Origin: an uncultured delta proteobacterium
GTDB lineage: Bacteria > Myxococcota_A > Polyangia > Polyangiales > Polyangiaceae
Length of the DNA stretch: 64,000 bases
Direction of reading: 5' to 3'
Assembly (NCBI GenBank): GCA_963716725.1
Contig: CAVQUB010000032.1
Coordinates: 128,001-192,000, forward strand
Shown here: positions 1 to 64,000 of the stretch, in pieces
How the letters are laid out: each line of letters starts with the position of its first letter
Numbering within the stretch: position 1 is the stretch's first letter
Notes under the pieces: generated by a model
What the model saw: only the letters and a program-made list of their open reading frames with translations
Database searches by the model: none
Told to the model about the DNA's origin: nothing
Translations under genes and position numbers: made by a program

Positions 1-268
1 TGAAGTTCGAGCCGAGCTCAAGCGCATCTTGGATGCCTCGGAGCACTGGGACGGTGAGGCGTGGGGCGTCGTGGTCACCGACGCCAACGAGCACGCGATG
101 TTGGTTCGACCGCTGGCCAGCGCCAAGGACGCCAGCGCACATTGGAACCTGCGCTGTGAGATCCGGGAGAAGCTGATCGGCTTCGTGCAGCGCAACTACC
201 CGGATGCCTTGCCACGCACGCGCGCCACGCTGGGCCAGTCGCCGGCTGCGGCCGAGTCGGCGCGTTGA
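1..268 (+). CDS. MscS-family mechanosensitive channel, C-terminal part (truncated by window edge)
   Basis: Ends with VVTDA...VRPLASAKDASAHWNLRCEIREKLIGFVQRNYPDALPR, typical of the MscS C-terminal domain. Confidence 0.75.
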   Translation, partial: EVRAELKRILDASEHWDGEAWGVVVTDANEHAMLVRPLASAKDASAHWNLRCEIREKLIGFVQRNYPDALPRTRATLGQSPAAAESAR

Positions 269-308
269 GCCGGGAATCCCCCGACTCTGACGGACAATTC
301 GCAGAATA

Positions 309-340
309 ATAGTTGCAGGACTCAATGATTGAGTTATACA
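309..340 (+). promoter_or_regulatory. Putative sigma70 promoter with operator palindrome upstream of arsM
   Basis: AT-rich stretch; TTGCAG(313-318)-N16-TATACA(335-340); inverted repeat ACTCAAT-G-ATTGAGT at 320-334 fills the spacer. Confidence 0.55.
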
Positions 341-374
341 GCAATTGACTCCCGCAATGAAAGGAACCGTTCCA

Positions 375-1244
375 ATGACCACGACTCCGTCCTCATCTTC
401 TTGCTGCGCGCCGAGCTGCTGCGACGGCGAGTCTTCCCGTCTGCCCGCCGACGCCAGCCCCGACGCCATCCGGGCCGAGGTGCGCTCGCGCTACAGCCAG
501 GTCGCAAATCGCGGAGGCAGCGATCGGCTGCGCGATCTCTCCATCGGCATCGGCTACTCCGCGGCCGAGCTCGACGGCGTTCCGGCCGAAGCAAACCTCG
601 GTGTCGGCTGCGGCAACCCGACGGCTCTCGCGGCGCTGCGCCCTGGGGAGAAGGTCCTCGACCTTGGCGCGGGCGCCGGCCTCGACGCGCTGATCGCCGC
701 CGAGCGCATCGGGCCCGAAGGTCGGGTAATCGGCGTCGACATGACACCTGCCATGCTCGCGCGCGCACGCGAAAACGCGGTCAAAGCCGGTATCGCAGAC
801 CGCGTCGAGTTTCGCGAGGGCAACATCGAACAGCTGCCCGTTGTCGACGCGAGCATCGACGTCGTGATCTCGAACTGCGTAATCAACCTGAGCCCGGACA
901 AGCCGCAGGTGTTTCGTGAGGCGTGGCGCGTGCTCAAGCCCGGTGGCCGGCTGGCGGTCTCGGACATCGCGCTGACCGAGAAGCTGCCCCCGGCCCTGGC
1001 CGAGCAGGCAGCGCTGTATTCGGCCTGCGTGGGCGGCGCGATGCTGATCGACGACTACGTGGCGGCGATCGAGGCGGCTGGTTTCGTGGACGTTCGACTC
1101 TCGAGCAAGGGTGTCGGCGAGCTGCTCGGATCCATGTTCGAGGATCCAGGCTTCGCCGACGCCGTGGCGGCCGTGGGGCACGACGAGCTACAGCGGGTGG
1201 CCGGCACCGTGCGGAGCTACGCGGTCGAAGCCAAGAAGCCATGA
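375..1244 (+). CDS. arsM: Arsenite S-adenosylmethionine methyltransferase
   Basis: Cys motifs GCGNP, SNCVINL, CVGGA; SAM motif VLDLGAGAG; N-terminal CC pairs; AAGGA RBS before ATG 375. Confidence 0.88.
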   Translation: MTTTPSSSSCCAPSCCDGESSRLPADASPDAIRAEVRSRYSQVANRGGSDRLRDLSIGIGYSAAELDGVPAEANLGVGCGNPTALAALRPGEKVLDLGAGAGLDALIAAERIGPEGRVIGVDMTPAMLARARENAVKAGIADRVEFREGNIEQLPVVDASIDVVISNCVINLSPDKPQVFREAWRVLKPGGRLAVSDIALTEKLPPALAEQAALYSACVGGAMLIDDYVAAIEAAGFVDVRLSSKGVGELLGSMFEDPGFADAVAAVGHDELQRVAGTVRSYAVEAKKP

Positions 1245-1699
1245 ACGACTTCAGCTCGGAGTTGATCGCCATTTGCCGGATGTTCGGCGTGTTCGAGCGC
1301 GAGCAGGTCTGCTGCGGCACTGTCACGGTGCCGCAGTGCCTCGTGCTCCAGGCGTTGCTCGACGAAGGGCGAGACATCAACGGCTTGGCTGACTTCTCCC
1401 GAGTCACGGCCAGCGCGATGACGCGGCTGGTCGACGGCCTGGAGAAGCACGGTTGGGTCACCCGCGATCGCGACCCCGAGGACCGGCGCCGCATCGTGGT
1501 GCGCCTGACCGCGTCGGGCAAGGCGGAGGCGACCCGGCTCCGAGGGCTGACCGAGGCGAGCGTGCTCGCCGTGCTCGACCGCATCCCCAAGCAGAAGCGC
1601 GCGCAGGTGCTCGAGTCGGTGAAGCTCGTGCGCACCGCCCTCGAAGGCGTGCGCTCGGCGCTCGACGCCTGCTGCGGTCCGTCCCGTGGTCCGATTTGA
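1241..1699 (+). CDS. MarR-family regulator with vicinal Cys pairs
   Basis: wHTH motif TRLVDGLEKHGWVTRDRDPEDRR; CC at both ends (QVCCG, DACCG); ATGA overlap with the arsM stop. Confidence 0.85.
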   Translation: MNDFSSELIAICRMFGVFEREQVCCGTVTVPQCLVLQALLDEGRDINGLADFSRVTASAMTRLVDGLEKHGWVTRDRDPEDRRRIVVRLTASGKAEATRLRGLTEASVLAVLDRIPKQKRAQVLESVKLVRTALEGVRSALDACCGPSRGPI

Positions 1700-2244
1700 T
1701 TGCCCGTGCGAAGGGGCTACCGTTGGCTTCGGGATGGGCGAGCTTGGCCGCCACGCTCGAGACGCGCAGCAGGCGCACGTACTCGTAGATGGAGCCGTTG
1801 AAGCGCGGCAGATCCTTGGCCAGCGGGGGCGATGCGTTCCAGGTCTGCGTGACCTGCCAGCTCGACACCCAGTCCGGTTCGTTCCAGATTTCCCAGACTT
1901 TGATCCAGGTTTTGTATTGGCTGACGGTGTCGAATACGTATTTCGCCCAGTGGTTTGCGGGATTCACTTGCCCGCCGGCGAGCAAGATCGGCTCGTACAG
2001 ATTCTTGGGTCGTGCCGCCGCCGCTCCCGCCCGAGCCCGCCACGCCGCCCGATCCGGAACCGCCACCGCTGCCGCCCGACCCCGCCGCGCCGCCGCCGCC
2101 GGTCCCGCTGCTCGCAGCACTGCCGCCCGCGCCGCCCGCGCCGCCGCTGTGCTTGGTGCCGTCGCCGCCGTCGCCGCCCGAGCAGCCGAAGACGAGTCAG
2201 GCGCCGAGTCCGAGCAGAGTGAGGAGTTTGCGCGGAGCGGACAT
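1700..2244 (-). pseudogene. Relic of a lipoprotein clan-A glycoside hydrolase
   Basis: Signal peptide MSAPRKLLTLLGLGA*LVFGC with a stop, Gly-rich linker, frameshift into WEIWNEPD; rest of the domain missing. Confidence 0.55.
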
Positions 2245-2342
2245 GGTTCGGGATGTCGGGGGCGTGAACTCCGCCGGGCCCTGAGCGCGCTTTCGCTGCC
2301 ACGGCCTCGGCGCAATTCGCCGCCTCGGCGGCCGGAGCGCGT

Positions 2343-2990
2343 TCACTCGCAGCCTTGCGGTTCGGTCTCCGATTGGGGGCAGTAGGTCGCCTCGAAGCTG
2401 CCCTTCAGGCTGCCGCCGGCGAAGTCGAGCTCGAGCTTGCCCCGTACAGGTGCGCGGTCACTGACCGTCGGGCCGTCGAGCTGCACGCTGCCGGACTGCG
2501 CGTCGACCCGAGTGACCGGTCGGCAGTCTGCGCCGAGCTCCATGAGCGTTGCGCGTTTCGTATCTCGCGATGCTCGCGCCTTCCCGCTCCTGATCGGGTA
2601 GTCGCCGGCGGAAAAGAGGCCGTCCTGATCGTCATTCTGCTTCAGCGAGAGCATGAGCAGCCGCGCGCCGCGCGGCCAGGCTCCGGCGCGGAGGAAATTG
2701 CACAGATTGGGCACATCCGCGAACACGAGCTGCATGTCGTCGGCGAGCGGGCGCCAGTGGAAGACCGCGCTGGTCACCTTCAACGGTCCGCCTCCGGGAT
2801 CTCCGGTGAAGTGGCTGCGTGCTGCGGGCGCGCTCGCCGACGGACTCGCGGGCGCGAGTGATGCCTCCACTCTCGGCGCAGCAGCGGGCTCGACCTCCGT
2901 CGTGGCCACGGTTGGGGCTCCGCAACTCCAGAGCGCGAGCGGCAGCGCCGAGAGTCGGGCCTCGGCCAGCCGTGGCAGCCATCGGATCAT
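2343..2990 (-). CDS. Hypothetical lipoprotein
   Basis: MIRWLPRLAEARLSALPLALWSC lipobox-like start, Pro/Ala linker, globular C-terminus. Confidence 0.6.
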   Translation of the reverse strand: MIRWLPRLAEARLSALPLALWSCGAPTVATTEVEPAAAPRVEASLAPASPSASAPAARSHFTGDPGGGPLKVTSAVFHWRPLADDMQLVFADVPNLCNFLRAGAWPRGARLLMLSLKQNDDQDGLFSAGDYPIRSGKARASRDTKRATLMELGADCRPVTRVDAQSGSVQLDGPTVSDRAPVRGKLELDFAGGSLKGSFEATYCPQSETEPQGCE

Positions 2991-3251
2991 TGGTGCCGTA
3001 CATACTGCCGCTCCTGCCGGCGCGCGAGCAGATCTCGCCGTCGGCCCGCTCTGGATTGGAAGTCGGTGAGCCGAGCGCGGCCGTCGAGTTCCTTGTCCGT
3101 CACCAGACGCCCCCAAACGAGTCTTGCTGTCTCTTGCTTTGCCTCGGCGGAGAACGATAGAAGAAGCCATCAATGGCCCCTCGGTGCCCATCCGCCCGCC
3201 GGCGAGCGAGAAATCCCGCGACCGCCGCCGCCACGCGGGCTCCAGGAGTGC

Positions 3252-3701
3252 ATGCCCTCGTTCTTTAGCGTCTCGATGCTGTGGTTCTGCGTGCTCGGCG
3301 TCCTGACGAGCTGCTCCGCAGCCCCCGGATATCACGGGGGCAAGCTCGTTTGCGGATGCCACGAGCCCGACACCTGCTACCGGAGCGCTGCGGACGTCGC
3401 CTCGCGCCAGGGGGAGAACGCCGAAACGGCAGAGACGCTCATGTACTTTGCGCAGTGTGCCTGCTTCCAGGGGAGCCGCGCAGGTTGCAACACGCTGGCC
3501 CACTTCGCCAAGGACTGGACGCGCGCGTGCGAGGAGGGTCGCGACGTCTCCACGTCCTGCGCCATCGCAGGCTTCGTCTACGTGCACGGCGTGCAGCTCC
3601 CTCGCCTCGCGGGGAGCTCTTTCGACGCCGATCCGGCCGCAGCCGCGTCCGCGTTCCAGCGAGCTTGTCGCGCAGGCTCGCGAGTGGCCTGCGAACGATG
3701 A
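3252..3701 (+). CDS. Cys-rich Sel1-like repeat lipoprotein
   Basis: LTSC lipobox; repeats such as AC...GCNTL and AFQRACRAGSRVAC. Confidence 0.6.
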   Translation: MPSFFSVSMLWFCVLGVLTSCSAAPGYHGGKLVCGCHEPDTCYRSAADVASRQGENAETAETLMYFAQCACFQGSRAGCNTLAHFAKDWTRACEEGRDVSTSCAIAGFVYVHGVQLPRLAGSSFDADPAAAASAFQRACRAGSRVACER

Positions 3702-3889
3702 AACATCTCGGGGAAGGCAGCCGGGTACCGCACGAGAAAGCGGGCGCCCAAAGAGCCCCAGGACGACGTCCCCCAAGCTCCGGCCTCGCCCAACGCTCGA
3801 GAGGTGAAGTACGAGCACCTTGGCGGGATCCACCATTCCAGCCGCGCCAAGTCACGGCAGGTTCGAGGGCTTGACCGGTCTTGTGGGGG

Positions 3890-5362
3890 TCAGGCGGTGA
3901 GCGGGCCGCCAGTTCGCCGAGCCTCGGCGAGGAGCAGCGCAGCCTCTTCGGCCACCTGCCGCACGCAGAGCTCCATTTCCGCGCGGCGGGTGCGGAAGCT
4001 CAGCACACAGATGCGGGCGAGGAAGCGCTCGCCGACCGTGGCGCCAGTCAGCATGAGCTGGCCGCGGCGGGTGACGCGTTCCATCAGAGCGCGGGTCGCG
4101 ACGTCTTCGGCCTCGCGCGTGCTCAGGGCTGGATCCGCCAAATGGAAGGCAAATAGCGAGAGTTGAGGCGCAGCGTCCATGACGATGCCGGGAATTTGAG
4201 CGACTCGATCTGCCGCCCAGACCGCCAGTGCGCGTTTCTCGGCCAGCGCGGCGCGGTAGCGCTCGGCGCCGAAGAATTTCAGGGTCAACCAGACGCGCAG
4301 TCCGGGAAAGCCACGCGACAGATCCGGCCCGTACTGGGCCGGATCGTAGAACTCGCTCTGGTTGTCTGGCAGATAGCCGGCAGTGGAGGAATGCAGCGCA
4401 CGCAACGCCTCTCCGTCGCGGACCAGCAAGGCGCCGGTACCGTAGGGCAGGAACAGGCCCTTGTGCGGATCGAGAGTGATCGAGTCGGCGCGCGGCAGTC
4501 CGGCGAGCGAGGGCCTCAGCTCGGGCAGCATGTGGAAGAAGCCACCATAGGCGCCGTCCACGTGATGCCACAAGCGCTCGCGCGCGGCGAGATCGGCCAC
4601 CGCGCCGATCGGATCGACTGCGCCAGTGTTGGTGGTGCCGGCGGTCGAGAACACCATGAAAGGCTTGAGGCCAGCCGCGCGGTCGGCGGCAACGAAACCT
4701 TCCAGTTCATCCACGCGTAGGCGGAACTGGTGGTCGACGTCGATGATTCGGACCCGATCGTGGGCGATTCCGGCGAGTCTTGCCGCTTTCGCGATGCAAT
4801 GGTGCGATTGCGACGACACGTACAGCGTGCCCGCGCGGATGTCGTCGCCGAGCAACTTCTCGCGCGCACAAGCAATCGCGTTGAACATCGCCATCGAGCC
4901 ACCGGTGGTGAACAGTCCGCGCGTTTCGGCGGGAAACTGCATCCAGTCGCGCAGCCAATCGAGCGCGTTGGCCTCCAGTTGCACGAGTGCCGGCGCCGCC
5001 TGCCAGATACCGGTGAAGCGGTTGGTCGTGTCGGCGATGAAATCGGCGAGTGCGGCCGGATAGATGCCGCCGCCCGGGATGTAGGCGAGGTAGCCCGGAC
5101 CCGGAGCCGTGAACGAGCGTGGGATCCACTCATCGAAGAGGGGGGCGAGCAGCGCATCCAAGGCCGTGCCCTGCTCCGGCACGCTTTCACGCATCGAACG
5201 GCACAGGGCTTCGATGCCCCTAAAGTCACCGCAGCTCGGCGCAGCGGGCAAGCCGGCCAAATGCGCGACGACCCGCGCCAGCACGGCTTCGCCCATCGCC
5301 CGCATCTCGGTCGCTGACAGGTCCAGGTTGGCGAGATCATGTTCCCGGCTTTCAGTCATCAC
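3890..5362 (-). CDS. Group II PLP-dependent (aromatic amino acid type) decarboxylase
   Basis: GTTNTGAVDP, HVDGAYGG, DSITLDPHK (PLP lysine). Confidence 0.9.
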   Translation of the reverse strand: MMTESREHDLANLDLSATEMRAMGEAVLARVVAHLAGLPAAPSCGDFRGIEALCRSMRESVPEQGTALDALLAPLFDEWIPRSFTAPGPGYLAYIPGGGIYPAALADFIADTTNRFTGIWQAAPALVQLEANALDWLRDWMQFPAETRGLFTTGGSMAMFNAIACAREKLLGDDIRAGTLYVSSQSHHCIAKAARLAGIAHDRVRIIDVDHQFRLRVDELEGFVAADRAAGLKPFMVFSTAGTTNTGAVDPIGAVADLAARERLWHHVDGAYGGFFHMLPELRPSLAGLPRADSITLDPHKGLFLPYGTGALLVRDGEALRALHSSTAGYLPDNQSEFYDPAQYGPDLSRGFPGLRVWLTLKFFGAERYRAALAEKRALAVWAADRVAQIPGIVMDAAPQLSLFAFHLADPALSTREAEDVATRALMERVTRRGQLMLTGATVGERFLARICVLSFRTRRAEMELCVRQVAEEAALLLAEARRTGGPLTA

Positions 5363-6165
5363 GAAGTTCTCCAGATTTGCGCGTCCGAGACGACGTCGTC
5401 AAGCAACTCGCGTGCGTCGGACCCTGCGGCCGACGGCGCCCAGGCAGAACAGATGAGGGCGCAGTTGGCCCGGCTGCCGGAGGATCGGGGGCCGCGAAGA
5501 AGTGTCCTGAACTGCGCCGATGCACGGTAGGACGCACTCCTCGCCACTGCCGCCGCACGCTGCTATTCCGGCGAAGCTCCCATCGCATTCGATCCGCAAG
5601 CTTGCAGCTGCTGTCGGCTTGGTACTCGTCGCCAACGCGCCGAACGGGTGCATCTGCAGCTACCCCGGTCCCAAGGGCGAACCTCCGGAGCTGCCCAGCG
5701 ACCCGCATCCGCTTTCCGATCTCAACACCGAGTGGGAAGGGCGGTTTCGATCTGTACTGCGCGAAGTTCGAGGATCCCTTCGGGAGCTGAGCGGGGCGCT
5801 CGGCGCGCGCTACCGGCCGTCGTGGACGGCAACAGAACCATCGGACGGCTTTGGCGCAGGCGACGGCTTCGCCCGACAGTCCACCGCGCTCCCGTACGGG
5901 TCCACCCACCGGGCGGTCTTGGATCGAACGCAAGGCGCGCAGCACGCATCCGAGTCGCTGCCGCACGCGGCGAGGGTGCCGTACGTCAGAAGCACCGCGA
6001 GCGCAGACAACAGACCGCGATCCATCCCGGACTGTGGCCGAGCCGTTCGCCTGGTCGACATCGACGGCCTTGACGTGATAACAGCACTTCTCGAGCCGAT
6101 CGTCCGGCCGGATTCCGGTTTCCGAATTCCTCCCGTGGCGCGCTCGCGATACCCCAGTTCTCCAG

Positions 6166-6864
6166 ATGAGCCTCGCCCTTTCAGCAACGCTGCTCGGGCT
6201 CGGGGTCGTCGCTGGCCTGGCCTTCGTGTTCTGGCTCTTCCGGCTGCAACGCGCGCGCCGACAGGCGATCTGCGACATGGCCCGCCGGCAGGACTGGCAG
6301 GCGAGCTTTGCCGCGGCGAGCTTTGGCCGGCCGGCGCGGGTCCGCCTCCGCGCCGCTGACGGCGCCTGGCAGGTCGAGGTCGTGCAGCCGACGTCGCAAA
6401 GCACCGGCGGCAACCTCCGGCAGGTGACCGAGTTCATCGCCGCGAGGCCAACCTGGCCCGGCGGCATGGTGATCGTCGGTCCGGCCCTGCCGCCCGAGAC
6501 CGCGTCCTTCGCGTCGATGCTCCTGGCCAGCCTCGACAACCCGCTCGGTCGCAGGCTTCTCGCCGGGCTCGTCGGCGCCGATCTGGCCGATCTTGCCGTT
6601 GGCCTGCGTCCCGTGGGTGGGGCGGCGGGAGTCACGGCACTAGCCTCCGCCGAACTGCCGGCCACGATCGATCTCGACACCATCGCCGCCAGCTTGCGTG
6701 GCTGGCCTCAGATCCAGCGTGGCGAGGAGGGATTTCCGATCCTGATCGTGTCACCGGACGGGGTCAGGCTGCGGCTACGGCACGCGATCACCGATCCGGA
6801 GGGATTCGTTTCGTTCATCGCCCTGGCGCAGGGAGTCGTCGGATACCTGAGCCGCCCGATCTGA
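6166..6864 (+). CDS. Hypothetical membrane-anchored protein
   Basis: N-terminal TM helix followed by basic residues; 232-aa ORF. Confidence 0.6.
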   Translation: MSLALSATLLGLGVVAGLAFVFWLFRLQRARRQAICDMARRQDWQASFAAASFGRPARVRLRAADGAWQVEVVQPTSQSTGGNLRQVTEFIAARPTWPGGMVIVGPALPPETASFASMLLASLDNPLGRRLLAGLVGADLADLAVGLRPVGGAAGVTALASAELPATIDLDTIAASLRGWPQIQRGEEGFPILIVSPDGVRLRLRHAITDPEGFVSFIALAQGVVGYLSRPI

Positions 6865-7026
6865 TCGAGACTGTCCTGGTTGGCAGGGCGCCGGTCGTTC
6901 CGGGCGGCGAGCATGAAGGGTGGAGAGCGCATCGCATGGCTTGGCAATGCGCAGTCGCTCGCTGGAGGCTACAGGGTTTCCGGGTGGCCTGCGCCAGGGC
7001 GACGCCGGACCGGCGCAGAGGGAACC

Positions 7027-7644
7027 GTGCGACAGTCTCGCGTGGTGGTCGAAGCGCTCCCCGAGTGGTTGAAGATGGCGGTCGGCGCGGCCTTCTGTCT
7101 CGCGCTGCCTCTGCTGGTCGGCTGGATGCTCTGGAGCACGCTGCGCGGCGGGCGGGGCATCGCGCAGGGGCTCGCGGGAGGACCGAGCGAGGCGTGCCGC
7201 GCGCTGGGTCTGACGCTCGGCGAACGGGGCGCGCTCTCGGGCTTCGCCGAGGGCAGGTTCCGAGGCCGCTCGGTCCGCGTCTCCTGGGTCGTCGGCCACG
7301 AGCACGGCTACGACGCGTCCCACCACGTCACCCGTGTCGCGGCCGCCATCACGCCTCCGCTCGGGGCCGGGCTCGAGGCGGTCGAGGGCGGCACCGCGGA
7401 GGGCATCGGCTGGCCCGAGCTCGAGCGGCGCGTGGCCGTGCGTGCGGCCGACCCGGCGCGCGCGCGGGACGCGCTGGGCCGCGCGGCACGGACGCTCTGG
7501 AGCTCGCTGGGAGGACCGGGGCGGCTCACGCTCGGGGACGACGCGGTCACCGTGGCGCTACCCGGTGTGAACGTCGGCCGAGCCGGGCTCGAGGCCGCAC
7601 TTCAGCGCGCGACGGCGCTGGCCGCAGCCCTCTCGAGGGCTTGA
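7027..7644 (+). CDS. Hypothetical membrane-anchored protein (start uncertain)
   Basis: TM segment AVGAAFCLALPLLVGWMLW then a globular domain. Confidence 0.5.
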   Translation: MRQSRVVVEALPEWLKMAVGAAFCLALPLLVGWMLWSTLRGGRGIAQGLAGGPSEACRALGLTLGERGALSGFAEGRFRGRSVRVSWVVGHEHGYDASHHVTRVAAAITPPLGAGLEAVEGGTAEGIGWPELERRVAVRAADPARARDALGRAARTLWSSLGGPGRLTLGDDAVTVALPGVNVGRAGLEAALQRATALAAALSRA

Positions 7645-7768
7645 GCTCACAGGCATACGAGTCGCATCGAGAAACGAGAGCGTGCGGGGGTCAGGCGTGC
7701 GCTGTCGAGTACGGCGTGTGAACAAGGACGCCTGGTGCCCGCGAGACGAGACGAAGGCGAGCACGCTC

Positions 7769-8300
7769 ATGCTCATGCTCATGCAGAACACAGTGGAACC
7801 TCAGAGCGCCGAGAACACGAACCAGGTCGAGCACCGCGGCGACCTTCGGGACGGTGATTGCAGCAGCTCGGGCGTTTGTACCTGCGCGGTGGCCTGGCGG
7901 CGGGGTTGCCTTCGCTGGTGGTGTTCGTGCTGACGAGTCAGCAATCCTTGCCACTGCTGTGGCACTTCGGCGGCGTGCTCGGCGTTGGGGCCGCGGTGCT
8001 CATCCTGGTTGGCGCTTGGGGGAACACACCCTGACGCTCGACAAACGGGAGGTGGTCGTCGAGAGTGGGCTCGGTTGGCGGCGGCGCGAAGCGATGCCGC
8101 TGGACGAGTTGGAATTGGTGCGCGTCAATCACCAGCTCGACCCGTCGCTCAATTAGATCAGCGACGGCGCCATCATCCGCATGTCGGTGGACCCGGACGA
8201 CGCCGACTGGCTCCGCAGCTGCATCGAGTACCGCATCGCAAAGCGAGCTGGTGCTCTGGACCCCGATGCGGATGAGCCGGAGCGACTCGGACGCTCGTAG
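7769..8300 (+). pseudogene. Degenerate membrane protein
   Basis: Protein-like segments (HTLTLDKREVVVESGLGWRRRE, DADWLRSCIEYR) split by frameshifts and a TAG. Confidence 0.3.
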
Positions 8301-8433
8301 CCGCGTTCGCCGAAGCCGGAGGGGTCGGGGACGCCTCGCCGGAATCACTCCGAGCAACCGGAAACCTCCGCCCCGGAGGCTAGCCCGAGCAAAGAGATCG
8401 TGCGAAACTACCGGTGCCGATGGGGCGAACGCT

Positions 8434-9474
8434 ATGCTTATGGGAAACACTGGGATGCGACTGGGCGCACTTATCGCGGCAAGCAGTTTCACTTTGGCCC
8501 TTGCCTGTGGCGGGTCAGACGACGCGACGAAGTCGTCGTCGGGTGGAGGCGCAGCGGGAACCGCCGGCACCGCAACGGGCGGCGCGGGCGGTGGCTCCGC
8601 GGGCACTGGCGGCAGCGGCGCGACTGCAGGCACCAGTTCCGGCGGCAACGCAGGCACGAGCTCCGGCGGCAACGCAGGCACGAGCTCCGGCGGCAACGCA
8701 GGCACGAGCTCCGGCGGTACGGGCGGTACAGGCACCGGCGGGACTAGCGCGGGCTGCACGAACGTATGGAACAGCGGCTTCGAGAAGGGCTTCCCCGGCG
8801 AGTTCCTGAACTACGACACCGGTGCCTGGTCGGCCAATGGCAGCATGCCATCAGGGCGTGTGTCGGCGTGGACGATCATCGACCAAGGCAGTGCCCAGCC
8901 GGTGCACGGCGGAAGCAAGGCCTACAAAGGTTGGATCGTCGGCGCCGCGGCGGACAGCCACCGCGCGTATCCTGTGCTGCACACCAGCATCGAGACGCCG
9001 CTTGTGAATACGTTTTGGGTCTACCTGGACGTGGACTACGCGAAGCTGTCCCAAACTGATTGGATCCACTTTGGTACCTGGGGCAACGAAGACGGCGGCG
9101 CCGGGGAGTGGGCGCTGCACACCATGAGCGTGCGCGACAAGAAGCTCGAGTTCGCACACACGGCTCCCTTCGGCGGCACCTACATCGGTCCCACGCCGCA
9201 GCCGAATTTCCCGCTCAAGAAGTGGGTACGGTTCACCGCGTACCTCCACTACACCGGAAGCAGCGGCAAAGTGCAGGTATGGCAAGACGGCGTCGCGGTG
9301 CTCAAAGCGGACGTGGCGCAACTCGCGACCAACCCCGGCACCAAAGTGACCCGCGCGCACTGGGGCATGTACGCCAGCGCTACCACCGCGCAGGGCACCC
9401 AGTACAACGATGACATCACGATCTACCGCCTAGCCGCGCCGCTGACCGACTTGGTCAAGGAACCGTGCAATTAG
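8434..9474 (+). CDS. Lipoprotein with Gly/Ser/Thr linker and ConA/polysaccharide-lyase-like beta-sandwich domain
   Basis: LALAC lipobox; WVRFTAYLHYTGSSGKVQVWQDG and YNDDITI motifs. Confidence 0.65.
   Translation: MLMGNTGMRLGALIAASSFTLALACGGSDDATKSSSGGGAAGTAGTATGGAGGGSAGTGGSGATAGTSSGGNAGTSSGGNAGTSSGGNAGTSSGGTGGTGTGGTSAGCTNVWNSGFEKGFPGEFLNYDTGAWSANGSMPSGRVSAWTIIDQGSAQPVHGGSKAYKGWIVGAAADSHRAYPVLHTSIETPLVNTFWVYLDVDYAKLSQTDWIHFGTWGNEDGGAGEWALHTMSVRDKKLEFAHTAPFGGTYIGPTPQPNFPLKKWVRFTAYLHYTGSSGKVQVWQDGVAVLKADVAQLATNPGTKVTRAHWGMYASATTAQGTQYNDDITIYRLAAPLTDLVKEPCN
8626..8717 (+). repeat. 24-bp coding tandem repeat (AGTSSGGN)
   Basis: GCAGGCACGAGCTCCGGCGGCAAC about 3.8 copies. Confidence 0.9.
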
Positions 9475-9879
9475 GGTCTTACCTCCTGCACTGACCGTTT
9501 TCGCATTTGGGTTGGCAGGCCGCCTGTGACTTGCGGAGTAGCTCACTCGCTTCATGATCACGACGCTCGTCGTCGCTCAGGGCGACTACGGGCGTACGGA
9601 TGACGGTATCCGTGCGAAAGGAGAGCTCGTCACCCGGTTTTGCGTCCACCACGATGGAAGCGTTCGAGTCCATCAGATTGGCCTGTCCAACTTTCTCACC
9701 GCGGGGACGGACCATGAAGAAGATCAACACGAACATACCGATCACCGTGGCCAGAGTCACGACCGCCAGGAAGGCGACCACGACGGGAGAAGTCGGTTTC
9801 GGAACCGGACCACCTGATCGCGGACCGCGGCCGGCCGACGCCGAACACCGTCGCTTCGCTTGCGCGAGAACGCTACGCC

Positions 9880-9896
9880 CATTACACTGGGTAATG
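9880..9896. promoter_or_regulatory. Putative TA operator palindrome
   Basis: CATTAC-ACTGG-GTAATG immediately before the antitoxin ATG. Confidence 0.55.
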
Positions 9897-9898
9897 CA

Positions 9899-10162
9899 AT
9901 GAGTGCTGCTTCGTCGCGAGTGACCGCGCAACATCAGATTTCGATTCCCGCCAATGTCCGTAGCAGACTGGGCATCGTTCCCGGCACGGAGCTCGTCTGG
10001 GAGGAACGCGACGGAGAATACGTCGTCAGGCCGAAGCGCTACTCTCTCGAGGACGTTCGCGCCGTGTGTGCGCGCCGCCCGGTGAAGGCTCGGTCGCTCC
10101 GCGCCATGCGCGCGGCACGCGATCGTGCCTTGAAGGCGAAACATGGCCGCGGCCGACACTAA
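9899..10162 (+). CDS. AbrB/MazE/SpoVT-family antitoxin
   Basis: SRVTAQHQISIPANVRSRLGIVPGTELVWEERDG signature; overlaps the PIN toxin. Confidence 0.85.
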   Translation: MSAASSRVTAQHQISIPANVRSRLGIVPGTELVWEERDGEYVVRPKRYSLEDVRAVCARRPVKARSLRAMRAARDRALKAKHGRGRH

Positions 10163-10535
10163 CGTCCTGTTGCGCCTCTTGCTCGACGACGACGAGGAGC
10201 AAGCGCGTGCGGCGAGGGCTTTCCTGCGAGCGCATGCCCCGCTGTTCGTCTCGCATGTGGTGATCGTCGAGGCGTCGTGGGTGCTGTCGAGCGCATATCG
10301 GTTTTCGCGTAAACAGCTCGGGGAAGTCTTGAACATGCTGCTCGACACCGAAGGTTTGACCGTCGAGCGTCCCTCGATCGTCTCGGCAGCACTCCGCCAT
10401 TTCGGGGCATCGAGCGCTGACTTCTCCGATTGCTTGATCCTCGCGACGGCGCAGGCCGCTGCTGCCGCGCCACTCGCGACATTCGACCGAAAGCTCGCGA
10501 AGCTGTCGGGGGCACGGCAGATCGGACGCAAGTGA
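10143..10535 (+). CDS. vapC: PIN-domain VapC toxin
   Basis: DTNVLLR, VIVE, ADFSDCLI, TFDRKL acidic PIN residues. Confidence 0.88.
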   Translation: MAAADTNVLLRLLLDDDEEQARAARAFLRAHAPLFVSHVVIVEASWVLSSAYRFSRKQLGEVLNMLLDTEGLTVERPSIVSAALRHFGASSADFSDCLILATAQAAAAAPLATFDRKLAKLSGARQIGRK

Positions 10536-10610
10536 GGTGACGCAGAGCACGGGGATCGGGCTGTGGCCCCGATTGCTCCGCCGCGGCCCGCCCCCAAGCC
10601 CCCAACTTAC

Positions 10611-10705
10611 TCACGCCCCAAACCAACGCCGATCCCGAAAGCTCCCCCGCCAGCGTCACCAAGATCTCCCTCGGGTCACTGGTCTTCAACGCCGGCAACG
10701 CCGCC
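10611..10705 (-). repeat. Orphan 3' tail A of the ArsA-like ATPase gene
   Basis: Encodes AALPALKTSDPREILVTLAGELSGSALV; matches about 24483-24576. Confidence 0.9.
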
Positions 10706-10778
10706 GGCACGCGGTCGAGGCGTGGCTCGTCATGCGGATTGCCCGCACCGACACTTGCCCCGATTACGCACGCGGCGC

Positions 10779-10979
10779 ATGGTTGTGGGATGCGGGGCGG
10801 CATCGGGCATCGGGCATCGGGCACTCGTACCGCTGTTGAGCGCCCTTCTCGGCTTGGGCTCCAGCGCCTGCGCACCGGAGGGGGACGGCGCGAGCGCCGG
10901 CTACAAGGTCAAGATCTTCCTCGCCTACTGGAACGGTCCCAGCGGGACGACGTTCGGGGTCGCGTGGGACTCGTGGTGA
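10779..10979 (+). pseudogene. Internally deleted copy of the S8 peptidase lipoprotein gene
   Basis: 10740-10896 matches 21462-21681 and 10901 onward matches 23513 onward; about 1.8 kb missing, leaving signal peptide fused to the last ~25 codons. Confidence 0.8.
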
Positions 10980-10987
10980 GGGAGGCG

Positions 10988-11743
10988 ATGGTGCGGGCGG
11001 TCAGGATTTCAGCCGTGTGCCTGCTTCTGGCCGGGGTCGGCTCGAGCTGTGACGGCAACGTCGCGGGAGAGCCAGACGCCGGGGCGGCGGGCGCGGCCGG
11101 GTTCGGTGGCAGCGACGGAGCTCCGGGTGGGGGCGGTGGCGGCGCCCTCGACGGCTCCGCGGACGCCGACGGCCCCCTCGGGGCGTGCGCCGCGGAGCAG
11201 GCGGCGTTGATAGCGTTCGTGAAGGCGAACAAGGCATGCACGGCGGATGCGGACTGCGTCTTCGTCAGTGCGGAGTCCGGTATTCAGGAGCTTTGCCCGA
11301 GCCAACACATCCAGGCGGGCGGGTTCTACCTGAACGCCTCCCACGCCAAGGCAGAGTTCGAGAAGCTGGCCAATGCCCTCGACGCCTGTCTGCCTCCGCT
11401 TCTGCAGTGCAATCTGAGTCCCTTCCCGGCCGTATGCTGGCATGGGCAGTGCGAGGGCGGCCTGAGCGGCAAGACCCAATGCCTCTCAGACCTCGGCGGC
11501 GAGTCCGCATGTACGAAGTGCGCGTGTGGACCCTGCGCGTCTGCTTGCCGGGGTTTACCGGAGCGCCCCGTCGTCCTCTGTGCCCTGAAGGCCGGGTGCC
11601 TGGGCACGCCGAAGTGCGATCCGGCGTCGCCCGCCTTCCCGTGCAAAGAGATCCTCGCCAACTCGCCAGGCGAGACCTACCACTACTGCAACGAGTGCAT
11701 CGCGGACTGGCAGTGCGCGGCGGACTGCGCCGCCGGCAAGTGA
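10988..11743 (+). CDS. Cys-rich lipoprotein (copy 1, intact)
   Basis: GGAGG RBS, VGSSC lipobox, Gly linker, many Cys; paralog at 23600-24358. Confidence 0.75.
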   Translation: MVRAVRISAVCLLLAGVGSSCDGNVAGEPDAGAAGAAGFGGSDGAPGGGGGGALDGSADADGPLGACAAEQAALIAFVKANKACTADADCVFVSAESGIQELCPSQHIQAGGFYLNASHAKAEFEKLANALDACLPPLLQCNLSPFPAVCWHGQCEGGLSGKTQCLSDLGGESACTKCACGPCASACRGLPERPVVLCALKAGCLGTPKCDPASPAFPCKEILANSPGETYHYCNECIADWQCAADCAAGK

Positions 11744-11865
11744 GCGCGCAGGTTTGCGGTTGGAGTGCGCCGGCGCGACGCCACCCGACCGTGTCCTGAC
11801 CTGAACCAAGCGCAAGCGACGACCTGTGGTGGACCAGTGGCTTGCACCCTGCACGCCTCAGCGCC

Positions 11866-11985
11866 TCACCCCCCAACCAACGCCGTTCCCCCCAGCTCCC
11901 CCGCCAGCGTCACCAAGATCTCCCTCGGATCGCTGGTCTTCAAGGCAGGCAATGCAAGTAGCGGCGTCTTCTTCCGCACCATGCC
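11866..11985 (-). repeat. Orphan 3' tail B of the ArsA-like ATPase gene
   Basis: Encodes GMVRKKTPLLALPALKTSDPREILVTLAGELGGTALVGG*; matches 24483-24602. Confidence 0.9.
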
Positions 11986-12453
11986 CAACAGGGATCGCCC
12001 AACTAGCCCTTAAACAAGCGCTTGCCGAGCCCGGTCGCGAGCCGTGTGAGCGTCAGGGAGCGGGACACACCACGACTGCCGACCTGCGCGAATCGCGCCT
12101 CGGCGCCGACCCGCTGCCCAGAACTCGATGTCCCATCGGCGGTCCGCCTCGAACCCCTTGCCGACACGGACGTGCCATTCGCTCATCAGGAGCGGATCGT
12201 AGCATCCGGTCGTAGCTCGGCCAACACGCCCGCGGCGTACCGCAACTGCGACTCGGTGCCGCCTGCGCCGACGATGCCTTCGACGCGCGTGAGCCGATTC
12301 GGGACGGACCAGTCGAGCACGGGCCCGCTGGAGCCGAGCGTCGCGTATCCAGCCCCACCCGACCGCAACAGCGACATCGAACGGCTCCCAGCACTCGAAA
12401 ACCTCGGGAATTTCGCGGTTCGGAAAGTCGAGTTGCAGGCCCGCGCAACCCTG

Positions 12454-12479
12454 GAAAGCCCTGTGACCGCAGGGCTTTC
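12454..12479. terminator. Hairpin, possible terminator
   Basis: GAAAGCCCTG-N6-CAGGGCTTTC, 10-bp stem. Confidence 0.45.
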
Positions 12480-12521
12480 GCGTTTCTGCCACCTGCTTTG
12501 AACTTCGACCGTCGAGCCGCG

Positions 12522-12683
12522 ATGAGCAACGGCGAGAACGCGGACAATGAGAGGACGGCCGCGGTGCTCCCCGCCGCGATCGACGAAGGGATCGCCGAGC
12601 TCGATGCGGGTCTTGGGCAAGAGACGACCGAGGAGCTGATGGACGAGCTCCGTCGCGACGTGGGTCACCGTGGATGTCAGCGT
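12522..12683 (+). pseudogene. ParD-like antitoxin fragment
   Basis: AAIDEGIAELDAGLG...EELMDELR resembles the C-terminus of ParD-type antitoxins; no partner toxin. Confidence 0.35.
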
Positions 12684-12709
12684 GAGGCAGGCTCGTCCAA
12701 CGCGTCATC

Positions 12710-13024
12710 ATGCTCGACCTGTTCATCCCGCCATCCGCGCGACGGCTGGTTCGCTACACCGTGCCCATCAACGTCCGCTTTGGCGCTGACCGTCTCCGCC
12801 TCGCCTGCAAACGCGACCTCGGGCTGACGCTCGATCCGGCGACCGCCGTGCGCTTTCATAATCGAAGGAAGGATACGCTCGTGCTCTACACGCGCGATCA
12901 GAGCGGTAATCGCTGCATCGCGAAGAAGCTGGAGCGAGGCGCGTTCCTCCTCCCCGTTCCTGCGGAGGGCCAGAAGTGCGTGGTGCTCAACGCCTCGAAG
13001 GTCGCGAGTCTGTTTCGCACGTGA
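12710..13024 (+). CDS. IS66-type accessory protein (TnpB/Orf2-like), stand-alone
   Basis: PINVRFGADRL...FHNRRKDTLVLY...KKLERGAF pattern; no IS66 transposase nearby. Confidence 0.65.
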   Translation: MLDLFIPPSARRLVRYTVPINVRFGADRLRLACKRDLGLTLDPATAVRFHNRRKDTLVLYTRDQSGNRCIAKKLERGAFLLPVPAEGQKCVVLNASKVASLFRT

Positions 13025-13073
13025 TCGCGCCCGGAGCGCGCCCCTGCGATCCTGATCGGGCATGGTGGTGTAG

Positions 13074-13880
13074 ATGGCCTCCACGCACGTGTCCGACAGC
13101 GCCGAGCAGAGACGCGCCGAAGCCTTCGTGCTCAAGGCACTCGGGACGAAGCTTGGAGTCGAGCTCCTGCCACGCACGTTGCAGTTGCCGGACGGCTCAC
13201 TCGTCGAGATCGACGGAGGCGCGGACGGCCCGCCGCCGATTCTCGCGGAAGTCTACGCCCTCCAGGGTCGGCTGAAGGGAAGCCAACCGGACAAGCTGCT
13301 TGCCGACGCATTCAAGCTGGTGGCCGCACGCAGGCTCGCGATCCCCTGCGGCCACGCCCGCCTTCTGCTCGTCCTGACTGACGACGACGCTGCCCGCGGG
13401 TTGCGAGGTGGCTGGAGAAAGGCCGCGCTCACCGCGATGGAGGTCGAGGTGCACGTGGTCGCGCTCCCGACCGACATCGCAGCGGGGGTTCGGTCCGCCC
13501 AGAAGCGGCAGCAGATGGTGAACGCGGCCAAGCAGGGCGCCGGATCTGCGTTGCCTCCTCGCCAAAACGAGCGACTTCTCGGGCTGCACAGGATGGTGGC
13601 CGTTCCAACGCAAACCGGGCATCCTTTCATCATGCACGCGCACGCGAACGACCTCGCATCGGCAATCCCAAGCGCGCCGTTCGATGACCTCGACCTCGAC
13701 CGTCCCGAGGACGAGGAGGAGTGGGAGCGCCGGGTGATGGCGCTCGCCGCCGCGCGCATCGCGGCCGAGCGCGTCCGCCTCCAACGGCTCGGCATCATCG
13801 ACGCGAACGGCGATCTCGTCTCGCGCGAGTTGCCGCCGGACATGCTGCCCGACTCGGATACGACGCTCGAAACCGGCTGA
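13074..13880 (+). CDS. Restriction-endonuclease-like fold protein running in frame into a small acidic putative antitoxin (second start 13632)
   Basis: AE...VEIDG...LAEVY pattern in the first ~150 aa; final 82 aa form a distinct acidic module just upstream of the zeta-like ATPase. Confidence 0.5.
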   Translation: MASTHVSDSAEQRRAEAFVLKALGTKLGVELLPRTLQLPDGSLVEIDGGADGPPPILAEVYALQGRLKGSQPDKLLADAFKLVAARRLAIPCGHARLLLVLTDDDAARGLRGGWRKAALTAMEVEVHVVALPTDIAAGVRSAQKRQQMVNAAKQGAGSALPPRQNERLLGLHRMVAVPTQTGHPFIMHAHANDLASAIPSAPFDDLDLDRPEDEEEWERRVMALAAARIAAERVRLQRLGIIDANGDLVSRELPPDMLPDSDTTLETG

Positions 13881-13886
13881 CCCGCG

Positions 13887-14471
13887 ATGTCGCAGCCGCG
13901 CATGATCGTCGTCGCCGGCCCCCCAGGCAGCGGCAAGACGAGGTTCTTCCCGGTCACGGGTTTCGGCGTCGATGCGTTCAACATCGACGACCGGTGCGCG
14001 CAGATCCTCGGGAGCTACCGCGCGATCCCGCGCGATGTCCGACGCGCCGTCGCGAAGGAGTGCGAGCGATTCGTCCTCGATCACATCATGCGACGGGAGT
14101 CGTTCGCGGTCGAGACGACGCTTCGGACCACGGCCGCGATCGGGCAAGCGGAGCTCGCACGCAAGAACGGCTTCGCCACCTTGATGCGCTTCGTCGCCAC
14201 GGACTCGATCGCCGAGAACGTGGCGCGCGTGCTGCAACGCGCGCAGGCGGGCGGCCACGGCGCGTCCGAGCGCGAGATCCGCGCGATCCATCAAGCGAGC
14301 GTCGAGAATCTCCGGAAGGCAGTCGGTACCTTCGAGCGCGTTCGTGTCTACGACTCGACCACACGATGGACGCCACCCCGGCTCGTCGCAGTCGCGCGCG
14401 GCGGGCGGCTCGTGGTTCAGGGAGCGACCCCCGGCTGGCTCGAAGCCGCGCTCGCGAACGGCGATGCGTGA
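13887..14471 (+). CDS. Zeta-toxin-like P-loop ATPase/kinase
   Basis: GPPGSGKT Walker A, SFAVETT, RAQAGGH motifs. Confidence 0.8.
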   Translation: MSQPRMIVVAGPPGSGKTRFFPVTGFGVDAFNIDDRCAQILGSYRAIPRDVRRAVAKECERFVLDHIMRRESFAVETTLRTTAAIGQAELARKNGFATLMRFVATDSIAENVARVLQRAQAGGHGASEREIRAIHQASVENLRKAVGTFERVRVYDSTTRWTPPRLVAVARGGRLVVQGATPGWLEAALANGDA

Positions 14472-14826
14472 CTCACCGCCCAATCGCGATCGACCCAGCG
14501 AACGCTACCCAGACCTCGGAAACCCCCCGAAACTGCTGGGCAGGAAAGTCGAGTTGCTCGTGCACAGCACCCGGTCGGCCAGTGCCTGATCCGGAGCCTG
14601 ATGGTGCCCGCTGGCTCTTTGGCGAGCCGAAAGCAGCGCCCATCCGCCCGCTTCCGAACCGGCTCGACGAGCCAGGCTGAGGGCCGTGGAATCAGACGCG
14701 GGCACGGCATGCCAGGCGCTGGGCGGAAGGACGGGAACGGGCCCCAGCTCAAAAGGCACTCACCCCGCCACCAACGCCGTTCCCCCCAGCTCCCCCGCGA
14801 GCGTCACCAGGATCTCCCGCGGGTCA

Positions 14827-15333
14827 CTAGTGCCGCGCGGCCGAAGTTCGAGTGGATTCGCCCCTGAGACCTGCGCTCATTTGGGCTCTCACAGGAAGGG
14901 CGGAAGAGCGGAAGGATTTGGGGGGGTCAGGCGTGAGCCCCCGCAGGCCATTTCTGAGCGCGGTCACGTTGAAGTTGACGAGCAGGCCGCCAGGCAACTG
15001 CGAAAGGCGCAGATAGGTGATGACCTGCGCTTCGTGAATCGGGAGCAGCCGCTCGACCGCCCCGAGCTCCAGGAGGATATGATCTGGAAGCGACCAGGTC
15101 GAGGCGATAGGCGCAGTCAAGGTGCACGCCTTTTTGGCGGATTGGTAGCGGATTGGTAGCGGTCGCTGCCGCTCGAACCTGAGCCGTCGTTCGGACAGCT
15201 CGGCAGATAGACAGGCCTCGTATGCGGATTCCATCTGCCCTGGACCGAGATGCCGATGCACCTCGATCAGCGCACCGATCACCTCGTCCGTCCCATCCCC
15301 AAATCTTCCGAGCTTTCGCCCTTCCTGTGCCAT
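14827..15333 (-). pseudogene. GxxExxY protein, degenerate
   Basis: EVHRHLGPGQMESAYEACL and AQVITYL...GLLVNF; an 11-bp duplication near 15137-15160 shifts KGVHLDCAYRLDLV out of frame. Confidence 0.8.
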
Positions 15334-15466
15334 CCCCGTGCGAGCGGAACCGTCGGACGACCACCGTGCGCTCGGCCCGCGAACGCGCTGTAGTCGATCA
15401 TGTCACCCCACTACACCGACGACACGCACACGGAAAAGAAACCAGCGAAACTTCTGCCGCGCGCCA
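14831..15466. mobile_element. 636-bp non-autonomous IS630-like element (MITE) inserted at CTAG
   Basis: TIRs TGCCGCGCGGCCGAAGTT and TGGCGCGCGGCAGAAGTT (16/18), CTAG on both sides, empty site reconstructable from the other copies. Confidence 0.8.
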
Positions 15467-16352
15467 CTAGTCTTCAACGCCGGCAACGCCGCCAGCGGCG
15501 TCTTCTTCGGCACCATGCCGGCCAGCGCGGTCAGCGCCTGCCGCGTCTGACCTTCCCGCGCCCCGAACTCCCTCCGATACGCGGCGATCGCGTCGCCGAG
15601 GGCGGGCTCACTGCCGATGCGCGCTTCGATTTCAGAAATCCACGCGGGCGTCGCGCCCACCGCGCGATTCAGCAACACCGCGGTCGCATCCAGCGATCGA
15701 TCCCGGAGCTGGCCGATCAGGTACTCCGCGTCGTCGAGGGAGCTGCCGCTCGGGCCGGTCACGACCACGTAGCGCGTGCTCCCTCTTCAGGGACTTGCCC
15801 CTCCGGGCACTTCCCAGGGTCGTCCCAGGGTCGTGGGCAGCGCGATGCGCTTCTCGACGTTGCGCACTAAGTGCAGCCACTTCTCGCGCACCGGCATGAA
15901 CTCCCCGAACAGCGCCGCGATGTCCCGGATCGCGATGGCGCCGACCACGTTCGAGACCAGGTTGTTCCTGCCTCCCCTCGTCTCGCTTCGCTCGCCGGTC
16001 CCCTCCAAGCCCGGTGCGCGCGAGGGGTGGCGTCATGTCAGAAACGCGCACGCCTTGCCGACGCTCGCGCGCACGCGGGCGGAGGGGACGCGTTGCTCCG
16101 GGTGAGTGGCGTTCGTATTCGCCGGGCGTAGGTGGTCCCGAACGGAGCCATGTGGTGGCTCTGGCTGTAGAACTCCTTGAACGCTTCGGCGCAGCGGCGC
16201 CACCTCATAGTCGGGTGGAGGGGACGCGTCGCTCCGCGCTGGGTGCGCGCTCGCCACCTGTGGGCAAGGCTCGCGAGTGGATCAAGCCGTCCTCGGGCCG
16301 TGAGGCATTTGCCGGATGGCGTCGAGCGCCCGAACGAGGACACCGAGGTGGA

Positions 16353-16649
16353 TCACGATCCCGCCGCGGCAGGCCGCCCGGGGTGGATCAGTCGGTGGCC
16401 CGCGAATGGATCAGTCTTAAGCCGCCGCCAAAGCTCGGGCGTCCTGCGATCCTGCTCCCAGTTAAGAAGCGTGTGCACGCTGATCCCGAGCGGCTCGGCG
16501 AACTTCGCCTGACTCAGCCCGATGAATCGCCGTAGGGCAGCGACGTCCCCCGGTTCAAGCTCTCCACGCATGATGCGCTCGCGCTGGCTCCGCCGCAGGT
16601 GTCGTGCAAAGTCGGCTCGGGTGAGTTCACGGGTAGACTTCATGACCAC
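16353..16649 (-). pseudogene. XRE/HigA-like HTH antitoxin truncated at its C-terminus by an IS21-like end
   Basis: LRRFIGLSQAKFAEPLGISVHTLLNWEQDRRTPE, then foreign sequence. Confidence 0.65.
16381..16430 (-). mobile_element. IS21-like terminus
   Basis: TG...ACTGATCCA-N-ACTGATCCA reiterated motifs as in IS21 ends; joins the truncated HTH gene. Confidence 0.45.
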
Positions 16650-16688
16650 TTGATGCCGCTCGCTCGCAGCACTTCGCGCGGAACTTCC

Positions 16689-17180
16689 TCAAGCAACCGC
16701 TTGCCACTCGCGCCCCGAAACACGGAGGTTGATCTTCGCCGGCTCGTGACTGTTGGAGTCGATGTTCGCCAACTTCTCCAGTGGGTACTCCTCAATGGGA
16801 CGACCGTGCACCACCATCATGCGGAGAAGCCGGTCGGACTGCTCTCCGATCGGAAGGGCATCGTTCTCCCACTTGGAGAGAATGGTCGGATCCACACCAA
16901 CATGGCGGGCAAAATCGACCCCCGAAAACCCGAGTATCTTCCGCAAGAATCGTACCTCCATCCCCGTGAGCCGGCTCGGCTTCATGGTGACGGCGAGTGC
17001 GATGGCTCGATGAAGATGTTCCACGGCGGAGATGATCACCACGTGCTCTTTGCACATGGGGCAGCGGCGCACCTCCACGTTGTCGAGCCACACATTCGGG
17101 AGCCCCGAATCGGTGTAGTTCACGCGCTCTCGCCCGCTAACGAGATCGCCTTTGCCGCACGCTCTGCACTTTCGTTTCAT
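16689..17180 (-). CDS. MqsA/YgiT-type zinc-finger + HTH antitoxin
   Basis: CRAC...CPMC zinc ribbon; LTGMEVRFLRKILG...LSKWEN HTH. Confidence 0.85.
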   Translation of the reverse strand: MKRKCRACGKGDLVSGRERVNYTDSGLPNVWLDNVEVRRCPMCKEHVVIISAVEHLHRAIALAVTMKPSRLTGMEVRFLRKILGFSGVDFARHVGVDPTILSKWENDALPIGEQSDRLLRMMVVHGRPIEEYPLEKLANIDSNSHEPAKINLRVSGREWQAVA

Positions 17181-17479
17181 GGCTGTGATCTCCAAACCGT
17201 CACGACGACCAGCTCGATGTCGTTCTCATCCTCCGCCTCATCGGGGGCAGGCTCGAAGGCAACGACCACCGTGATCCGCTGCGTTCGAACCCGATATCGC
17301 CAGTCTCCGTTCTCGTGCTCCGCCTCGCTGACCGTGCCGGCGCGGAGCACGTTGACGATGTCGACGTCGTTGAGCTGGTCCTTGTCGCGTTCCCTTCGGG
17401 CGTGAGGCGTCAGGTGGAAACTCCCCGCCTGCATGAGCTGGCGGATGAGCCTCTTCGCATCGTCTTTCCGAAGAGGCAC
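17177..17479 (-). CDS. DUF4258-like (RelE-fold) toxin
   Basis: FHLTPHARRE...DIVNVLRAG...WRYRV...VVVTVW; ATGA overlap with the antitoxin. Confidence 0.75.
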   Translation of the reverse strand: MPLRKDDAKRLIRQLMQAGSFHLTPHARRERDKDQLNDVDIVNVLRAGTVSEAEHENGDWRYRVRTQRITVVVAFEPAPDEAEDENDIELVVVTVWRSQP

Positions 17480-17486
17480 CCATAGG

Positions 17487-17515
17487 AAGCCTAGCCAGGC
17501 TTGGTAAATTGTCAA
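17487..17515 (-). promoter_or_regulatory. Promoter with operator for the DUF4258/MqsA module
   Basis: TTGACA-N16-TAGGCT on the minus strand; palindrome AAGCCT-N4-AGGCTT (17487-17502) overlaps the -10. Confidence 0.6.
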
Positions 17516-17652
17516 GATGGGCACCTGCTGCCAAACGCCCGACGCAGGGCTCAAATCAGCTTGTCCAGTCCACGCGTGGCGTGATCTGCGGTGGACCGGG
17601 TGTCTGCGGATCACGGTGAGGGCAACTACTCCGATCAACTACCCGAGGTGCT

Positions 17653-17985
17653 GCGTCTGACCTTCCCGCGCCCCGAACTCCCTCCGGTACGCCGCGATCG
17701 CGTCGCCGAGGGCGGGCTCTGCGCCAACGCGCGCTTCCAGCTCGGGGATCCACGCCGGCGTCGCGCCCACCGCGCGATTCAACAGCACCGCGGTCGCGTC
17801 CAGCGATCGATCCCGGAGCTGGCCGATCAGGTACGCGGCGTCGTCGAGGGAGCTGCCGCTCGGCCCGGTGACCACCACGTAGCGCGTGCCGGGCAGCGCG
17901 ATGCGCTTCTCGACGTTGCGCACCAGGTGCAGCCACTTCTCGCGCACCGGCATGAACTCCCCGAACAGCGCGGCGATGTCCCGGA
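17653..17985 (-). repeat. Orphan 3'-region copy D of the ArsA-like ATPase gene (333 bp, lacks the last ~143 bp)
   Basis: Ungapped match to 24626-24958; translation nearly identical. Confidence 0.92.
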
Positions 17986-17993
17986 GCGACGGC

Positions 17994-18150
17994 TGCGGGT
18001 AGTGAAAACCCAACCTCGCCGGGAGAATCGTGATCACGCTGCGAGCCTGTTGTATCGGCGGTGCAATCCGCCGACCCTCGGAAGCTCGACGACGCGACCC
18101 ACCGAGCGAAGCTCGAGGGGACGCGACTCCGGGCAGTCGTTGGCGAGGTG
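17994..18150 (-). mobile_element. Integrase-core transposase 3' remnant with IS end
   Basis: GRVVELPRVGGLHRRYNRLAA* C-terminal motif followed by GTTTTCACTACCCGCA. Confidence 0.55.
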
Positions 18151-18284
18151 TGGCTTCGGCGCGACCAGGTTGCGGATGGGCGAAGTAGCCACGACAACGC
18201 GCCCTACTCGCCTAAGTTCGCCCATCCGCTTTGGTCTGGCGAGCCTCTTGCTTCCCCGTGCGGGCGAGCCAGAAGCGCGGTACC

Positions 18285-18533
18285 ATGACCGGCATGCACG
18301 CGCGGAAGCTGCGAGTTGCCAACGGTCGGCTGGTGCTCGATGAACCCACGAACCTGCCCGACGGCGCGGAGGTGGAAGTCGTTGTCATCGACGACGGACT
18401 GAGCGCCGAGGAGCGCGCAGACCTCCACGCCTCGCTGGACCGCGCACTGGACGACTCAGAAGCGGGTCGAGGAATGGACGCTTGGGAATACCTGGAGCAG
18501 TATCGAGCCCGTCGTGAAGCTCGTCCTGCTTGA
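18285..18533 (+). CDS. Putative antitoxin
   Basis: NGRLVLDEPTNLPDGAEVEV...LDRALDDSEAGRG; overlaps a ParE-like gene. Confidence 0.7.
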   Translation: MTGMHARKLRVANGRLVLDEPTNLPDGAEVEVVVIDDGLSAEERADLHASLDRALDDSEAGRGMDAWEYLEQYRARREARPA

Positions 18534-18729
18534 AGAGGCGCAGCGGCAATTTGCAGCTGAGGACGCTTGGTGGCGCGAGAACCCCGACGCGAAGAACCTG
18601 TTCATCGAAGAATTCTCCGCGATGAGCTAATCCAACGCACGCTGATGAAGAAGGCCCGCTGCCACGTCTACTACTTCCACGACCAAGAGCAGGGCGTCAT
18701 CGAAGTCCACTCGGTCTGGGGTGGTCGCC
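18514..18729 (+). pseudogene. RelE/ParE-family toxin, frameshifted and cut by IS21
   Basis: VKLVLLEEAQRQFAAEDAWWREN...FIEEF, shift, ...HVYYFHD...IEVHSVWG. Confidence 0.65.
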
Positions 18730-19066
18730 TGCGCATTTCGCCCATGGTGATCACCTGTTTCACAGCATCCTGATCGCTCAATCCGCCGCATCCTGATCGG
18801 AGCGAAGCGACGTCCGAGTTGTTCGTGTGTCCTGGTTTCTCCTCGTTGGGTTCGGGTCAGCGTATCGCTCGATCCGCGCCTGGCTCAATCCGGCGCGTGC
18901 GTGCAGGTCACGGGGCGTCGGCGGCCGTCTTGCGTCGCGACGGACCCTTGAGCGCGATCCGGTGCGCAGTGTGGAGCACGCGGTCACAGATGGCGTCCGC
19001 CGTGGTTGGGTCGGTGAGGTAGTCGTACCAGTGCTTCGGGTCGATCTGGCTGGTGATGATCGTCGC
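18730..19066 (-). mobile_element. istB: IS21-family remnant (istB 3' end and right end)
   Basis: 18908-19066 encodes [45 protein letters not shown]; terminus TGCGCATTTCG with repeated GCATCCTGATCG. Confidence 0.8.
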
Positions 19067-19071
19067 CCAGC

Positions 19072-20557
19072 TACGGCGCTGAACATTCTGTAGCCGTCAC
19101 GATGCAATTGCACACCGCGAAAACCTTCGCTTTTTTCCGACTCTCCGCGCGCCAATACTGACGCGCCCGTGCATGCTCTGCTGACGACATGAGCACTCGC
19201 TCCCGCCGCACGTACGACCACCGCATCAAGCAGCAGATCGCCGAGACCGGGGATCCGGGGCTGTTTCCGGAGCTCGAGATCCCGCGCTCGACAGTTCGGA
19301 GCTGGATCCGGCGAGGCATGGGGAGCGTCGTCTGTCTGGAGCCGAACCTTGGCGCGGAGGGCGAGCTTCGCGCTCGTGTCGTCGTGCTCGAGCGGCGGAC
19401 CGCGGTGCTCATCACAGTTGTTCGACTGCTTCTGGCATTGCTACGCACTTCTGGATTCAAGCTCGAAACCTGCCGCGTGCCGGATGCGGCCGGCAAGCGA
19501 CTCTTGCTCGATGCGATCGAGCGCGCACGAAAGGTCATGGCCTTATCCGCGGCGCTCCGAGTGCTCCGCCTCTCCCGAGCGCGCTATCACGTCTGGTTGC
19601 GAGCCGAAAAAGCATGCGATCTCGACGACCGCCCAAGCTGTCCGCGCACTGTGCCGCAGCGACTGACCCAGCCGGAGGTCGAGGCAATCGGCAGCCTGGT
19701 TCAGTCCAAGGAACATCGCCACATGTCCATCCGAGCGCTGGCTTTGCACGCCCAGCGCGTCGGTGAAGTCCTCGCTCACCCGGCAAGCTGGGGCAAGCTC
19801 ATCCGACGCTACGGCTGGCGGCGGCCGAGACTCCGTCTCTACCCACCGAAACCCAAGGTCGGCGTGCGCGCGCTCGCGCCGAACGCCGCGTGGCACGTGG
19901 ATGTCACGATCATCAAGCTGCTCGATGGAACGAAAGCGCACTTGCACGCAGTCATCGACAACTTCTCTCGGAGAATCCTCGCCTGGACGATCGCCGACCG
20001 ACTCGATCCCATGAACACCCGCGACGTGCTTGTGAGGGCGGCGAGCAACCTGGAGGGGCCGATGACAGCAGAGGTCTACATGGACTCCGGCGTCGAGAAC
20101 CTCAACGCCAGCGTGGACCCGCTCTTCAGTGAAGGTTTCCTTCGCCGCGTCATCGCGCAGATCGACGTGAGCTTCTCGAACTCGATGATCGAATCGTGGT
20201 GGCGCTCCCTCAAACATCAGTGGCTGTTCCTGCACCAACTCGACAGCATCGCGACCGGCAAGAGGCTCGTGGAGTTCTACGTGGTCGAGCACAACGAGCG
20301 GATGCCCCACAGTGCGTTCGACGGGCAGACCCCGGACGAGATGTACTTCGGGCGCGGGGCTCGAGTGCCTGCCGAGCTCGCTGCTCGGCGGCAAGAGGCG
20401 CGCAAGCGGCGGCTGGACCACAATCGTCAACAAGCGTGCGACCGGTGCTCCCGTCAACACGAGGAGGACGTCGCCGCATGAAGCGTACGCTGCTTTCGAC
20501 CGGGAGTTCTGGCGAGCGCAGTTGCACAGCGTCAGCTCCAGAAGGTTCGGCGCCGCA
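19072..20557 (+). mobile_element. IS3/IS481-like insertion sequence
   Basis: About 40-bp imperfect TIRs (TACGGCGCTGAACATTCTG.. and TGCGGCGCCGAACCTTCTG..) around a DDE transposase; no target duplication seen. Confidence 0.75.
19189..20481 (+). CDS. DDE (rve integrase core) transposase
   Basis: WHVDVT, MDSGVEN, IESWWRSLK, HNERMPHSAF. Confidence 0.9.
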   Translation: MSTRSRRTYDHRIKQQIAETGDPGLFPELEIPRSTVRSWIRRGMGSVVCLEPNLGAEGELRARVVVLERRTAVLITVVRLLLALLRTSGFKLETCRVPDAAGKRLLLDAIERARKVMALSAALRVLRLSRARYHVWLRAEKACDLDDRPSCPRTVPQRLTQPEVEAIGSLVQSKEHRHMSIRALALHAQRVGEVLAHPASWGKLIRRYGWRRPRLRLYPPKPKVGVRALAPNAAWHVDVTIIKLLDGTKAHLHAVIDNFSRRILAWTIADRLDPMNTRDVLVRAASNLEGPMTAEVYMDSGVENLNASVDPLFSEGFLRRVIAQIDVSFSNSMIESWWRSLKHQWLFLHQLDSIATGKRLVEFYVVEHNERMPHSAFDGQTPDEMYFGRGARVPAELAARRQEARKRRLDHNRQQACDRCSRQHEEDVAA

Positions 20558-20559
20558 GC

Positions 20560-21319
20560 TGGCTTACGGCAACTGCGACCTGTTCCGACTCGTCACCTAC
20601 GATGCCGGCGCTTGCTCGAAGCAAAACGCCCAGGCCGCACGTGACCGCGGGCTTCACTACCTGATGGCCATCAAGAGCACACAGCCGACACTGCACGAAG
20701 AGGCCGTGCGCTGGTTGGGTGAACGTGCGCCGGCACAAGCAGCAGCAACCAGCAGCGACTTCGACCACGGCAACACCGTGGTGCGTCGGCTCTACCTCGG
20801 TGAGGCCGGCGCCGCGCCAGAAGGCTGGGACCACCTGCGCACCGTGCTCCGTGTCGAGGTCGAGACGCTCGACCAGAACGGCAATCGCATCACGGCGGAA
20901 AACCGCTACTTTGTTTCGAGCTTGCCACGCTCTCGGCTGACGGACGCGCAATGGCTCCTCGTCGTGCGTCGCCACTGGGGTGTCGAGACCTCCCACCAAA
21001 TTCTCGACACGGCTTTCGCTGAGGACGACCACCCGTGGATCGAGCAGAACCCGCGAGCGACCGTCGTCGTGATCGTGTTGCGCCGCGTCGCCTATACCCT
21101 GCTCTCACTCTGGCGCGGCGTGACTTTGCGCAGCGACGAGCAGCGCACTCGGCCTTGGCGCGACGTGATGCGCGACATTCTGCTCGCTGCCGTCACCGCC
21201 ACGGCCGAACACCTTCGCGCTTTGCGCCGCCATCGACTCGCGCCCGTCGCCACGTAGTCGAGAAGTCAGGCCTTGCGCCGCCTCGCTCTTTGACAGATCC
21301 GCTCCGGTCACCAGCCCTG
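20560..21319 (+). mobile_element. ISAs1-family transposase 3' half and right end
   Basis: VTYDAG, YLMAIKSTQPTL, RRHWGVETSHQILDTAFAEDD (stop 21257); ends ...GCCCTG. Confidence 0.75.
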
Positions 21320-21499
21320 GCTTCCGCCCCCTGGCGCTAGCCCTGGTCGGCGAGCCGAGCGCGGCCACGCCCCCCGGTCATCGCCCTCGCCCTTGCCCCT
21401 GACTCTCGCACTGGCCGGCGAAGGCCGCGCTCGGCTCGCCGACTTCCGATCAAGAGTGCTGTGCCCGCACCGACGCTTGCCCCGACCACGCACATGGCG

Positions 21500-23591
21500 T
21501 ACGGTTGGGACATGCGGGGCGGCATCGGGTATCGGGTATCGGGTATCGGGCATCGGGCATCGGGCATCGGGCATCGGGCATCGGGCATCGGGCATCGGGC
21601 ATCGGGCATTCGTAGCGCTGTTGAGCGCCCTTCTCGGCTTGGGCTCCAGCGCTTGCGCACCGGAGGGGGACGGCGAGAGCGTCGCGCGTGGCATTCACCT
21701 GCTCTCTGCTCCGCCCCTGGCCTGTGACAATGGCGTGTTCCTCACGGACCATCATCGATTCGAATACATCGGAGTCTCGGTGACGCGCATGCTGTGCACG
21801 CCCACCGGCCTCGTGTTGCCGTCTGTCGTCACGGTTGACTCCAAGACCGGCGCGGTCGTGGAATTCGCGCGATTGGCCGACGCCGATCGCGCAGCGTTTC
21901 ACGGCTGGCACGCTTCGCTCGACCCTCAGTTTCGCTCGACGCTCGAGGTGAAGCCAGACGAACCGCGGGACGCGTACGTCTGGTTCTACGTCGACGAGAG
22001 CGATGCCCCCGAGAAGGAGTGGCTGGTCGGCGAACCCACTGCCGCCGCGGCGACCGTGGCACTACGCGAAAGCCGGATGCGGTCAGCGGCTGCCTCGCTT
22101 TCCAACAAGCTGCATGCTGTGTCAGCGGTCGATGTCGCAACGGACGTGCTCGGACCTCAGGAGTACTGAATCCCGGTCGTGCGCGTTCGCGCCAAGCTTG
22201 CCGACTTGGAAGAGGTCGGAACCTGGCCCGAGGTGTGGCGAATTGACCCCGTGCCCACGACGTTCACGCCGCAGTCGGATACCTATTACTACACCACCGT
22301 GGACAACGTTTTGGACGGCTATTTCGGGTACGACGGAACCGGGCGGACCGTCGCGATGTTCGAGCAAGCCCGCCCTGATTCGTGGGCCAATCTTCCCGGC
22401 GCGGTCGCTGGCTCCTGCGCCAGACGACTTCAACGTCCAGAAGAAGTGTCATTGTGCCGCGGGGACGAAACACGCGCATCCTCGATTGGTTGCGGGCGTC
22501 GTCCGGCGGTCATGGCATGGGAATGGCCAACGAGGCTTCGACTATCGCGGCAAACCATCTGGGCGGCTGCCAGTCCAACGGTCCGGACTCGATCTCGAGC
22601 GCACTGAACTGGGCCACGTCCAACGGCGCTCAGGTGATCGTGACGACGGACATGATCACCCCGGGATCGGCGCTCGACTTCTTCTTCGACTACAAAGCCA
22701 GCGTGTCGCCCTACCCAACCATCGTAGGCGTGGCTGGAAACGACTCAGGGTCAACGTCGGATCTCACCACCGAAACGGACTTGTGACCGGCGGGGCGCTC
22801 GAGTCGCCCTCCGGCAACAGCAACCGGGGCGCGGCAACGACAGACCCCACGAAGTCCTGGAGGAACCCAACGGGAACGGCGGGCTTCGAGGTTCCGCACA
22901 TCGCCGCCATTTCCGAGGACGTTACCAGCGCTGGCTACGACCGCAAGCACAGTGGTGGATACCGGCGGGACGAGCGTCGCGGCACCGCAGGTGGCGGGTG
23001 TAGCGGCCTCGCTCCACGAGGCAAATTCCGCCATCAGGAGCTGGCCGGAGGTCATGGTCCCCGGACTGATGGTAAGCGCAAACGAGGACCTCGACGGGAT
23101 CCGGTTGAATCTCCACGATGACTGGGACGATCGCGACGGTGCAGGGCTGCTGAACGCCCATCATGCGCTCCTCGTGCTCCAGTCCTCATCGAGGGTCCAC
23201 GGCAACAACGCGCCGCCTGCGTGCGGGTCACGACTACCACGGTCTGACTGCCTACAGTACGCCCGAGCAGACGTTCTAGGTTGAAGAGTACTCGGCCCGG
23301 GTGCCTGCCGGGCTCGAGCTCCGAGTCGCCGCGCTCCTCCAGGCTCGACCAACGTGCCCGCAGAACCCCGGCTCCGGGTCGTGCACCGCCGATCCGTATC
23401 CGAACTTCGGGCTGTTCATTTACGACGGCTCGACGCTCGTCGGCGGGGCCTTGAACACCAGCAGCAACTACCAGTACATCTCGCACTTCAACACGACGGG
23501 CGTCCAGAAGGACTACAAGGTCAAGATCTTCCTCGCCCACTGGAACGGTCTCAGCGGGACGACGTTCGGGGTCGCATGGGACTCGTGGTGA
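21500..23591 (+). pseudogene. S8 (subtilase) peptidase lipoprotein, multiply frameshifted
   Basis: SSAC lipobox; VAGND; GTSVAAPQVAG catalytic Ser motif; DGAGLLNA; pieces lie in different frames. Confidence 0.75.
21524..21607 (+). repeat. Heptamer tandem repeat
   Basis: ATCGGGT x3 plus ATCGGGC x9; the paralogous site 10802-10822 has 3 units. Confidence 0.95.
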
Positions 23592-23599
23592 GGGAGGCG

Positions 23600-24358
23600 A
23601 TGGTGCGGGCAGCCAGGGTTTCAGCCGTGTGCCTGCTTCTGGCCGGGGTCGGCTCGAGCTGTGACGGCAACGTCGCGGGAGAGCCAGGCGCCGGAGCGGC
23701 GGGCGCGGCCGGGCTCGGTGGCAGCGGCGGAGCTCCGAGCGGTGGCGGTGGCGGCACCCTCGACGGCGCCGCGGACGCCGACGGCCCCCTCGGGACGTGC
23801 GCCGCGGAGCAGGCGGCGTTGATAGCGTTCGTGAAGGCGAACAAGGCGTGCACGACGGATCCGGACTGCGTCTTCGTCAGTGCTGAGTCCGGCATTCAGG
23901 AGCTTTGCCCGAGCCAATACATCCAGGCGGGCGGGTTCTACCTGAACGCTTCCCACGCCAAGGCAGAGTTCGAGAAGCTGGCCACTGCCCTCGACGCATG
24001 TCTGCCTCCGCTTCTACCGTGCAATCTGAGTCCCTTCCCGGCCGTATGCTGGCATGGGCAGTGCGAGGGCGATCTGACAGCGGCAAGACCCAATGCCTCT
24101 CAGACCTCGGCGGCGAGTCCGCATGCACGAAGTGCGCGTGTGGACCCTGCGCGTCTGCTTGCCGAGGTTTGCTGGAGCGCCCCGTCGTCCTCTGTGCGCT
24201 GAAGGCCGGGTGCCTGGGCACGCCGAAGTGTGATCCGGCGTCGCCCGACTTCCCGTGCAAAGAGATCCTCGCCGAAATCGCCAGGTGAGACCTACCACTA
24301 CTGCAACGAGTGCATCGCGGACTGGCAGTGCGCGGCGGACTGCGCTGCCGGCAAGTGA
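23600..24358 (+). pseudogene. Cys-rich lipoprotein (copy 2, frameshifted)
   Basis: Close paralog of 10988-11743 with indels near 24075 and 24275. Confidence 0.75.
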
Positions 24359-24482
24359 GCGCGCGAGGTTTGCGGCTGGAGTGCGCCGGCGCGACGCCCC
24401 CCGACCGTGTCCTGACCTGAACCAAGCGCAAGCGACGACCTGTGGTGAACCAGTGGCTTGCACCCTGCACGCCCCAACGCAC

Positions 24483-25598
24483 TCACCCCCCAACCAACGC
24501 CGACCCCGAAAGTTCCCCCGCGAGCGTCACCAAGATCTCCCTCGGGTCGCTGGTCTTCAAGGCAGGCAACGCCGCCAGCGGCGTGTTCTTCGGGACCATT
24601 CCGGCCAGCGCGGTCAGCGCCTGCCGCGTCTGACCTTCCCGCGCCGAAAACTCCCTCCGGTACGCCGCGATCGCATCGCCGAGGGCGGGCTCACTGCCGA
24701 TACGCGCTTCGATTTCGGGGATCCACGCGGGCGTCGCGCCCACCGCGCGATTCAGCAACACCGCGCTGGCATCCAGGGATCGCTCGCGCAGCTGACCGAT
24801 CAGGTACGCGGCGTCGTCGAGGGAGCTGCCGCTCGGGCCGGTCACGACCACGTAGCGCGTGCTGGGCAGCGCGATGCGCTTCTCGACGTTGCGCACGAGG
24901 TGCAGCCACTTCTCGCGCACCGGCATGAACTCCCCGAACAGCGCCGCGATGTCCCGGATCGCGATGGCGCCGACCACGTTCGAGACCAGGTGGCCGACGC
25001 GCTTCTTGCCCCAGGCCAGGAGGCCGCGCTCCCTCTTCAGGGACGTTCCAGGGTCGTCCGTCGGGCGATCGTCGAGGGCCGATCCCGCGAGCTTGGCCAG
25101 GCCCACCATCCACTCGAGCGTGCGCGCTTCGAGCATGCGGCCCAGCCGTGCGGGGTAATCCAGAAACTCCAGCGCGTGGCGAGAGGGCGCGGTGTCGAGC
25201 ACGACTTCGTCGTAGCGGCCGGATTCGAGCTCGTGGTCGATGAAGGCCACGCTGATCAGCTCGTGCACTCCGGCCAGCGCGTTCGACAGCTCGCGGTACA
25301 TGCCGTTCTCGAACACGCGGGTGCGCGCGGCCGGATCGTCGAACAGCCAGCTCACGAACAGATCGACCGACTTCTCTGCATCGGGCATGCGGGCCCACAG
25401 CTGGGCGCCGTCGATGTTCACCGGGCAGGCTTCGATGCCAACCTGCACGCCGATCGCGTCGGCGAGGCGGCGCGCTGGATCCACCGTGACCACCAGCGTG
25501 CGCCGGCCCGCGCGGGCGAAGGCGAGGGCGAGGGCCGCGGAGGTCGTGGTCTTGCCGACTCCACCGCCGCCCACCACCACCGTCAGCGCCGCGCTCAT
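24483..25598 (-). CDS. ArsA/GET3-family ATPase (second of pair)
   Basis: GGGGVGKTT, TVDPARRLAD, VVLDTAPSRHALEFLD. Confidence 0.9.
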   Translation of the reverse strand: MSAALTVVVGGGGVGKTTTSAALALAFARAGRRTLVVTVDPARRLADAIGVQVGIEACPVNIDGAQLWARMPDAEKSVDLFVSWLFDDPAARTRVFENGMYRELSNALAGVHELISVAFIDHELESGRYDEVVLDTAPSRHALEFLDYPARLGRMLEARTLEWMVGLAKLAGSALDDRPTDDPGTSLKRERGLLAWGKKRVGHLVSNVVGAIAIRDIAALFGEFMPVREKWLHLVRNVEKRIALPSTRYVVVTGPSGSSLDDAAYLIGQLRERSLDASAVLLNRAVGATPAWIPEIEARIGSEPALGDAIAAYRREFSAREGQTRQALTALAGMVPKNTPLAALPALKTSDPREILVTLAGELSGSALVGG

Positions 25599-26455
25599 GA
25601 GCTGGCTCCGAGGAAGCGCCCGAACTCGCGGGCGGTGGGATCACGAAACAGCTCCGGCACCTCCACGACCCTGTCGGCGCTGACTCCATCGAAGGCCGTC
25701 AGGGCCACCAGCGCGTCGGCGCTGAGCTCGGCGTCTTCGGCCAGGGCGTGGGCGAGGGGAGCGAAGGCCGGATCGCGCTGGGCCGCCGCGCGGGCCTGGT
25801 CGATCTCACCCGAAGCGGGCTTGCGCGGGACGCGGTTGACGACCACGAGATCTGGCGATCGTCCGAGCTCCTGCGTCAAGCGCATGACGAGCTCACGCGT
25901 CTCGGAGGCGACGACCGGCTCGGCGGTGGAGACCACTACGAGGGCGCTCTGCTCGGCGATCAGGATCTCTTCTTGGATGGCCCGGCACATCTTCGCTGCG
26001 GGGCCGATCTTCAGGAAGCGCTCGGCGGAGGCGGGGACGCGCAGCCAGTCGACCGCGTGGCCCGTCGCGGGAAGGTCCACGAAGACTCGGGCGTGGGGGC
26101 TCTCGCTGCGCAGCGATCGCAGGCGATCCAGTGACACCAGCTCGCGCACCGCCGGAACTGCCTCGACCGCTTTCTTGAGGGTGCGTTGCTTGACCACCAG
26201 TCTTCCCAGCAGGCGACTGCCGAGCATCGACGCGATGGAGTGAGCCAGCGCTTCCATGTACTCGATGACGAGGGGAGTCACGCCGTCGGCCTCGGCACCC
26301 AGCGCCCGCGTGGCGCCGGCGGCGGACTCGAACTCGACCAGGATGGCCTGTCCCCCGCGGTCCGCCTCGGCCCGCGCGAGCGCCGCTGTCACGCTGCTCT
26401 TCCCGACGCCGCCCTTGCCGGTGACGAAGACGACCGGTTGCCGCAATGCACGCAC
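25595..26455 (-). CDS. ArsA/GET3-family ATPase (first of pair; start uncertain)
   Basis: FVTGKGGVGKS, VDLPATGHA, VVVNR; ATGA overlap with partner. Confidence 0.85.
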   Translation of the reverse strand: MRALRQPVVFVTGKGGVGKSSVTAALARAEADRGGQAILVEFESAAGATRALGAEADGVTPLVIEYMEALAHSIASMLGSRLLGRLVVKQRTLKKAVEAVPAVRELVSLDRLRSLRSESPHARVFVDLPATGHAVDWLRVPASAERFLKIGPAAKMCRAIQEEILIAEQSALVVVSTAEPVVASETRELVMRLTQELGRSPDLVVVNRVPRKPASGEIDQARAAAQRDPAFAPLAHALAEDAELSADALVALTAFDGVSADRVVEVPELFRDPTAREFGRFLGASS

Positions 26456-26596
26456 CGCTCGACCTTTTAGGGGCTCCGCGCCAGCGCGCCAACAGGATAG
26501 AGCGCGCCCGGGCCGTCTTGGCGAAGGATCGGGCATGACGCGCGGAAACCGCGGCGAGCTCGGACGAGCGCCCGCCGGGTCGACCGCGAGGCGGCT

Positions 26597-27331
26597 TCAG
26601 GCTCGAATTGCCCAGCGAACCCGCACTTCCACCGACACGCTGCCGGTGCCACGCTCGATGGGCATGCGCGCCACGTCCGCCGATTCGAGGGCCAGCGTCG
26701 GCGCTGGCGTTTGGTTCGACGCCAGCTCTTCCACCGTGATGGGCCCACCGAGCTTGACGCCGCTCAGGCGCGCCAGCTCTTCCGCTCGCCGGCGCGCATC
26801 GGCCACGGCGCGCTGTCGTGCGTCGTCACGCAGCTTCGAGGGATCGTCGAAGCCGAAGCGGATGCCGTTGACCCGCGTCGCGTTTCCGCCGGCTTCGACG
26901 GCCTCGTCGATCAAGCTGCCGATCTGGTCGAGGTTCCGCGCCTTGACCGTAACGCTGGTCGTCACGCTGTAGCCCGTGATGCGCTCTCTTCCCCCGACCT
27001 GATCGTAGCGCGGCGACACGCTCAGGCTCGCGGTTTGGATATCCTTGGAGTCCACGCCATGCTTCTTCAGCGCGGAGATCACACGCTCCGCGGACTTTGC
27101 TGCGCCGGTTCGCGCGGCGCCGACGCTGGGTGCGTCGACTTCGACTCCGACGTCGAAGAAGGCGACGTCAGGGGCGGCCATCGCTTCGCCGCGGCCGGTC
27201 ACGCTGACGCCGGAGGGATCCGGAGCGTTGACGGAGACCTGCGGCGCGCCGGCGGGCGCGGGGTTGGCGGCAGTGCAGCCTGCGAGCACTGCCATTGAGA
27301 TCACGAGTGAAGAAGCGACCAAGTATTTCAT
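26597..27331 (-). CDS. SIMPL (DUF541) lipoprotein
   Basis: LAGC lipobox; VSVTGRGEAMAAPD; AVADARRRAEELA. Confidence 0.88.
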   Translation of the reverse strand: MKYLVASSLVISMAVLAGCTAANPAPAGAPQVSVNAPDPSGVSVTGRGEAMAAPDVAFFDVGVEVDAPSVGAARTGAAKSAERVISALKKHGVDSKDIQTASLSVSPRYDQVGGRERITGYSVTTSVTVKARNLDQIGSLIDEAVEAGGNATRVNGIRFGFDDPSKLRDDARQRAVADARRRAEELARLSGVKLGGPITVEELASNQTPAPTLALESADVARMPIERGTGSVSVEVRVRWAIRA

Positions 27332-27561
27332 GTTCAGGAGATCCTCCGTTGGGATGGTGCAGGTTGAGACGGCCCTCGGAGGCGGAGGATCTGCTCGCCA
27401 CGAGCGTCGGTGCTGCGCGGCTCCCCCGGGATGGACCTCGGCGCCTGCCAAACGCAAGCGTCGCGGCCCGGCTTACACGTCCGGACAAATCGTGGGCAAA
27501 ACGCCGCTTGCCGTTCCCCCCGGGGCGCGGTCTATGCTGCCCGCTTTCGGAGGGAACATCG

Positions 27562-27918
27562 ATGAAGAGTTCGTCACGGTTTACGGTTGGGTTGGCGATG
27601 GGGGTGGTCGTGATCGCGCTCCTCGCGTGCAAGAAGAAGGAAGAGTCGTCAACCACCGGGTCCACCGGCGCTGCGGCGACGGGCGGCGACACCGGCGTGC
27701 CCGAGTGCGACGAGTACCTGACCAAGTACGAGACGTGCTTGAACGAAAAGGTGCCGGCCGTGGCTCGGACGCAGATGCAGGAGAGCTTCAAGAAGACGCG
27801 CGAGACGTACAAGACCCTCGCGTCGAATCCCGCGACCAAGTCGGGCATGGCGATGGGGTGCAAGCAGGCCCTCGAGACCGCGAAGACCGCCATGGGCAGC
27901 TACGGCTGCACCTGGTGA
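27562..27918 (+). CDS. Small lipoprotein
   Basis: LLAC lipobox; TGVPECDEYLTKYETC motif. Confidence 0.75.
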   Translation: MKSSSRFTVGLAMGVVVIALLACKKKEESSTTGSTGAAATGGDTGVPECDEYLTKYETCLNEKVPAVARTQMQESFKKTRETYKTLASNPATKSGMAMGCKQALETAKTAMGSYGCTW

Positions 27919-27925
27919 ACAACCT

Positions 27926-28075
27926 TCAGCTCACGAGCAAGCGATAGTTTTGCTTCGAGCCGGTCACCTCGCCGATCGGCTCGAAGCGGAGCTTGGAGTC
28001 TGGCGCGAGCGCGTCGCGCAGCGCGCTCGTGACCAGGACCTCGCCGGCCTTGGCGCTGTCTTCGCCGAGCTTGCT
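27926..28075 (-). pseudogene. Class III nucleotide cyclase C-terminal fragment
   Basis: SKLGEDSAKAGEVLVT resembles the cyclase C-terminal motif; upstream part absent. Confidence 0.4.
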
Positions 28076-28134
28076 CGTAGATCGGCCGCCACCTTTCGTC
28101 GACGCTGGAGGGGATCCGGGCGTAACCTCGACCA

Positions 28135-30327
28135 ATGTCGCGCTGTTCGCCCGTGCTCTGCCTGAGCCTCGCCGTCCTCGCCCTCTGTCTCGTGCCCCTG
28201 CGGGACGCCCACGCCTGCGGCATGTTCGTGCCCAGCCTGAAAACGAAGGCGCCGCCGCGCATGGAGCAGGAGCGCACGCTGATCGTCTGGGACGCATCCA
28301 CGCAGCGGCAACAATTCGTCCGCGAGGTGCGCTTCACCAACACCGGCGAGTTGCCCTTCGGGTTCATCGTCACGACGCCGACGCGCCCGGAGGTGAACGA
28401 GGTCAAGAGCGCCCCCTTCGACGCGCTCGAGGCACGGTTTCCACACACGCTGCTCGACACGCCTGACCTGCACTTAGGCGCACCCGGTGGGAAGGGCTCG
28501 GATGAAGGCCGTGGCGCTACCGCGGGCAGGATCGCACCCGTGCAGGTGCTCGAGAAGAAGCGCATCGGTGACTTCACCAGCTTCGTGCTCGCCGCGACGA
28601 ACGCCAAGGCGCTGGCCGATTGGCTCAAGAAGAACCAGTTTCGGGCCACCGAGGCCGGGGAGGCCTGGATCGATCGCTACGTGAAGCTCGGGTTCTTCTT
28701 CGTCGCCCTGCGCTACGAAGGCAAGAAGGCGAAGGCGGCCGGATCCGAGGACCTGGTCAGCCGGAGCATCCGCCTCAGTTTCGACAGCGCGCTGCCCTAC
28801 TATCCCTACCAAGAGCCGGGAGACGCGCCGCAGCAACAGGGACGCGAGCTCCAGGTGTGGCTGGTGACGCAGGGCTTGCACCAGCCCGTCGCGCCCGTCG
28901 TGAGCGGGGGCGCTGTCGCCATGCATCGGCCTTGGAGCGAGGGCGCGCGCTACGACGTGGCTTCCGCGGAGATCGCCAGCGCCTTTGGCAGCGACCTCGC
29001 CGGATTGGTCCCCACGGGTGCGCGCGTTCAGACCTTCGGAGATTGGAAGGAGCATCGTCGAGGTTTCGGCGATCTCGTGCTGGTCCCTGCGCAGCCTGAA
29101 GGCTGTGATTTGCAATGCGTGGCCGCGCGGCGCCCGCTGATGGCGCTGCTCGATCCGACTCCCTCACCGTCGTCGCTCACCGATGCCGAGTTGGTGGTTC
29201 CTCCGCCCGCGCCCCGGGCCGCGACGACTCGGTCGACGCAGGCGCAACCTCCGTCCATTGCCACGGGGTCACCCTTCGGAAACAGCCTGACTCTCGGCTG
29301 CGGCATAGCTCGCACTGGCGGCGCGCCGGGTTTCGGGCTCGTGCTCATGGTTGGCCTCGGGCTCGCGCGCAGAGCGAGGCGTCGCCAGAGCCAGTTGCTG
29401 TTCGTCGCCGGAGTGGCCGCGGCTTGTGCCGGCTGTGGCATGACCCGGCCACCGCCTCCGTCCGAGCCGCCGCCTCCATCCTCGGTGGCGACCACAGCCG
29501 AGGCGCCCACCGGAGTCGTGGCCGGTCCGGGCTTCGTCTCGCCGGGCAAGCTCGACGCGCTCACACTGCCCGAAGATGCCGCGGCGCGGAGCCGCGCCGT
29601 GATGCGCCTGCTGGCCGGGCACAACGACGACAAGCTCATCCCGGTCTGGTCGACGCCCACTGCCCGCGGCATCGGGCACGCCCGGCGGGCGCCGACGAAC
29701 GCCCTCGGTGATCCGGCCGAGATCGAGCGGCGCTGCGCCGCGGACGATCGCGTCGACGGCACCGTCAGCTATGTCGTGGACAGCGACGAGTCCGGCGCGA
29801 CCCGCGCGCGGGTCGAAGGTCCGCTGCCCGGCCCCGTGCTCGCGTGCATCGAGTCCGTCTTGGCCAGCGCCGGTCCGCGCATCGGCCGCGGCATCGACCG
29901 TGGCCACCTCTCGCTCGGCGCCATCACGCCGGAGACCATGGCCTTTCGACGCGGCATCAACCAGAGCAAGCTCGAGGTGGTCGGCGCGGGAGCGACCGCA
30001 GGCGCCGTCGTGGTGAGACGCTTGACCTCGACGAGCTCCGGCGGGCTCGTGCCGGAGCTCGTCCAGCGCGTGATGCGCCGCAGCTTTCCGAGGTTCCGTC
30101 ACTGCTACGCGCGCGATCAGCACCCCGCGAAGAAGGGCAAGGTGACCCTGCGCTTCGAAGTCGGTCCGGTCGGCGACGTCACGACCATGGCAGCCACCGC
30201 GGCGGACGTCGCGGCTTCGACGGCCCTCTGCGTCGGCGACGCCGTGCGCAGCCTGAAGTTCCCGGCGCCCGACGGCGGGCAGAGGGTGAAGGTCAACTAC
30301 ACGCTGGGCTTCGAGCAGCCGAGGTGA
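28135..30327 (+). CDS. DUF2330-like secreted protein with internal MYXO-CTERM-like segment and C-terminal AgmX/PglI-like domain
   Basis: AHACGMFV start, ALADWLKKNQF, YVKLGFFFVALR; GC...TM...RRARRR; FRHCY...GKVTLRFEV...C...FPAPDGG. Confidence 0.7.
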   Translation: MSRCSPVLCLSLAVLALCLVPLRDAHACGMFVPSLKTKAPPRMEQERTLIVWDASTQRQQFVREVRFTNTGELPFGFIVTTPTRPEVNEVKSAPFDALEARFPHTLLDTPDLHLGAPGGKGSDEGRGATAGRIAPVQVLEKKRIGDFTSFVLAATNAKALADWLKKNQFRATEAGEAWIDRYVKLGFFFVALRYEGKKAKAAGSEDLVSRSIRLSFDSALPYYPYQEPGDAPQQQGRELQVWLVTQGLHQPVAPVVSGGAVAMHRPWSEGARYDVASAEIASAFGSDLAGLVPTGARVQTFGDWKEHRRGFGDLVLVPAQPEGCDLQCVAARRPLMALLDPTPSPSSLTDAELVVPPPAPRAATTRSTQAQPPSIATGSPFGNSLTLGCGIARTGGAPGFGLVLMVGLGLARRARRRQSQLLFVAGVAAACAGCGMTRPPPPSEPPPPSSVATTAEAPTGVVAGPGFVSPGKLDALTLPEDAAARSRAVMRLLAGHNDDKLIPVWSTPTARGIGHARRAPTNALGDPAEIERRCAADDRVDGTVSYVVDSDESGATRARVEGPLPGPVLACIESVLASAGPRIGRGIDRGHLSLGAITPETMAFRRGINQSKLEVVGAGATAGAVVVRRLTSTSSGGLVPELVQRVMRRSFPRFRHCYARDQHPAKKGKVTLRFEVGPVGDVTTMAATAADVAASTALCVGDAVRSLKFPAPDGGQRVKVNYTLGFEQPR

Positions 30328-30328
30328 C

Positions 30329-31609
30329 TCAGACCGCGGCCAGGGCTTGAGTCAGATCCGCGATCAGATCTTCGGGGTGCTCCACGCCGATGCTGAGGCG
30401 CACCATGTTCTCGCCGATGCCCATGCGCGCTCGCTCGCTCGGGGGGATGTCCGAGTGGGTCATGCTCGCGGGGTGCTCCGCCAGCGACTCCGTGCCGCCC
30501 AGGCTGACGGCGAGCTTGAACAGTTGTAGCGCGTTCAAGAAGCGAAACGCTTCGGCCTCGCCACCGTGGATAGCAAAGCTGACCATGCCGCCCGGCGCGA
30601 TGCACTGGCGCTTGTAGACCGCGTGCGCCGGATCGTTCTCCGCGAGGTGACCCAGGTAGTGGACCTTCTCGACCTTGGGGTGGTCTGCCAGGAAGTCGGC
30701 GATGTAGCGCGCGTTCTTCATTTGGCTGGTCATCCGGAGCTTGAGCGTCTCGAGGCTGCGCAGGAGCAGCCACCCGGTCCAGGGTCCGCACATGGTGCCC
30801 AGGAAGGTGCGCATGGCGCGCACCTCTTGCATCAGCGCACCGTCACCCAAGCACACACCGGCGATCACGTCGCTGTGCCCGCCGATGTACTTGGTGGCGG
30901 AGTACAGCACCAGATCCGCGCCGTGCTTCAGGGGGTGCTGCCAGAGCGGTCCCAGGAAGGTATTGTCCACGGCGACCACCACGCGCCGCGCTTCAGTGGT
31001 GTGCGAGCGGGCGATCTCGGCGCAGGCGGCGATGTCCACCAGTGCGTTGGTGGGGTTGGCCGGAGTCTCGACGTAGATCATTCGCAGGCGGTCGGCGTGC
31101 CCGCTCTGAGTGAGCCGCGCCTCGATCTCCTCGGGCGCGCAGCCCGCGGGGAAGCCCACGGGGTGGATCCCGAAGCGTGTGAGCACGTGCTTGAAGAAGT
31201 AGTCCGTGCCGCCGTAGACGGGCTCGCTGTGCAAGATCACGTCGCCGGGTGACAAGAGCGCGAACAGCGCGGTGCTGATGGCTGCCATCCCGGACTCGAA
31301 GACGGCCGCGCTCTCTGCGTCGTCCCAGAGCGTCAGTCGATCCTCGAGGATCTCGAGGTCTGGGTTGTTCAGGCGGCTGTAGATCAGCCCCAGACGCTCG
31401 TTGGTACGCGGCTCGCGCAGGCCGTAGGCGAGCTCGAAGAAGCTCTTGCCCTCCTCGGCGCTCTTGAACACGAAGGTGCTGGTCTGAAAGATCGGGCACT
31501 TGAGCGAGCCCTCGCTGAGCCTCGGATCGTAGCCGTAGCTCGACATCAGGCTCTCGGGACGCAGCGCTTTGCCCTGGATGAACGCCTCGGGCTTGCGGGG
31601 GGAGGTCAT
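30329..31609 (-). CDS. Cystathionine gamma-synthase / methionine gamma-lyase family enzyme
   Basis: YSRLNNP, ETPANPT, VDNTF, SATKYIGGHSD, AVSLGGTESL. Confidence 0.92.
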   Translation of the reverse strand: MTSPRKPEAFIQGKALRPESLMSSYGYDPRLSEGSLKCPIFQTSTFVFKSAEEGKSFFELAYGLREPRTNERLGLIYSRLNNPDLEILEDRLTLWDDAESAAVFESGMAAISTALFALLSPGDVILHSEPVYGGTDYFFKHVLTRFGIHPVGFPAGCAPEEIEARLTQSGHADRLRMIYVETPANPTNALVDIAACAEIARSHTTEARRVVVAVDNTFLGPLWQHPLKHGADLVLYSATKYIGGHSDVIAGVCLGDGALMQEVRAMRTFLGTMCGPWTGWLLLRSLETLKLRMTSQMKNARYIADFLADHPKVEKVHYLGHLAENDPAHAVYKRQCIAPGGMVSFAIHGGEAEAFRFLNALQLFKLAVSLGGTESLAEHPASMTHSDIPPSERARMGIGENMVRLSIGVEHPEDLIADLTQALAAV

Positions 31610-31660
31610 GTCCGGCCCTCTGCCACGGTCCCCGCGCGGCCGCCATGACGCTGGGCAGCG

Positions 31661-32176
31661 CTACTTCTGCGTGAGCTGTCGGGTCAGCGCGGCCACGTCG
31701 GTCAGCGACCAGACCTCGGCGATCTTGCCGTTGGCGAGGCGGTACACCGCGAAGTTCGCGGCCTTCACCCGCTTGCCGGTCGGCTTGATCCCCGCGAAGG
31801 CTCCTTGGTGCGTTCCTTCGAGGGTGACGCGCGCCGCGAGCCGGTCCTTGTCGCGGATCACCTCGTCGACGCTCAGCTTCACGTCGGGGAACGCGGTGAT
31901 CAAGTTCTTCGCCAAATCTTTGAGGTAAGCGGTGCCTTCGCCGCCCTCGGCGTCGGGAGCGACGCTGTGCACCTTCACGCTCGGCGAGAAGAAGCGGTCG
32001 ATGGCCTCGGGGTCGTGCTTGTTGTAGACGGCCTCGATGTAGGCGGCGTAGTCGAAGTCCTCCGTGGGACGAGCTGCTTCGGTCTCGCCGTCGGCGACCT
32101 GCGGCAGCGGCTTGCAGCCGAACGAAACCGCCAACAGGCCGACCGAGAGGGCCGCGGTGAGACCGGCGCGCGTCAT
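31661..32176 (-). CDS. SnoaL-like ester cyclase lipoprotein
   Basis: FGC lipobox; AFPD...GTHQGAFAGIKPTGK. Confidence 0.85.
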   Translation of the reverse strand: MTRAGLTAALSVGLLAVSFGCKPLPQVADGETEAARPTEDFDYAAYIEAVYNKHDPEAIDRFFSPSVKVHSVAPDAEGGEGTAYLKDLAKNLITAFPDVKLSVDEVIRDKDRLAARVTLEGTHQGAFAGIKPTGKRVKAANFAVYRLANGKIAEVWSLTDVAALTRQLTQK

Positions 32177-32260
32177 CGTGCCGACACGCTCTCACGACTC
32201 GCGCGGGTGCGGCAACCGTTGCCCTTGCGGCCCCCCAAGCGTCGCGGTACTCGGCCAGCC

Positions 32261-34998
<2,738 letters not shown>

Positions 34999-35054
34999 GC
35001 TAGCGTCGACCGGAAAGCCCTCGAGTTACGGTGGGTTGGAGTGCTTGGTAGTAT

Positions 35055-35068
35055 TATGTAGTTACATA
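35055..35068. promoter_or_regulatory. AT-rich palindrome, putative operator
   Basis: TATGTA-GT-TACATA 15 bp upstream of ATG 35084. Confidence 0.45.
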
Positions 35069-35083
35069 TCCTACCTTGGGGCC

Positions 35084-36844
35084 ATGAACACGTTGCGACG
35101 CACCCTCGCGCCTCTGCTCCTGTCGCTCGCCGCCGCTGTCGCCGCCTGCTCGAGCGGCGAGCCCGTTGACGACGCGGTGTCGGAGGGTCGACGCGTTCCA
35201 ACGCTACCCGGGTCGCCAGGAGGCAAGGCCGACAGCTACGTGAACAGCGCTGCCGCGGAGTACGCGTTCACCGGCACGGTGCACATGCTGACGCCCACGG
35301 GCCTCGACGCGATGACGCCCGAAGAGGTCACTGCCGCCCTCGCCAAAGCCGCGGAGACGCGCCTCGGTCCGGTGGCCTCGGCCATCGTCGGCTCCCTGCG
35401 TGAGAAGGCCAAGGCCTTCAACTCGGAGATCCCGAACGAGCTCCCGCCAGAGATCGCCGAAGCCATCGCGGGCGAGGACGACGCGACCAAGCATCACATT
35501 CTGGAGAACTGGAAGACGCAACAAGAGGTGTCAGCCGCGACGCGGTCGGGCAAGAAGCATCTGGAGACGATCCGTCAGGACACCGACGGCAGCTACATGT
35601 TCGACTTCGTGGTCGAGGGGCTGCTCTCTGCGAAGCTCGCGACCAAGATCTTTGCCGAGAGCAAGATCTTCGACGTGACCGTGACCCAGTACCAGGCGCC
35701 CACCTCGGAGACCGTCGCCGTCACCGCGGCCAAGACGCCCTCGACCGACGGCTACCCCCGCTACGACGAGCTCTTCGCCGATGGCGTGTTCGATGTCGCG
35801 ATCCACGTGGGCGGCGACTACAACAAAGAAGAAGTGAAGATCTGCTGCCCCGGCCCGAACGGCGGCGAGCCGACCTGTCAAAAGCAGGAGTGCGCGAACA
35901 ACTGCGAGCCGGTCGACGACGCCTGCTCGCAGCCGGCTCCCGCGGGCTGCACCAAAGAAAAGCTCGGGGGCCGCATCGACCGCTGGACCGCCGAGCAGCT
36001 GGTGGAGAGCCTGAAATCGGAGGGTTTCGCCCACCCAGGCGCGTCGTACCTCGACCTCCAAATCGACTCGCCGCCCTTCACCAAAGCCTACGACTTCGCG
36101 GGCAAGGCCGTAGAGGTCCGCGTCAAGATCGTCTATCCGGAGATCGTGCCCTGCGGGCAGGAGGCGAAGCTCGTCGAGTCCATGAAGGAGAGCTTGGCAA
36201 CCCGCGAGCTGATCATCTACGCGGGCCACGCCGGGCCCGGCGCCGGCTACGTGCTCGACTACCAGCCGCGCACTGAGCTCGACGACAGCGTGTGGGCCTC
36301 GCTGCCCATGCCCGACCACTATCAGGTGCTCGCCATGTACGGCTGCGAGACCTACTCGACCTACGCCGACGCGATGTACGCCAACCCGGCCAAGAACGAC
36401 GCCAACCTCGATGTGGTGACCACGGTCAACACGATGTGGACGAACATGGGGTTGCCCGGGACGACGACGCTGATGTTCGGCATGCTGATGCAGGAGCAAG
36501 ACGCGCGCCGTCACGTGCCGGTGAGCTGGCTGAACCTGCTCTCGTGGTTGAACCTGCAGGAGCAGAACGCGCACACCCACTACGGGATCCACGGCGTGGA
36601 CTCGAGCCCCAAGATCAGCCCCTGGGTGACCCCGGCGGATCTCTGCGCGAGCTGCGACACCGACACGGACTGCAAGGGCGGCGGCAACTTCTGTCTGAGC
36701 TTCCCGGACGGAACGCGTGGCTGCGGCGCCGTCTGCACCGACAGCGCGGGCTGCGGCCAGAAGTACAGCTGCGTTGCCATTCCCGGGCTCGAGAGCTCGG
36801 TGATCCCCAAGATGTGCGTGCCCAACAGCGTGACCTGCCAGTAG
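35084..36844 (+). CDS. Large lipoprotein with GKAD motif and Cys-rich C-terminus
   Basis: VAAC lipobox, GGKADS, YAGHAG...YGCETY. Confidence 0.75.
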   Translation: MNTLRRTLAPLLLSLAAAVAACSSGEPVDDAVSEGRRVPTLPGSPGGKADSYVNSAAAEYAFTGTVHMLTPTGLDAMTPEEVTAALAKAAETRLGPVASAIVGSLREKAKAFNSEIPNELPPEIAEAIAGEDDATKHHILENWKTQQEVSAATRSGKKHLETIRQDTDGSYMFDFVVEGLLSAKLATKIFAESKIFDVTVTQYQAPTSETVAVTAAKTPSTDGYPRYDELFADGVFDVAIHVGGDYNKEEVKICCPGPNGGEPTCQKQECANNCEPVDDACSQPAPAGCTKEKLGGRIDRWTAEQLVESLKSEGFAHPGASYLDLQIDSPPFTKAYDFAGKAVEVRVKIVYPEIVPCGQEAKLVESMKESLATRELIIYAGHAGPGAGYVLDYQPRTELDDSVWASLPMPDHYQVLAMYGCETYSTYADAMYANPAKNDANLDVVTTVNTMWTNMGLPGTTTLMFGMLMQEQDARRHVPVSWLNLLSWLNLQEQNAHTHYGIHGVDSSPKISPWVTPADLCASCDTDTDCKGGGNFCLSFPDGTRGCGAVCTDSAGCGQKYSCVAIPGLESSVIPKMCVPNSVTCQ

Positions 36845-36859
36845 CGGCGCTGCCGGGGT

Positions 36860-38329
36860 TCAGCCTTCGAAGCGCAGCGTCAGCACCCAGGCCTCCCACT
36901 TCTTCTGAAACGCCTTCATCTCGCGCTCACTCAGGATCTTGGTGAGCGCGGCAAAGCCGCCAGGGTCGCTGGTGTGCGTCGCGGCGAAGTCGCGATAGTA
37001 GCGGCGCAAGAGATCCTTCTCTTGCAGGTAATAGAGAAGGTAGCGAGCGGCGGCGTAGTGCACGCCGCTGTCGTCGGCGTAGAACTCGGAGTCGGTGGTG
37101 GCGGTGAGCGCATCGAAGCTTGGCGCGGTCTTGCTCTGGATCGCGCGCTGCAGGCCCCGGAGCCTCCAGTTGGTGAGCCCCACGATGTGGCCGTCGCGCT
37201 CCGCGCTCTGCTCGTAGAGCGAACCGAGGCCTTCATTGAACCAAGCGGGGCAGCGCGGAAAATTCGCTTCGATGTACGGGTGCACGATCTCGTGCACCAG
37301 CGTGCCTCCGCCCGTGGCGATGTTCATCACCAGCGCGCCGTGCTGCCTGGTGTAGAACCCGTAAGGTGTGCTCGGAGCTTCGCCGGTGATCGAGCGGGCG
37401 ACCCGGCCGTAGCTCTCGGCGTCTCCGAGCAGCCAGACGTCGAGGATTCGCAGCGGTGGGCGCTCGAAGAAGTCCCGACTCAGCAGGCGCACCGCCCAGC
37501 GCACGGTGCCCTCGGCGCTGCGTTTGACGGCGGCGGAGCCGCCATTTCCCACGACCACGAAGGGCGGTTCGACGACGACCGCCATCTCCCGAGTCAGGCG
37601 CGCACGCAGCTTCATGACGTGCTGTGCGAAGTCCGCCGGACGAAAACCGGCGGTCGCCGCCGGCACTTCGACGCTCGCCGGCTCGAGCGCCAGGCGGATC
37701 ACCGTCCAGCGATCGGCCTCGTAGCGCAGCGGCCAGAGCGATAGGAATCGCGAGCGGCTCATGCGCCGGTACGCGCCGTTGTCCTCGGCCGGCTCGTGGT
37801 AGACGATCTCGTCCTTGTCCGAGTCGTAGCCGAGCACGAGCCGGAAGTGCTCCGTGGTGTCCGGGCCTTCATCGTAGCGCATGCACACGATGCAGGGCAC
37901 GCCGCGGGCGAGCTCGCCGTGCAGCGTTGCAAAGTGCTTTGCAAGCTCGTCGGCGGCGGAGGCAGCTCGAACGTGGTTCCACACCTTGCCGGGGCGGAAG
38001 CCAAGGCGGGTGAGGGCCACCTCGAGCTCGCGGGTGGTCACGCCCATGCCACGGGCCGGGTCCATGCCCGAGGCGTCGAAGACCGCGTCTTGATCCGAGC
38101 GCTTGCCCAAGGCGCCGAGCCACGCGGCGGTCACGGCCTCTCCGCAGAAGTCGGGCTTCTGGCGCACGAAGGGCACGTCGCGGATCAGCACGCTGGGCAG
38201 CGGGGCTTTGGGCGGGATTGGGACCGGCGTCCGAGCGCTTCCTGCGGCTGGGGTGCGACGATCGCAGGCCTGCGCGATCAGCGCGGCGACGGATCCGACC
38301 AGGAACTGGCGACGGTGGAGGGTCATCAC
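36860..38329 (-). CDS. Tat-exported lipoprotein with C39-like and zincin domains
   Basis: HRRQFL Tat motif; QKPDFCG...EHFRLVLGYD; VHEIVH...WFNEG. Confidence 0.75.
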   Translation of the reverse strand: MMTLHRRQFLVGSVAALIAQACDRRTPAAGSARTPVPIPPKAPLPSVLIRDVPFVRQKPDFCGEAVTAAWLGALGKRSDQDAVFDASGMDPARGMGVTTRELEVALTRLGFRPGKVWNHVRAASAADELAKHFATLHGELARGVPCIVCMRYDEGPDTTEHFRLVLGYDSDKDEIVYHEPAEDNGAYRRMSRSRFLSLWPLRYEADRWTVIRLALEPASVEVPAATAGFRPADFAQHVMKLRARLTREMAVVVEPPFVVVGNGGSAAVKRSAEGTVRWAVRLLSRDFFERPPLRILDVWLLGDAESYGRVARSITGEAPSTPYGFYTRQHGALVMNIATGGGTLVHEIVHPYIEANFPRCPAWFNEGLGSLYEQSAERDGHIVGLTNWRLRGLQRAIQSKTAPSFDALTATTDSEFYADDSGVHYAAARYLLYYLQEKDLLRRYYRDFAATHTSDPGGFAALTKILSEREMKAFQKKWEAWVLTLRFEG

Positions 38330-38503
38330 GGGTTGGACGCGAGGTCGACACTGACCTTGGCAGGCTCACCTCGGGCGGGTCAGCAGGAGTGTGACTCTCG
38401 CGGCGCTTCGGCCCACGGGTCGAGGAGGGTAGGCACTTGGAGCACACTCCTCGATTTGCCTGCGATGGGCGCGCTGGGGCTACTATCGAGGGCGAGGCCG
38501 TCG

Positions 38504-39109
38504 ATGAAGAGATTTTTCCTGTTGGTGCTCCCTTTCCTGCTCACCTTGGTGGCCGCCCCGCTCGCGTCCGCGCAGATCAAGCGCCCCGGTGCCCACCCGA
38601 AGTACAGCTTCGAGCTCGAGCCGCACCTGGTGCTCGACTGGGGCAACCACGAAGGGCCGGGCAACGACGAAGGCATCGGCCTTGGTCTCCGGGCCACCAT
38701 TCCCTTCCTCGACAACGGCCCGATCAGCAAGATCAACAACAACATGGGCATCGGCTTCGGGCTGGACTGGGCTCACAACGGCGATGCCTGTGATAGTTGG
38801 CGTCACGGCAATCGCGTGTACGACGACGAGTGCACCGTCGATGTCTTCATGGCGCCAGTGGTCGTGCAGTGGAACTTCTGGCTGACGCCGATCATCAGCG
38901 TGTTCGGCGAGGCGGGTCTTCAGATCGAGCGCACCCACTGGGAGTGGAAGGACTGTCCGTGGGGCAGCGACTGTGACGGCTCGGACACGGATCTCGAGCC
39001 GGTCTTCTGGGGCGGCGGTCGCTTTTTGTTCGGAGCCGGGAGCAGCGTGGGCGGCGTCGTACGACTGGGTTGGCCGTACGTCTCGCTGGGCGTCGGCATT
39101 CTGCTCTGA
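38504..39109 (+). CDS. Putative outer-membrane beta-barrel protein
   Basis: Signal peptide ending ASA; amphipathic beta-strands. Confidence 0.7.
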   Translation: MKRFFLLVLPFLLTLVAAPLASAQIKRPGAHPKYSFELEPHLVLDWGNHEGPGNDEGIGLGLRATIPFLDNGPISKINNNMGIGFGLDWAHNGDACDSWRHGNRVYDDECTVDVFMAPVVVQWNFWLTPIISVFGEAGLQIERTHWEWKDCPWGSDCDGSDTDLEPVFWGGGRFLFGAGSSVGGVVRLGWPYVSLGVGILL

Positions 39110-39203
39110 CCGCACCCTTGAATACATCAGCGCTGACTCGCACCTAGTGCTCCCGAGCTGACACAAGCGCGGTCATGTGTCCGTGCGGCGCTCGGGGTAT
39201 TCC

Positions 39204-41366
39204 ATGAAGAACAGGCTTTCGGGGCTGATGCTGGCCTCAGTGGTGTCGTGCGTCTTGGGCTGTTCGTCCGGTGACGGTGGGGGCGGGCTGGGCACCGGCG
39301 GCGCAGGCACCGGCGCGAGCGCGGGGGTTGGCGGAAATGCCGGCTTCGGCGCCAGCGCTGGTTCGGGTGCCGCAGCGGGCACCGGCGGGTTCGGTGGAGA
39401 AGGCGCCGGCGGAGCCGCGGGCGCTGGGGGATCGACCTTCGGCGGGGCTGCGGGCGCTGGCGGAGGCACCGGCGGCTCGGGCGGCGCGCCCGGCGGCAGC
39501 GGTGGCGTGGGCGGGGGCGGCGGCAGCGGTGGCGCGACCGCATGCGCGCACGGCGTGTGCACGGTTGGCAAGGCGCTCGCGGTCGGCTGCGATCCCTGCG
39601 TCACCAAGGTGTGCGGTGCGGACAGCTACTGCTGCCAGGCCGATTGGGACGACCTCTGCGTCAACGAAGCGTCGCAGTACTGCAATGGCATCTGCGGCAC
39701 CGGTACCGGAGGTGGCGGCGGGTTCGGTGGCACCGGCGGGTTCGGCGGCACCGGCGGCAGCGGTGGCACCGGCGGCAGCGGTGGCTCCGGCGGCGGCACC
39801 GGTTGCACCTACAACCAGTGCAAGAACGCGGCGGGTCAGTGCGTGACCCCCACGAGCAGCGAGTGTGGCAACTACGGCGCGCCCTGCGTCGACTGCACAA
39901 AGCTCGGCAGCGTGTGCGCGGGTACGACCTGCGCGGAGTGCAAGCCGAGCTGCGCCGGCAAGCAGTGCGGAGACTCGGACGGCTGTGGCGGAGTATGCAC
40001 GGCGGACTGCGGCACCGGGAAATTCTGCAGCACCAAGGGCCCGCAGAAGCCCGGCTGCTACGCCTGCAGCCCCAGCACCTGTCCCAGTGGGTGTTGCACC
40101 GCTGACGGCAAATGCGAGACCGGCACCAAGCGATCGCAGTGCGGCAACGGCGGACTGGCTTGCTCCGACTGCGGCGTGCAGGCCTGCGTCGGCAAGTACA
40201 CCGGCTACACCTACAAAGCCTCCTGCGGTCCTTGCGGGTCGACGTGCCAGCCGAGCTATCCGGGCTGGTCAGCGTCGTGTCAGGCCGACGGCTGCGGCAA
40301 CCTCTGCCCAGGAGCGGGATGTGATCCGGAGTACGGCGGAGGCACGTGCCAGGTGACCGGAGACTCGACAGCTACTTGCATGCCCGACGGGTTCTGTGAC
40401 CCCTATTCCTGCGCCAGCGGCTGCTGCGACTACTCGGGCGGGTGGATGAACTCGAAGTGCGTGCCCGGCAACCTCCCCAGCAAATGCGGTTCTGGTGCCG
40501 TCACTTGTGTCGACTGCATCTCGAAGGGCGGCAGCTGCGACACCAAGACCAACTCGTGCACCAACTGCACCCCGAAGTGCGACGCGGCCTACTCCTGCGG
40601 AGGGGCCGACGGCTGCGGGGGCAAGTGCACGGCCAAGACCGGAGGCAAGTGCCAGCAGTCTGGCGCCTCTTGCAGCGCCGATGGCGTCTGCGACTGCGGC
40701 ATGAGCGGCAAGTCCATCTGCTACAACGAGACCTCGAAGCTCTACGCCTGCATCGACGTGCTGGCGGACGCGAACAACTGCGGCGCCTGCGGCGCCGTGT
40801 GCCCGAGCGGCATGGCTTGCAAGGGCGGCGTGTGCGACTGCGGCCCAGGCTCCCTCTTCTGCAAGTCGGGCGATCCGAAGCTGCCGGGCGTGTGCACCAA
40901 TCTCGCCACCGACCCCAAGCACTGCGGCAATTGCACGACGGCGTGCCCTGGCACGGCGTGCGCCGACGGAAAATGCGGCGCCTGCGCGACGGGCACGAAC
41001 CAGTGCGGCTATCCAACTCCAGTCTGTGCCGACATGCAGAAGGACACCAAGCACTGCGGCAAGTGCTACAACGCCTGCCCGACCGGCATCGCGTGCGTCT
41101 CCGGCAAGTGCCAGTGCCCGACTGGCCAGACGTCGTGCAGCGCGAAGTGCACGGACACGACCAGCGACGCCAGCAATTGCGGGACGTGCGGCGTGAAGTG
41201 TCCGACCGGCGTCTCGTGTGCCGGCGGCAAGTGCCAGTGTCCCTCCGGCACAACCTGGTGCCAGAACAGCCAGACCTGCACCAACCTGTCGGTTGATCCC
41301 GACAACTGCGGGGTCTGCGGCACCAAGTGCTCCGGCAACTTCTGCTCGAACGGGAAATGCCTGTAG
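39204..41366 (+). CDS. Cys-rich repeat lipoprotein with Gly linkers
   Basis: VLGC lipobox; repeated DxxNCGxCGxxC and DGCGG modules. Confidence 0.85.
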   Translation: MKNRLSGLMLASVVSCVLGCSSGDGGGGLGTGGAGTGASAGVGGNAGFGASAGSGAAAGTGGFGGEGAGGAAGAGGSTFGGAAGAGGGTGGSGGAPGGSGGVGGGGGSGGATACAHGVCTVGKALAVGCDPCVTKVCGADSYCCQADWDDLCVNEASQYCNGICGTGTGGGGGFGGTGGFGGTGGSGGTGGSGGSGGGTGCTYNQCKNAAGQCVTPTSSECGNYGAPCVDCTKLGSVCAGTTCAECKPSCAGKQCGDSDGCGGVCTADCGTGKFCSTKGPQKPGCYACSPSTCPSGCCTADGKCETGTKRSQCGNGGLACSDCGVQACVGKYTGYTYKASCGPCGSTCQPSYPGWSASCQADGCGNLCPGAGCDPEYGGGTCQVTGDSTATCMPDGFCDPYSCASGCCDYSGGWMNSKCVPGNLPSKCGSGAVTCVDCISKGGSCDTKTNSCTNCTPKCDAAYSCGGADGCGGKCTAKTGGKCQQSGASCSADGVCDCGMSGKSICYNETSKLYACIDVLADANNCGACGAVCPSGMACKGGVCDCGPGSLFCKSGDPKLPGVCTNLATDPKHCGNCTTACPGTACADGKCGACATGTNQCGYPTPVCADMQKDTKHCGKCYNACPTGIACVSGKCQCPTGQTSCSAKCTDTTSDASNCGTCGVKCPTGVSCAGGKCQCPSGTTWCQNSQTCTNLSVDPDNCGVCGTKCSGNFCSNGKCL

Positions 41367-41409
41367 ACGCCCGGCCGATCGCCCGGTGACCGGAGTCATC
41401 GGGCCCCTT

Positions 41410-41450
41410 CACCCCCGCTGGGATCTCTCCGGCGGGGGTGCGCCTCTTTT
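41410..41450 (+). terminator. Intrinsic terminator-like hairpin
   Basis: CACCCCCGCTGG-N7-CCGGCGGGGGTG followed by a short T run. Confidence 0.55.
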
Positions 41451-41655
41451 GTGCGCGAGCACGAAATCCTTTCGCGAGGCTGGCGCCCGCGGCGCTCGGC
41501 ACCAGACATAGGCCGCGGCCGGCCATTTCAAGCTCGCGTCCCAGCCCATCTTCGCGGTAACACTCGGCCGCGACTCGCCGCAGTCTGCCCAGCCGGGCAT
41601 GGCCGCGGCTGCCCGCCAGCGACGCTCGGAGAGTCGAGCCTGGAAGAATCATCCC

Positions 41656-42324
41656 ATGGCGAAAGCGATCACGCTCCTGGACACGACGATCGGTAAGAAG
41701 GTCGTCATGGCGGTGACGGGTCTCGTCCTGTACGGGTTCGTCGTCGCGCACATGCTGGGCAACCTTCAGGTCTTCATGGGCCCGGAGCAGCTCAACGGGT
41801 ATGCGAAGAAGTTGCACGACCTCGGGCCCCTGCTCTGGGCCGCCCGGGCAGTGCTCGTGGTTGCGGTGGTGCTGCACGTGCTGATGGCGGTGCAGCTGGT
41901 CTCACGCAGCGCAGCCGCGCGACCCATCGGCTACCGTCAGAAGAAGAACCCGACCACGACCTACGCCGCGCTCACCATGAAATTTGGCGGGCTCGCGCTG
42001 ATGCTCTTCATCCTGTACCACCTGGCGCACTTCACCTTTCCTGGGGTGTCGATGGCCGCCGGCTACAAACACAGCCCGACGGACGTCTACGCAAACGTGA
42101 TCGCGGGCTTCAGGGTGCCTTGGGTCAGCGCGATCTACGTGGTGGCGCAGATCTTCCTTGGCATGCACCTCTACCACGGTGCGTTCAGCCTGTTTCAGAC
42201 GCTGGGGCTCAGCCACCCGCGCTACATCGACAAAGCCAGGTTCGTCGCGCAGACCCTCGGGATCGCGGTGGCCGCAGCCAACGTCGCCATGCCCGTCGCG
42301 GTCGTGGCGGGCGTCGTGAAGTGA
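41656..42324 (+). CDS. sdhC: Succinate dehydrogenase cytochrome b subunit
   Basis: [27 protein letters not shown]; five TM segments. Confidence 0.92.
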
Positions 42325-42335
42325 GGGAGAGAGCC

Positions 42336-44270
<1,935 letters not shown>

Positions 44271-44289
44271 GGAAGGCGAAGAAGCTCAC

Positions 44290-45078
<789 letters not shown>

Positions 45079-45085
45079 GGCCCGT

Positions 45086-45812
45086 TCAGAACGCCAAGGC
45101 GCCGCTCCAGGTGAAGGAGCGCTCGCCCAAGAGCGACGTTTCAAAGCGGAGGTCCAGGCCCCCGGTGGCGTCTGCGCCGACCCCGAAGCCCACCGCGTAG
45201 TGGTGCTGGTCGCTGCCGATACGCGTTCTCGCCGTCGCGCTCGAACTGAACGGGACCGCCGAAGGCGCGGGCGAGGGCGAAGGGACGGAGTCGCTCGAAG
45301 AGCGTGACGCCGACCTCGGCGCCGAGCCGAAGATCGGATGCCGAGAGCGTCGACTCATCGCCGGTAGCGGTCGCTTCGATGCGCGCTCGCGAAAAACCCA
45401 TCGAGAGCGTGGTGACGGCGAAGAGCTGCCCGTCCGCGCCGCCGAGCATGCGGTAGGCCCCGGTCACGCTTGCGAGCCAGCCCGCGCCCACCGAATAGCT
45501 CCGACCCTCTCCCTCGAGCTCACCGCCCGCGAGCAGGCCGCCGGACACCACGACGGCGGTGCGTTCGCCGAGGCGCCGCCCAAAGCTCAGCACGTACGAA
45601 CTCTGGCGCAGCGTGTAGTCGGCGTCTTCGACGCGCAGCTCGGAGCTGAAGGTCGCAGCCCCAACCGCCGCGAGCCAAAGGCGTTCGTCGGCGCTCGCAC
45701 TCGCCGCGCACCCCGTCGGACCGACGGGCGCCGCGAGCCCTCAAGCCCGCGCGGGACGCGAAACGCCCAGTCCGCCCATCACGACGGCGGTCAGGAGCAG
45801 ATGTGAACGCAT
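45086..45812 (-). CDS. Candidate selenoprotein: exported beta-barrel-like protein with in-frame TGA at codon 24 (one 1-nt frameshift near 45227)
   Basis: MRSHLLLTAVVMGGLGVSRPARA-TGA-GLAAPVGPTGC continues in frame into the 45141-45593 ORF; SECIS-like hairpin; C-terminal Phe. Confidence 0.65.
45700..45743 (-). promoter_or_regulatory. Putative bacterial SECIS element
   Basis: UGAGGGCUCGCGGCGCCCGUC-GGUCC-GACGGG; stem C16-C21/G27-G32, loop G22-G23-U24-C25. Confidence 0.6.
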
Positions 45813-45944
45813 GGCTGCCTAGAGTGGTGGTGGCCAACGGCAGCGTCAATCTTCGAGCGCACCTCCTGGTCGAGCCTCGGGCGAAGCCGGTAAGTGCATC
45901 GCGCGGCGGCTTGAAGCCGGGTTCCCGCCGTGTTTTCTCAGCCC

Positions 45945-47024
45945 ATGCCCAAGCCCCCGCCCGCCAAAGTCGTGCAGATCGCCGAGAAGGCCCGGAACGG
46001 TCTGCGTTCCCTGGAGCGGAAGCTGGCGCCTCCGGAGATCGGACTGCTCGGCTTCGTCAGCGACCTCTGGGGATTTCAAATCGTGTACACCTTGGCCGAG
46101 CTGCGGGTCGTCGACGCCCTCAAGGGCGGGCCGAGGCGAGCCGAGGCCGTCGCCACGGAGATCGGCGTGGACTCCGATCACCTGTACCGATTGCTGCGCG
46201 CCGCTACCCACTTCGACATCGTTCGCGAAGAACCCGATCGCAGATTCTCGCTCTTGCCGATGGGGGTCGCGCTCTGCGACGTGGAGAACGAGAGCTTTCG
46301 GGACTTCCTGATCCTGGAGGGCCGCGTGGGCTGGAGATTCTGGGGGCGCTTGAAGGACTCCGTGCGCCAGGGCAAGACCGCCATCGAGATCGAGACGGGC
46401 AAGAAGTCCTTCGAGTACTTCGTAGGCGACGAGAACGCACGGCACGTCTTCAACCGCGCGATGACCGCCATCAGCGCGGTCTCCGCCGAGGCGTTCGTGG
46501 CTGCCTACGATCTCTCCGGATTCAAGCACATCGTCGACGTCGGCGGCGGGCTCGGTCGGCTGCTCTCGGCCGTGCTGGTGCAAGCTCCGCTTGCCAAGGG
46601 CGTCTTGTTCGACCTTCCCGAGGTCGTGGCTGACGCGCCGCCGGTGCTCGAGGCGCTCGGCGTGAGGTCGAGGGTCGAGATCGTCGGTGGCAGCTTCTTC
46701 GAGTCGGTACCGGCGGGCGGGGAGCTCTACGTGATGAAGTCGATCATCCACGATTGGGCCGACGACGAAGCGCTGAAGATCCTGGAAAATGTCCGGCGCG
46801 CCGCGACTCCGACCTCGAAGCTCGTGCTCTACGAGACGGTGGTGACGCCGCCGAACGTGAAGCACTTCGCCAAGCTGCTCGACATCGAGATGATGGTGCA
46901 CGCGGGGGGGCGCGAGCGGACTCGTGATGAATACGCGGCGCTCTTCGGCAAGGCGGGGTTCCGCCTGTCGCGGCTGATCCCATCGGCGGGCCCGGCCAGC
47001 GTGATCGAAGCGGTCCCAGGTTGA
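45945..47024 (+). CDS. SAM-dependent O-methyltransferase with dimerisation domain
   Basis: VDVGGGLG, FDLPEV, GSFFESVP, KSIIHDW, GGRERT. Confidence 0.9.
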   Translation: MPKPPPAKVVQIAEKARNGLRSLERKLAPPEIGLLGFVSDLWGFQIVYTLAELRVVDALKGGPRRAEAVATEIGVDSDHLYRLLRAATHFDIVREEPDRRFSLLPMGVALCDVENESFRDFLILEGRVGWRFWGRLKDSVRQGKTAIEIETGKKSFEYFVGDENARHVFNRAMTAISAVSAEAFVAAYDLSGFKHIVDVGGGLGRLLSAVLVQAPLAKGVLFDLPEVVADAPPVLEALGVRSRVEIVGGSFFESVPAGGELYVMKSIIHDWADDEALKILENVRRAATPTSKLVLYETVVTPPNVKHFAKLLDIEMMVHAGGRERTRDEYAALFGKAGFRLSRLIPSAGPASVIEAVPG

Positions 47025-47034
47025 TGCCGACGCC

Positions 47035-47370
47035 TCAGCGCACCTTGCCGCCAGCCCGGATGGCCGCGACCGGGTAGGTGCCCACGACGTTCCTGAGCTG
47101 CTGCAGCTGGGTGGCCGGGATTTCTCCGCGCACCACCACCAGCCGAGCGCGTCGGTCTTCCACCACCACTTTGAAGCGTGCGGCCGGCAGGCGTGGCCGG
47201 CGCACGACGTCGCCCAGGTCGTCGAGCAGGCGCTGGGGCATACGCCCACGAACCGCCCGCGGCACACCGTCGACCACGTCGATCACGAACAGCTCGTTCG
47301 ACCGAGCGATCGCGATGATCAGCGGTGTCGCCAGCAAGGCTAAGATCACGAGGCCGAGCCAGGCGGTCAC
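47035..47370 (-). CDS. DUF3634-like small membrane protein
   Basis: TM, then RSNELFVIDVVDG...QQLRNVVG. Confidence 0.65.
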   Translation of the reverse strand: MTAWLGLVILALLATPLIIAIARSNELFVIDVVDGVPRAVRGRMPQRLLDDLGDVVRRPRLPAARFKVVVEDRRARLVVVRGEIPATQLQQLRNVVGTYPVAAIRAGGKVR

Positions 47371-47426
47371 CCCAGGGTGCGTAACACGATTGTGCGCGGT
47401 CGGGGCCCCGGGAGATACTCACGGCC

Positions 47427-47714
47427 ATGAGTGACGCAGGCAAGATCATCCTGGCGCGGCGCGCGCGCTTCGTCGCGGCGGCGCTGGCGTCCGTGGCCTT
47501 GGGCTCGTCGTGCGCCAGAGATCGCGGCCACGGTCCCGTGCAGTGCCTGTCGCCGCTGGCGGATCCCCAAGAAGACGGCGGTCCGCCTCCCGAGCCCTGT
47601 CTAGAGCCGCCCAATCCCCCGGAGGTCTGCCTCTCGCAGGTGCCGCCGCCCGAGGTGTGCCTCGAAGCGCCGGAGCAGCCCGGCGACAACTTCGCGAAGC
47701 CGCCGCCGGGCTAG
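47427..47714 (+). CDS. Small Pro-rich putative lipoprotein with four PxxCL repeats
   Basis: RRARFVAAALASVALGSSC leader; PVQCL, PEPCL, PEVCL, PEVCL. Confidence 0.65.
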   Translation: MSDAGKIILARRARFVAAALASVALGSSCARDRGHGPVQCLSPLADPQEDGGPPPEPCLEPPNPPEVCLSQVPPPEVCLEAPEQPGDNFAKPPPG

Positions 47715-48895
47715 TCTGGACTCGTCCACGCGCACAAGAAGCGGATCAGCGCCCGCGTGCGCAAGAGCACCGTCGGCATCTCGATCTGCTCGTCGTGGGT
47801 GTGGAAGCCCCGTCCGCGCGGGCCGAGCCCGTCGATCACCGGAACGCCGAGGGCTGCCACGTCGTTTGCGTCCGAGCCACCACCGAGCAGCGGGCTCTCA
47901 CTGTCGCCGAGGGTCTCGGCAGCGGCGCATGCGGCGTAGCGACGATACAACGCCACTGATGGGTCGCTTCTTTCCAGGGGTGGTCGCCGCACGCCACCCT
48001 CCAGCTCGATGCGCGCGCCGCTCCCTCGCGCGATCTTCTCGGCAGCGGCGCCGAGCTCGGTCATCACTCGACCGCCATCGGCGCGCTGCACGATGCGGAA
48101 GTCGAGGACGCACTCCGCGTGGTCGGGCACCGTGTTCTTGCTGCTGCCGCCGGTGATGGTGCCGACGTTCACGGTCACGCCGCGTTCGTAGTCGGTGAGG
48201 GACTGCGCGGCATCGACGAAGCGGGCCAGCGCCCAGATGGCGTTCGTGCCGTCGGCATGCGCGTTGCCCGCGTGGGCCGCTTTGCCGCGCGCGCGCGCCG
48301 TGACGCTGCCGGTGCCCTTGCGCGCCGTGATGATGGCGTCGGTGGGACGACCTGCCTCGAAGACCAGCGCAGCCCGGGCGCCCTTGGCCCACTCTGCGGT
48401 GAAGGCACGCGAATCCGGTGAGCCGACCTCTTCGTCGCTCACGCACACGAAGGCGAGCGGGATCTCGGCGAGCACCCCGCTGGCGGACAGCGCCGAGAGC
48501 GCGGCGTGCACCGTGGCGATGCCTCCCTTCATGTCCAACACTCCTGGGCCGCGTGCTCGCGATCCGTCCTCGTGCCAGCCCTGGAACGTCCCCGGAGGGA
48601 ACACCGTGTCGTGATGGCCCAAGAGCAGCAGACGCGCTTCGGGCGCGCGGTCCCAGGCCGGAGTGCGGAAGCAGAGGTGATCGCCGAAGCCGCGTCCCGC
48701 GCGCGCATCGAGCGCCAGCTCGGGCAGGCCGAATGCATTCTGGAGCAGCGCCCCCATGGCGTTCACCTGGTCGATCTCGGCGGTGAAAGAGTCGCGCTCG
48801 ACCCAGCGGCGCAGGAGCGTCAGAGTCTCAGCCTGGTGGCGGTCGGCGTGGCTCAGGGGAGCGTCGGGCGCAGGCACGCCGCGAGCATAGTCCAT
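47711..48895 (-). CDS. M20 metallopeptidase (carboxypeptidase G2-like)
   Basis: GHHDTVF, GPGVLDMKGG, DEEVGS, GGSDAN, HTHDE. Confidence 0.9.
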   Translation of the reverse strand: MDYARGVPAPDAPLSHADRHQAETLTLLRRWVERDSFTAEIDQVNAMGALLQNAFGLPELALDARAGRGFGDHLCFRTPAWDRAPEARLLLLGHHDTVFPPGTFQGWHEDGSRARGPGVLDMKGGIATVHAALSALSASGVLAEIPLAFVCVSDEEVGSPDSRAFTAEWAKGARAALVFEAGRPTDAIITARKGTGSVTARARGKAAHAGNAHADGTNAIWALARFVDAAQSLTDYERGVTVNVGTITGGSSKNTVPDHAECVLDFRIVQRADGGRVMTELGAAAEKIARGSGARIELEGGVRRPPLERSDPSVALYRRYAACAAAETLGDSESPLLGGGSDANDVAALGVPVIDGLGPRGRGFHTHDEQIEMPTVLLRTRALIRFLCAWTSPD

Positions 48896-48945
48896 GGGTT
48901 CCGCCCGTGCTTGAGCGGCCGGCCCGAGAATGCGAAAGTCGCGTC

Positions 48946-49485
48946 ATGAAGACCGCGACGATCACCCGAGAGGCTTTGTGGGGACTGGCTGCGCTGTCGC
49001 TCGCGCTCCTGGCCTGCAAGAAGGACAAGTCCGAAGCGCCCACCACGGAGGGCACCGGCTCGCCCAAGGGTGGCTCGGTCACCATCAGCGGCGACCAGGG
49101 TTCCATCAAGGTTCAAGGCAGCGCTGGCAGCGCTGGCGTCACCGTGGAAACGGACAAGGGCAAGGTCGAGGTCGGCAATACCGGCGGCGACTGCAAAGCG
49201 GGTCAGGCGTGCAACTGCAGCGGGATGGGCAACTGCACCAAGACCTGCTCGGGTGCCGGCTGTGAGTTCTCTGCAAACGGCATGGGCAACACCACCTTCA
49301 AGTGCCCGGACGGCAAGTGCACCGCAAAGAGCAGCGCCATCGGCAACGTGACTCTCGACTGCAAGGGCGGGGGCTGCACCCTCGAGTGCTCCGGCACTGG
49401 GAACTGCACGCTGACCGGCTGCAGCTCGGGCTGCTCGGTGAAGTGCAAAGGCGTCGGTACCTGTAGCTGCGCGAGCGGTTGCTGA
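48946..49485 (+). CDS. Cys/Gly repeat lipoprotein
   Basis: LLAC lipobox; ~20-aa repeats of xGxGNxTxxCxxxxC. Confidence 0.75.
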   Translation: MKTATITREALWGLAALSLALLACKKDKSEAPTTEGTGSPKGGSVTISGDQGSIKVQGSAGSAGVTVETDKGKVEVGNTGGDCKAGQACNCSGMGNCTKTCSGAGCEFSANGMGNTTFKCPDGKCTAKSSAIGNVTLDCKGGGCTLECSGTGNCTLTGCSSGCSVKCKGVGTCSCASGC

Positions 49486-49492
49486 CCGGAAC

Positions 49493-50107
49493 TCACGCGG
49501 GCCGTTCGAGGCCAGGTGGGAGCGTTGCGGCAAAGGACGGGCGACGACTGATGGCGGCGTGCCAGCGATCGAGGTCTGGAAAACCGGCGCGCCAAGCGTG
49601 GGGGTAGCGAAAGTCCAGGTAGTCGAGGGCCGCGCCGAGGGCGATGTCGGCCAGGCTGAAGGCATCGACTAGGTACTCTGCGCCTCCGACGCGTTCGTTC
49701 GCCCAGGACAGCGCCCGCGTGACCTTGCCTTCTTGGTGAGCGAGCGCCGTCTTGGACTGGTGTTCCGGCGCCCGGCGCAGCTCGATCATCCGAGTGACGA
49801 CCGCGTCCATCAGGCCGTCAGCGAGTCCCTGCCAGCGCAATACCTGCCAGCGCTCCTCGCCCTCCGCGGGGATCAGTGTCGGCGAGCGCGACCGATCGAG
49901 CCACTCGAGGATGACGGGCGAGTCGAAGAGCGCGGAGCCGTCGTCCCGCAGCATGACCGGCACCTTTCCCAGGGGATTCAGCCCGGAGACTGGGCTATTC
50001 GGCGCATTCGGATCGTCCACCACCAGCTCGCAGGGGATCGATTTTTCAGCGACCAAGATGCGGATCTTGCGAGCAAAGGGCGAGGTCAGCGAGGCGTAGA
50101 GCTTCAT
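49493..50107 (-). CDS. Glutathione S-transferase
   Basis: SPFARK, NPLGKVP, FDSPVI, FSLADIA. Confidence 0.9.
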   Translation of the reverse strand: MKLYASLTSPFARKIRILVAEKSIPCELVVDDPNAPNSPVSGLNPLGKVPVMLRDDGSALFDSPVILEWLDRSRSPTLIPAEGEERWQVLRWQGLADGLMDAVVTRMIELRRAPEHQSKTALAHQEGKVTRALSWANERVGGAEYLVDAFSLADIALGAALDYLDFRYPHAWRAGFPDLDRWHAAISRRPSFAATLPPGLERPA

Positions 50108-50183
50108 GCGCCCAAGATACGCCGAGTTCGCAAGGGGGAAGACCCAAGACGCCCTCTGCACGTACAACTCGGGCGAGGCATCG

Positions 50184-52152
50184 ATGAACCTGCAACGTCT
50201 CCTGCTGCTCTCCGCCCTTTCGTTGTCCCTGGCAGCCGCGGGCTGCCGCAAGAAGACCCCCACCGTCGGTCCAGGCGACGCGGGGCCGATCGCCGCGACG
50301 GATGCGGGGGTCCCCCAGGTGGTCGAGGCGGCCACCCGCCCGAGCATCCAGGCCTTCGCCTCCGGCGCGGAGCTCGAGACGTTCTTGAAGGAGCTGCTCG
50401 AGGCGCAGAAGCGTGACCGCGGTCGCGTCGAACGGCGCGCCAAAGGGGAGTCGCTCGGGACACCGCCACCATCGCCTGCGCCCGCTGCGGCCGCACCCGA
50501 AGCTGCCGCCGACTCGAAGGAAGCCGAGTCGGTCACCAACGTCCAACATGCGGGGGTGGACGAGGGCGGGATCGTCAAGCTGCACGGGGACTACCTGGTC
50601 GTGCTGCGCCGCGGACGCCTGTTCACAGTCAAGGTCGGCGACGCATCATTGGCACCGGTCTCGACCGTCGATGCCTTCGGTCCCGACGTCGATCCGCGCG
50701 GCGCTTGGTACGACGAGATGCTGCTGTCCGGAAACACCATCGTGGTGATTGGCTTCAGCTATCAGCGCGGTGGCACCGAGATCGCCGTCTTCGATCTCGG
50801 TGGCGACGGGCGCATCGCCTACCGCTCGACGCACCACTTGCGCTCGAACGATTACTACTCGTCGCGCAACTACGCGAGCCGCCTGATCGGTAAGAAGCTG
50901 GTGTTCTACACCCCGCTTCACATGTCGCTGACCGACTCCGATCTCTACGGATCGTTCCCGGCGATTCGCCGCTGGCGGTCGGGGGTCACCGCGGCAGACT
51001 TCAAGCGCATCGTGGAGCCGACGCGGGTGTATCGCCCGCTGGTCTCGTCGCCGTCACTCACCCTGCACACGGTCACGAGTTGCGATCTGTCCGCGCCGGA
51101 TCTCGAGTGCAGCTCTACGGCGGTGATGGGGCCGAACGGTCGCGTGTTCTACGTGTCGCCCGGCGCAGTCTACGTGTGGATGACGGAGGGGAACCGGCGT
51201 GGGCAGGCCTCGGTGCCACGGTCCATCGTGTATCGAATGCCCCTCGACGGCGCCGCCCCGACGGCGATCCGAGCCGTCGGCAGCCCCGTCGATCAGTTCT
51301 CGTTCCTCGAGGGCGACGGGCATCTGAACGTGGTGGTCCGAGCAGACGCGGCCGGCGATGGCATGTGGCGGGCGGAAGTGACCCGCGGCGACGTCGCATT
51401 GCTCCGTGTTCCCACGGCCGCTTTCAGCATCGAAGCTCGCGAGGCGGAGCGCTCGAGCTACGCCGGGCTGCCACGACCGCGTGGCTACACGTTCCAGAAT
51501 CGTTTCGTGGGAGCGCACCTGCTCTACGGCACCGGTTCGGGGTGGGGACGTCCGCAGGAGGGCAGCGGGATGCTGTACGCCTATCGGTACGCGGGAGGCA
51601 GCGAGCCCGTATCGCTCGACCTCGGCCACGGCGTGGATCGCATCGAGGCCCTGGGACGCGACGCGCTGGTGGTGGGAACCGACGGTCGCGACCTGCACTT
51701 CTCGCCCATCGCCCTGTCGGACCGCCCGGGCGTCGTTCCTCGTTACACTCGGCAGGGCGCTTCCCAAGGGGAGCTTCGAAGCCACGGCTTCTTCTACAAA
51801 CCGGACTCTCCGAACGGCGGCTTGGTGGGGTTGCCGGTGCGGTCGGCTGGACGCCCCGGCTCGGCGCACCTGCGGGAGGGCTCGGCCTCGATCTTGTTCC
51901 TGCGCAACGACGCGCTTCGGCTCACCGAGCTCGGCGATTTCGGCCTCACGCTCCGAAGGGGTCATCGCGGACAACTGCCGGGCCTCCTGCGTCGACTGGT
52001 ACGGCAACGCGCGGCCGCTCTTCTTCCAAGGGCGAGTGCTCGCGCTTCTGGGCTACGAGATCGTGGAGGGCGAGCTCGCTGGCGGCCGGATTCGAGAAAA
52101 ACGCCGGGTGAGCTTCGCGCCCAGCGGCAGCGCGCTAACCATCGCGAAGTGA
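50184..52152 (+). CDS. Secreted beta-propeller domain lipoprotein (frameshift near 51940)
   Basis: AAGC lipobox; TNVQHAGVDEGGIVK; C-terminus CRASCVDWYGNARP lies in another frame. Confidence 0.75.
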
Positions 52153-52165
52153 TTCGTCCCCGGAC

Positions 52166-52678
52166 TCAGCCGCACTCTGCTTTGCACTTCGTATCGGCGC
52201 AGCCCACCGCGGCCTCGTACTTCAGTTTGCCCTCGGGGAACTGCGAGTCGCAGTCTGAAAAGCAAGCCGCCAGGCCGGCGTCGCCGCCGTCGCCCGGGTC
52301 GATGGCGCAGCCGATGATGCAGTTGACGTAGCTGTCGTCGCAGATGGGCGACTGGGTGCAAGCGTTCACGAGCTCGCAACACTTCTGCTCGGCGCAGGCG
52401 TTGCAGACGGCGTCCTTCGACGAGTAGGGCGTGACGAGCTTGCAGGTCGAGGCGTCGGGCCCAGCGTCCGTCGAGCCCGCGCTGCCACCGGTCGCGCTGC
52501 TGCCACCGGTCGCGCTGCTGCCACCGGTCGCGCTGCTGCCACCGGTCGCGCTGCTGCCACCGGTCGCGCTGCTGCCGCCTCCGCCCGACGATGAGCCGCC
52601 CGAGCTTTCCGAGGAGCACGCACTGACGCCAGCGCCCAAGGCCACGAGCGCCCATCCCAAACCGGATCCTCGCTTCAT
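52166..52678 (-). CDS. Cys-rich lipoprotein
   Basis: VSAC lipobox, (GSSATG)n linker, Cys-rich domain. Confidence 0.75.
   Translation of the reverse strand: MKRGSGLGWALVALGAGVSACSSESSGGSSSGGGGSSATGGSSATGGSSATGGSSATGGSSATGGSAGSTDAGPDASTCKLVTPYSSKDAVCNACAEQKCCELVNACTQSPICDDSYVNCIIGCAIDPGDGGDAGLAACFSDCDSQFPEGKLKYEAAVGCADTKCKAECG
52481..52570 (+). repeat. 18-bp coding tandem repeat x5
   Basis: GCTGCCACCGGTCGCGCT x5. Confidence 0.92.
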
Positions 52679-52734
52679 CACCCGGGCATCATCGCAGAGC
52701 TGTGTCGCCGGGAACAGCGCTTCAGCGCGCGAGC

Positions 52735-53397
52735 TCAGCGACGAGCCGGGGGCACGTCCACGATCGTGACGCTTCTCGTCGCCACGTCGAAGTCCACGAC
52801 CGTGGGCGCGCGCTCGCACTCCCACGTAGTCACGTTGGCGAAGCAGGTCTCGCCCACCTGCCAGGCGCCGCCGTCCTCGTGGATGTGGCCGAAGAGGTGC
52901 AGTCGAGGTCTGACGACTTCGATCCGGGCGAGGAGATCGGCGCAGCCCTCGCGCCGGTCGGTGGTCGTGTGATCGCCGATGCCGCTCGGCGGACCGTGGG
53001 TCACGAGCACGTCGACGTCGTCGGGCATGCGCGCCCAGTGCTCTGCCAGCGCCGGGCCGCGAGGTAGGTTGAAGGCCCACGCGCAGAACTCGGGCTGCCA
53101 GGGGCTACCCCAGAAGCGCACGCCGCCGATCTCGATCGCTTCGTCTTCCAAGTAGCGCACGCCCGGGCCCAGCAAGCGCAGCGCGGCCGGTTTGTCGCGC
53201 GCGAAGGCCCAGTCGTGGTTGCCGGCCACCACGATCTTCTGCCGGTGTGGCAGCTCGGCGATCCAATCGAGCGCGATGGCGAGCTCTCGGATGTGCCCGC
53301 TCTGGCACAGGTCGCCTGCATGCACGAACACGTCCCCGTCGGGGATGCTGAGCTCGCGATGGTAGAGGTGGGTGTCCGCGACGGCGACGATGCGCAT
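52735..53397 (-). CDS. Calcineurin-like metallophosphoesterase
   Basis: DTH, HAGD, AGNHD, THGPP, FGHIH. Confidence 0.92.
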   Translation of the reverse strand: MRIVAVADTHLYHRELSIPDGDVFVHAGDLCQSGHIRELAIALDWIAELPHRQKIVVAGNHDWAFARDKPAALRLLGPGVRYLEDEAIEIGGVRFWGSPWQPEFCAWAFNLPRGPALAEHWARMPDDVDVLVTHGPPSGIGDHTTTDRREGCADLLARIEVVRPRLHLFGHIHEDGGAWQVGETCFANVTTWECERAPTVVDFDVATRSVTIVDVPPARR

Positions 53398-53675
53398 CAG
53401 TGACGATGCACCGTGTAGTGGCGGATGCGCGCACCGTCAATCACGCGCCGGCGGCCCATGGCCACCGAGCAGGCTCTGCGGTAGACGCTGGGGGACCATG
53501 TTGAAGCTGGAGACGGAACGTGACGCAACCCAGTGGGTCTACGCCGCCAAGGCCCTGGCGACGGGCGGCGGCTGGTCCTAATGGTTCCGCGCGGCGGGTC
53601 TCGACGGTCCCGAGGTCACCCTGCTCGACACGCAGCAGCTCTTGGTGGGGCGGAAACGCGAGATCGTGCCGACGC

Positions 53676-54599
53676 TCACGGGCACTCGCAGGCCTTGATG
53701 CCGGGCACCTCGCTGTCCTTGCAGACGTAGCGCTTGCAGAAGGCGTCGCCGCCGCCGCAGTCGCGAGTGGTGGTGCAGGTTCGGCGGGAGTTGGCGGTGT
53801 CCACGTAATTTGTGCACAGCGAGCCCAGGACCTGGAGTTGGCAGTGCTCGCCGGCGAGGCAGTCCTTGGAGCTGGTGCAGCGGTATCGGGGCGTACCGGA
53901 CTCGCACCCGCTCGGCTCGCGGCAACTCGGCGGGTCGCCGCAACAAGCGCTCTTGGCTCCGGTGCAGCGCTGGTTGCCGCAGCTCAGGGTCACGGCCTTC
54001 TTGCACGCGCCGTCGATGCACTCGGCTCCCGGCACGCGGCAGGTGCCGCTGTTCACGCAGATCTCGCTGAAGTCGCAGGGTGAGCGCTTCGGATCTTTGA
54101 TCGGCACGCAGACATCGGCCGAGGCGCCGCCGTACATGTTCGTCCCGCAGCACGCTTCACCCTTGCCGCAGTCCGTTGACTCGTCGCAGCGCCGGATTTC
54201 CGTCAGGCTGTACTTCTGCTTCAGCTCGGTGCAGGCGTCGATCTGTGCGGCGAGCACCTGCACGCGGTCGCCCGGTCCGGGCGGCACGCTCGCGATGCAC
54301 ACGCCCGTGTCCGAGAACACGCAGCAGCTCTCGCTGCCGGCCTTGCAGCGCGCATTCTTACAGGAGAAGACGTCCGGGTTGCTCTGTCGCGGGAGCGCGA
54401 GCGCTGCGTCGGCGACGTCTCCGGCGTCAAGCACGGTCGGGCCAGCTTCGAGGCGGTTGGGCGTCGGCGCGGTCGCCGCCGGAAGCGCGACCACGGTCTC
54501 GGGGCTGCGCCCCGTCGCGGGCTCCGGGCGGCAAGCGGTGAACGCCCAGAGAAGGAAGCAGGCCCAGCGAGCGAGCATCATGGCCGCGGATGATGGCAC
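53676..54599 (-). CDS. Cys-rich lipoprotein
   Basis: FTAC lipobox; many Cys modules. Confidence 0.7.
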   Translation of the reverse strand: MPSSAAMMLARWACFLLWAFTACRPEPATGRSPETVVALPAATAPTPNRLEAGPTVLDAGDVADAALALPRQSNPDVFSCKNARCKAGSESCCVFSDTGVCIASVPPGPGDRVQVLAAQIDACTELKQKYSLTEIRRCDESTDCGKGEACCGTNMYGGASADVCVPIKDPKRSPCDFSEICVNSGTCRVPGAECIDGACKKAVTLSCGNQRCTGAKSACCGDPPSCREPSGCESGTPRYRCTSSKDCLAGEHCQLQVLGSLCTNYVDTANSRRTCTTTRDCGGGDAFCKRYVCKDSEVPGIKACECP

Positions 54600-54628
54600 G
54601 GCTCCACGGCGTTGGTGGATCGGCTAGA

Positions 54629-55553
54629 ATGGGAACGATGAGGACCTATCTGAGGCGGGCCGGGGCGGGGATTTCGGTTGTGGCCTTGGCCGCCGCATCA
54701 GGCTTCTCTGGGTGTTCGGCCGACGATCCGAGCGGCGTCGCCGGACCGAGCCTGGGCGGCTCGAGCGGCGATGCCAGCACCACGGGTGGCGCCGGCGGCA
54801 GCTCGGCCAGCGGAGGCAGCGGAGGCAGCGGAGGCAGCGGAGGGCTCGTGATCCCCGACGCCGATCCGCCCGACAAAGACACCGATCAGGACGGCGTCAT
54901 CGACACCGACGAAGGCAGCGGCGACGACGACGGCGACGGCAAGCCCAACATCGACGATCCCATCAACGACGGCCCGCCCCCGACGCTCACCTTCACCGCG
55001 ATCTCGACGACCTTCAACAACCCCATCGGTATCGACTACCACGAACCCACCAAGTCCGTGGTCGTCTCGGTCAACTACCCCAGCGGCACCCAAGATCGCA
55101 TCGGCGGGGGTCCACCTCGAGGGATCCATCGTTGTCCCCGACAAACCCGCGCGCTTCGGCCCCATCGCGGGCAAGCTGATCGCCGGCGCCGAAGATCAGG
55201 GGCTGCTCTGGGCCTTCGCCCCCGACGGCACGAGCGTCTCGTACAACCTGAGCGTCAAGGTCGAGGACATCGACCTGATCAGCGCGAAGGAGAACTACTT
55301 CGGCGTGAACTACGGCACCTCGAAGCTGCTCGGGGCCGCCGCTGACCAGTTCAAGGGCATGATCGGCGACGTCTTGCTGGCCGAAGAGTCCGTCGCTGCG
55401 GGCACCAGCGGCCTGTTTCGGCTGAAATGGGACGGTACGCAGCTGGTCGCGGAGCCCATCCCGCTCGGCGCGGCGTCGGCGATCGTGGGCCAGTGGGAGC
55501 ACGTCACCTTCGCTCCGACCGGCATCGTGGAGATCCCGCCGCCTCCGGCCTGA
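54629..55553 (+). pseudogene. Lipoprotein with DxDxDG Ca-binding repeats, frameshifted/internally deleted
   Basis: FSGC lipobox, DTDQDGVID, DDDGDGKPN; frame break near 55090-55150. Confidence 0.55.
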
Positions 55554-55604
55554 TCGGTGACTCGCCGGTGGCCGCCTCGCCGATTCGGCGATAGGTGGAA
55601 GGGC

Positions 55605-58475
55605 ATGCGTCGTTTGCCTCGGCTTGGGTCGATCCTGCTTCTTGCCACGGCTTGCGGGTCTCCACCGCCGGTCGAAAGCCCCGTCGCGCCGAGCGCGAGC
55701 ACAGGGCAGAGCGCGGCTCCGAAATCGGTCGACGAACTCGACCGACCGCTGCCGCTCGATGCACGGGTCACGAAGGGCAAGCTGGCCAATGGCCTGACCT
55801 ACTACGTGCTGCCGCATCGCAAGCCCGAGAAGCGCGCCCAGGTCTGGCTCGCCGTGGACGCCGGCTCCGTGCTCGAAGACGACGACCAGCGTGGGCTGGC
55901 GCACTTCGTCGAGCACATGGGCTTCAATGGCACCAAGCGCTTCCCGAAGCAGCAGCTCGTCGACTTCTTGGAGAAGAGCGGCGTGCGCTTCGGTGCCGAC
56001 TTGAACGCCTACACTTCGTTCGACGAGACGGTCTACATGCTGCAAGTTCCCACCGACGACGCGGGGGTTCTGGAGCAGTCGATCAAGGTGCTGCGCGACT
56101 GGGCCGACGGCATCAGCTTCGATGCGTCCGAGGTGGCCAAAGAGCGAGGCGTTGTCCTCGAAGAGTGGCGGCTCGGGCGCGGAGCGCGCATGCGCATATT
56201 CGACAAACAGGCGCCCGTGCTGTTTCACGGATCGAAGTACGCGGACCGACTGCCCATCGGCAAACCCGAGGTCATTCAGAAGGCCTCCCGCGACACCCTC
56301 GTCCGCTTTTACCGTGACTGGTATCGCCCGGATTTGATGGCGGTGGTCGCCGTCGGCGATTTTGACGCCAAGGCCATCGAGGCTCGCATCAAGTCCGAGT
56401 TTGCCTCGCTGAGTGGACCTGGCAAGCCGCGCCCGCGCCCCCGCGCGACGCTGCCCGCCCATGCCAAGACGCTGGTCAGCATCGAGACCGATCCGGAGCT
56501 GCCGAACGCAACCGTGGCCGTGGTGAGCAAGCTGCCGCATCGCCCCGAGGGCAGCGCACGTGACTACCGACGATCCATCATCGAGCAGCTCGTGGACTCC
56601 ATGCTCGACGCGCGCCTCGACGAGATGAAGCGCAAGCCCAACGCACCCTTCTTGAGCGGGTCGTCGTCCACCAGCGGCCTGGTGCGTACGGCAGACAGCT
56701 TCCGCCAGACGGCGAGCGTCAAAGAAGACGGCGTGGAGTTGGGTCTCAGCGCTTTGCTCGAAGAGACCCTGCGGGTCGAGCGCTTTGGTTTCACCTCGAC
56801 CGAGCTCGAGCGCGCCAAGAGCCAGATCTCGAGGCAGTTCCAGCAGGCCGTGAAGGAGCGCGACAAGCGCGATGGCGGCGAGTTCGCCGCCGAAATAGTG
56901 CGAAACTACCTGGAAGCCGAGGCGATGCCGGGTCGCGAAGCGGAGCTCGCGCTCGTCGAGAGGTTCTTGCCGGGCATCGAGCTCGCCGAGCTCAACGGGT
57001 TGGTCCGATCGCTCGGGGCAGGGAGCCGCGTCTTGGTGGTCACCGGCTCCGACAAGATGAAGAAGCCGAAGCCGGAGCAGGTCCTCGCGCTGCACGCGCA
57101 GGTCGAGAAGAAGAAGCTCGAGGCCTACGTCGACGCCGGCTCCAACCTCCCGCTGATGAAGGGGCCGCCGACGCCCGGGTCTATCGTGAAGACCGCTGCC
57201 ATCGCCGAGATCGCTGTCACGGAGTGGACGCTCTCCAACGGGGCGCGCGTGATCGTGAAGCCCACGGACTTCTCCAACGATCAGGTGCGCGTCGCCGCGT
57301 TTTCTCCCGGCGGACACTCACTGGCCAAGGATGCCGACTTCGCCTCGGCGCGCTTCGCGGACATCGCCGTGGGACAGGGTGGCCTCGGTCCCTTCGACGC
57401 GGTGCAGCTCAAGAAGGCGCTGGCCGGCAAGCTCGTCAGCGTGAGCGCGAGCATTTCGGAGCTGGAGGAGGGCCTGAGCGGCAGTGCGGCGCCGGCGGAT
57501 CTCGAGACCCTGCTGCAGATGGTGCACCTGGCCTTCGTGGCGCCGCGGCGGGACGCCGAGGCATTTGCGGCGTGGCGAGTTCGGGAGTCCGAGAGCGTAA
57601 AGAACCGCAGGCTCTCCCCCGAGGGCACCTTCTTCGAGGACATGACGGCGTTCAGCACCCAGAACCACCTGCGACGTCGACCCGTGACGCCGGCGTTGCT
57701 CGAGCAGGTCGATCTCGACCGTGCCCTCGCCATCTACAAGGACCGCTTCGCCGAGGCCGGGGATTTCACCTTCGTGTTCGTCGGCAACGTGGAGGTCGAG
57801 CGCCTGAAGCCACTGGTCGAGGCCTATCTCGGTAGCCTGCCGACCAAGAAACGCAAGGAAACCTGGCGCGATCCCAAGGTGATCCTGCCCGCCGGGGTGA
57901 AGACCAAGACGGTGAAGAAGGGCAGCGAGCCGAAGAGCATGGTGTCGCTGACCTTCCACGGACCCGAGAAGTGGTCGCGAGACACCGAGAACGACCTGCG
58001 CATGCTCGGCGAGGTGCTGCGCTTTCGTCTGCGTCAGGTGCTGAGAGAAGACCTGGGCGGAGTCTACGGAGTGCAGGTCGGCGGCGGCATCAACCGTCGT
58101 CCACGTCAGGAGTATCGCTTCGGAGTCTCCTTCGGCTGCGCTCCCGACAGCGTCGAGAAGCTGGAGCGGGCGGTCTTCGACGAGGTCGCCGCGATTCAGA
58201 AGAACGGCATCGGTGACGACTACATCACGAAGGTCAAAGAGGCGAGGCGCCGCGCCCACCAGACCGAGCTTCGGGACAACGGCTACTGGCTCAGGGAGCT
58301 TTCGCGGGCCTATTCCTTCGGCGACGACCCGCGGCTGATCGTCGATATCGAGCCCATGATCACCAAGGTCAGCTCCGATCGCGTGAAAGCCGCGGCCAAG
58401 AAATATCTCTCGACGAAGCAGTACCTGCTCGGGGTGCTCGAGCCCGAGACCTCGGCCCAACCGAAACAGCCCTGA
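55605..58475 (+). CDS. M16 family zinc peptidase (PqqL-like lipoprotein)
   Basis: GLAHFVEHMGFNG inverted HxxEH; NAYTSFDETVY; LREDLGGVY. Confidence 0.93.
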   Translation: MRRLPRLGSILLLATACGSPPPVESPVAPSASTGQSAAPKSVDELDRPLPLDARVTKGKLANGLTYYVLPHRKPEKRAQVWLAVDAGSVLEDDDQRGLAHFVEHMGFNGTKRFPKQQLVDFLEKSGVRFGADLNAYTSFDETVYMLQVPTDDAGVLEQSIKVLRDWADGISFDASEVAKERGVVLEEWRLGRGARMRIFDKQAPVLFHGSKYADRLPIGKPEVIQKASRDTLVRFYRDWYRPDLMAVVAVGDFDAKAIEARIKSEFASLSGPGKPRPRPRATLPAHAKTLVSIETDPELPNATVAVVSKLPHRPEGSARDYRRSIIEQLVDSMLDARLDEMKRKPNAPFLSGSSSTSGLVRTADSFRQTASVKEDGVELGLSALLEETLRVERFGFTSTELERAKSQISRQFQQAVKERDKRDGGEFAAEIVRNYLEAEAMPGREAELALVERFLPGIELAELNGLVRSLGAGSRVLVVTGSDKMKKPKPEQVLALHAQVEKKKLEAYVDAGSNLPLMKGPPTPGSIVKTAAIAEIAVTEWTLSNGARVIVKPTDFSNDQVRVAAFSPGGHSLAKDADFASARFADIAVGQGGLGPFDAVQLKKALAGKLVSVSASISELEEGLSGSAAPADLETLLQMVHLAFVAPRRDAEAFAAWRVRESESVKNRRLSPEGTFFEDMTAFSTQNHLRRRPVTPALLEQVDLDRALAIYKDRFAEAGDFTFVFVGNVEVERLKPLVEAYLGSLPTKKRKETWRDPKVILPAGVKTKTVKKGSEPKSMVSLTFHGPEKWSRDTENDLRMLGEVLRFRLRQVLREDLGGVYGVQVGGGINRRPRQEYRFGVSFGCAPDSVEKLERAVFDEVAAIQKNGIGDDYITKVKEARRRAHQTELRDNGYWLRELSRAYSFGDDPRLIVDIEPMITKVSSDRVKAAAKKYLSTKQYLLGVLEPETSAQPKQP

Positions 58476-58479
58476 AGCG

Positions 58480-59052
58480 TCAACGCATGCCGCTCGACGC
58501 GTAGGCAAAGAGCCCAGCAACGGCGACGAGGTCGAGCTCGAAGAGCAGCGACGTCGCGCTCATTCCGCGATCGTCGAAGGTGCCGTCGAGCCGGATGCCG
58601 ACTCGGAAGTCGTAGAGGTAGGCCGGAACGACCAGCTCCGAGAGCGCGCCGAGGACGAGGCGCCGGACGTGATCGTTGCCGTCTCCGCTGCCCCGAGGGC
58701 CGGCGAACCCGCCGACTCGGACATCGAAGATGTCGAAGCTCACCACCGGCACCGTGGCCATGGCGCCGTAGGACCACATGGTGTGGGTGCGCGCGTCGAT
58801 CAGGTACTCCGCGTAGGCCCCGAAGCCGAAGCCGCGTCCCGTCGAGGTCGGGTAGACCAGCAGCGCCGGCCGGAAGCCCCAGGTGAATGCGTGGAGCTTC
58901 TCTCGGCCCCAGGTGCTCCCGAGGGGCATCGAGACGTTGGCACGGACCGGCCACGCCGGCGGCCCGGCCTCGGCGTGGGCGAGACCCGGCGCGAGGACGA
59001 GCGCGAGGAGGCCGGATCCGCGCTTCAGCACTGCGATCATCGTCGCCGACAA
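58480..59052 (-). CDS. Hypothetical exported beta-rich protein
   Basis: Signal peptide ending AHA; amphipathic strands. Confidence 0.6.
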   Translation of the reverse strand: MSATMIAVLKRGSGLLALVLAPGLAHAEAGPPAWPVRANVSMPLGSTWGREKLHAFTWGFRPALLVYPTSTGRGFGFGAYAEYLIDARTHTMWSYGAMATVPVVSFDIFDVRVGGFAGPRGSGDGNDHVRRLVLGALSELVVPAYLYDFRVGIRLDGTFDDRGMSATSLLFELDLVAVAGLFAYASSGMR

Positions 59053-59167
59053 GCTAGCATGGCGCTACAAGTCGACTGCTGGAGCGCCATTTCCGGCGCC
59101 ACGCGGGCCGACTTGATCCCGGTCAAAGCGCGCCGAGCGCACGTCCGGCACCTAGAGACGACCTGCC

Positions 59168-60796
59168 ATGAGTGGAACCGAACACGACGTGATCATCATC
59201 GGGGGCGGACACCACGGGCTCACTTGCGCGGCGTACCTAGCGCGCGCCGGATTGGACGTGTGCCTGCTCGAAGGGCGCCACGAGTGGGGAGGCGCCCTGT
59301 ACACGGCGGAGGTCACCGCACCGGGCTTCTGCCACAACATTCACGCGAACTTCATGGAGTTCCTTCACATCATGCCCTTCTTTGCAGACTTCGATCTGCC
59401 GAGCCTCGGGGCACGCACCATCCACCCGGAGATCCAGGCGGGCATCGCCTTCCGCGACGGGCGCCCGCCGGTGCTGATCTATCGAAGCGACATGATCGAG
59501 GAGACGGCGAAGAGCTTCGCTGTGTACTCGGAGCGGGACGCCGACGCCTGGCGCGAGCTGAAGGCAAAGGCGAACATGTTCGAGCTGGTCATGGCCGCGG
59601 CGCTCTACACGCCGCCCGCCAAATGGAACCCGAACGAAAGCCTGCCCAACCCGCTCTTGGCCACCCAGAGCTCCTTCAGCATGTTCGGTCTCGACGAGGA
59701 GATGGCGTTCAAGACCGTCCGCGATTGCATCGACGAGTACTTCGAGTCCGACGAGGTGCGCGCGCTGCTCTACCGCGTCGCCATCGAGTTCGCCGCGCCC
59801 AGCCTCGAGTGGCCGGGATCGGGCTACTTTTTCCTGTTTGCCTGCCTGTTCATGCCGGGTTGCTGGCGCATGATGGTGGGCGGCACGCACCGACTCAATG
59901 GGGCCATGGTCACCGCCTGCATCAAGGAGGGCGTGACCATGCTCGAGTCGAGCCGGGTCAAGCGCATCCTGCTCGATGGCGGCCGCGCCGCTGGGGTCGA
60001 GCTGGTGGACGGCAAGCGCCTGAGCGCGAGGAAGGCAGTGGTCAGCGCGATTGGTCTCAAGGACACGCTGCTCGATCTGGTGGGTGCGGATCATCTATCG
60101 CCGTACACCCAGCGGCGCGCGAAGAATTTCAAAGAGGGGCCGGACCAGGTGCTCGGTTCGGTGGCGATGGCCCTGCACGAGCCGCCCAAGTACAAGAGCG
60201 CGCGCTGGGATCCCGGCATCGACCGCGCCTGGTACCAAGTGGTCGGCTACGACAGCGCCAAGGACGTGCTCGACTACTGCCGCGCCGGGCACTCTGACCG
60301 AGTGCCGGAGCTGCCGGCGGCGGCGGTGTGGGTGAACTCGCTGTGGGACGCGACGCAGGCTCCGCCCGGCAAGCACAACCTGACGGGTTGGTATTTCTTC
60401 CCGAAGGCGAGCGCGCTCAGCGAAGCCGAGTGGGAAGAGGTGCGCGTCAGCTACAACGATCGCTTCCTGAAGCTCTTTGGCGAGTTCGCGCCCAACATGA
60501 CCCGGAAGAACGTGATCGCGGACTCCCTTCACACGCCCCTCGATCAGGAGCGTGGCATGCGCATGCGCGAGGGTGATTTTGGCCACGGCGCCATGAGCTT
60601 GGATCAGTTGATGGGGCTTCGGCCCTTCGCCGGCGTGGCCCACCACGGCACCGAGATCCCCGGACTCTACCTGGCCGGCAGCTGCATGCACCCGGGCGGA
60701 GGCGTCACCGCGGCCTGCGGTTACAACGCCGTCAAAGTGCTCTGCCAAGACCTCGAGCTGCCGCCGGTGTGGCAGAACTCCAGCCGGTTCTACTGA
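59168..60796 (+). CDS. Phytoene-dehydrogenase-like FAD oxidoreductase (COG1233)
   Basis: IIGGGHHGL, GLYLAGSCMHPGGGVT. Confidence 0.88.
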   Translation: MSGTEHDVIIIGGGHHGLTCAAYLARAGLDVCLLEGRHEWGGALYTAEVTAPGFCHNIHANFMEFLHIMPFFADFDLPSLGARTIHPEIQAGIAFRDGRPPVLIYRSDMIEETAKSFAVYSERDADAWRELKAKANMFELVMAAALYTPPAKWNPNESLPNPLLATQSSFSMFGLDEEMAFKTVRDCIDEYFESDEVRALLYRVAIEFAAPSLEWPGSGYFFLFACLFMPGCWRMMVGGTHRLNGAMVTACIKEGVTMLESSRVKRILLDGGRAAGVELVDGKRLSARKAVVSAIGLKDTLLDLVGADHLSPYTQRRAKNFKEGPDQVLGSVAMALHEPPKYKSARWDPGIDRAWYQVVGYDSAKDVLDYCRAGHSDRVPELPAAAVWVNSLWDATQAPPGKHNLTGWYFFPKASALSEAEWEEVRVSYNDRFLKLFGEFAPNMTRKNVIADSLHTPLDQERGMRMREGDFGHGAMSLDQLMGLRPFAGVAHHGTEIPGLYLAGSCMHPGGGVTAACGYNAVKVLCQDLELPPVWQNSSRFY

Positions 60797-60804
60797 GGCG
60801 CGCC

Positions 60805-62409
60805 ATGGGCATGTTCGATCAAGGTTTCGACGCGATCATCATCGGCGCGGGCCACAACGGCATGGCGCTCGCGGCGTATCTGGCCAAGTCGGGTTGGTCG
60901 GTGGCGGTGCTCGAGCGACGCACCGAAGAGGGCGGCGGCCTGTGCACTGAAGAGGTCACCGAGCCGAACTTCTTGCACAATCTGCACTCGAACTACCACT
61001 CGCTGGTGGGCATCTGCCCGGTCTACGACGATCTCGAACTGACCCAGAACGGCGTCGAGTACGTGCATCCGGACGTCCAGATGGGCAGCATCTTCTCTGA
61101 CGGCACTGCGCTCACCATCCACACGGACATGCAGAAGACGGCCGCGAGCTTCGCGCGCTTCTCGCAGAAGGACGCCGACACGTGGATGCGCCTGTGGGAC
61201 GAGGTGAGCGGCTACATGGACTTGATGGTGCGCACGCTGATGTACGCGCCGCCCATCGCCTTGAACGACATCACCCGCGCGCTGGCCTCATGGGGCGTGG
61301 AGGACAGGAGCGAGTTCCTCACTGCCCGCCTCCGCTCGATGAGCGTCGCGGAGTTTCTGGACAAACACTTCGAGAACGACCGGATCAAGGCCATGCTGGC
61401 GTTTCACGCGGCGGTTTGCGCCTATCAGCCCCAGATCAAGGGCCTGGCGGTCAGCTATCCGGTGCTGCTCGGCAAGATCGCCAACTGGCACGTGTGCAAG
61501 GGCGGCAGCCACCGCCTGGCCCACGCGCTGATGCGGGTGATCGTCAAGGCAGGAGGGCGGGTTTTTCCGCAGGTTCCAGTGCAGAAGATCGTGGTCGAGG
61601 GCGGCCGCGCGGTCGGAGTCATGACGCCCGACGGCTTCGTGCGCGCGCACAAGCTGGTGGCGTCCAGCATCGACGTGAACCAGACCTTCGAGACCCTGCT
61701 CGACGCCGAGCTCGTGCCCGAGCGCACTCGGCGCGAGGTCGCCAAGGTGCAGTACCAAGACGCGACGCTCTTCAATGCGCACGTGGCCATGAACGGCCTG
61801 CCGCGTTACAAGGCCGCCGCCTTCGACGCCGACATCGATCGCGCCTGGATCCTCAATATCGGCTTCGAGAGCCTCGCGGACTTCGAGCAAGAGTTCGCCC
61901 TCGTGCGCGCCGGTCGCCTGCCCGAGCGGCCGCGACTGAACGTCGCGGTCAACTCGCTCTACGATCCGACCGACGCGCCGGAGGGCAAGGCCACGGGCCT
62001 GGTCCGGGTGTTCGCCCCATTTGCCCTCGACGAGGGCGGCGCCGAAGCCTGGAGCCGCGTCTCGCGCAGCTACGGCGAAGCTTGTCTCCAGCGCTGGCGC
62101 GAGGTCATGGTGGACGACGACGCACGCGGCATCGTGCGACGCTTCGCCACTGAGTCACCCCTCGAGATCAGCCAGAAGATGATCAACTACCGATTCGGTG
62201 ACTGGATGGTCGGCCGCGTGCACCCGAAGAACCTGCTCGAGCACCGCCCCACCGACGAGCTCGCCGGCTACCGCACGCCCATCTCCGGTCTGTACCTGTG
62301 CGGCGCTTCGCAGCACCCCCACGGCTACATCACTTTCGCTCCGGGCTACAACGCCCTGGGCGTCATCGCCGAGGATCTGGGCCTCGACAAATGGTGGGAT
62401 CAGGTTTGA
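60805..62409 (+). CDS. Phytoene-dehydrogenase-like FAD oxidoreductase (COG1233), paralog
   Basis: IIGAGHNGM, YRTPISGLYLCGASQHP. Confidence 0.88.
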   Translation: MGMFDQGFDAIIIGAGHNGMALAAYLAKSGWSVAVLERRTEEGGGLCTEEVTEPNFLHNLHSNYHSLVGICPVYDDLELTQNGVEYVHPDVQMGSIFSDGTALTIHTDMQKTAASFARFSQKDADTWMRLWDEVSGYMDLMVRTLMYAPPIALNDITRALASWGVEDRSEFLTARLRSMSVAEFLDKHFENDRIKAMLAFHAAVCAYQPQIKGLAVSYPVLLGKIANWHVCKGGSHRLAHALMRVIVKAGGRVFPQVPVQKIVVEGGRAVGVMTPDGFVRAHKLVASSIDVNQTFETLLDAELVPERTRREVAKVQYQDATLFNAHVAMNGLPRYKAAAFDADIDRAWILNIGFESLADFEQEFALVRAGRLPERPRLNVAVNSLYDPTDAPEGKATGLVRVFAPFALDEGGAEAWSRVSRSYGEACLQRWREVMVDDDARGIVRRFATESPLEISQKMINYRFGDWMVGRVHPKNLLEHRPTDELAGYRTPISGLYLCGASQHPHGYITFAPGYNALGVIAEDLGLDKWWDQV

Positions 62410-62900
62410 AGGACCGCCCGCGCGTGCAGTTGCTCGATGCGGACTCGGCCAGCGGGCTCGCCGATCTGCTCCACCAGTTCCTGGAGCAGACCGTGGATGC
62501 TTCTGAGGCCAAGGCCAATGCCGCCCGCGCGCTCCGGGGGGAAGTTGTCGTGCGCGCCTCCGAGGACGAAGCCATCGCCGTTCGCATCGCGTTCCGCGGC
62601 GACCAGATCGAGCTCAGCGACATCGGCGGGCAGGGTCCGGGCTCGGCGCCCAGCATCCAGGGCGATTTCCTGTCGGTGGCCCACGTGACCAGCGGGCAGG
62701 CCAGCCCCATGGCGTTGGTGCTGCGCCGGCAGTTGCGAGTGTCGTTCGGGCTGGCGCAACTTCCGTTCCTGTTTCGGGTGCTCGGATTCATGCGCGTGGA
62801 CGACGGCGCGCGGGCTGCTCGCCGCGTGCTCGTGCCCGCGCTCGTGCTCGTGCTCGCGCTCGCGCTCGTACTCGTGCTCGTGTTCTCTTTCCGCAAATGA
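62406..62900 (+). CDS. SCP2-like protein with C-terminal TM segment
   Basis: TTG overlaps the previous stop; IQGD...SPMALVLRRQLRV pattern; hydrophobic tail. Confidence 0.5.
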   Translation: MKDRPRVQLLDADSASGLADLLHQFLEQTVDASEAKANAARALRGEVVVRASEDEAIAVRIAFRGDQIELSDIGGQGPGSAPSIQGDFLSVAHVTSGQASPMALVLRRQLRVSFGLAQLPFLFRVLGFMRVDDGARAARRVLVPALVLVLALALVLVLVFSFRK

Positions 62901-62915
62901 ACCTGGAGGTCCCCA

Positions 62916-63365
62916 ATGCCCGCCATCTACTCGGACGCCTGGTACGACGACATGAAGACGCTGATCAACGGATCGCCCGAGTTCAGAAAACTGGCACCGA
63001 AGCCGCGCACGGTGATGACTCTGGAGGTCGTTGGCGACGGCAAGAGCCCGTACGTGCCGAACGGCGACGCCTCGTACTATCTGGTCGTGCTCGATGACGG
63101 ACAGGTGACGGAGTACCGGCCCCTCGCCGAGCGGCACGACGGCAAGGGCCTGGGCTTTCGCTTCACCGCCCCGGCGACGGTGTGGGAGAACATCGCAGCC
63201 GGTCTCTCGGACCCCATCACCTGCGGCCTGCGCGGTCAGATCAAGATCCGTGGCGACATGCGCTTTTTGATGCAGAACGCCGACGCCGTGAAGATCCTCG
63301 TCGACCTCTACGGTCGCCAGGGCCAGACCGAATGGCCCCAGGGAAAGCCGCCGTACCCTGGGTGA
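62916..63365 (+). CDS. SCP2 sterol-binding domain protein
   Basis: YSDAW, WENIAAGLSDPITCGLRGQIKIRGDM. Confidence 0.75.
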   Translation: MPAIYSDAWYDDMKTLINGSPEFRKLAPKPRTVMTLEVVGDGKSPYVPNGDASYYLVVLDDGQVTEYRPLAERHDGKGLGFRFTAPATVWENIAAGLSDPITCGLRGQIKIRGDMRFLMQNADAVKILVDLYGRQGQTEWPQGKPPYPG

Positions 63366-63456
63366 GACAGCGGTCATTTACGACCTGGGTCCGAGCGGGT
63401 AAGCCGTTGACTGGTGCGGGGAGGCGGGTCGCGTCCCCATCAATCAGGAGGCAGCG

Positions 63457-64000
63457 GTGAACGATCACGTGAAGTACACGCTCGACGAGTCCGAGATCCC
63501 CAAGGCTTGGTACAACATCGCGGCTGATCTGCCGACGCCACCCGTGCCTCCCTTGCATCCGGGAACCGGTCAACCCATCGGCCCCGACGACTTGGCGCCG
63601 CTCTTCCCAATGGCGCTGATCCAGCAAGAGGTGAGTGCGGAGCGTTGGATCGAGATCCCGGACCCCGTGCGTGACGTGTACCGCCAGTGGCGCGTGACTC
63701 CGATGCACCGAGCGCGCCGCCTCGAGAAGGCGCTGGGGACGCCCGCGAAGATCTACTACAAGTACGAAGGCACCAGCCCGAGCGGCAGTCACAAACCGAA
63801 CACCGCGGTGCCGCAGGCATTCTTCAACAAAGAAGCCGGCGTGAAGCGCATCAGCACCGAGACCGGTGCCGGTCAGTGGGGCTCGTCGATGGCCTTCGCC
63901 GGAGCGCTGTTCGGCATCCAGGTCAAGGTCTACATGGTCAAGGTCAGCTTCGATCAGAAGCCGTACCGCAAGGCGTTGATGCAAGCCTTTGGCGCCGAGT
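63457..64000 (+). CDS. trpB: TrpB2-type tryptophan synthase beta chain (truncated by window edge)
   Basis: [47 protein letters not shown]. Confidence 0.9.

Follow-up and report, generated by a model that had tools for sequence, protein, structure and literature searches.

A cassette array behind an ArsA/Get3-family ATPase gene of Polyangiaceae that may have been stacked by IS91/ISCR-like rolling-circle transposons

Displaced 3′ ends of genes are known from more than one kind of bacterial locus. Phage 21 and e14 integrate at icd, where they supply a replacement 3′ end; the old one stays behind as a pseudo-tail, displaced and differing mostly at synonymous positions. In rhs/CDI arrays, displaced 3′ gene ends pile up downstream of an intact gene, with polymorphic toxin tips and immunity genes. 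A different route is attributed to Toleman et al. (2006), who reportedly described an ISCR1 circle that arises by one-ended rolling-circle capture and is rescued by homologous recombination in the 3′-CS. We know of no description, for IS91-type one-ended transposition, of a captured gene end being used for homology-directed, non-disruptive integration. The terIS of IS91 and ISCR elements is the end upstream of the transposase gene (PMC13181058, PMC13393415). In IS91, IS801 and IS1294 it has a palindrome in subterminal position, upstream of tnpA; experiments on the family have established that termination fails in 1–14% of events and more, and in about half of them when Orf121 is missing, and that circular intermediates form, both single- and double-stranded, with no target duplication (PMC13181058). 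ISCR1 and complex class 1 integrons combine an IS91-family transposase with structured oriIS and terIS ends and mobilise adjacent DNA (PMC3575428, PMC13393415), and in Helitrons a hairpin near the 3′ end is the terminator and read-through picks up flanking gene fragments (PMC4778049).

The array described here lies in a window of 64,000 nucleotides, the whole stretch of DNA that was analysed, on contig C32 (CAVQUB010000032.1) of a 7.89-Mb Polyangiaceae genome (G000; 84% complete, 3.9% contamination) that looks like a metagenome bin. Its anchor is an intact resident gene of 371 codons, ATPase2 (24483–25598, minus strand; GC3 0.89), the stop codon of its partner ATPase1 (25595–26536, minus strand) overlapping its start. 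ATPase2 has a Pfam ArsA_ATPase domain (PF02374, E 1.7e-27, above the cut-off) with a P-loop, ATPase1 matches the same model (E 1.3e-16), and the two genes are paired as BagA and BagB are. The BagB and BagA models are the top NCBIfam matches for the pair (E 3.2e-44 and 1.9e-12, respectively); because both scores fall under the equivalog cut-offs, membership is claimed only at the level of the ArsA/Get3 family. The gene order SIMPL–ATPase1–ATPase2 is conserved in L001, L002, L005, L007 and L027.

A blastn search of the window and the whole 7.89-Mb genome with positions 24300–25700 recovered, as the initial annotation had noticed, four partial copies of the 3′ part of ATPase2 (in five pieces), all downstream of the gene and on its strand; no more tail copies were found in the genome outside this array. 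The copy nearest the gene, fragment D (17649–17993, minus strand), corresponds to gene positions 24622–24968 (90.2% identity over 347 nt, E 3e-134; codons ~213–335). It lacks the final 139 nt of the gene and is therefore an internal gene fragment, not the stop-terminated tail that it had been taken for. Tail C is a single tail in two parts, the 5′ part at 15453–15962 (minus strand; equivalent to 24536–24991; 83.1% over 510 aligned nt, E 3e-165; codons ~202–354) and the 3′ end with the stop codon, C-end, at 14753–14831 (minus strand; 24476–24554; 83.5%). They are split by an insertion of ~620–640 bp (~14832–15452), and a second insertion of 54 nt with an in-frame stop lies at ~15785–15838; over its first ~124 nt tail C matches the resident gene at 98% identity, and over the remainder at ~88%. 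Tail B (11866–11985, minus strand) comprises the last ~40 codons and the stop codon, within a blastn match of 11685–11985 to 24300–24602 (91.7%). Tail A (10600–10708, minus strand; 24472–24579; 89.9%, E 5e-36) holds the last ~32 codons, with a 1-nt insertion close to its end.

The DNA between these copies is heterogeneous. Beside the resident tail lie an S8-peptidase-like gene that reads in several frames (a Pfam Peptidase_S8 fragment) and a Cys-rich lipoprotein gene, the latter convergent on the ATPase gene (together 21393–24364, plus strand), followed by two DDE insertion sequences inserted in the array (19189–21257, plus strand; Pfam rve, DDE_Tnp_IS240 and DDE_Tnp_1), one IS3-like with rve at 19189–20481 and the other with DDE_Tnp_1 at 20196–21257. 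Genes for a DUF4258 protein, an MqsA-like HTH protein and an HTH_31 protein, assigned by Pfam and toxin–antitoxin-like, lie between D and C (16353–17638, minus strand). The insertion that splits tail C is a high-copy repeat of ~640 bp (14832–15452, minus strand) with a GxxExxY/PD-(D/E)XK_3 gene (14827–15333; Pfam PDDEXK_3 E 3e-29; TIGR04256), of which the genome has about 30 more copies at 88.8–99% identity. Behind tail C, Pfam matches mark a zeta-toxin-like kinase gene (13887–14471), preceded by a partner ORF, and a fragment of IS66 TnpB (12710–13024; together 12710–14471, plus strand), and behind tail A a MazE/AbrB-type antitoxin with a PIN toxin (VapBC-like; 9860–10535, plus strand). The cargo behind tail B is a second, paralogous copy of the Cys-rich lipoprotein gene with an internally deleted S8 remnant (10740–11743, plus strand; 95–97% identical to 21462–21684 and 23513–24364). 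Tail B itself belongs to the same duplicate: the block 10740–11985 repeats 21462–21684 and 23513–24602 at 95–97% identity, so that the idea of a different cargo behind each tail fails for B, which is part of a larger copy of the resident's neighbourhood.

The tails have diverged in the manner of coding sequence. dN/dS is 0.11–0.35 between tails and resident gene (0.19 for fragment D) and 0.17–0.25 between one tail and another (0.17 for C against D; 0.18–0.25 among the tails of a related genome, G003). The tails are also crossover mosaics: in tail C, dS is 0.03 over codons 203–245 and 0.27 over codons 246–354, and tail G003_t2 has no synonymous difference from its resident over codons 122–250 and a dS of 0.50 over codons 251–371. 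Because they combine divergence under purifying selection with mosaicism, we read the tails as former functional gene ends, as the initial annotation had suggested, a reading that the substitution pattern supports. Such mosaics are the basis for the homologous-recombination step proposed below, and gene conversion could also yield them. Between orthologous resident genes, dS in the last 83 codons is about twice that in the first 260 in five of six pairs, a pattern that fits repeated tail replacement.

A hairpin element (15963–16097, minus strand; nhmmer E 2.5e-33; covariance model R1 150.5 bits, E 1.4e-40) adjoins tail C exactly where the tail breaks off at its 5′ side. The element is ~130 nt long and folds as a long hairpin (~105 nt); of its 39 pairs, 8 show compensatory changes. 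Elements of this kind occupy the same position at six of eight tails in relatives; they are of type 1 before tail C, G002_t1 and G003_t3 and of type 2 before G003_t2, G003_t4 and L003_end, and the tails that they head begin at varied positions of the gene (aa 122, ~202 and 267). Tail C is the only copy in the window with a confident element. A possible degenerate element precedes fragment D (17998–18136, minus strand); the match is weak (R1 6.5 bits, E 0.9) and stops 5 nt short of where D starts, and the stretch opens with the GCGTCCCCTC arm. Neither tail B nor tail A has a covariance-model match before it, and by eye the 16 nt preceding B resemble the 3′ end of the type-2 element. The model has 26 matches in G000, where 6 of 13 strong type-1 copies have no identified anchor gene. 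Among the six relatives of the same genus, four have 14, 32, 39 and 13 matches and the remaining two just 3 and 1; elsewhere in the family, weak matches occur in 5 of the 18 remaining genera, and the element is absent from the 16 other families searched.

The same element recurs beside transposase genes. In 6 of 11 ISCR/IS91-like tnpA copies or fragments examined (L019, L022, L021, L028 and, in G000, C12:54402 and C13:85679), it lies 30–780 nt upstream of tnpA on the opposite strand, pointing outward. These tnpA genes encode Zn_Tnp_IS91 and Y2_Tnp domains and match the NCBIfam model ISCR_clade_Ia (E 3e-83), and the element of the window is homologous to those upstream of tnpA (nhmmer E 3e-14 and 4e-10; R1 E 2e-21). 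The window element at 15963–16097 thus shows both features of a terIS, a subterminal palindrome and correspondence to the tnpA-upstream end, and we identify the hairpin, by homology and position, as the transposase-upstream (terIS-type) end of the IS91/ISCR-like rolling-circle transposons that these genomes carry. The commonest ISCR-like family of G000 (the C13/C8 copies) has a different upstream end. A profile of the opposite end, oriIS (...GGTGGGTTTTGGCAG...CCTACGCGC), matches 20 ends, 18 in G000 and 2 in G002 (loci L019 and L020). It finds no end in the window or in the corresponding arrays of G002 and G003 (L004 and L005), and tblastn finds no tnpA on contig C32, L004 or L005. No footprint of a terIS–oriIS circle junction lies beside any of the 20 oriIS ends, and no circle junction was found in Logan contigs.

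Arrays of this kind extend beyond the window and beyond the ATPase gene. Genomes of the same genus have similar arrays at the same gene: the tail query has a match in all six relatives, and it gives 6 pieces each in G000 itself and in G003 and 5 in G002, a genome of 5 contigs. Nor is the ATPase gene special as an anchor: purC, hemB and genes for a YkuD transpeptidase and a C1 peptidase have arrays of the same kind. At all five anchors, ATPase2 included, units of an element followed directly by a tail lie downstream of the intact gene and in its orientation; the peptidase C1 anchor was found again in G002. The YkuD array of G000 (L026) contains the transposon twice, once whole and once cut down, in the order gene–stop–cargo–oriIS–truncated tnpA–terIS–tail1–...–oriIS–tnpA–terIS–tail2, with an HUH Y2 transposase gene at 1403–3112. 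On metagenome contig L028, a truncated tnpA adjoins an ATPase tail, in the order ATPase2–stop–4.2 kb–truncated tnpA–terIS–ATPase2 tail from aa 262.

We give slightly better than even weight to the view that the array is a stack of cassettes deposited by IS91/ISCR-like rolling-circle (HUH Y2) transposons, with the captured 3′ end of a host gene as homology anchor. The terIS end of an element, with its subterminal hairpin upstream of tnpA, would lie next to a piece of the ATPase gene's 3′ part. When termination at terIS failed (one-ended transposition), the copied strand would read through the tail, its stop codon and the DNA behind, giving a circle of the order oriIS–tnpA–terIS–tail–stop–cargo. 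Where a cell's ATPase gene is intact, one homologous crossover of RecA type within the tail would integrate this circle, leaving the gene whole and now ending in the incoming tail, with new cargo after its stop codon and the old tail, headed by terIS, displaced outward. Repeated rounds would stack cassettes; later deletion of the transposon body (oriIS and tnpA) would leave solo terIS hairpins or nothing, and further mobile DNA would enter the array. In favour of this view are the hairpin at tail breakpoints, its match to the tnpA-upstream end, the common layout at five anchor genes, and the transposon or its remnant in place in the YkuD array and on L028. Against it stand the lack of tnpA and oriIS in the ATPase arrays of three genomes, the single confident element of the window, the missing circle-junction footprint, the varied bases at tail starts, the strong type-1 copies that have no assigned anchor gene, the other upstream end of the commonest ISCR-like family and the bin-like character of G000. 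It is a tentative extension, to which we give a little less than even weight, that ISCR/IS91-like transposons with a copy of a host-gene 3′ end beside terIS have a genus-wide, homology-directed and scarless mode of entry for which the ATPase, purC, hemB, YkuD and peptidase C1 genes are reusable docking sites. If so, docking genes would gather ordered stacks of defence, toxin–antitoxin and secreted-protein cassettes, and their own 3′ ends would be exchanged repeatedly between strains.

ISCR1 is similar in its IS91-family transposase, its distinct structured oriIS and terIS ends and the partial duplicate of a homology segment that flanks captured genes. Here, however, the shared homology comes from the 3′ ends of chromosomal genes of housekeeping type, and replacement of the tail leaves the gene whole; several genes have such events piled up as arrays; the duplicated segment is abutted by terIS rather than oriIS; and the hosts are Polyangiaceae rather than clinical Gammaproteobacteria. 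In the known cases, what IS91, IS801 and IS1294 move is plasmid or virulence DNA, and it goes to new targets that are tetranucleotides. The gene positions at which tails begin here have no tetranucleotide in common: the bases before tail starts in resident genes vary (GGCC, CGAT/CGAC, GGGC, GCTT and TTTT, with GTTC for purC alone). The hairpin of ~105 nt is also far longer than the short palindromes described for IS91. Fragments captured by Helitrons do not restore a target gene and form no ordered arrays at one gene. Displaced 3′ ends accumulate downstream of an intact gene as in rhs/CDI loci, but the anchor is a P-loop ATPase gene (or purC, hemB and others), and the cargo is of mixed kinds, with toxin–antitoxin pairs, insertion sequences and secreted proteins instead of toxin C-termini with cognate immunity genes.

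Homologous recombination by itself is an unlikely alternative. Linear DNA of related strains would replace the 3′ part of the gene together with adjoining cassettes, the gene body and any older tail serving as arms and the hairpin being a passenger repeat with no role. Such exchange accords with the mosaic tails, their low dN/dS and the higher dS that orthologous residents show over their last 83 codons, with ATPase arrays of three genomes that have no transposase, and with tails A and B, where no element is recognisable. It leaves unexplained the origin of the first duplicated tail, the placing of the element's 3′ end exactly at breakpoints in constant orientation at five genes, and the identity of that element as an ISCR-like transposon end. 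The earlier proposal that recombination within the ATPase gene swaps its tail and pushes the old one outward is upheld in part: the tail signature and mosaics agree with it, and the terIS-type hairpin at breakpoints argues against anonymous homologous recombination as the sole process.

Somewhat less probable still is that the hairpins work in the manner of integron attC, as sites at which some unknown recombinase that recognises structure acts in trans, with element-bounded cassettes excised and reinserted and the tails carried along. The long imperfect hairpin with covariation suits this, and so does the resemblance to integron arrays and CALINs in co-oriented clusters of structured repeats between toxin–antitoxin-rich cassettes, with no recombinase inside the arrays. 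An element-headed purC tail sits inside the peptidase C1 array on another contig, and type-1 and type-2 elements have a common junction at aa 122. The genome also encodes an integron integrase (TIGR02249, 443 bits) and has a true attC array, with sites GCCTAAC ... GTTAGAC. Yet that integrase, the only IntI of the genome, is on a different contig (C8), and the element lacks the RYYYAAC (R″) and GTTRRRY (R′) cores seen in the genome's own attC sites, its ends reading ...CGGAACAACGCGTCCCC and ...GAGGGGAGGCA. The cassettes differ from those of integrons and CALINs in their size, 1–10 kb, and in each starting with a copy of the anchor gene's end, and the ISCR-like transposon end provides an enzyme, so that no unknown one is needed.

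Decayed integrative islands are improbable. Serial integration by tyrosine integrases, with attP carrying the gene's 3′ end and the integrases later lost, would leave target 3′ ends as direct repeats with synonymous differences, as displaced pseudo-tails, much as e14/21 prophages at icd and tRNA-gene islands bring in a replacement 3′ end. Those systems use a tyrosine integrase and a fixed crossover, whereas the array is integrase-free and the ATPase tails of the window and of relatives start at scattered points of the gene (aa 122 four times, ~179–202, 213, 256, 267, 323 and 341–342); one kind of flanking element also lies at five unrelated target genes. The genome has 19 matches to the tyrosine recombinase model PF00589, none of them on contig C32, and the serine recombinase model PF00239 has none in the 84%-complete G000. 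No site-specific recombinase was found among the 31 ORFs of the window or the 34 ORFs of the L004–L006 arrays, so that the reported lack of a visible tyrosine or serine recombinase in the window holds and extends to the arrays of G002 and G003.

We regard as equally improbable a purely local history, in which segmental duplications of the gene's 3′ region within the genome were followed by transposon-adjacent deletions and no outside DNA was involved. Tails do cluster with the resident allele of their own genome, against the expectation that each would group with a separate donor allele; G002_t1 is 99.4% identical to its resident over 724 nt, and tail B with its Cys-rich gene and S8 remnant duplicates the resident's own neighbourhood. 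Silent local duplicates, however, would not show the tail-versus-tail dN/dS of divergence under selection, the cargo differs among tails, and over its last 22 codons G003_t2 resembles G002 alleles (85–89%) more than the G003 resident (77%).

Misassembly from mixed strains in a metagenome bin, to which the bin's completeness and contamination, the ending of relatives' contigs (L002, L003 and G005) at a tail and one Logan contig that connects C to the flank of D through a common 34-mer might point, is very improbable indeed, given the same kind of array in 5-contig and 30-contig genomes of the genus, an even depth of 4–5.7x in run X1 over the single-copy parts of the array, and tail boundaries bridged in runs of three studies. 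The stretch is covered by Logan contigs of four runs from these studies; at A, B, C-end and D the boundaries are each crossed within one piece, every piece covering part of the array and none its entire length. Tails in the ATPase and YkuD arrays share homology that ends 0–11 nt from the stop codon, a regularity that the rolling-circle model does not predict. At 22419, 22516, 22752, 22939, 23215, 24274 and 24365, independent contigs have 1-nt indels relative to the window. In Logan contigs, depth is raised over the two DDE insertion sequences, and it reaches 19–94x over the ~640-bp GxxExxY repeat against about 2–6x in its surroundings.

Searching both the window and the full 7.89-Mb genome by blastn with the ATPase gene region (24300–25700) as the query returned five partial copies of the intact ArsA/BagB-like gene ATPase2 (24483–25598, minus strand), every one downstream of the gene and on the same strand. 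These are D (17649–17993, matching gene positions 24622–24968 at 90.2% identity), C (15453–15962; 24536–24991; 83.1%), the C-end (14753–14831; 24476–24554; 83.5%), B (11685–11985; 24300–24602; 91.7%) and A (10600–10708; 24472–24579; 89.9%), and their E-values of 4e-18 to 3e-165 exclude chance matches. The initial annotation had described partial, co-oriented copies of the 3′ region downstream of the intact gene; the search confirmed them, in five pieces, and base-level alignment corrected the details given for D, C, A and B. D lacks the final 139 nucleotides (nt) of the gene, A carries a 1-nt insertion, and C is a single tail (a displaced gene end) interrupted by an insertion of about 620–640 bp, with a 54-nt insertion besides. 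B sits inside a larger duplicate (10740–11985, matching 21462–21684 plus 23513–24602 at 95–97% identity) that takes in a Cys-rich lipoprotein gene and the deleted remnant of an S8 peptidase gene. Read as the halves of one split tail, D and B would miss about 19–22 nt between them, and B is preceded by a remnant of its own. The cargo of the array comprises a VapBC-like pair, a zeta-toxin-like gene, DUF4258, MqsA-like and HTH genes, an IS66 TnpB fragment and two DDE insertion sequences.

The insertion in tail C (14828–15471) is a repeat of about 640 bp, the gene of which (14827–15333, minus strand) encodes a GxxExxY / PD-(D/E)XK_3 protein. About 30 more copies (88.8–99% identity, most 93–99%) are scattered across most of the genome's contigs, and many have an additional 0.4–1.1 kb separating two conserved parts; ACTAGTG stands on either side of the copy in the window, and the repeat has the look of a small, active mobile element. 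At 21393–24364, an S8 peptidase-like gene and the resident Cys-rich lipoprotein gene are split among several frames, and these frameshifts may be assembly errors rather than real pseudogenes, because independent Logan contigs show single-base indels relative to the window (at 22419, 22516, 22752, 22939, 23215, 24274 and 24365). A run of about 15 copies of a 7-nt unit (GGCATCG / GGTATCG) at 21507–21611, upstream of or within the S8-like signal-peptide region, may act as a slipped-strand switch, because each unit gained or lost shifts the frame; a paralogous run at 10792–10826 is shorter.

Strong matches to the tail sequence were found in the window's genus only, in which all six relatives searched had one. 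Two of these genomes, G002 (5 hits; 5 contigs) and G003 (6 hits; 30 contigs), carry comparable arrays. The order in G003 is SIMPL, the partner gene ATPase1 (25595–26536, minus strand, in the window), intact ATPase2 and then tails starting at amino acids (aa) 256, 122, 122 and 267; in G002, tails starting at aa 122 and aa 341 come after the intact gene. Their cargo includes toxin–antitoxin genes (HepT/MNT, DUF5615), a kinase, Kelch, FG-GAP and RCC1 proteins, and IS110. ATPase1 and ATPase2 overlap in the window's genome and are separated by an AbiEii-like ORF in G002, where an ATPase1 fragment (aa 259–313) lies at the far end of the array; the fragment and the ORF were noted in locus L004, at 1389–1553 and 17245–17706.

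The tails that start at aa 122 are preceded by a conserved sequence of about 130 nt that ends, in the alignment, 6–7 nt ahead of the gene fragment, and the same sequence precedes tail C (15963–16097) despite its different start position in the gene. The initial annotation missed this element at the tail breakpoints. A related, type 2 element of about 95 nt lies 5′ of two G003 tails, G003_t2 and G003_t4 (aa 267), and of the tail in another relative's locus, L003. Folding of 13 copies gave a long imperfect hairpin and a small one, with 39 predicted pairs and compensatory changes in 8 of them, and a conserved GAGGGGAGGCA comes after the hairpins. A covariance model returned 26 hits in the window's genome, 14, 32, 39, 3, 13 and 1 in the six same-genus genomes, weak hits in 5 of 18 other genera of the family and none in the 16 other families searched. 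Within the window, the only confident copy is the one 5′ of C; a weak match (E 0.9) lies directly 5′ of D, B shows a mere 16-nt likeness and A none.

An Rfam scan of the array and of the relatives' tail loci (L003–L005) found no family for the element; hits to RT-19 (E 0.32) and to a microRNA model (E 0.05) were judged to be chance. Three other identities, as the 3′ end of a group II intron, as retron msr/msd and as omega-RNA scaffold of the IS200/IS605 type, were discarded because no model hit or motif was found for them, and the element failed the core-site test for an attC site. A role for its GGAGG in driving translation of the tail was rejected, because the reading frame at the junction varies among copies. 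Separately, the genome holds a true chromosomal integron on contig C8 (385300–395200; locus L016 2300–12178), with an integron integrase (TIGR02249, 443 bits, 385 aa; L016 11021–12178, minus strand) and at least 10 attC-like repeats of about 165 nt with GCCTAAC...GTTAGAC-type cores, spaced at 0.5–1.5 kb. Similar repeats stand without an integrase at C7:149.7–156.6 kb and on C34, immediately downstream of purC.

Across the window's genome, the elements form co-oriented clusters, and the DNA past an element often repeats the 3′ end of an intact upstream gene on the same strand. Besides ATPase2, these anchor genes are purC (C34:137687–138688; repeated tail of the last 57 or 25 nt plus about 200 nt), hemB/ALAD (C1:180906→179929; last 15 codons), a papain-type peptidase C1 gene (C5:37378→35609; last 65 codons) and a YkuD transpeptidase gene (C12:72748→70946; last ~64 codons). 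At all five anchors, the units of element and tail lie downstream of the intact gene and are co-oriented with it. A gene tail follows 7 of the 13 strong type 1 copies in this genome, and no anchor gene was found for the remaining 6. The peptidase C1 anchor also occurs in G002, with another tail length.

G002 and G003 contain multi-copy units in which a transposase gene (tnpA) has the element on its upstream side, facing outward on the other strand. The encoded protein has Zn_Tnp_IS91 and Y2_Tnp domains; among NCBIfam models, ‘ISCR element clade Ia’ fits it best (E 3e-83, under the equivalog cut-off), with IS91 next. In IS91/ISCR elements, rolling-circle transposition begins at oriIS, downstream of the transposase gene, and terminates at terIS, upstream of it, where a subterminal palindrome lies beside the cleavage site; the stop at terIS is missed in 1–14% of events or more, mobilizing the DNA beyond, and both single- and double-stranded circles arise (PMC13181058, PMC13393415). 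We therefore identify the hairpin element as the terIS end of IS91/ISCR-like transposons. It stands, as type 1 or type 2, upstream of tnpA in 6 of the 11 copies or fragments examined; the other five have a different upstream end, and four of them are one near-identical family. The oriIS end (...GGTGGGTTTTGGCAG...CCTACGCGC) was defined on four copies, and a profile built from it found 20 ends, 18 in the window's genome and 2 in G002 loci, with none in the window.

Read in gene sense, the YkuD array runs from the gene and its stop codon through 2.8 kb of cargo, oriIS and a truncated tnpA to terIS and tail1, and then through about 11 kb of cargo, oriIS and a whole tnpA to terIS and tail2; both tails start at the identical position. 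A metagenome contig (L028) carries ATPase2, its stop codon, 4.2 kb, a tnpA remnant (ISCR-like, N-terminal, 95 aa), a type 2 terIS and an ATPase2 tail from aa 262, an order that ties the transposon family to ATPase2 itself. G002 has a second ATPase2 (5171–8822 of locus L006, contig C2:932000–951999), without ATPase1 and possibly frameshifted near aa 106–110, which adjoins a complete IS91-family transposase gene and a 23S-rRNA-IVS-protein-like ORF, consistent with a whole gene moved by the same transposon family. In the C1 cluster of the window's genome, a GyrB-like C-terminal fragment (141 aa; C1:141387–141812, minus strand), which shares only 54% identity with the resident gyrB, is flanked by an oriIS end (C1:141972–142128) and a hairpin element (C1:139678–139812), and an aligned repeat of about 80 nt lies nearby; the fragment may be a tail captured from a foreign gyrB or parE.

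We propose that the arrays represent IS91/ISCR gene capture with recombinational rescue, in a new setting. One-ended rolling-circle transposition, running from oriIS through terIS, would produce a circle carrying a copy of a tail, its stop codon and the DNA that follows, and a single homologous crossover between this tail and the intact gene, whether in a recipient or in the same genome, would integrate it. The product would be a gene with the incoming end, followed by new cargo, the transposon and terIS joined to the old tail. Toleman et al. 2006 reportedly set out the same logic for ISCR1 and the duplicated 3′-CS of complex class 1 integrons; in contrast to that system, chromosomal genes would serve here as the sites, and the process would be repeated. 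Of this scheme, the anatomy, the signature of selection, the mosaics and the nature of the element are demonstrated, and read-through, circle formation, the crossover and the subsequent disappearance of oriIS and tnpA are inferred.

The substitution pattern bears out the earlier suggestion that the tails were once functional gene ends. Between tails and the resident gene, dN/dS is 0.11–0.35 (Nei–Gojobori), and between orthologous intact genes it is 0.11–0.21; tail against tail, with both partners now silent, it is 0.17 (C versus D) and 0.18–0.25 (among the G003 tails). Because divergence after silencing would drive the ratio towards 1, these low values mark the tails as former working ends. 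The expectation that each would group with a different donor allele failed: the tails are nearest to the resident allele of their own genome, except that the final 22 codons of G003_t2 are closer to the G002 alleles. The tails are mosaic as well. G003_t2 has zero synonymous differences from the resident gene in codons 122–250 and a dS of 0.50 in codons 251–371, and tail C has a dS of 0.03 in codons 203–245 and 0.27 in codons 246–354. Orthologous resident genes differ at synonymous sites about twice as much in the last 83 codons as in the first 260 (dS 0.9–1.1 in codons 261–343 versus 0.37–0.6 in five of six pairs; 0.43 versus 0.25–0.33 in the sixth), which is what repeated replacement of the gene end would leave.

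Several observations count against the transposon model. The mosaics could also come from gene conversion; neither tnpA nor oriIS is present in the ATPase arrays (window, G002 and G003), from which both would have been lost later; none of the 20 oriIS ends stands beside a terIS–oriIS junction, the footprint of an integrated circle; no common target tetranucleotide or motif was found at the gene positions where tails start; and the mutual homology of the ATPase and YkuD tails ends 0–11 nt from the stop codon, which the transposon model does not require. Of the rival readings, displacement by recombination alone, as the initial annotation had it, fares best, but it leaves the terIS hairpins at the breakpoints unaccounted for. 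Less likely still are an unknown recombinase acting on the hairpins, decayed integrase islands and purely local duplication. None of the 34 ORFs scanned in the G002 and G003 arrays encodes a site-specific recombinase, and, as first noted from the sequence, no tyrosine or serine recombinase is visible in the window (PF00589 had no match on the contig and PF00239 none in the 84%-complete genome). Purely local duplication would describe B with its larger duplicate, and the end of G003_t2 points outside its own genome. The array is neither an assembly artefact nor private to the window's genome: Logan contigs covering it come from four runs in three studies, depth in run X1 is even (4–5.7x) across its single-copy parts, and single Logan pieces bridge the boundaries of A, B, the C-end and D, with none crossing the entire array. 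These contigs are short, and uncovered parts and the lone C-to-D joint (34 shared letters) were left out of the evidence. In two other relatives, contigs break off within a tail, as repeats make assemblies do.

If capture by IS91/ISCR-like transposons with rescue by homologous crossover is correct, it offers a testable route to genomic islands at fixed chromosomal sites without a local integrase, in which the rolling-circle transposon gives the circle and the borrowed gene end gives the address. It would carry the ISCR1/complex-integron model beyond resistance plasmids to housekeeping genes on the chromosomes of large-genome soil and water bacteria, would account for assembly breaks at certain gene ends in these genomes and would predict that anchor-gene alleles turn over faster in their 3′ parts. 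Displaced tails would then be dated molecular fossils of earlier alleles and could serve to reconstruct acquisition histories. In the limited library searched, nothing connected IS91-family elements to myxobacteria or to arrays of displaced gene ends.

Rolling-circle read-through yields tandem multimers. In the window's genome, tandem partial copies of another ISCR-like element, with a period of about 1180 nt and 99.8% identity, occur at C13:110108–113300 and C8:415247–417265.

Follow-up and report, generated by a model that had tools for sequence, protein, structure and literature searches.

An exported outer-membrane beta-barrel as a probable new selenoprotein of myxobacteria

A gene on the minus strand of the window (the 64,000-nucleotide stretch of DNA analysed here) carries an in-frame TGA directly behind the codons for a predicted signal peptide. 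Is this codon a stop, a lesion or a site of selenocysteine (Sec) insertion, and what would Sec do at the start of an exported protein? The first-pass annotation had favoured Sec. Our analysis points, with good confidence, to a functional selenoprotein gene in a myxobacterium of the Polyangiaceae type; its product would be an exported barrel with an N-terminal arm bearing Sec or Cys.

Gene layout and integrity of the frame

The features of the locus are as follows.

45086..45812, minus strand: whole gene; precursor of ~241 codons once a probable one-base assembly insertion is discounted
45744..45812, minus strand: predicted signal peptide, codons 1–23, ending A-R-A (signal peptidase I type, −3/−1 rule)
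45741..45743, minus strand: UGA codon 24, probably read as selenocysteine, predicted mature residue 1 (column comparison)
45711..45729, minus strand: candidate SECIS hairpin, nt 15–33 with the U of UGA as 1 (conservation and covariation)
45708..45710, minus strand: TGC codon of Cys35, the partner Cys, 10 residues past Sec (conserved across loci)
45089..45740, minus strand: predicted mature protein, an arm of ~20 residues and a ~10-strand beta-barrel with a Phe end (AlphaFold2 model, fold matches)
45226..45227, minus strand: AA dinucleotide with one A too many, giving an apparent frameshift (short-read contigs, relatives)
45086..45088, minus strand: TGA stop codon of the gene (sequence read)

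Upstream, the frame is bounded by a TAG stop (45821–45819, minus strand), and the first start thereafter is ATG 45812. Codons 1–23 read MRSHLLLTAVVMGGLGVSRPARA and are followed by TGA as codon 24 (45743–45741), past which the frame stays open as GLAAPVGPTGC..., with 10 residues between U24 and C35. The frame is broken near 45226; from there onward the −1 frame ends ...WSGALAF, followed by the TGA stop (45088–45086); the convergent sdhB gene ends 7 nt away. Our re-reading of the sequence agrees with the first-pass annotation on the start codon, the signal peptide ending A-R-A, the TGA and the open frame beyond it, and also on the terminal Phe that appears once the extra A near 45227 is removed.

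With an in-frame TGA and a one-base frameshift, the window copy might be taken for a dead gene or an assembly artefact. We checked Logan contigs from X1, a run that may be of the source sample, from X2, a second sample from that study, and from X5, which belongs to a different study and whose strain is ~95% identical, with about 53 differences over 1101 nt. One letter at 45226 is absent from the contigs of all three runs that cover the site; run X10, whose coverage does not include it, was not counted. Relatives are all in frame at 45226–45227, and intact orthologues of 229–269 aa are present in 19 of them. As three short-read contig sets do not contain the extra A, it is probably an assembly difference or error in an intact gene. 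The contigs, on which this explanation rests, may in the case of X1 derive from the same sample as the window assembly.

The TGA at 45743–45741 is covered by the X1 and X2 contigs with no other letters, so these contigs retain the codon, and neither TGC nor TGG occurs in them. In strain X5 the TGA is unchanged among the differences listed (40 of 52), and changes on either side of it (GGG>GGA and CGG>CGA) are synonymous. Since these flanking changes are synonymous, selection appears to act across the TGA, on both sides. A dead gene is at odds with these changes, with the frameshift missing from every covering contig set and with the TGA being the conserved state of the family (see below), and we consider it extremely improbable.

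Decoding of the UGA codon

We compared the aligned column in 120 non-redundant related loci of the order. It holds TGA in 67 loci, a Cys codon (TGC/TGT) in 52 and Ser in one, and Trp was never seen there in homologues; conserved TGA or Cys at this position is what the first-pass annotation had proposed to look for. TGA is also the state in 14 of 20 matching relatives, of which five others have Cys. Outside the order, 20 of 22 matching genomes have one TGA, and in other classes of the phylum TGA occupies the same column in all 18 fetched loci. The family tree indicates at least three switches between Sec and Cys.

Gene callers treat the codon as a stop. The protein called in the window is a 150-aa ORF from GTG 45593, and among the called proteins of the best 150 family representatives 93 start downstream of the column, with Cys at the column in 51 and Ser in two, so ORF callers do miss the N-terminus, as had been claimed. 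If UGA were indeed a stop, the product would be this shorter protein made from a downstream start, and the upstream frame would be a short leader. However, the short product would lack the signal peptide, the arm and the first strand of a barrel that needs export. Moreover, no downstream start is conserved (the codon past U-G is CTC or CTG in many loci), the signal peptide is retained in frame in all 67 TGA loci, and the Cys forms run uninterrupted from the signal peptide through the barrel. We therefore regard termination at the UGA as highly improbable.

The contig of the window encodes selA (467 bits), selB (281 bits) and tRNA-Sec (70 bits), all over their cut-offs. Elsewhere in the genome lies selD, also over its cut-off and of the Sec type with its own in-frame TGA, which completes the machinery (selA, selB, selC and selD) in this genome. 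Across genomes, selA is present in 59 of 64 with a TGA copy, versus none of 47 with only stop-free copies. In the five TGA genomes without selA, tRNA-Sec is over the cut-off in four and selB in three. One genome with a TGA copy (84% complete) yielded no selA, selB or tRNA-Sec over the cut-offs. An alternative genetic code was considered and rejected: many members of the family themselves end in TGA, and the TGA form goes together with selA.

The hairpin described in the first-pass annotation, CCCGUC/GACGGG with the loop G22-G23-U24-C25-C26, was found again on the minus strand at 45729–45711. It comprises nt 15–33 as (G)CCCGUC/GACGGG(G), with the loop at 45722–45718, and is encoded within the codons for P-V-G-P-T-G; it starts 11 nt past the UGA, and its loop lies 18 nt from it. 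The 19-nt hairpin folds with −12.0 kcal/mol (z −2.24; 3 of 200 shuffles equally good), and the 45-nt stretch gives z −1.93 (10 of 200). In G+C-rich DNA the hairpin alone is only mildly above chance, and such single-sequence statistics are weak. It is nevertheless more than chance, because conservation shows in the comparison across genomes rather than in the single sequence.

Distinct TGA loci retain the five inner pairs, 17–31 to 21–27, without exception (60 of 60), whereas none of 53 Cys/Ser loci does. Over 61 sequences, 93.0% of cells are paired, versus 18–47% with slid partners; both-sided changes occur at five of seven pairs, and none of 500 shuffles reaches any of the five measures. Compensatory changes are seen at four pairs: 18–30 (CG/GC/UA/UG), 19–29 (GC/AU/GU), 20–28 (UA/CG/GC/UG) and 21–27 (CG/UA). 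In the loop, G22 and G23 never vary, and 58 of 60 TGA loci have U24. The consensus bacterial SECIS has a G first in the loop, a UGA-to-loop distance of 16–37 nt and an MFE of at most −7.5 kcal/mol (PMC13188914, section 5 and Fig. 2 legend); with its 5-nt loop GGUCC, stem of 6–7 bp, spacing of 18 nt and MFE of −12 kcal/mol, the element here agrees with all four constraints of that model. A stem with an identical GGUCC loop can form past the UGA of the genome's own selD. An Rfam scan of 45600–45850 at E ≤ 10 returned no match.

The first-pass annotation had called the element fdhF-like, and this holds in part. A bulged U17 is needed by E. coli SelB. In the review's description of E. coli fdhF (PMC8659212, section 13), by which we compare the two, the upper stem-loop spans nt 15–31, 11 nt past the UGA, with G23/U24 in the loop; the element here shares the 11-nt offset, the stem-loop from nt 15, and G23 and U24 in the apical loop. 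The bulged U17 so described for fdhF, a SelB contact, is in contrast absent: at position 17 all 61 sequences have a C that pairs with G31, and the stem, unlike that of fdhF in this description, consists of 6–7 continuous G+C-rich pairs. Spacing and loop thus agree and the bulge does not, and the element appears to be SECIS-like in its working and not of the fdhF type as to U17.

Read from sequence, the comparison shows a conserved UGA, an apparent exchange of Sec and Cys, covariation in the putative SECIS and a link to the Sec machinery. The proposed reading of UGA as Sec is supported on each of the three points on which it could have failed, namely the machinery, the homologues and the letters of the codon in other contigs, and we consider it highly probable that the Sec-decoded gene is real.

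The exported barrel and its arm

The AlphaFold2 model of an orthologue (L016; 100 sequences) has a pLDDT of 92.7 and a pTM of 0.86 and shows an outer-membrane barrel of ~10 strands. All 58 structures among the Foldseek matches listed (E ≤ 0.001) are membrane barrels. Of 117 members, 83 end in Phe and five in Tyr, and together the signal peptide of the inspected members, the antiparallel barrel and the aromatic end characterise an outer-membrane beta-barrel. One Cys form matches OMP_b-brl below threshold (18.7 bits against a cut-off of 28.7). The confident model and the fold matches, all of them outer-membrane barrels, bear out the beta-barrel-like body suggested at first. The ~20 N-terminal residues form an arm with a pLDDT of 51–65, at which its placement is unreliable; this arm bears Sec or Cys and the second conserved Cys.

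Cleavage is predicted after A-R-A by the A-x-A rule alone and would make Sec residue 1 of the mature protein. Throughout the 120 loci, position −1 is Ala and +2 is Gly (120/120 each), and −3 is Ala in 108, while the remaining 12 have Gly, Ser or Val there. Cys at +1 is a hallmark of bacterial lipoproteins, and an invariant Cys/Sec that follows a signal peptide and has a small residue before it (−1) could be a lipid-modified lipobox residue, in which case the protein would be a lipid-anchored barrel with a seleno-ether. The lipobox has the pattern [LVI][ASTVI][GAS]C, from which the 120 loci depart for the most part: −3 is predominantly Ala, not Leu, and −2 is mostly charged or aromatic (ARA 38, AEA 13, AHA 11, AFA 8, AYA 6), which fits signal peptidase I instead. 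A barrel with a C-terminal Phe would also be inserted by BAM and has no need of a lipid anchor. We consider a lipoprotein very unlikely.

In the order, 119 of the 120 loci have the second Cys at +10 to +15; in other classes, 14 of 18 have it at +2 (U-G-C). Of the U-x10-C pair in the first-pass annotation, the pair itself is conserved, but its spacing varies, from x10 to x14 in the order and to U-G-C in other classes. Since the partner Cys is so widely kept, and is lost together with U/C in the distant members L163 (Phe at the column) and L164 (Gly) and in P0050 (Ser), the two chalcogen residues appear to act as a pair. The pair is seemingly not indispensable for keeping the barrel, since the paralogue L098 has Ser (TCA) at the column yet retains the partner Cys.

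We propose that the ribosome decodes UGA codon 24 as selenocysteine, with SelB and Sec-tRNA(Sec) recruited by the hairpin 11 nt past the UGA and its G-G-U loop. The precursor would then be exported, and signal peptidase I would probably cleave behind A-R-A, leaving Sec as residue 1. The remainder would fold as a small ~10-strand outer-membrane barrel ending in Phe, and the first ~20 residues would form a flexible arm with Sec1 and the partner Cys. We infer the topology and chemistry of this arm. Our preferred reading, tentative and with chances somewhat short of even, is a redox pair: an arm tethered at the barrel mouth whose selenol/thiol form would interconvert with an intramolecular selenylsulfide. 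In the periplasm, a Sec/Cys pair would tend toward the oxidised state unless a reductant reaches it.

The arm may instead be a metal or metalloid hook, in which the free N-terminal amine and the Sec1 selenolate, along with the partner Cys and with acidic or His residues close by, would hold a soft metal (Cu, Ni, Hg, Cd or As) at the barrel for uptake, efflux or sensing. Such an arm would resemble the N-terminal Ni-hook of NiSOD. U/C always directly follows the predicted cleavage site, between the invariant Ala and Gly, which suggests a role for the free 1,2-amino-selenol, and behind the partner Cys lie acidic residues (CEG, CSED, CDG; in Cys forms often C-S-L-x-E-H-E-E). Several catalogued selenoproteins also handle metals (PMC13188914, Table 1). 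However, the spacing of the chalcogens ranges over 1 to 14 residues, an unusual variation for a chelate of fixed geometry, and conserved metal-resistance or transport neighbours are lacking, the sole hint being one ModA-like binding protein by the Cys form L025. We judge a metal hook possible but rather unlikely. That the arm serves neither redox chemistry nor metal/metalloid chelation seems doubtful.

Flanking ORFs were clustered for 40 loci with 1.5-kb flanks; partners are conserved only within a genus, and no operon partner emerged. Among 65 flanking ORFs, Pfam matched only unrelated families: O-methyltransferase, DUF3634, peptidase M16, epimerases, SDR, T2SS ATPase, thioredoxin-like, trypsin, kinase, aldehyde dehydrogenase, radical SAM/SPASM, ModA-like and PHO4.

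Place among known barrels and selenoproteins

None of 14 members scanned against Pfam and NCBIfam, including the selenoprotein models, is over any curated cut-off, and at E ≤ 1 NCBIfam gave these members only one chance-level match to an unrelated family. The database names seen for the family are all "hypothetical protein", in line with the earlier statement that no such family is known. Our literature search found nothing on the family, and the papers naming selenoprotein and Myxococcota together are not about selenoproteomes. One candidate, the Haft preprint (10.1101/2022.07.06.499078), deals by its outline with the SAO system of anaerobes, a different subject. A search of genome contigs with the pattern ACGL[AS]APVG, with Cys codons for U, gave 61 stretches, none of them confirmed. 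Judged against Pfam, NCBIfam and the reviews, this appears to be a well-supported, unnamed and widespread family of myxobacterial outer-membrane selenoproteins.

The family would add to the 119 selenoprotein families and subfamilies catalogued in 2026. The phylum Myxococcota is unmentioned in two selenoproteome reviews, and the 2026 review ranks anaerobes as richest in selenoprotein genes. The locus also exposes a systematic annotation error: gene calling truncates most of these proteins at the UGA, which leaves several hundred sequence clusters without the signal peptide and the presumed active arm. The predicted Sec site, residue 1 of a small exported barrel, is unusual and raises questions of selenium chemistry outside the cytoplasm. 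Finally, the family offers a natural experiment on why cells pay for selenocysteine, with Sec forms only where there is Sec machinery and Cys forms elsewhere.

The model resembles the ten-stranded barrels OpcA, OmpT/Pla and TMB10_163 (Z scores between 13.6 and 17.1), with matches spanning model residues ~20 to 219. The best match is the designed 10-strand barrel TMB10_163, with Z 17.1 and an rmsd of 2.4 over 136 of 142 residues; OpcA and pOmpT align with Z 14.5. Identity is only 8–10%, the loops here are very short on both faces, and none of these barrels has the N-terminal Sec/Cys arm; the shared fold says nothing on function.

The beta-domains of the autotransporters EspP, Hbp and NalP are also similar (Z 12.7–13.8), but they have 12 strands and a large passenger domain. 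Their alignments start at model residue 1, and the arm (pLDDT 51–65) therefore matches the linker through the autotransporter pore. A free N-terminal 1,2-amino-selenol could be the working group, for which the family would need its Sec at the very N-terminus, on an arm that threads the barrel like an autotransporter linker and displays a selenol at the surface; we regard this as improbable. If true, the surface selenol could bind metals, or attack electrophiles, thioesters or oxidants covalently on the outside, and this would be the first case of signal-peptide cleavage creating the reactive group of a selenoprotein, and the first surface-displayed bacterial selenol.

Among catalogued selenoproteins, the GSU2204 / MtrB-PioB family (NF041027) and the FCYXU-type TonB-dependent receptor (NF049945) are, like the family here, predicted outer-membrane beta-barrels (PMC13188914, Table 1). 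Their NCBIfam models do not match the members scanned, and the barrel here is small (~220 mature residues, ~10 strands), with its Sec predicted at mature residue 1. In catalogued families, Sec is most often accompanied by a resolving Cys close by (PMC13188914, section 7). The redox selenoproteins with U-G-C/UxC and UxxC motifs, such as the UGC-containing TlpA family and DUF1573, are matched by the U-G-C of most other-class loci, whereas in this order the partner Cys lies 10–14 residues off. Those proteins have thioredoxin-like or other soluble folds; here, the motif would sit at a free N-terminus on a membrane barrel.

Reading frame of the probable selenoprotein gene

The gene and its neighbours comprise the following features.

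45821-45819, minus strand: upstream stop TAG, preceding ATG 45812
45812, minus strand: start ATG, opening a 23-codon signal peptide
45743-45741, minus strand: in-frame TGA (codon 24), followed by GLAAPVGPTGC...
45088-45086, minus strand: terminal TGA stop, after ...WSGALAF in the -1 frame
45930-47024, plus strand: O-methyltransferase gene (Methyltransf_2, E 8e-51), diverging upstream
within 45930-47370: gene for a DUF3634 protein, upstream of the selenoprotein gene
42120-45078, plus strand: sdhA and sdhB, by sequence the flavoprotein and iron-sulfur subunits of succinate dehydrogenase, converging on the gene

The sequence bears out the frame described in the first-pass annotation. Codons 1-23 from ATG 45812, MRSHLLLTAVVMGGLGVSRPARA, read as a typical signal peptide, and beyond the TGA the frame continues as GLAAPVGPTGC... 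into a strand-like body rich in Gly, Ala and Ser; it is lost near 45226, and the -1 frame goes on to ...WSGALAF. ORF callers do miss the N-terminus: the ORF list holds only fragments of this gene, a 150-aa ORF starting at GTG 45593 and a 90-aa ORF starting at ATG 45358.

Twenty public sequencing runs contain this stretch, and we compared the Logan contigs of four (X1, X2, X5 and X10) with the window. In the contigs of X1, possibly the source sample, and of X2, another sample from the same study, one letter is absent at 45226 and no other letter differs. It is likewise absent from X5, a run from a separate study with 53 differing places over 1101 nt; the X10 contigs do not cover the site. The missing letter is one A of AA at 45227-45226, which agrees with the extra A suspected near 45227, and the frameshift in the window is probably an assembly error. 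Codon 24 is TGA in the contigs of both X1 and X2, which supports the TGA itself, and the X5 substitutions flanking it are synonymous on either side (GGG>GGA and CGG>CGA, among the 40 of 52 differences listed). Two other loci, L096 (G369:C68) and L137 (G363:C4), matched the family profile in two frames, as did the window copy; these represent either assembly indels or real frameshifts.

The gene stands alone between a diverging gene upstream and a converging gene downstream, its stop lying 7 nt from that of sdhB. Neighbour genes are conserved within genera only. Three genomes of one genus (loci L044, L059 and L060) have a gene with a radical SAM/SPASM domain upstream, on the other strand; no such neighbour was seen in other genera. 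At L025 (genome G016), a gene for a ModA-like solute-binding protein (SBP_bac_11, E 8e-58) lies downstream of a Cys-form gene on the same strand.

The TGA column and the Sec machinery

A read-through query matched 20 of 40 close relatives, with exactly one TGA in 14, no stop in five and a weak match with TAG in one. The TGA is always at the same place, directly behind a signal peptide ending A-x-A, and the five stop-free relatives have Cys instead. A profile search of 401 genomes of the order matched 114, and the matches were fetched and aligned to the profile, leaving out stop-free rows (G229, G174:C120, G380 and G371) and partial rows (G085, G099, G407 and G088:C192). As the selenoprotein proposal predicts, the column of codon 24 is occupied by TGA or Cys in nearly all of the 120 non-redundant loci (U 67, C 52, S 1). 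It is preceded by Ala and followed by Gly in 120/120; at position -3, 108 loci have Ala and the remaining 12 have Gly, Ser or Val.

In a phylum sample of 401 genomes, 37 matched, 22 of them outside the order, and 20 of these 22 have one TGA in the match. All 18 loci fetched from these other classes (G686 and G453 were left out) carry TGA at the same column. Two stop-free members from other classes, L163 (G723) and L164 (G596), have Phe or Gly there and lack the partner Cys described below; judging from these sequences, a barrel lacking the chalcogen pair can evidently be maintained. An unrooted FastTree tree was built from 100 of the 117 mature sequences without the arm columns. The Cys forms group into three clusters, of 39, 7 and 1 rows, which lie nested within a diversity of Sec lineages and require at least three Sec/Cys switches, in either direction.

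Atlas clusters of the family are mostly Myxococcota, and the source names of related proteins are Polyangiaceae, Polyangiales or Myxococcales bacterium. One cluster, P0253, is labelled Candidatus Marinimicrobia, unlike all other names, which may reflect a binning error or transfer.

The Sec machinery sought by the first-pass annotation is present in the genome (G000), three components being on the window's contig (window, G000:C32:128001-192000).

Contig G000:C32: selA, 467 bits (cut-off 268)
Contig G000:C32: selB, 281 bits (cut-off 242)
Contig G000:C32: tRNA-Sec, 70 bits (cut-off 47)

These lie within 12 kb (G000:C32:262008-273859), about 70-80 kb past the window end, and the machinery is therefore certainly from the same organism as the selenoprotein gene. 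selD is on another contig (L010, G000:C6:227368-228291) and is itself a predicted selenoprotein gene, whose single in-frame TGA follows ...VQGGG. A stem is possible after this TGA with the same GGUCC loop at nt 29-33 after UGA, 7 nt further downstream.

We detected selA in 107 of the 401 genomes of the order sample. When the profile-search rows were classed by hand, selA was found in 59/64 genomes with a TGA copy versus 0/47 with stop-free copies only, counts to which we attach no statistic because the genomes are kin and not independent. Six of the 64 (G054, G065, G073, G081, G174 and G387) also hold a stop-free copy. Of the five TGA genomes without selA, four have tRNA-Sec and three selB over cut-off; G004, 84% complete, is the sole exception in which none of selA, selB and tRNA-Sec exceeds its cut-off.

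A predicted outer-membrane barrel with an N-terminal pair

No Pfam or NCBIfam family was over cut-off for any of 14 members scanned; an OMP_b-brl match in one Cys form was sub-threshold. Searched against 1.84 billion representatives, the family profile matched 525 clusters at E <= 0.001, of which 317 remain at E <= 1e-30. Of the 150 top-ranking representatives, 93 begin past the Sec column; at that column 51 carry Cys and two Ser, and four are misaligned or gapped. Related proteins in a second database are all named "hypothetical protein" and have no Pfam domain.

The AlphaFold2 model of the L016 orthologue (100 mature sequences as input, this one first) has a pLDDT of 92.7 and a pTM of 0.86. 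Residues 1-20 have pLDDT 51-65, with a short helix at 16-20, and the remainder is beta. Foldseek returned outer-membrane barrels only, among the hits listed at E <= 0.001. The top VIA-align match is a designed 10-strand barrel (Z 17.1, rmsd 2.4 over 136 residues), followed by OpcA and pOmpT (Z 14.5), Pla (13.6) and 12-strand autotransporter domains (12.7-13.8). The C-terminal residue is Phe in 83/117 members. Our reading of the model is a small barrel in the outer membrane, with some 10 strands and short loops, preceded by a flexible N-terminal arm.

Counted from the first residue, a second Cys occurs at +10 to +15 in 119/120 order loci and at +4 in the remaining one; in 14/18 loci of other classes it is at +2 (U-G-C). 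Where U/C is lost to Phe, Gly or Ser (L163, L164, P0050), the partner Cys is lost as well. The exception is L098, with Ser (TCA) at the column and the partner Cys kept. Its genome, G387, has two diverged paralogues, L053 (G387:C434) with TGA and L098 (G387:C422) with TCA; the L098 hairpin has one mismatch, C-C, and this locus resembles a copy in which Ser has replaced Sec and the SECIS is decaying. The conserved partner, variable spacing and joint loss suggest that the two residues behave as a unit with free spacing. That the arm is instead a metal-binding site is a serious alternative, but free spacing fits a fixed chelate somewhat less well than a selenylsulfide-forming redox pair. U/C is always immediately behind the A-x-A site and then followed by Gly, which suggests that the free amine beside the selenol may matter.

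The probable SECIS hairpin and known selenoproteins

Nucleotides 15-33 (U of UGA = 1) can form the hairpin GCCCGUC-GGUCC-GACGGGG. Folding of the window sequence by itself is suggestive, not decisive, because the hairpin alone (-12.0 kcal/mol) has a z of -2.24, with 3/200 shuffles equally good, and the 45-nt stretch containing it a z of -1.93. Across the family, the five inner pairs (17-31 to 21-27) are intact in 60/60 distinct TGA sequences versus 0/53 Cys/Ser sequences. In 61 distinct 39-mers aligned without gaps, 93.0% of pairing cells are paired versus 18-47% with partners slid by 1-3 columns; both sides have changed at 5/7 pairs (16 cells), and 0/500 shuffles reached any of five measures. 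Among the stem exchanges are CCC..GGG to CCG..CGG, at third codon positions where the change is synonymous, and paired amino-acid changes from Val/Thr to Ala/Ala, Gly/Pro or Ile/Met. In the loop, G22 and G23 are invariant and U24 occurs in 58/60 TGA sequences. The 18 loci of other classes have further variants of the structure, with five inner pairs in 17 and four in one. These comparisons identify the hairpin as a conserved, covarying structure, and the strong conservation of P-V-G-P-T-G in Sec forms (Cys forms have only a loose P-x-G) is on this basis largely an RNA constraint. The conserved TGA/Cys column, the covarying hairpin and the link with the Sec machinery all support the earlier proposal that the UGA is read as Sec.

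The 2026 catalogue comprises 119 prokaryotic selenoprotein families, including several U-G-C or UxxC proteins and two outer-membrane barrel families, GSU2204/MtrB-PioB and a TonB-dependent receptor; its sections 5 and 7 describe no entry like this protein (PMC13188914). The catalogue's "Hypothetical protein DF, DG, DW" are set apart only indirectly, by the absence of NCBIfam matches, and their accessions may not be in the release searched. We found no report of the family in the literature searched, in line with the novelty claimed at first pass and with the absence of Pfam/NCBIfam matches over cut-off.

The window element agrees with the bacterial SECIS model of PMC13188914 in all four of its constraints. 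Its description as fdhF-like holds in part: as the E. coli fdhF SECIS is presented in PMC8659212, both have an 11-nt spacing and carry G23/U24 in the loop, but the bulged U17 of fdhF is absent here. Recoding is predicted to follow the usual bacterial mechanism; the novelty lies in the protein family, its cell location and Sec at the predicted mature N-terminus.
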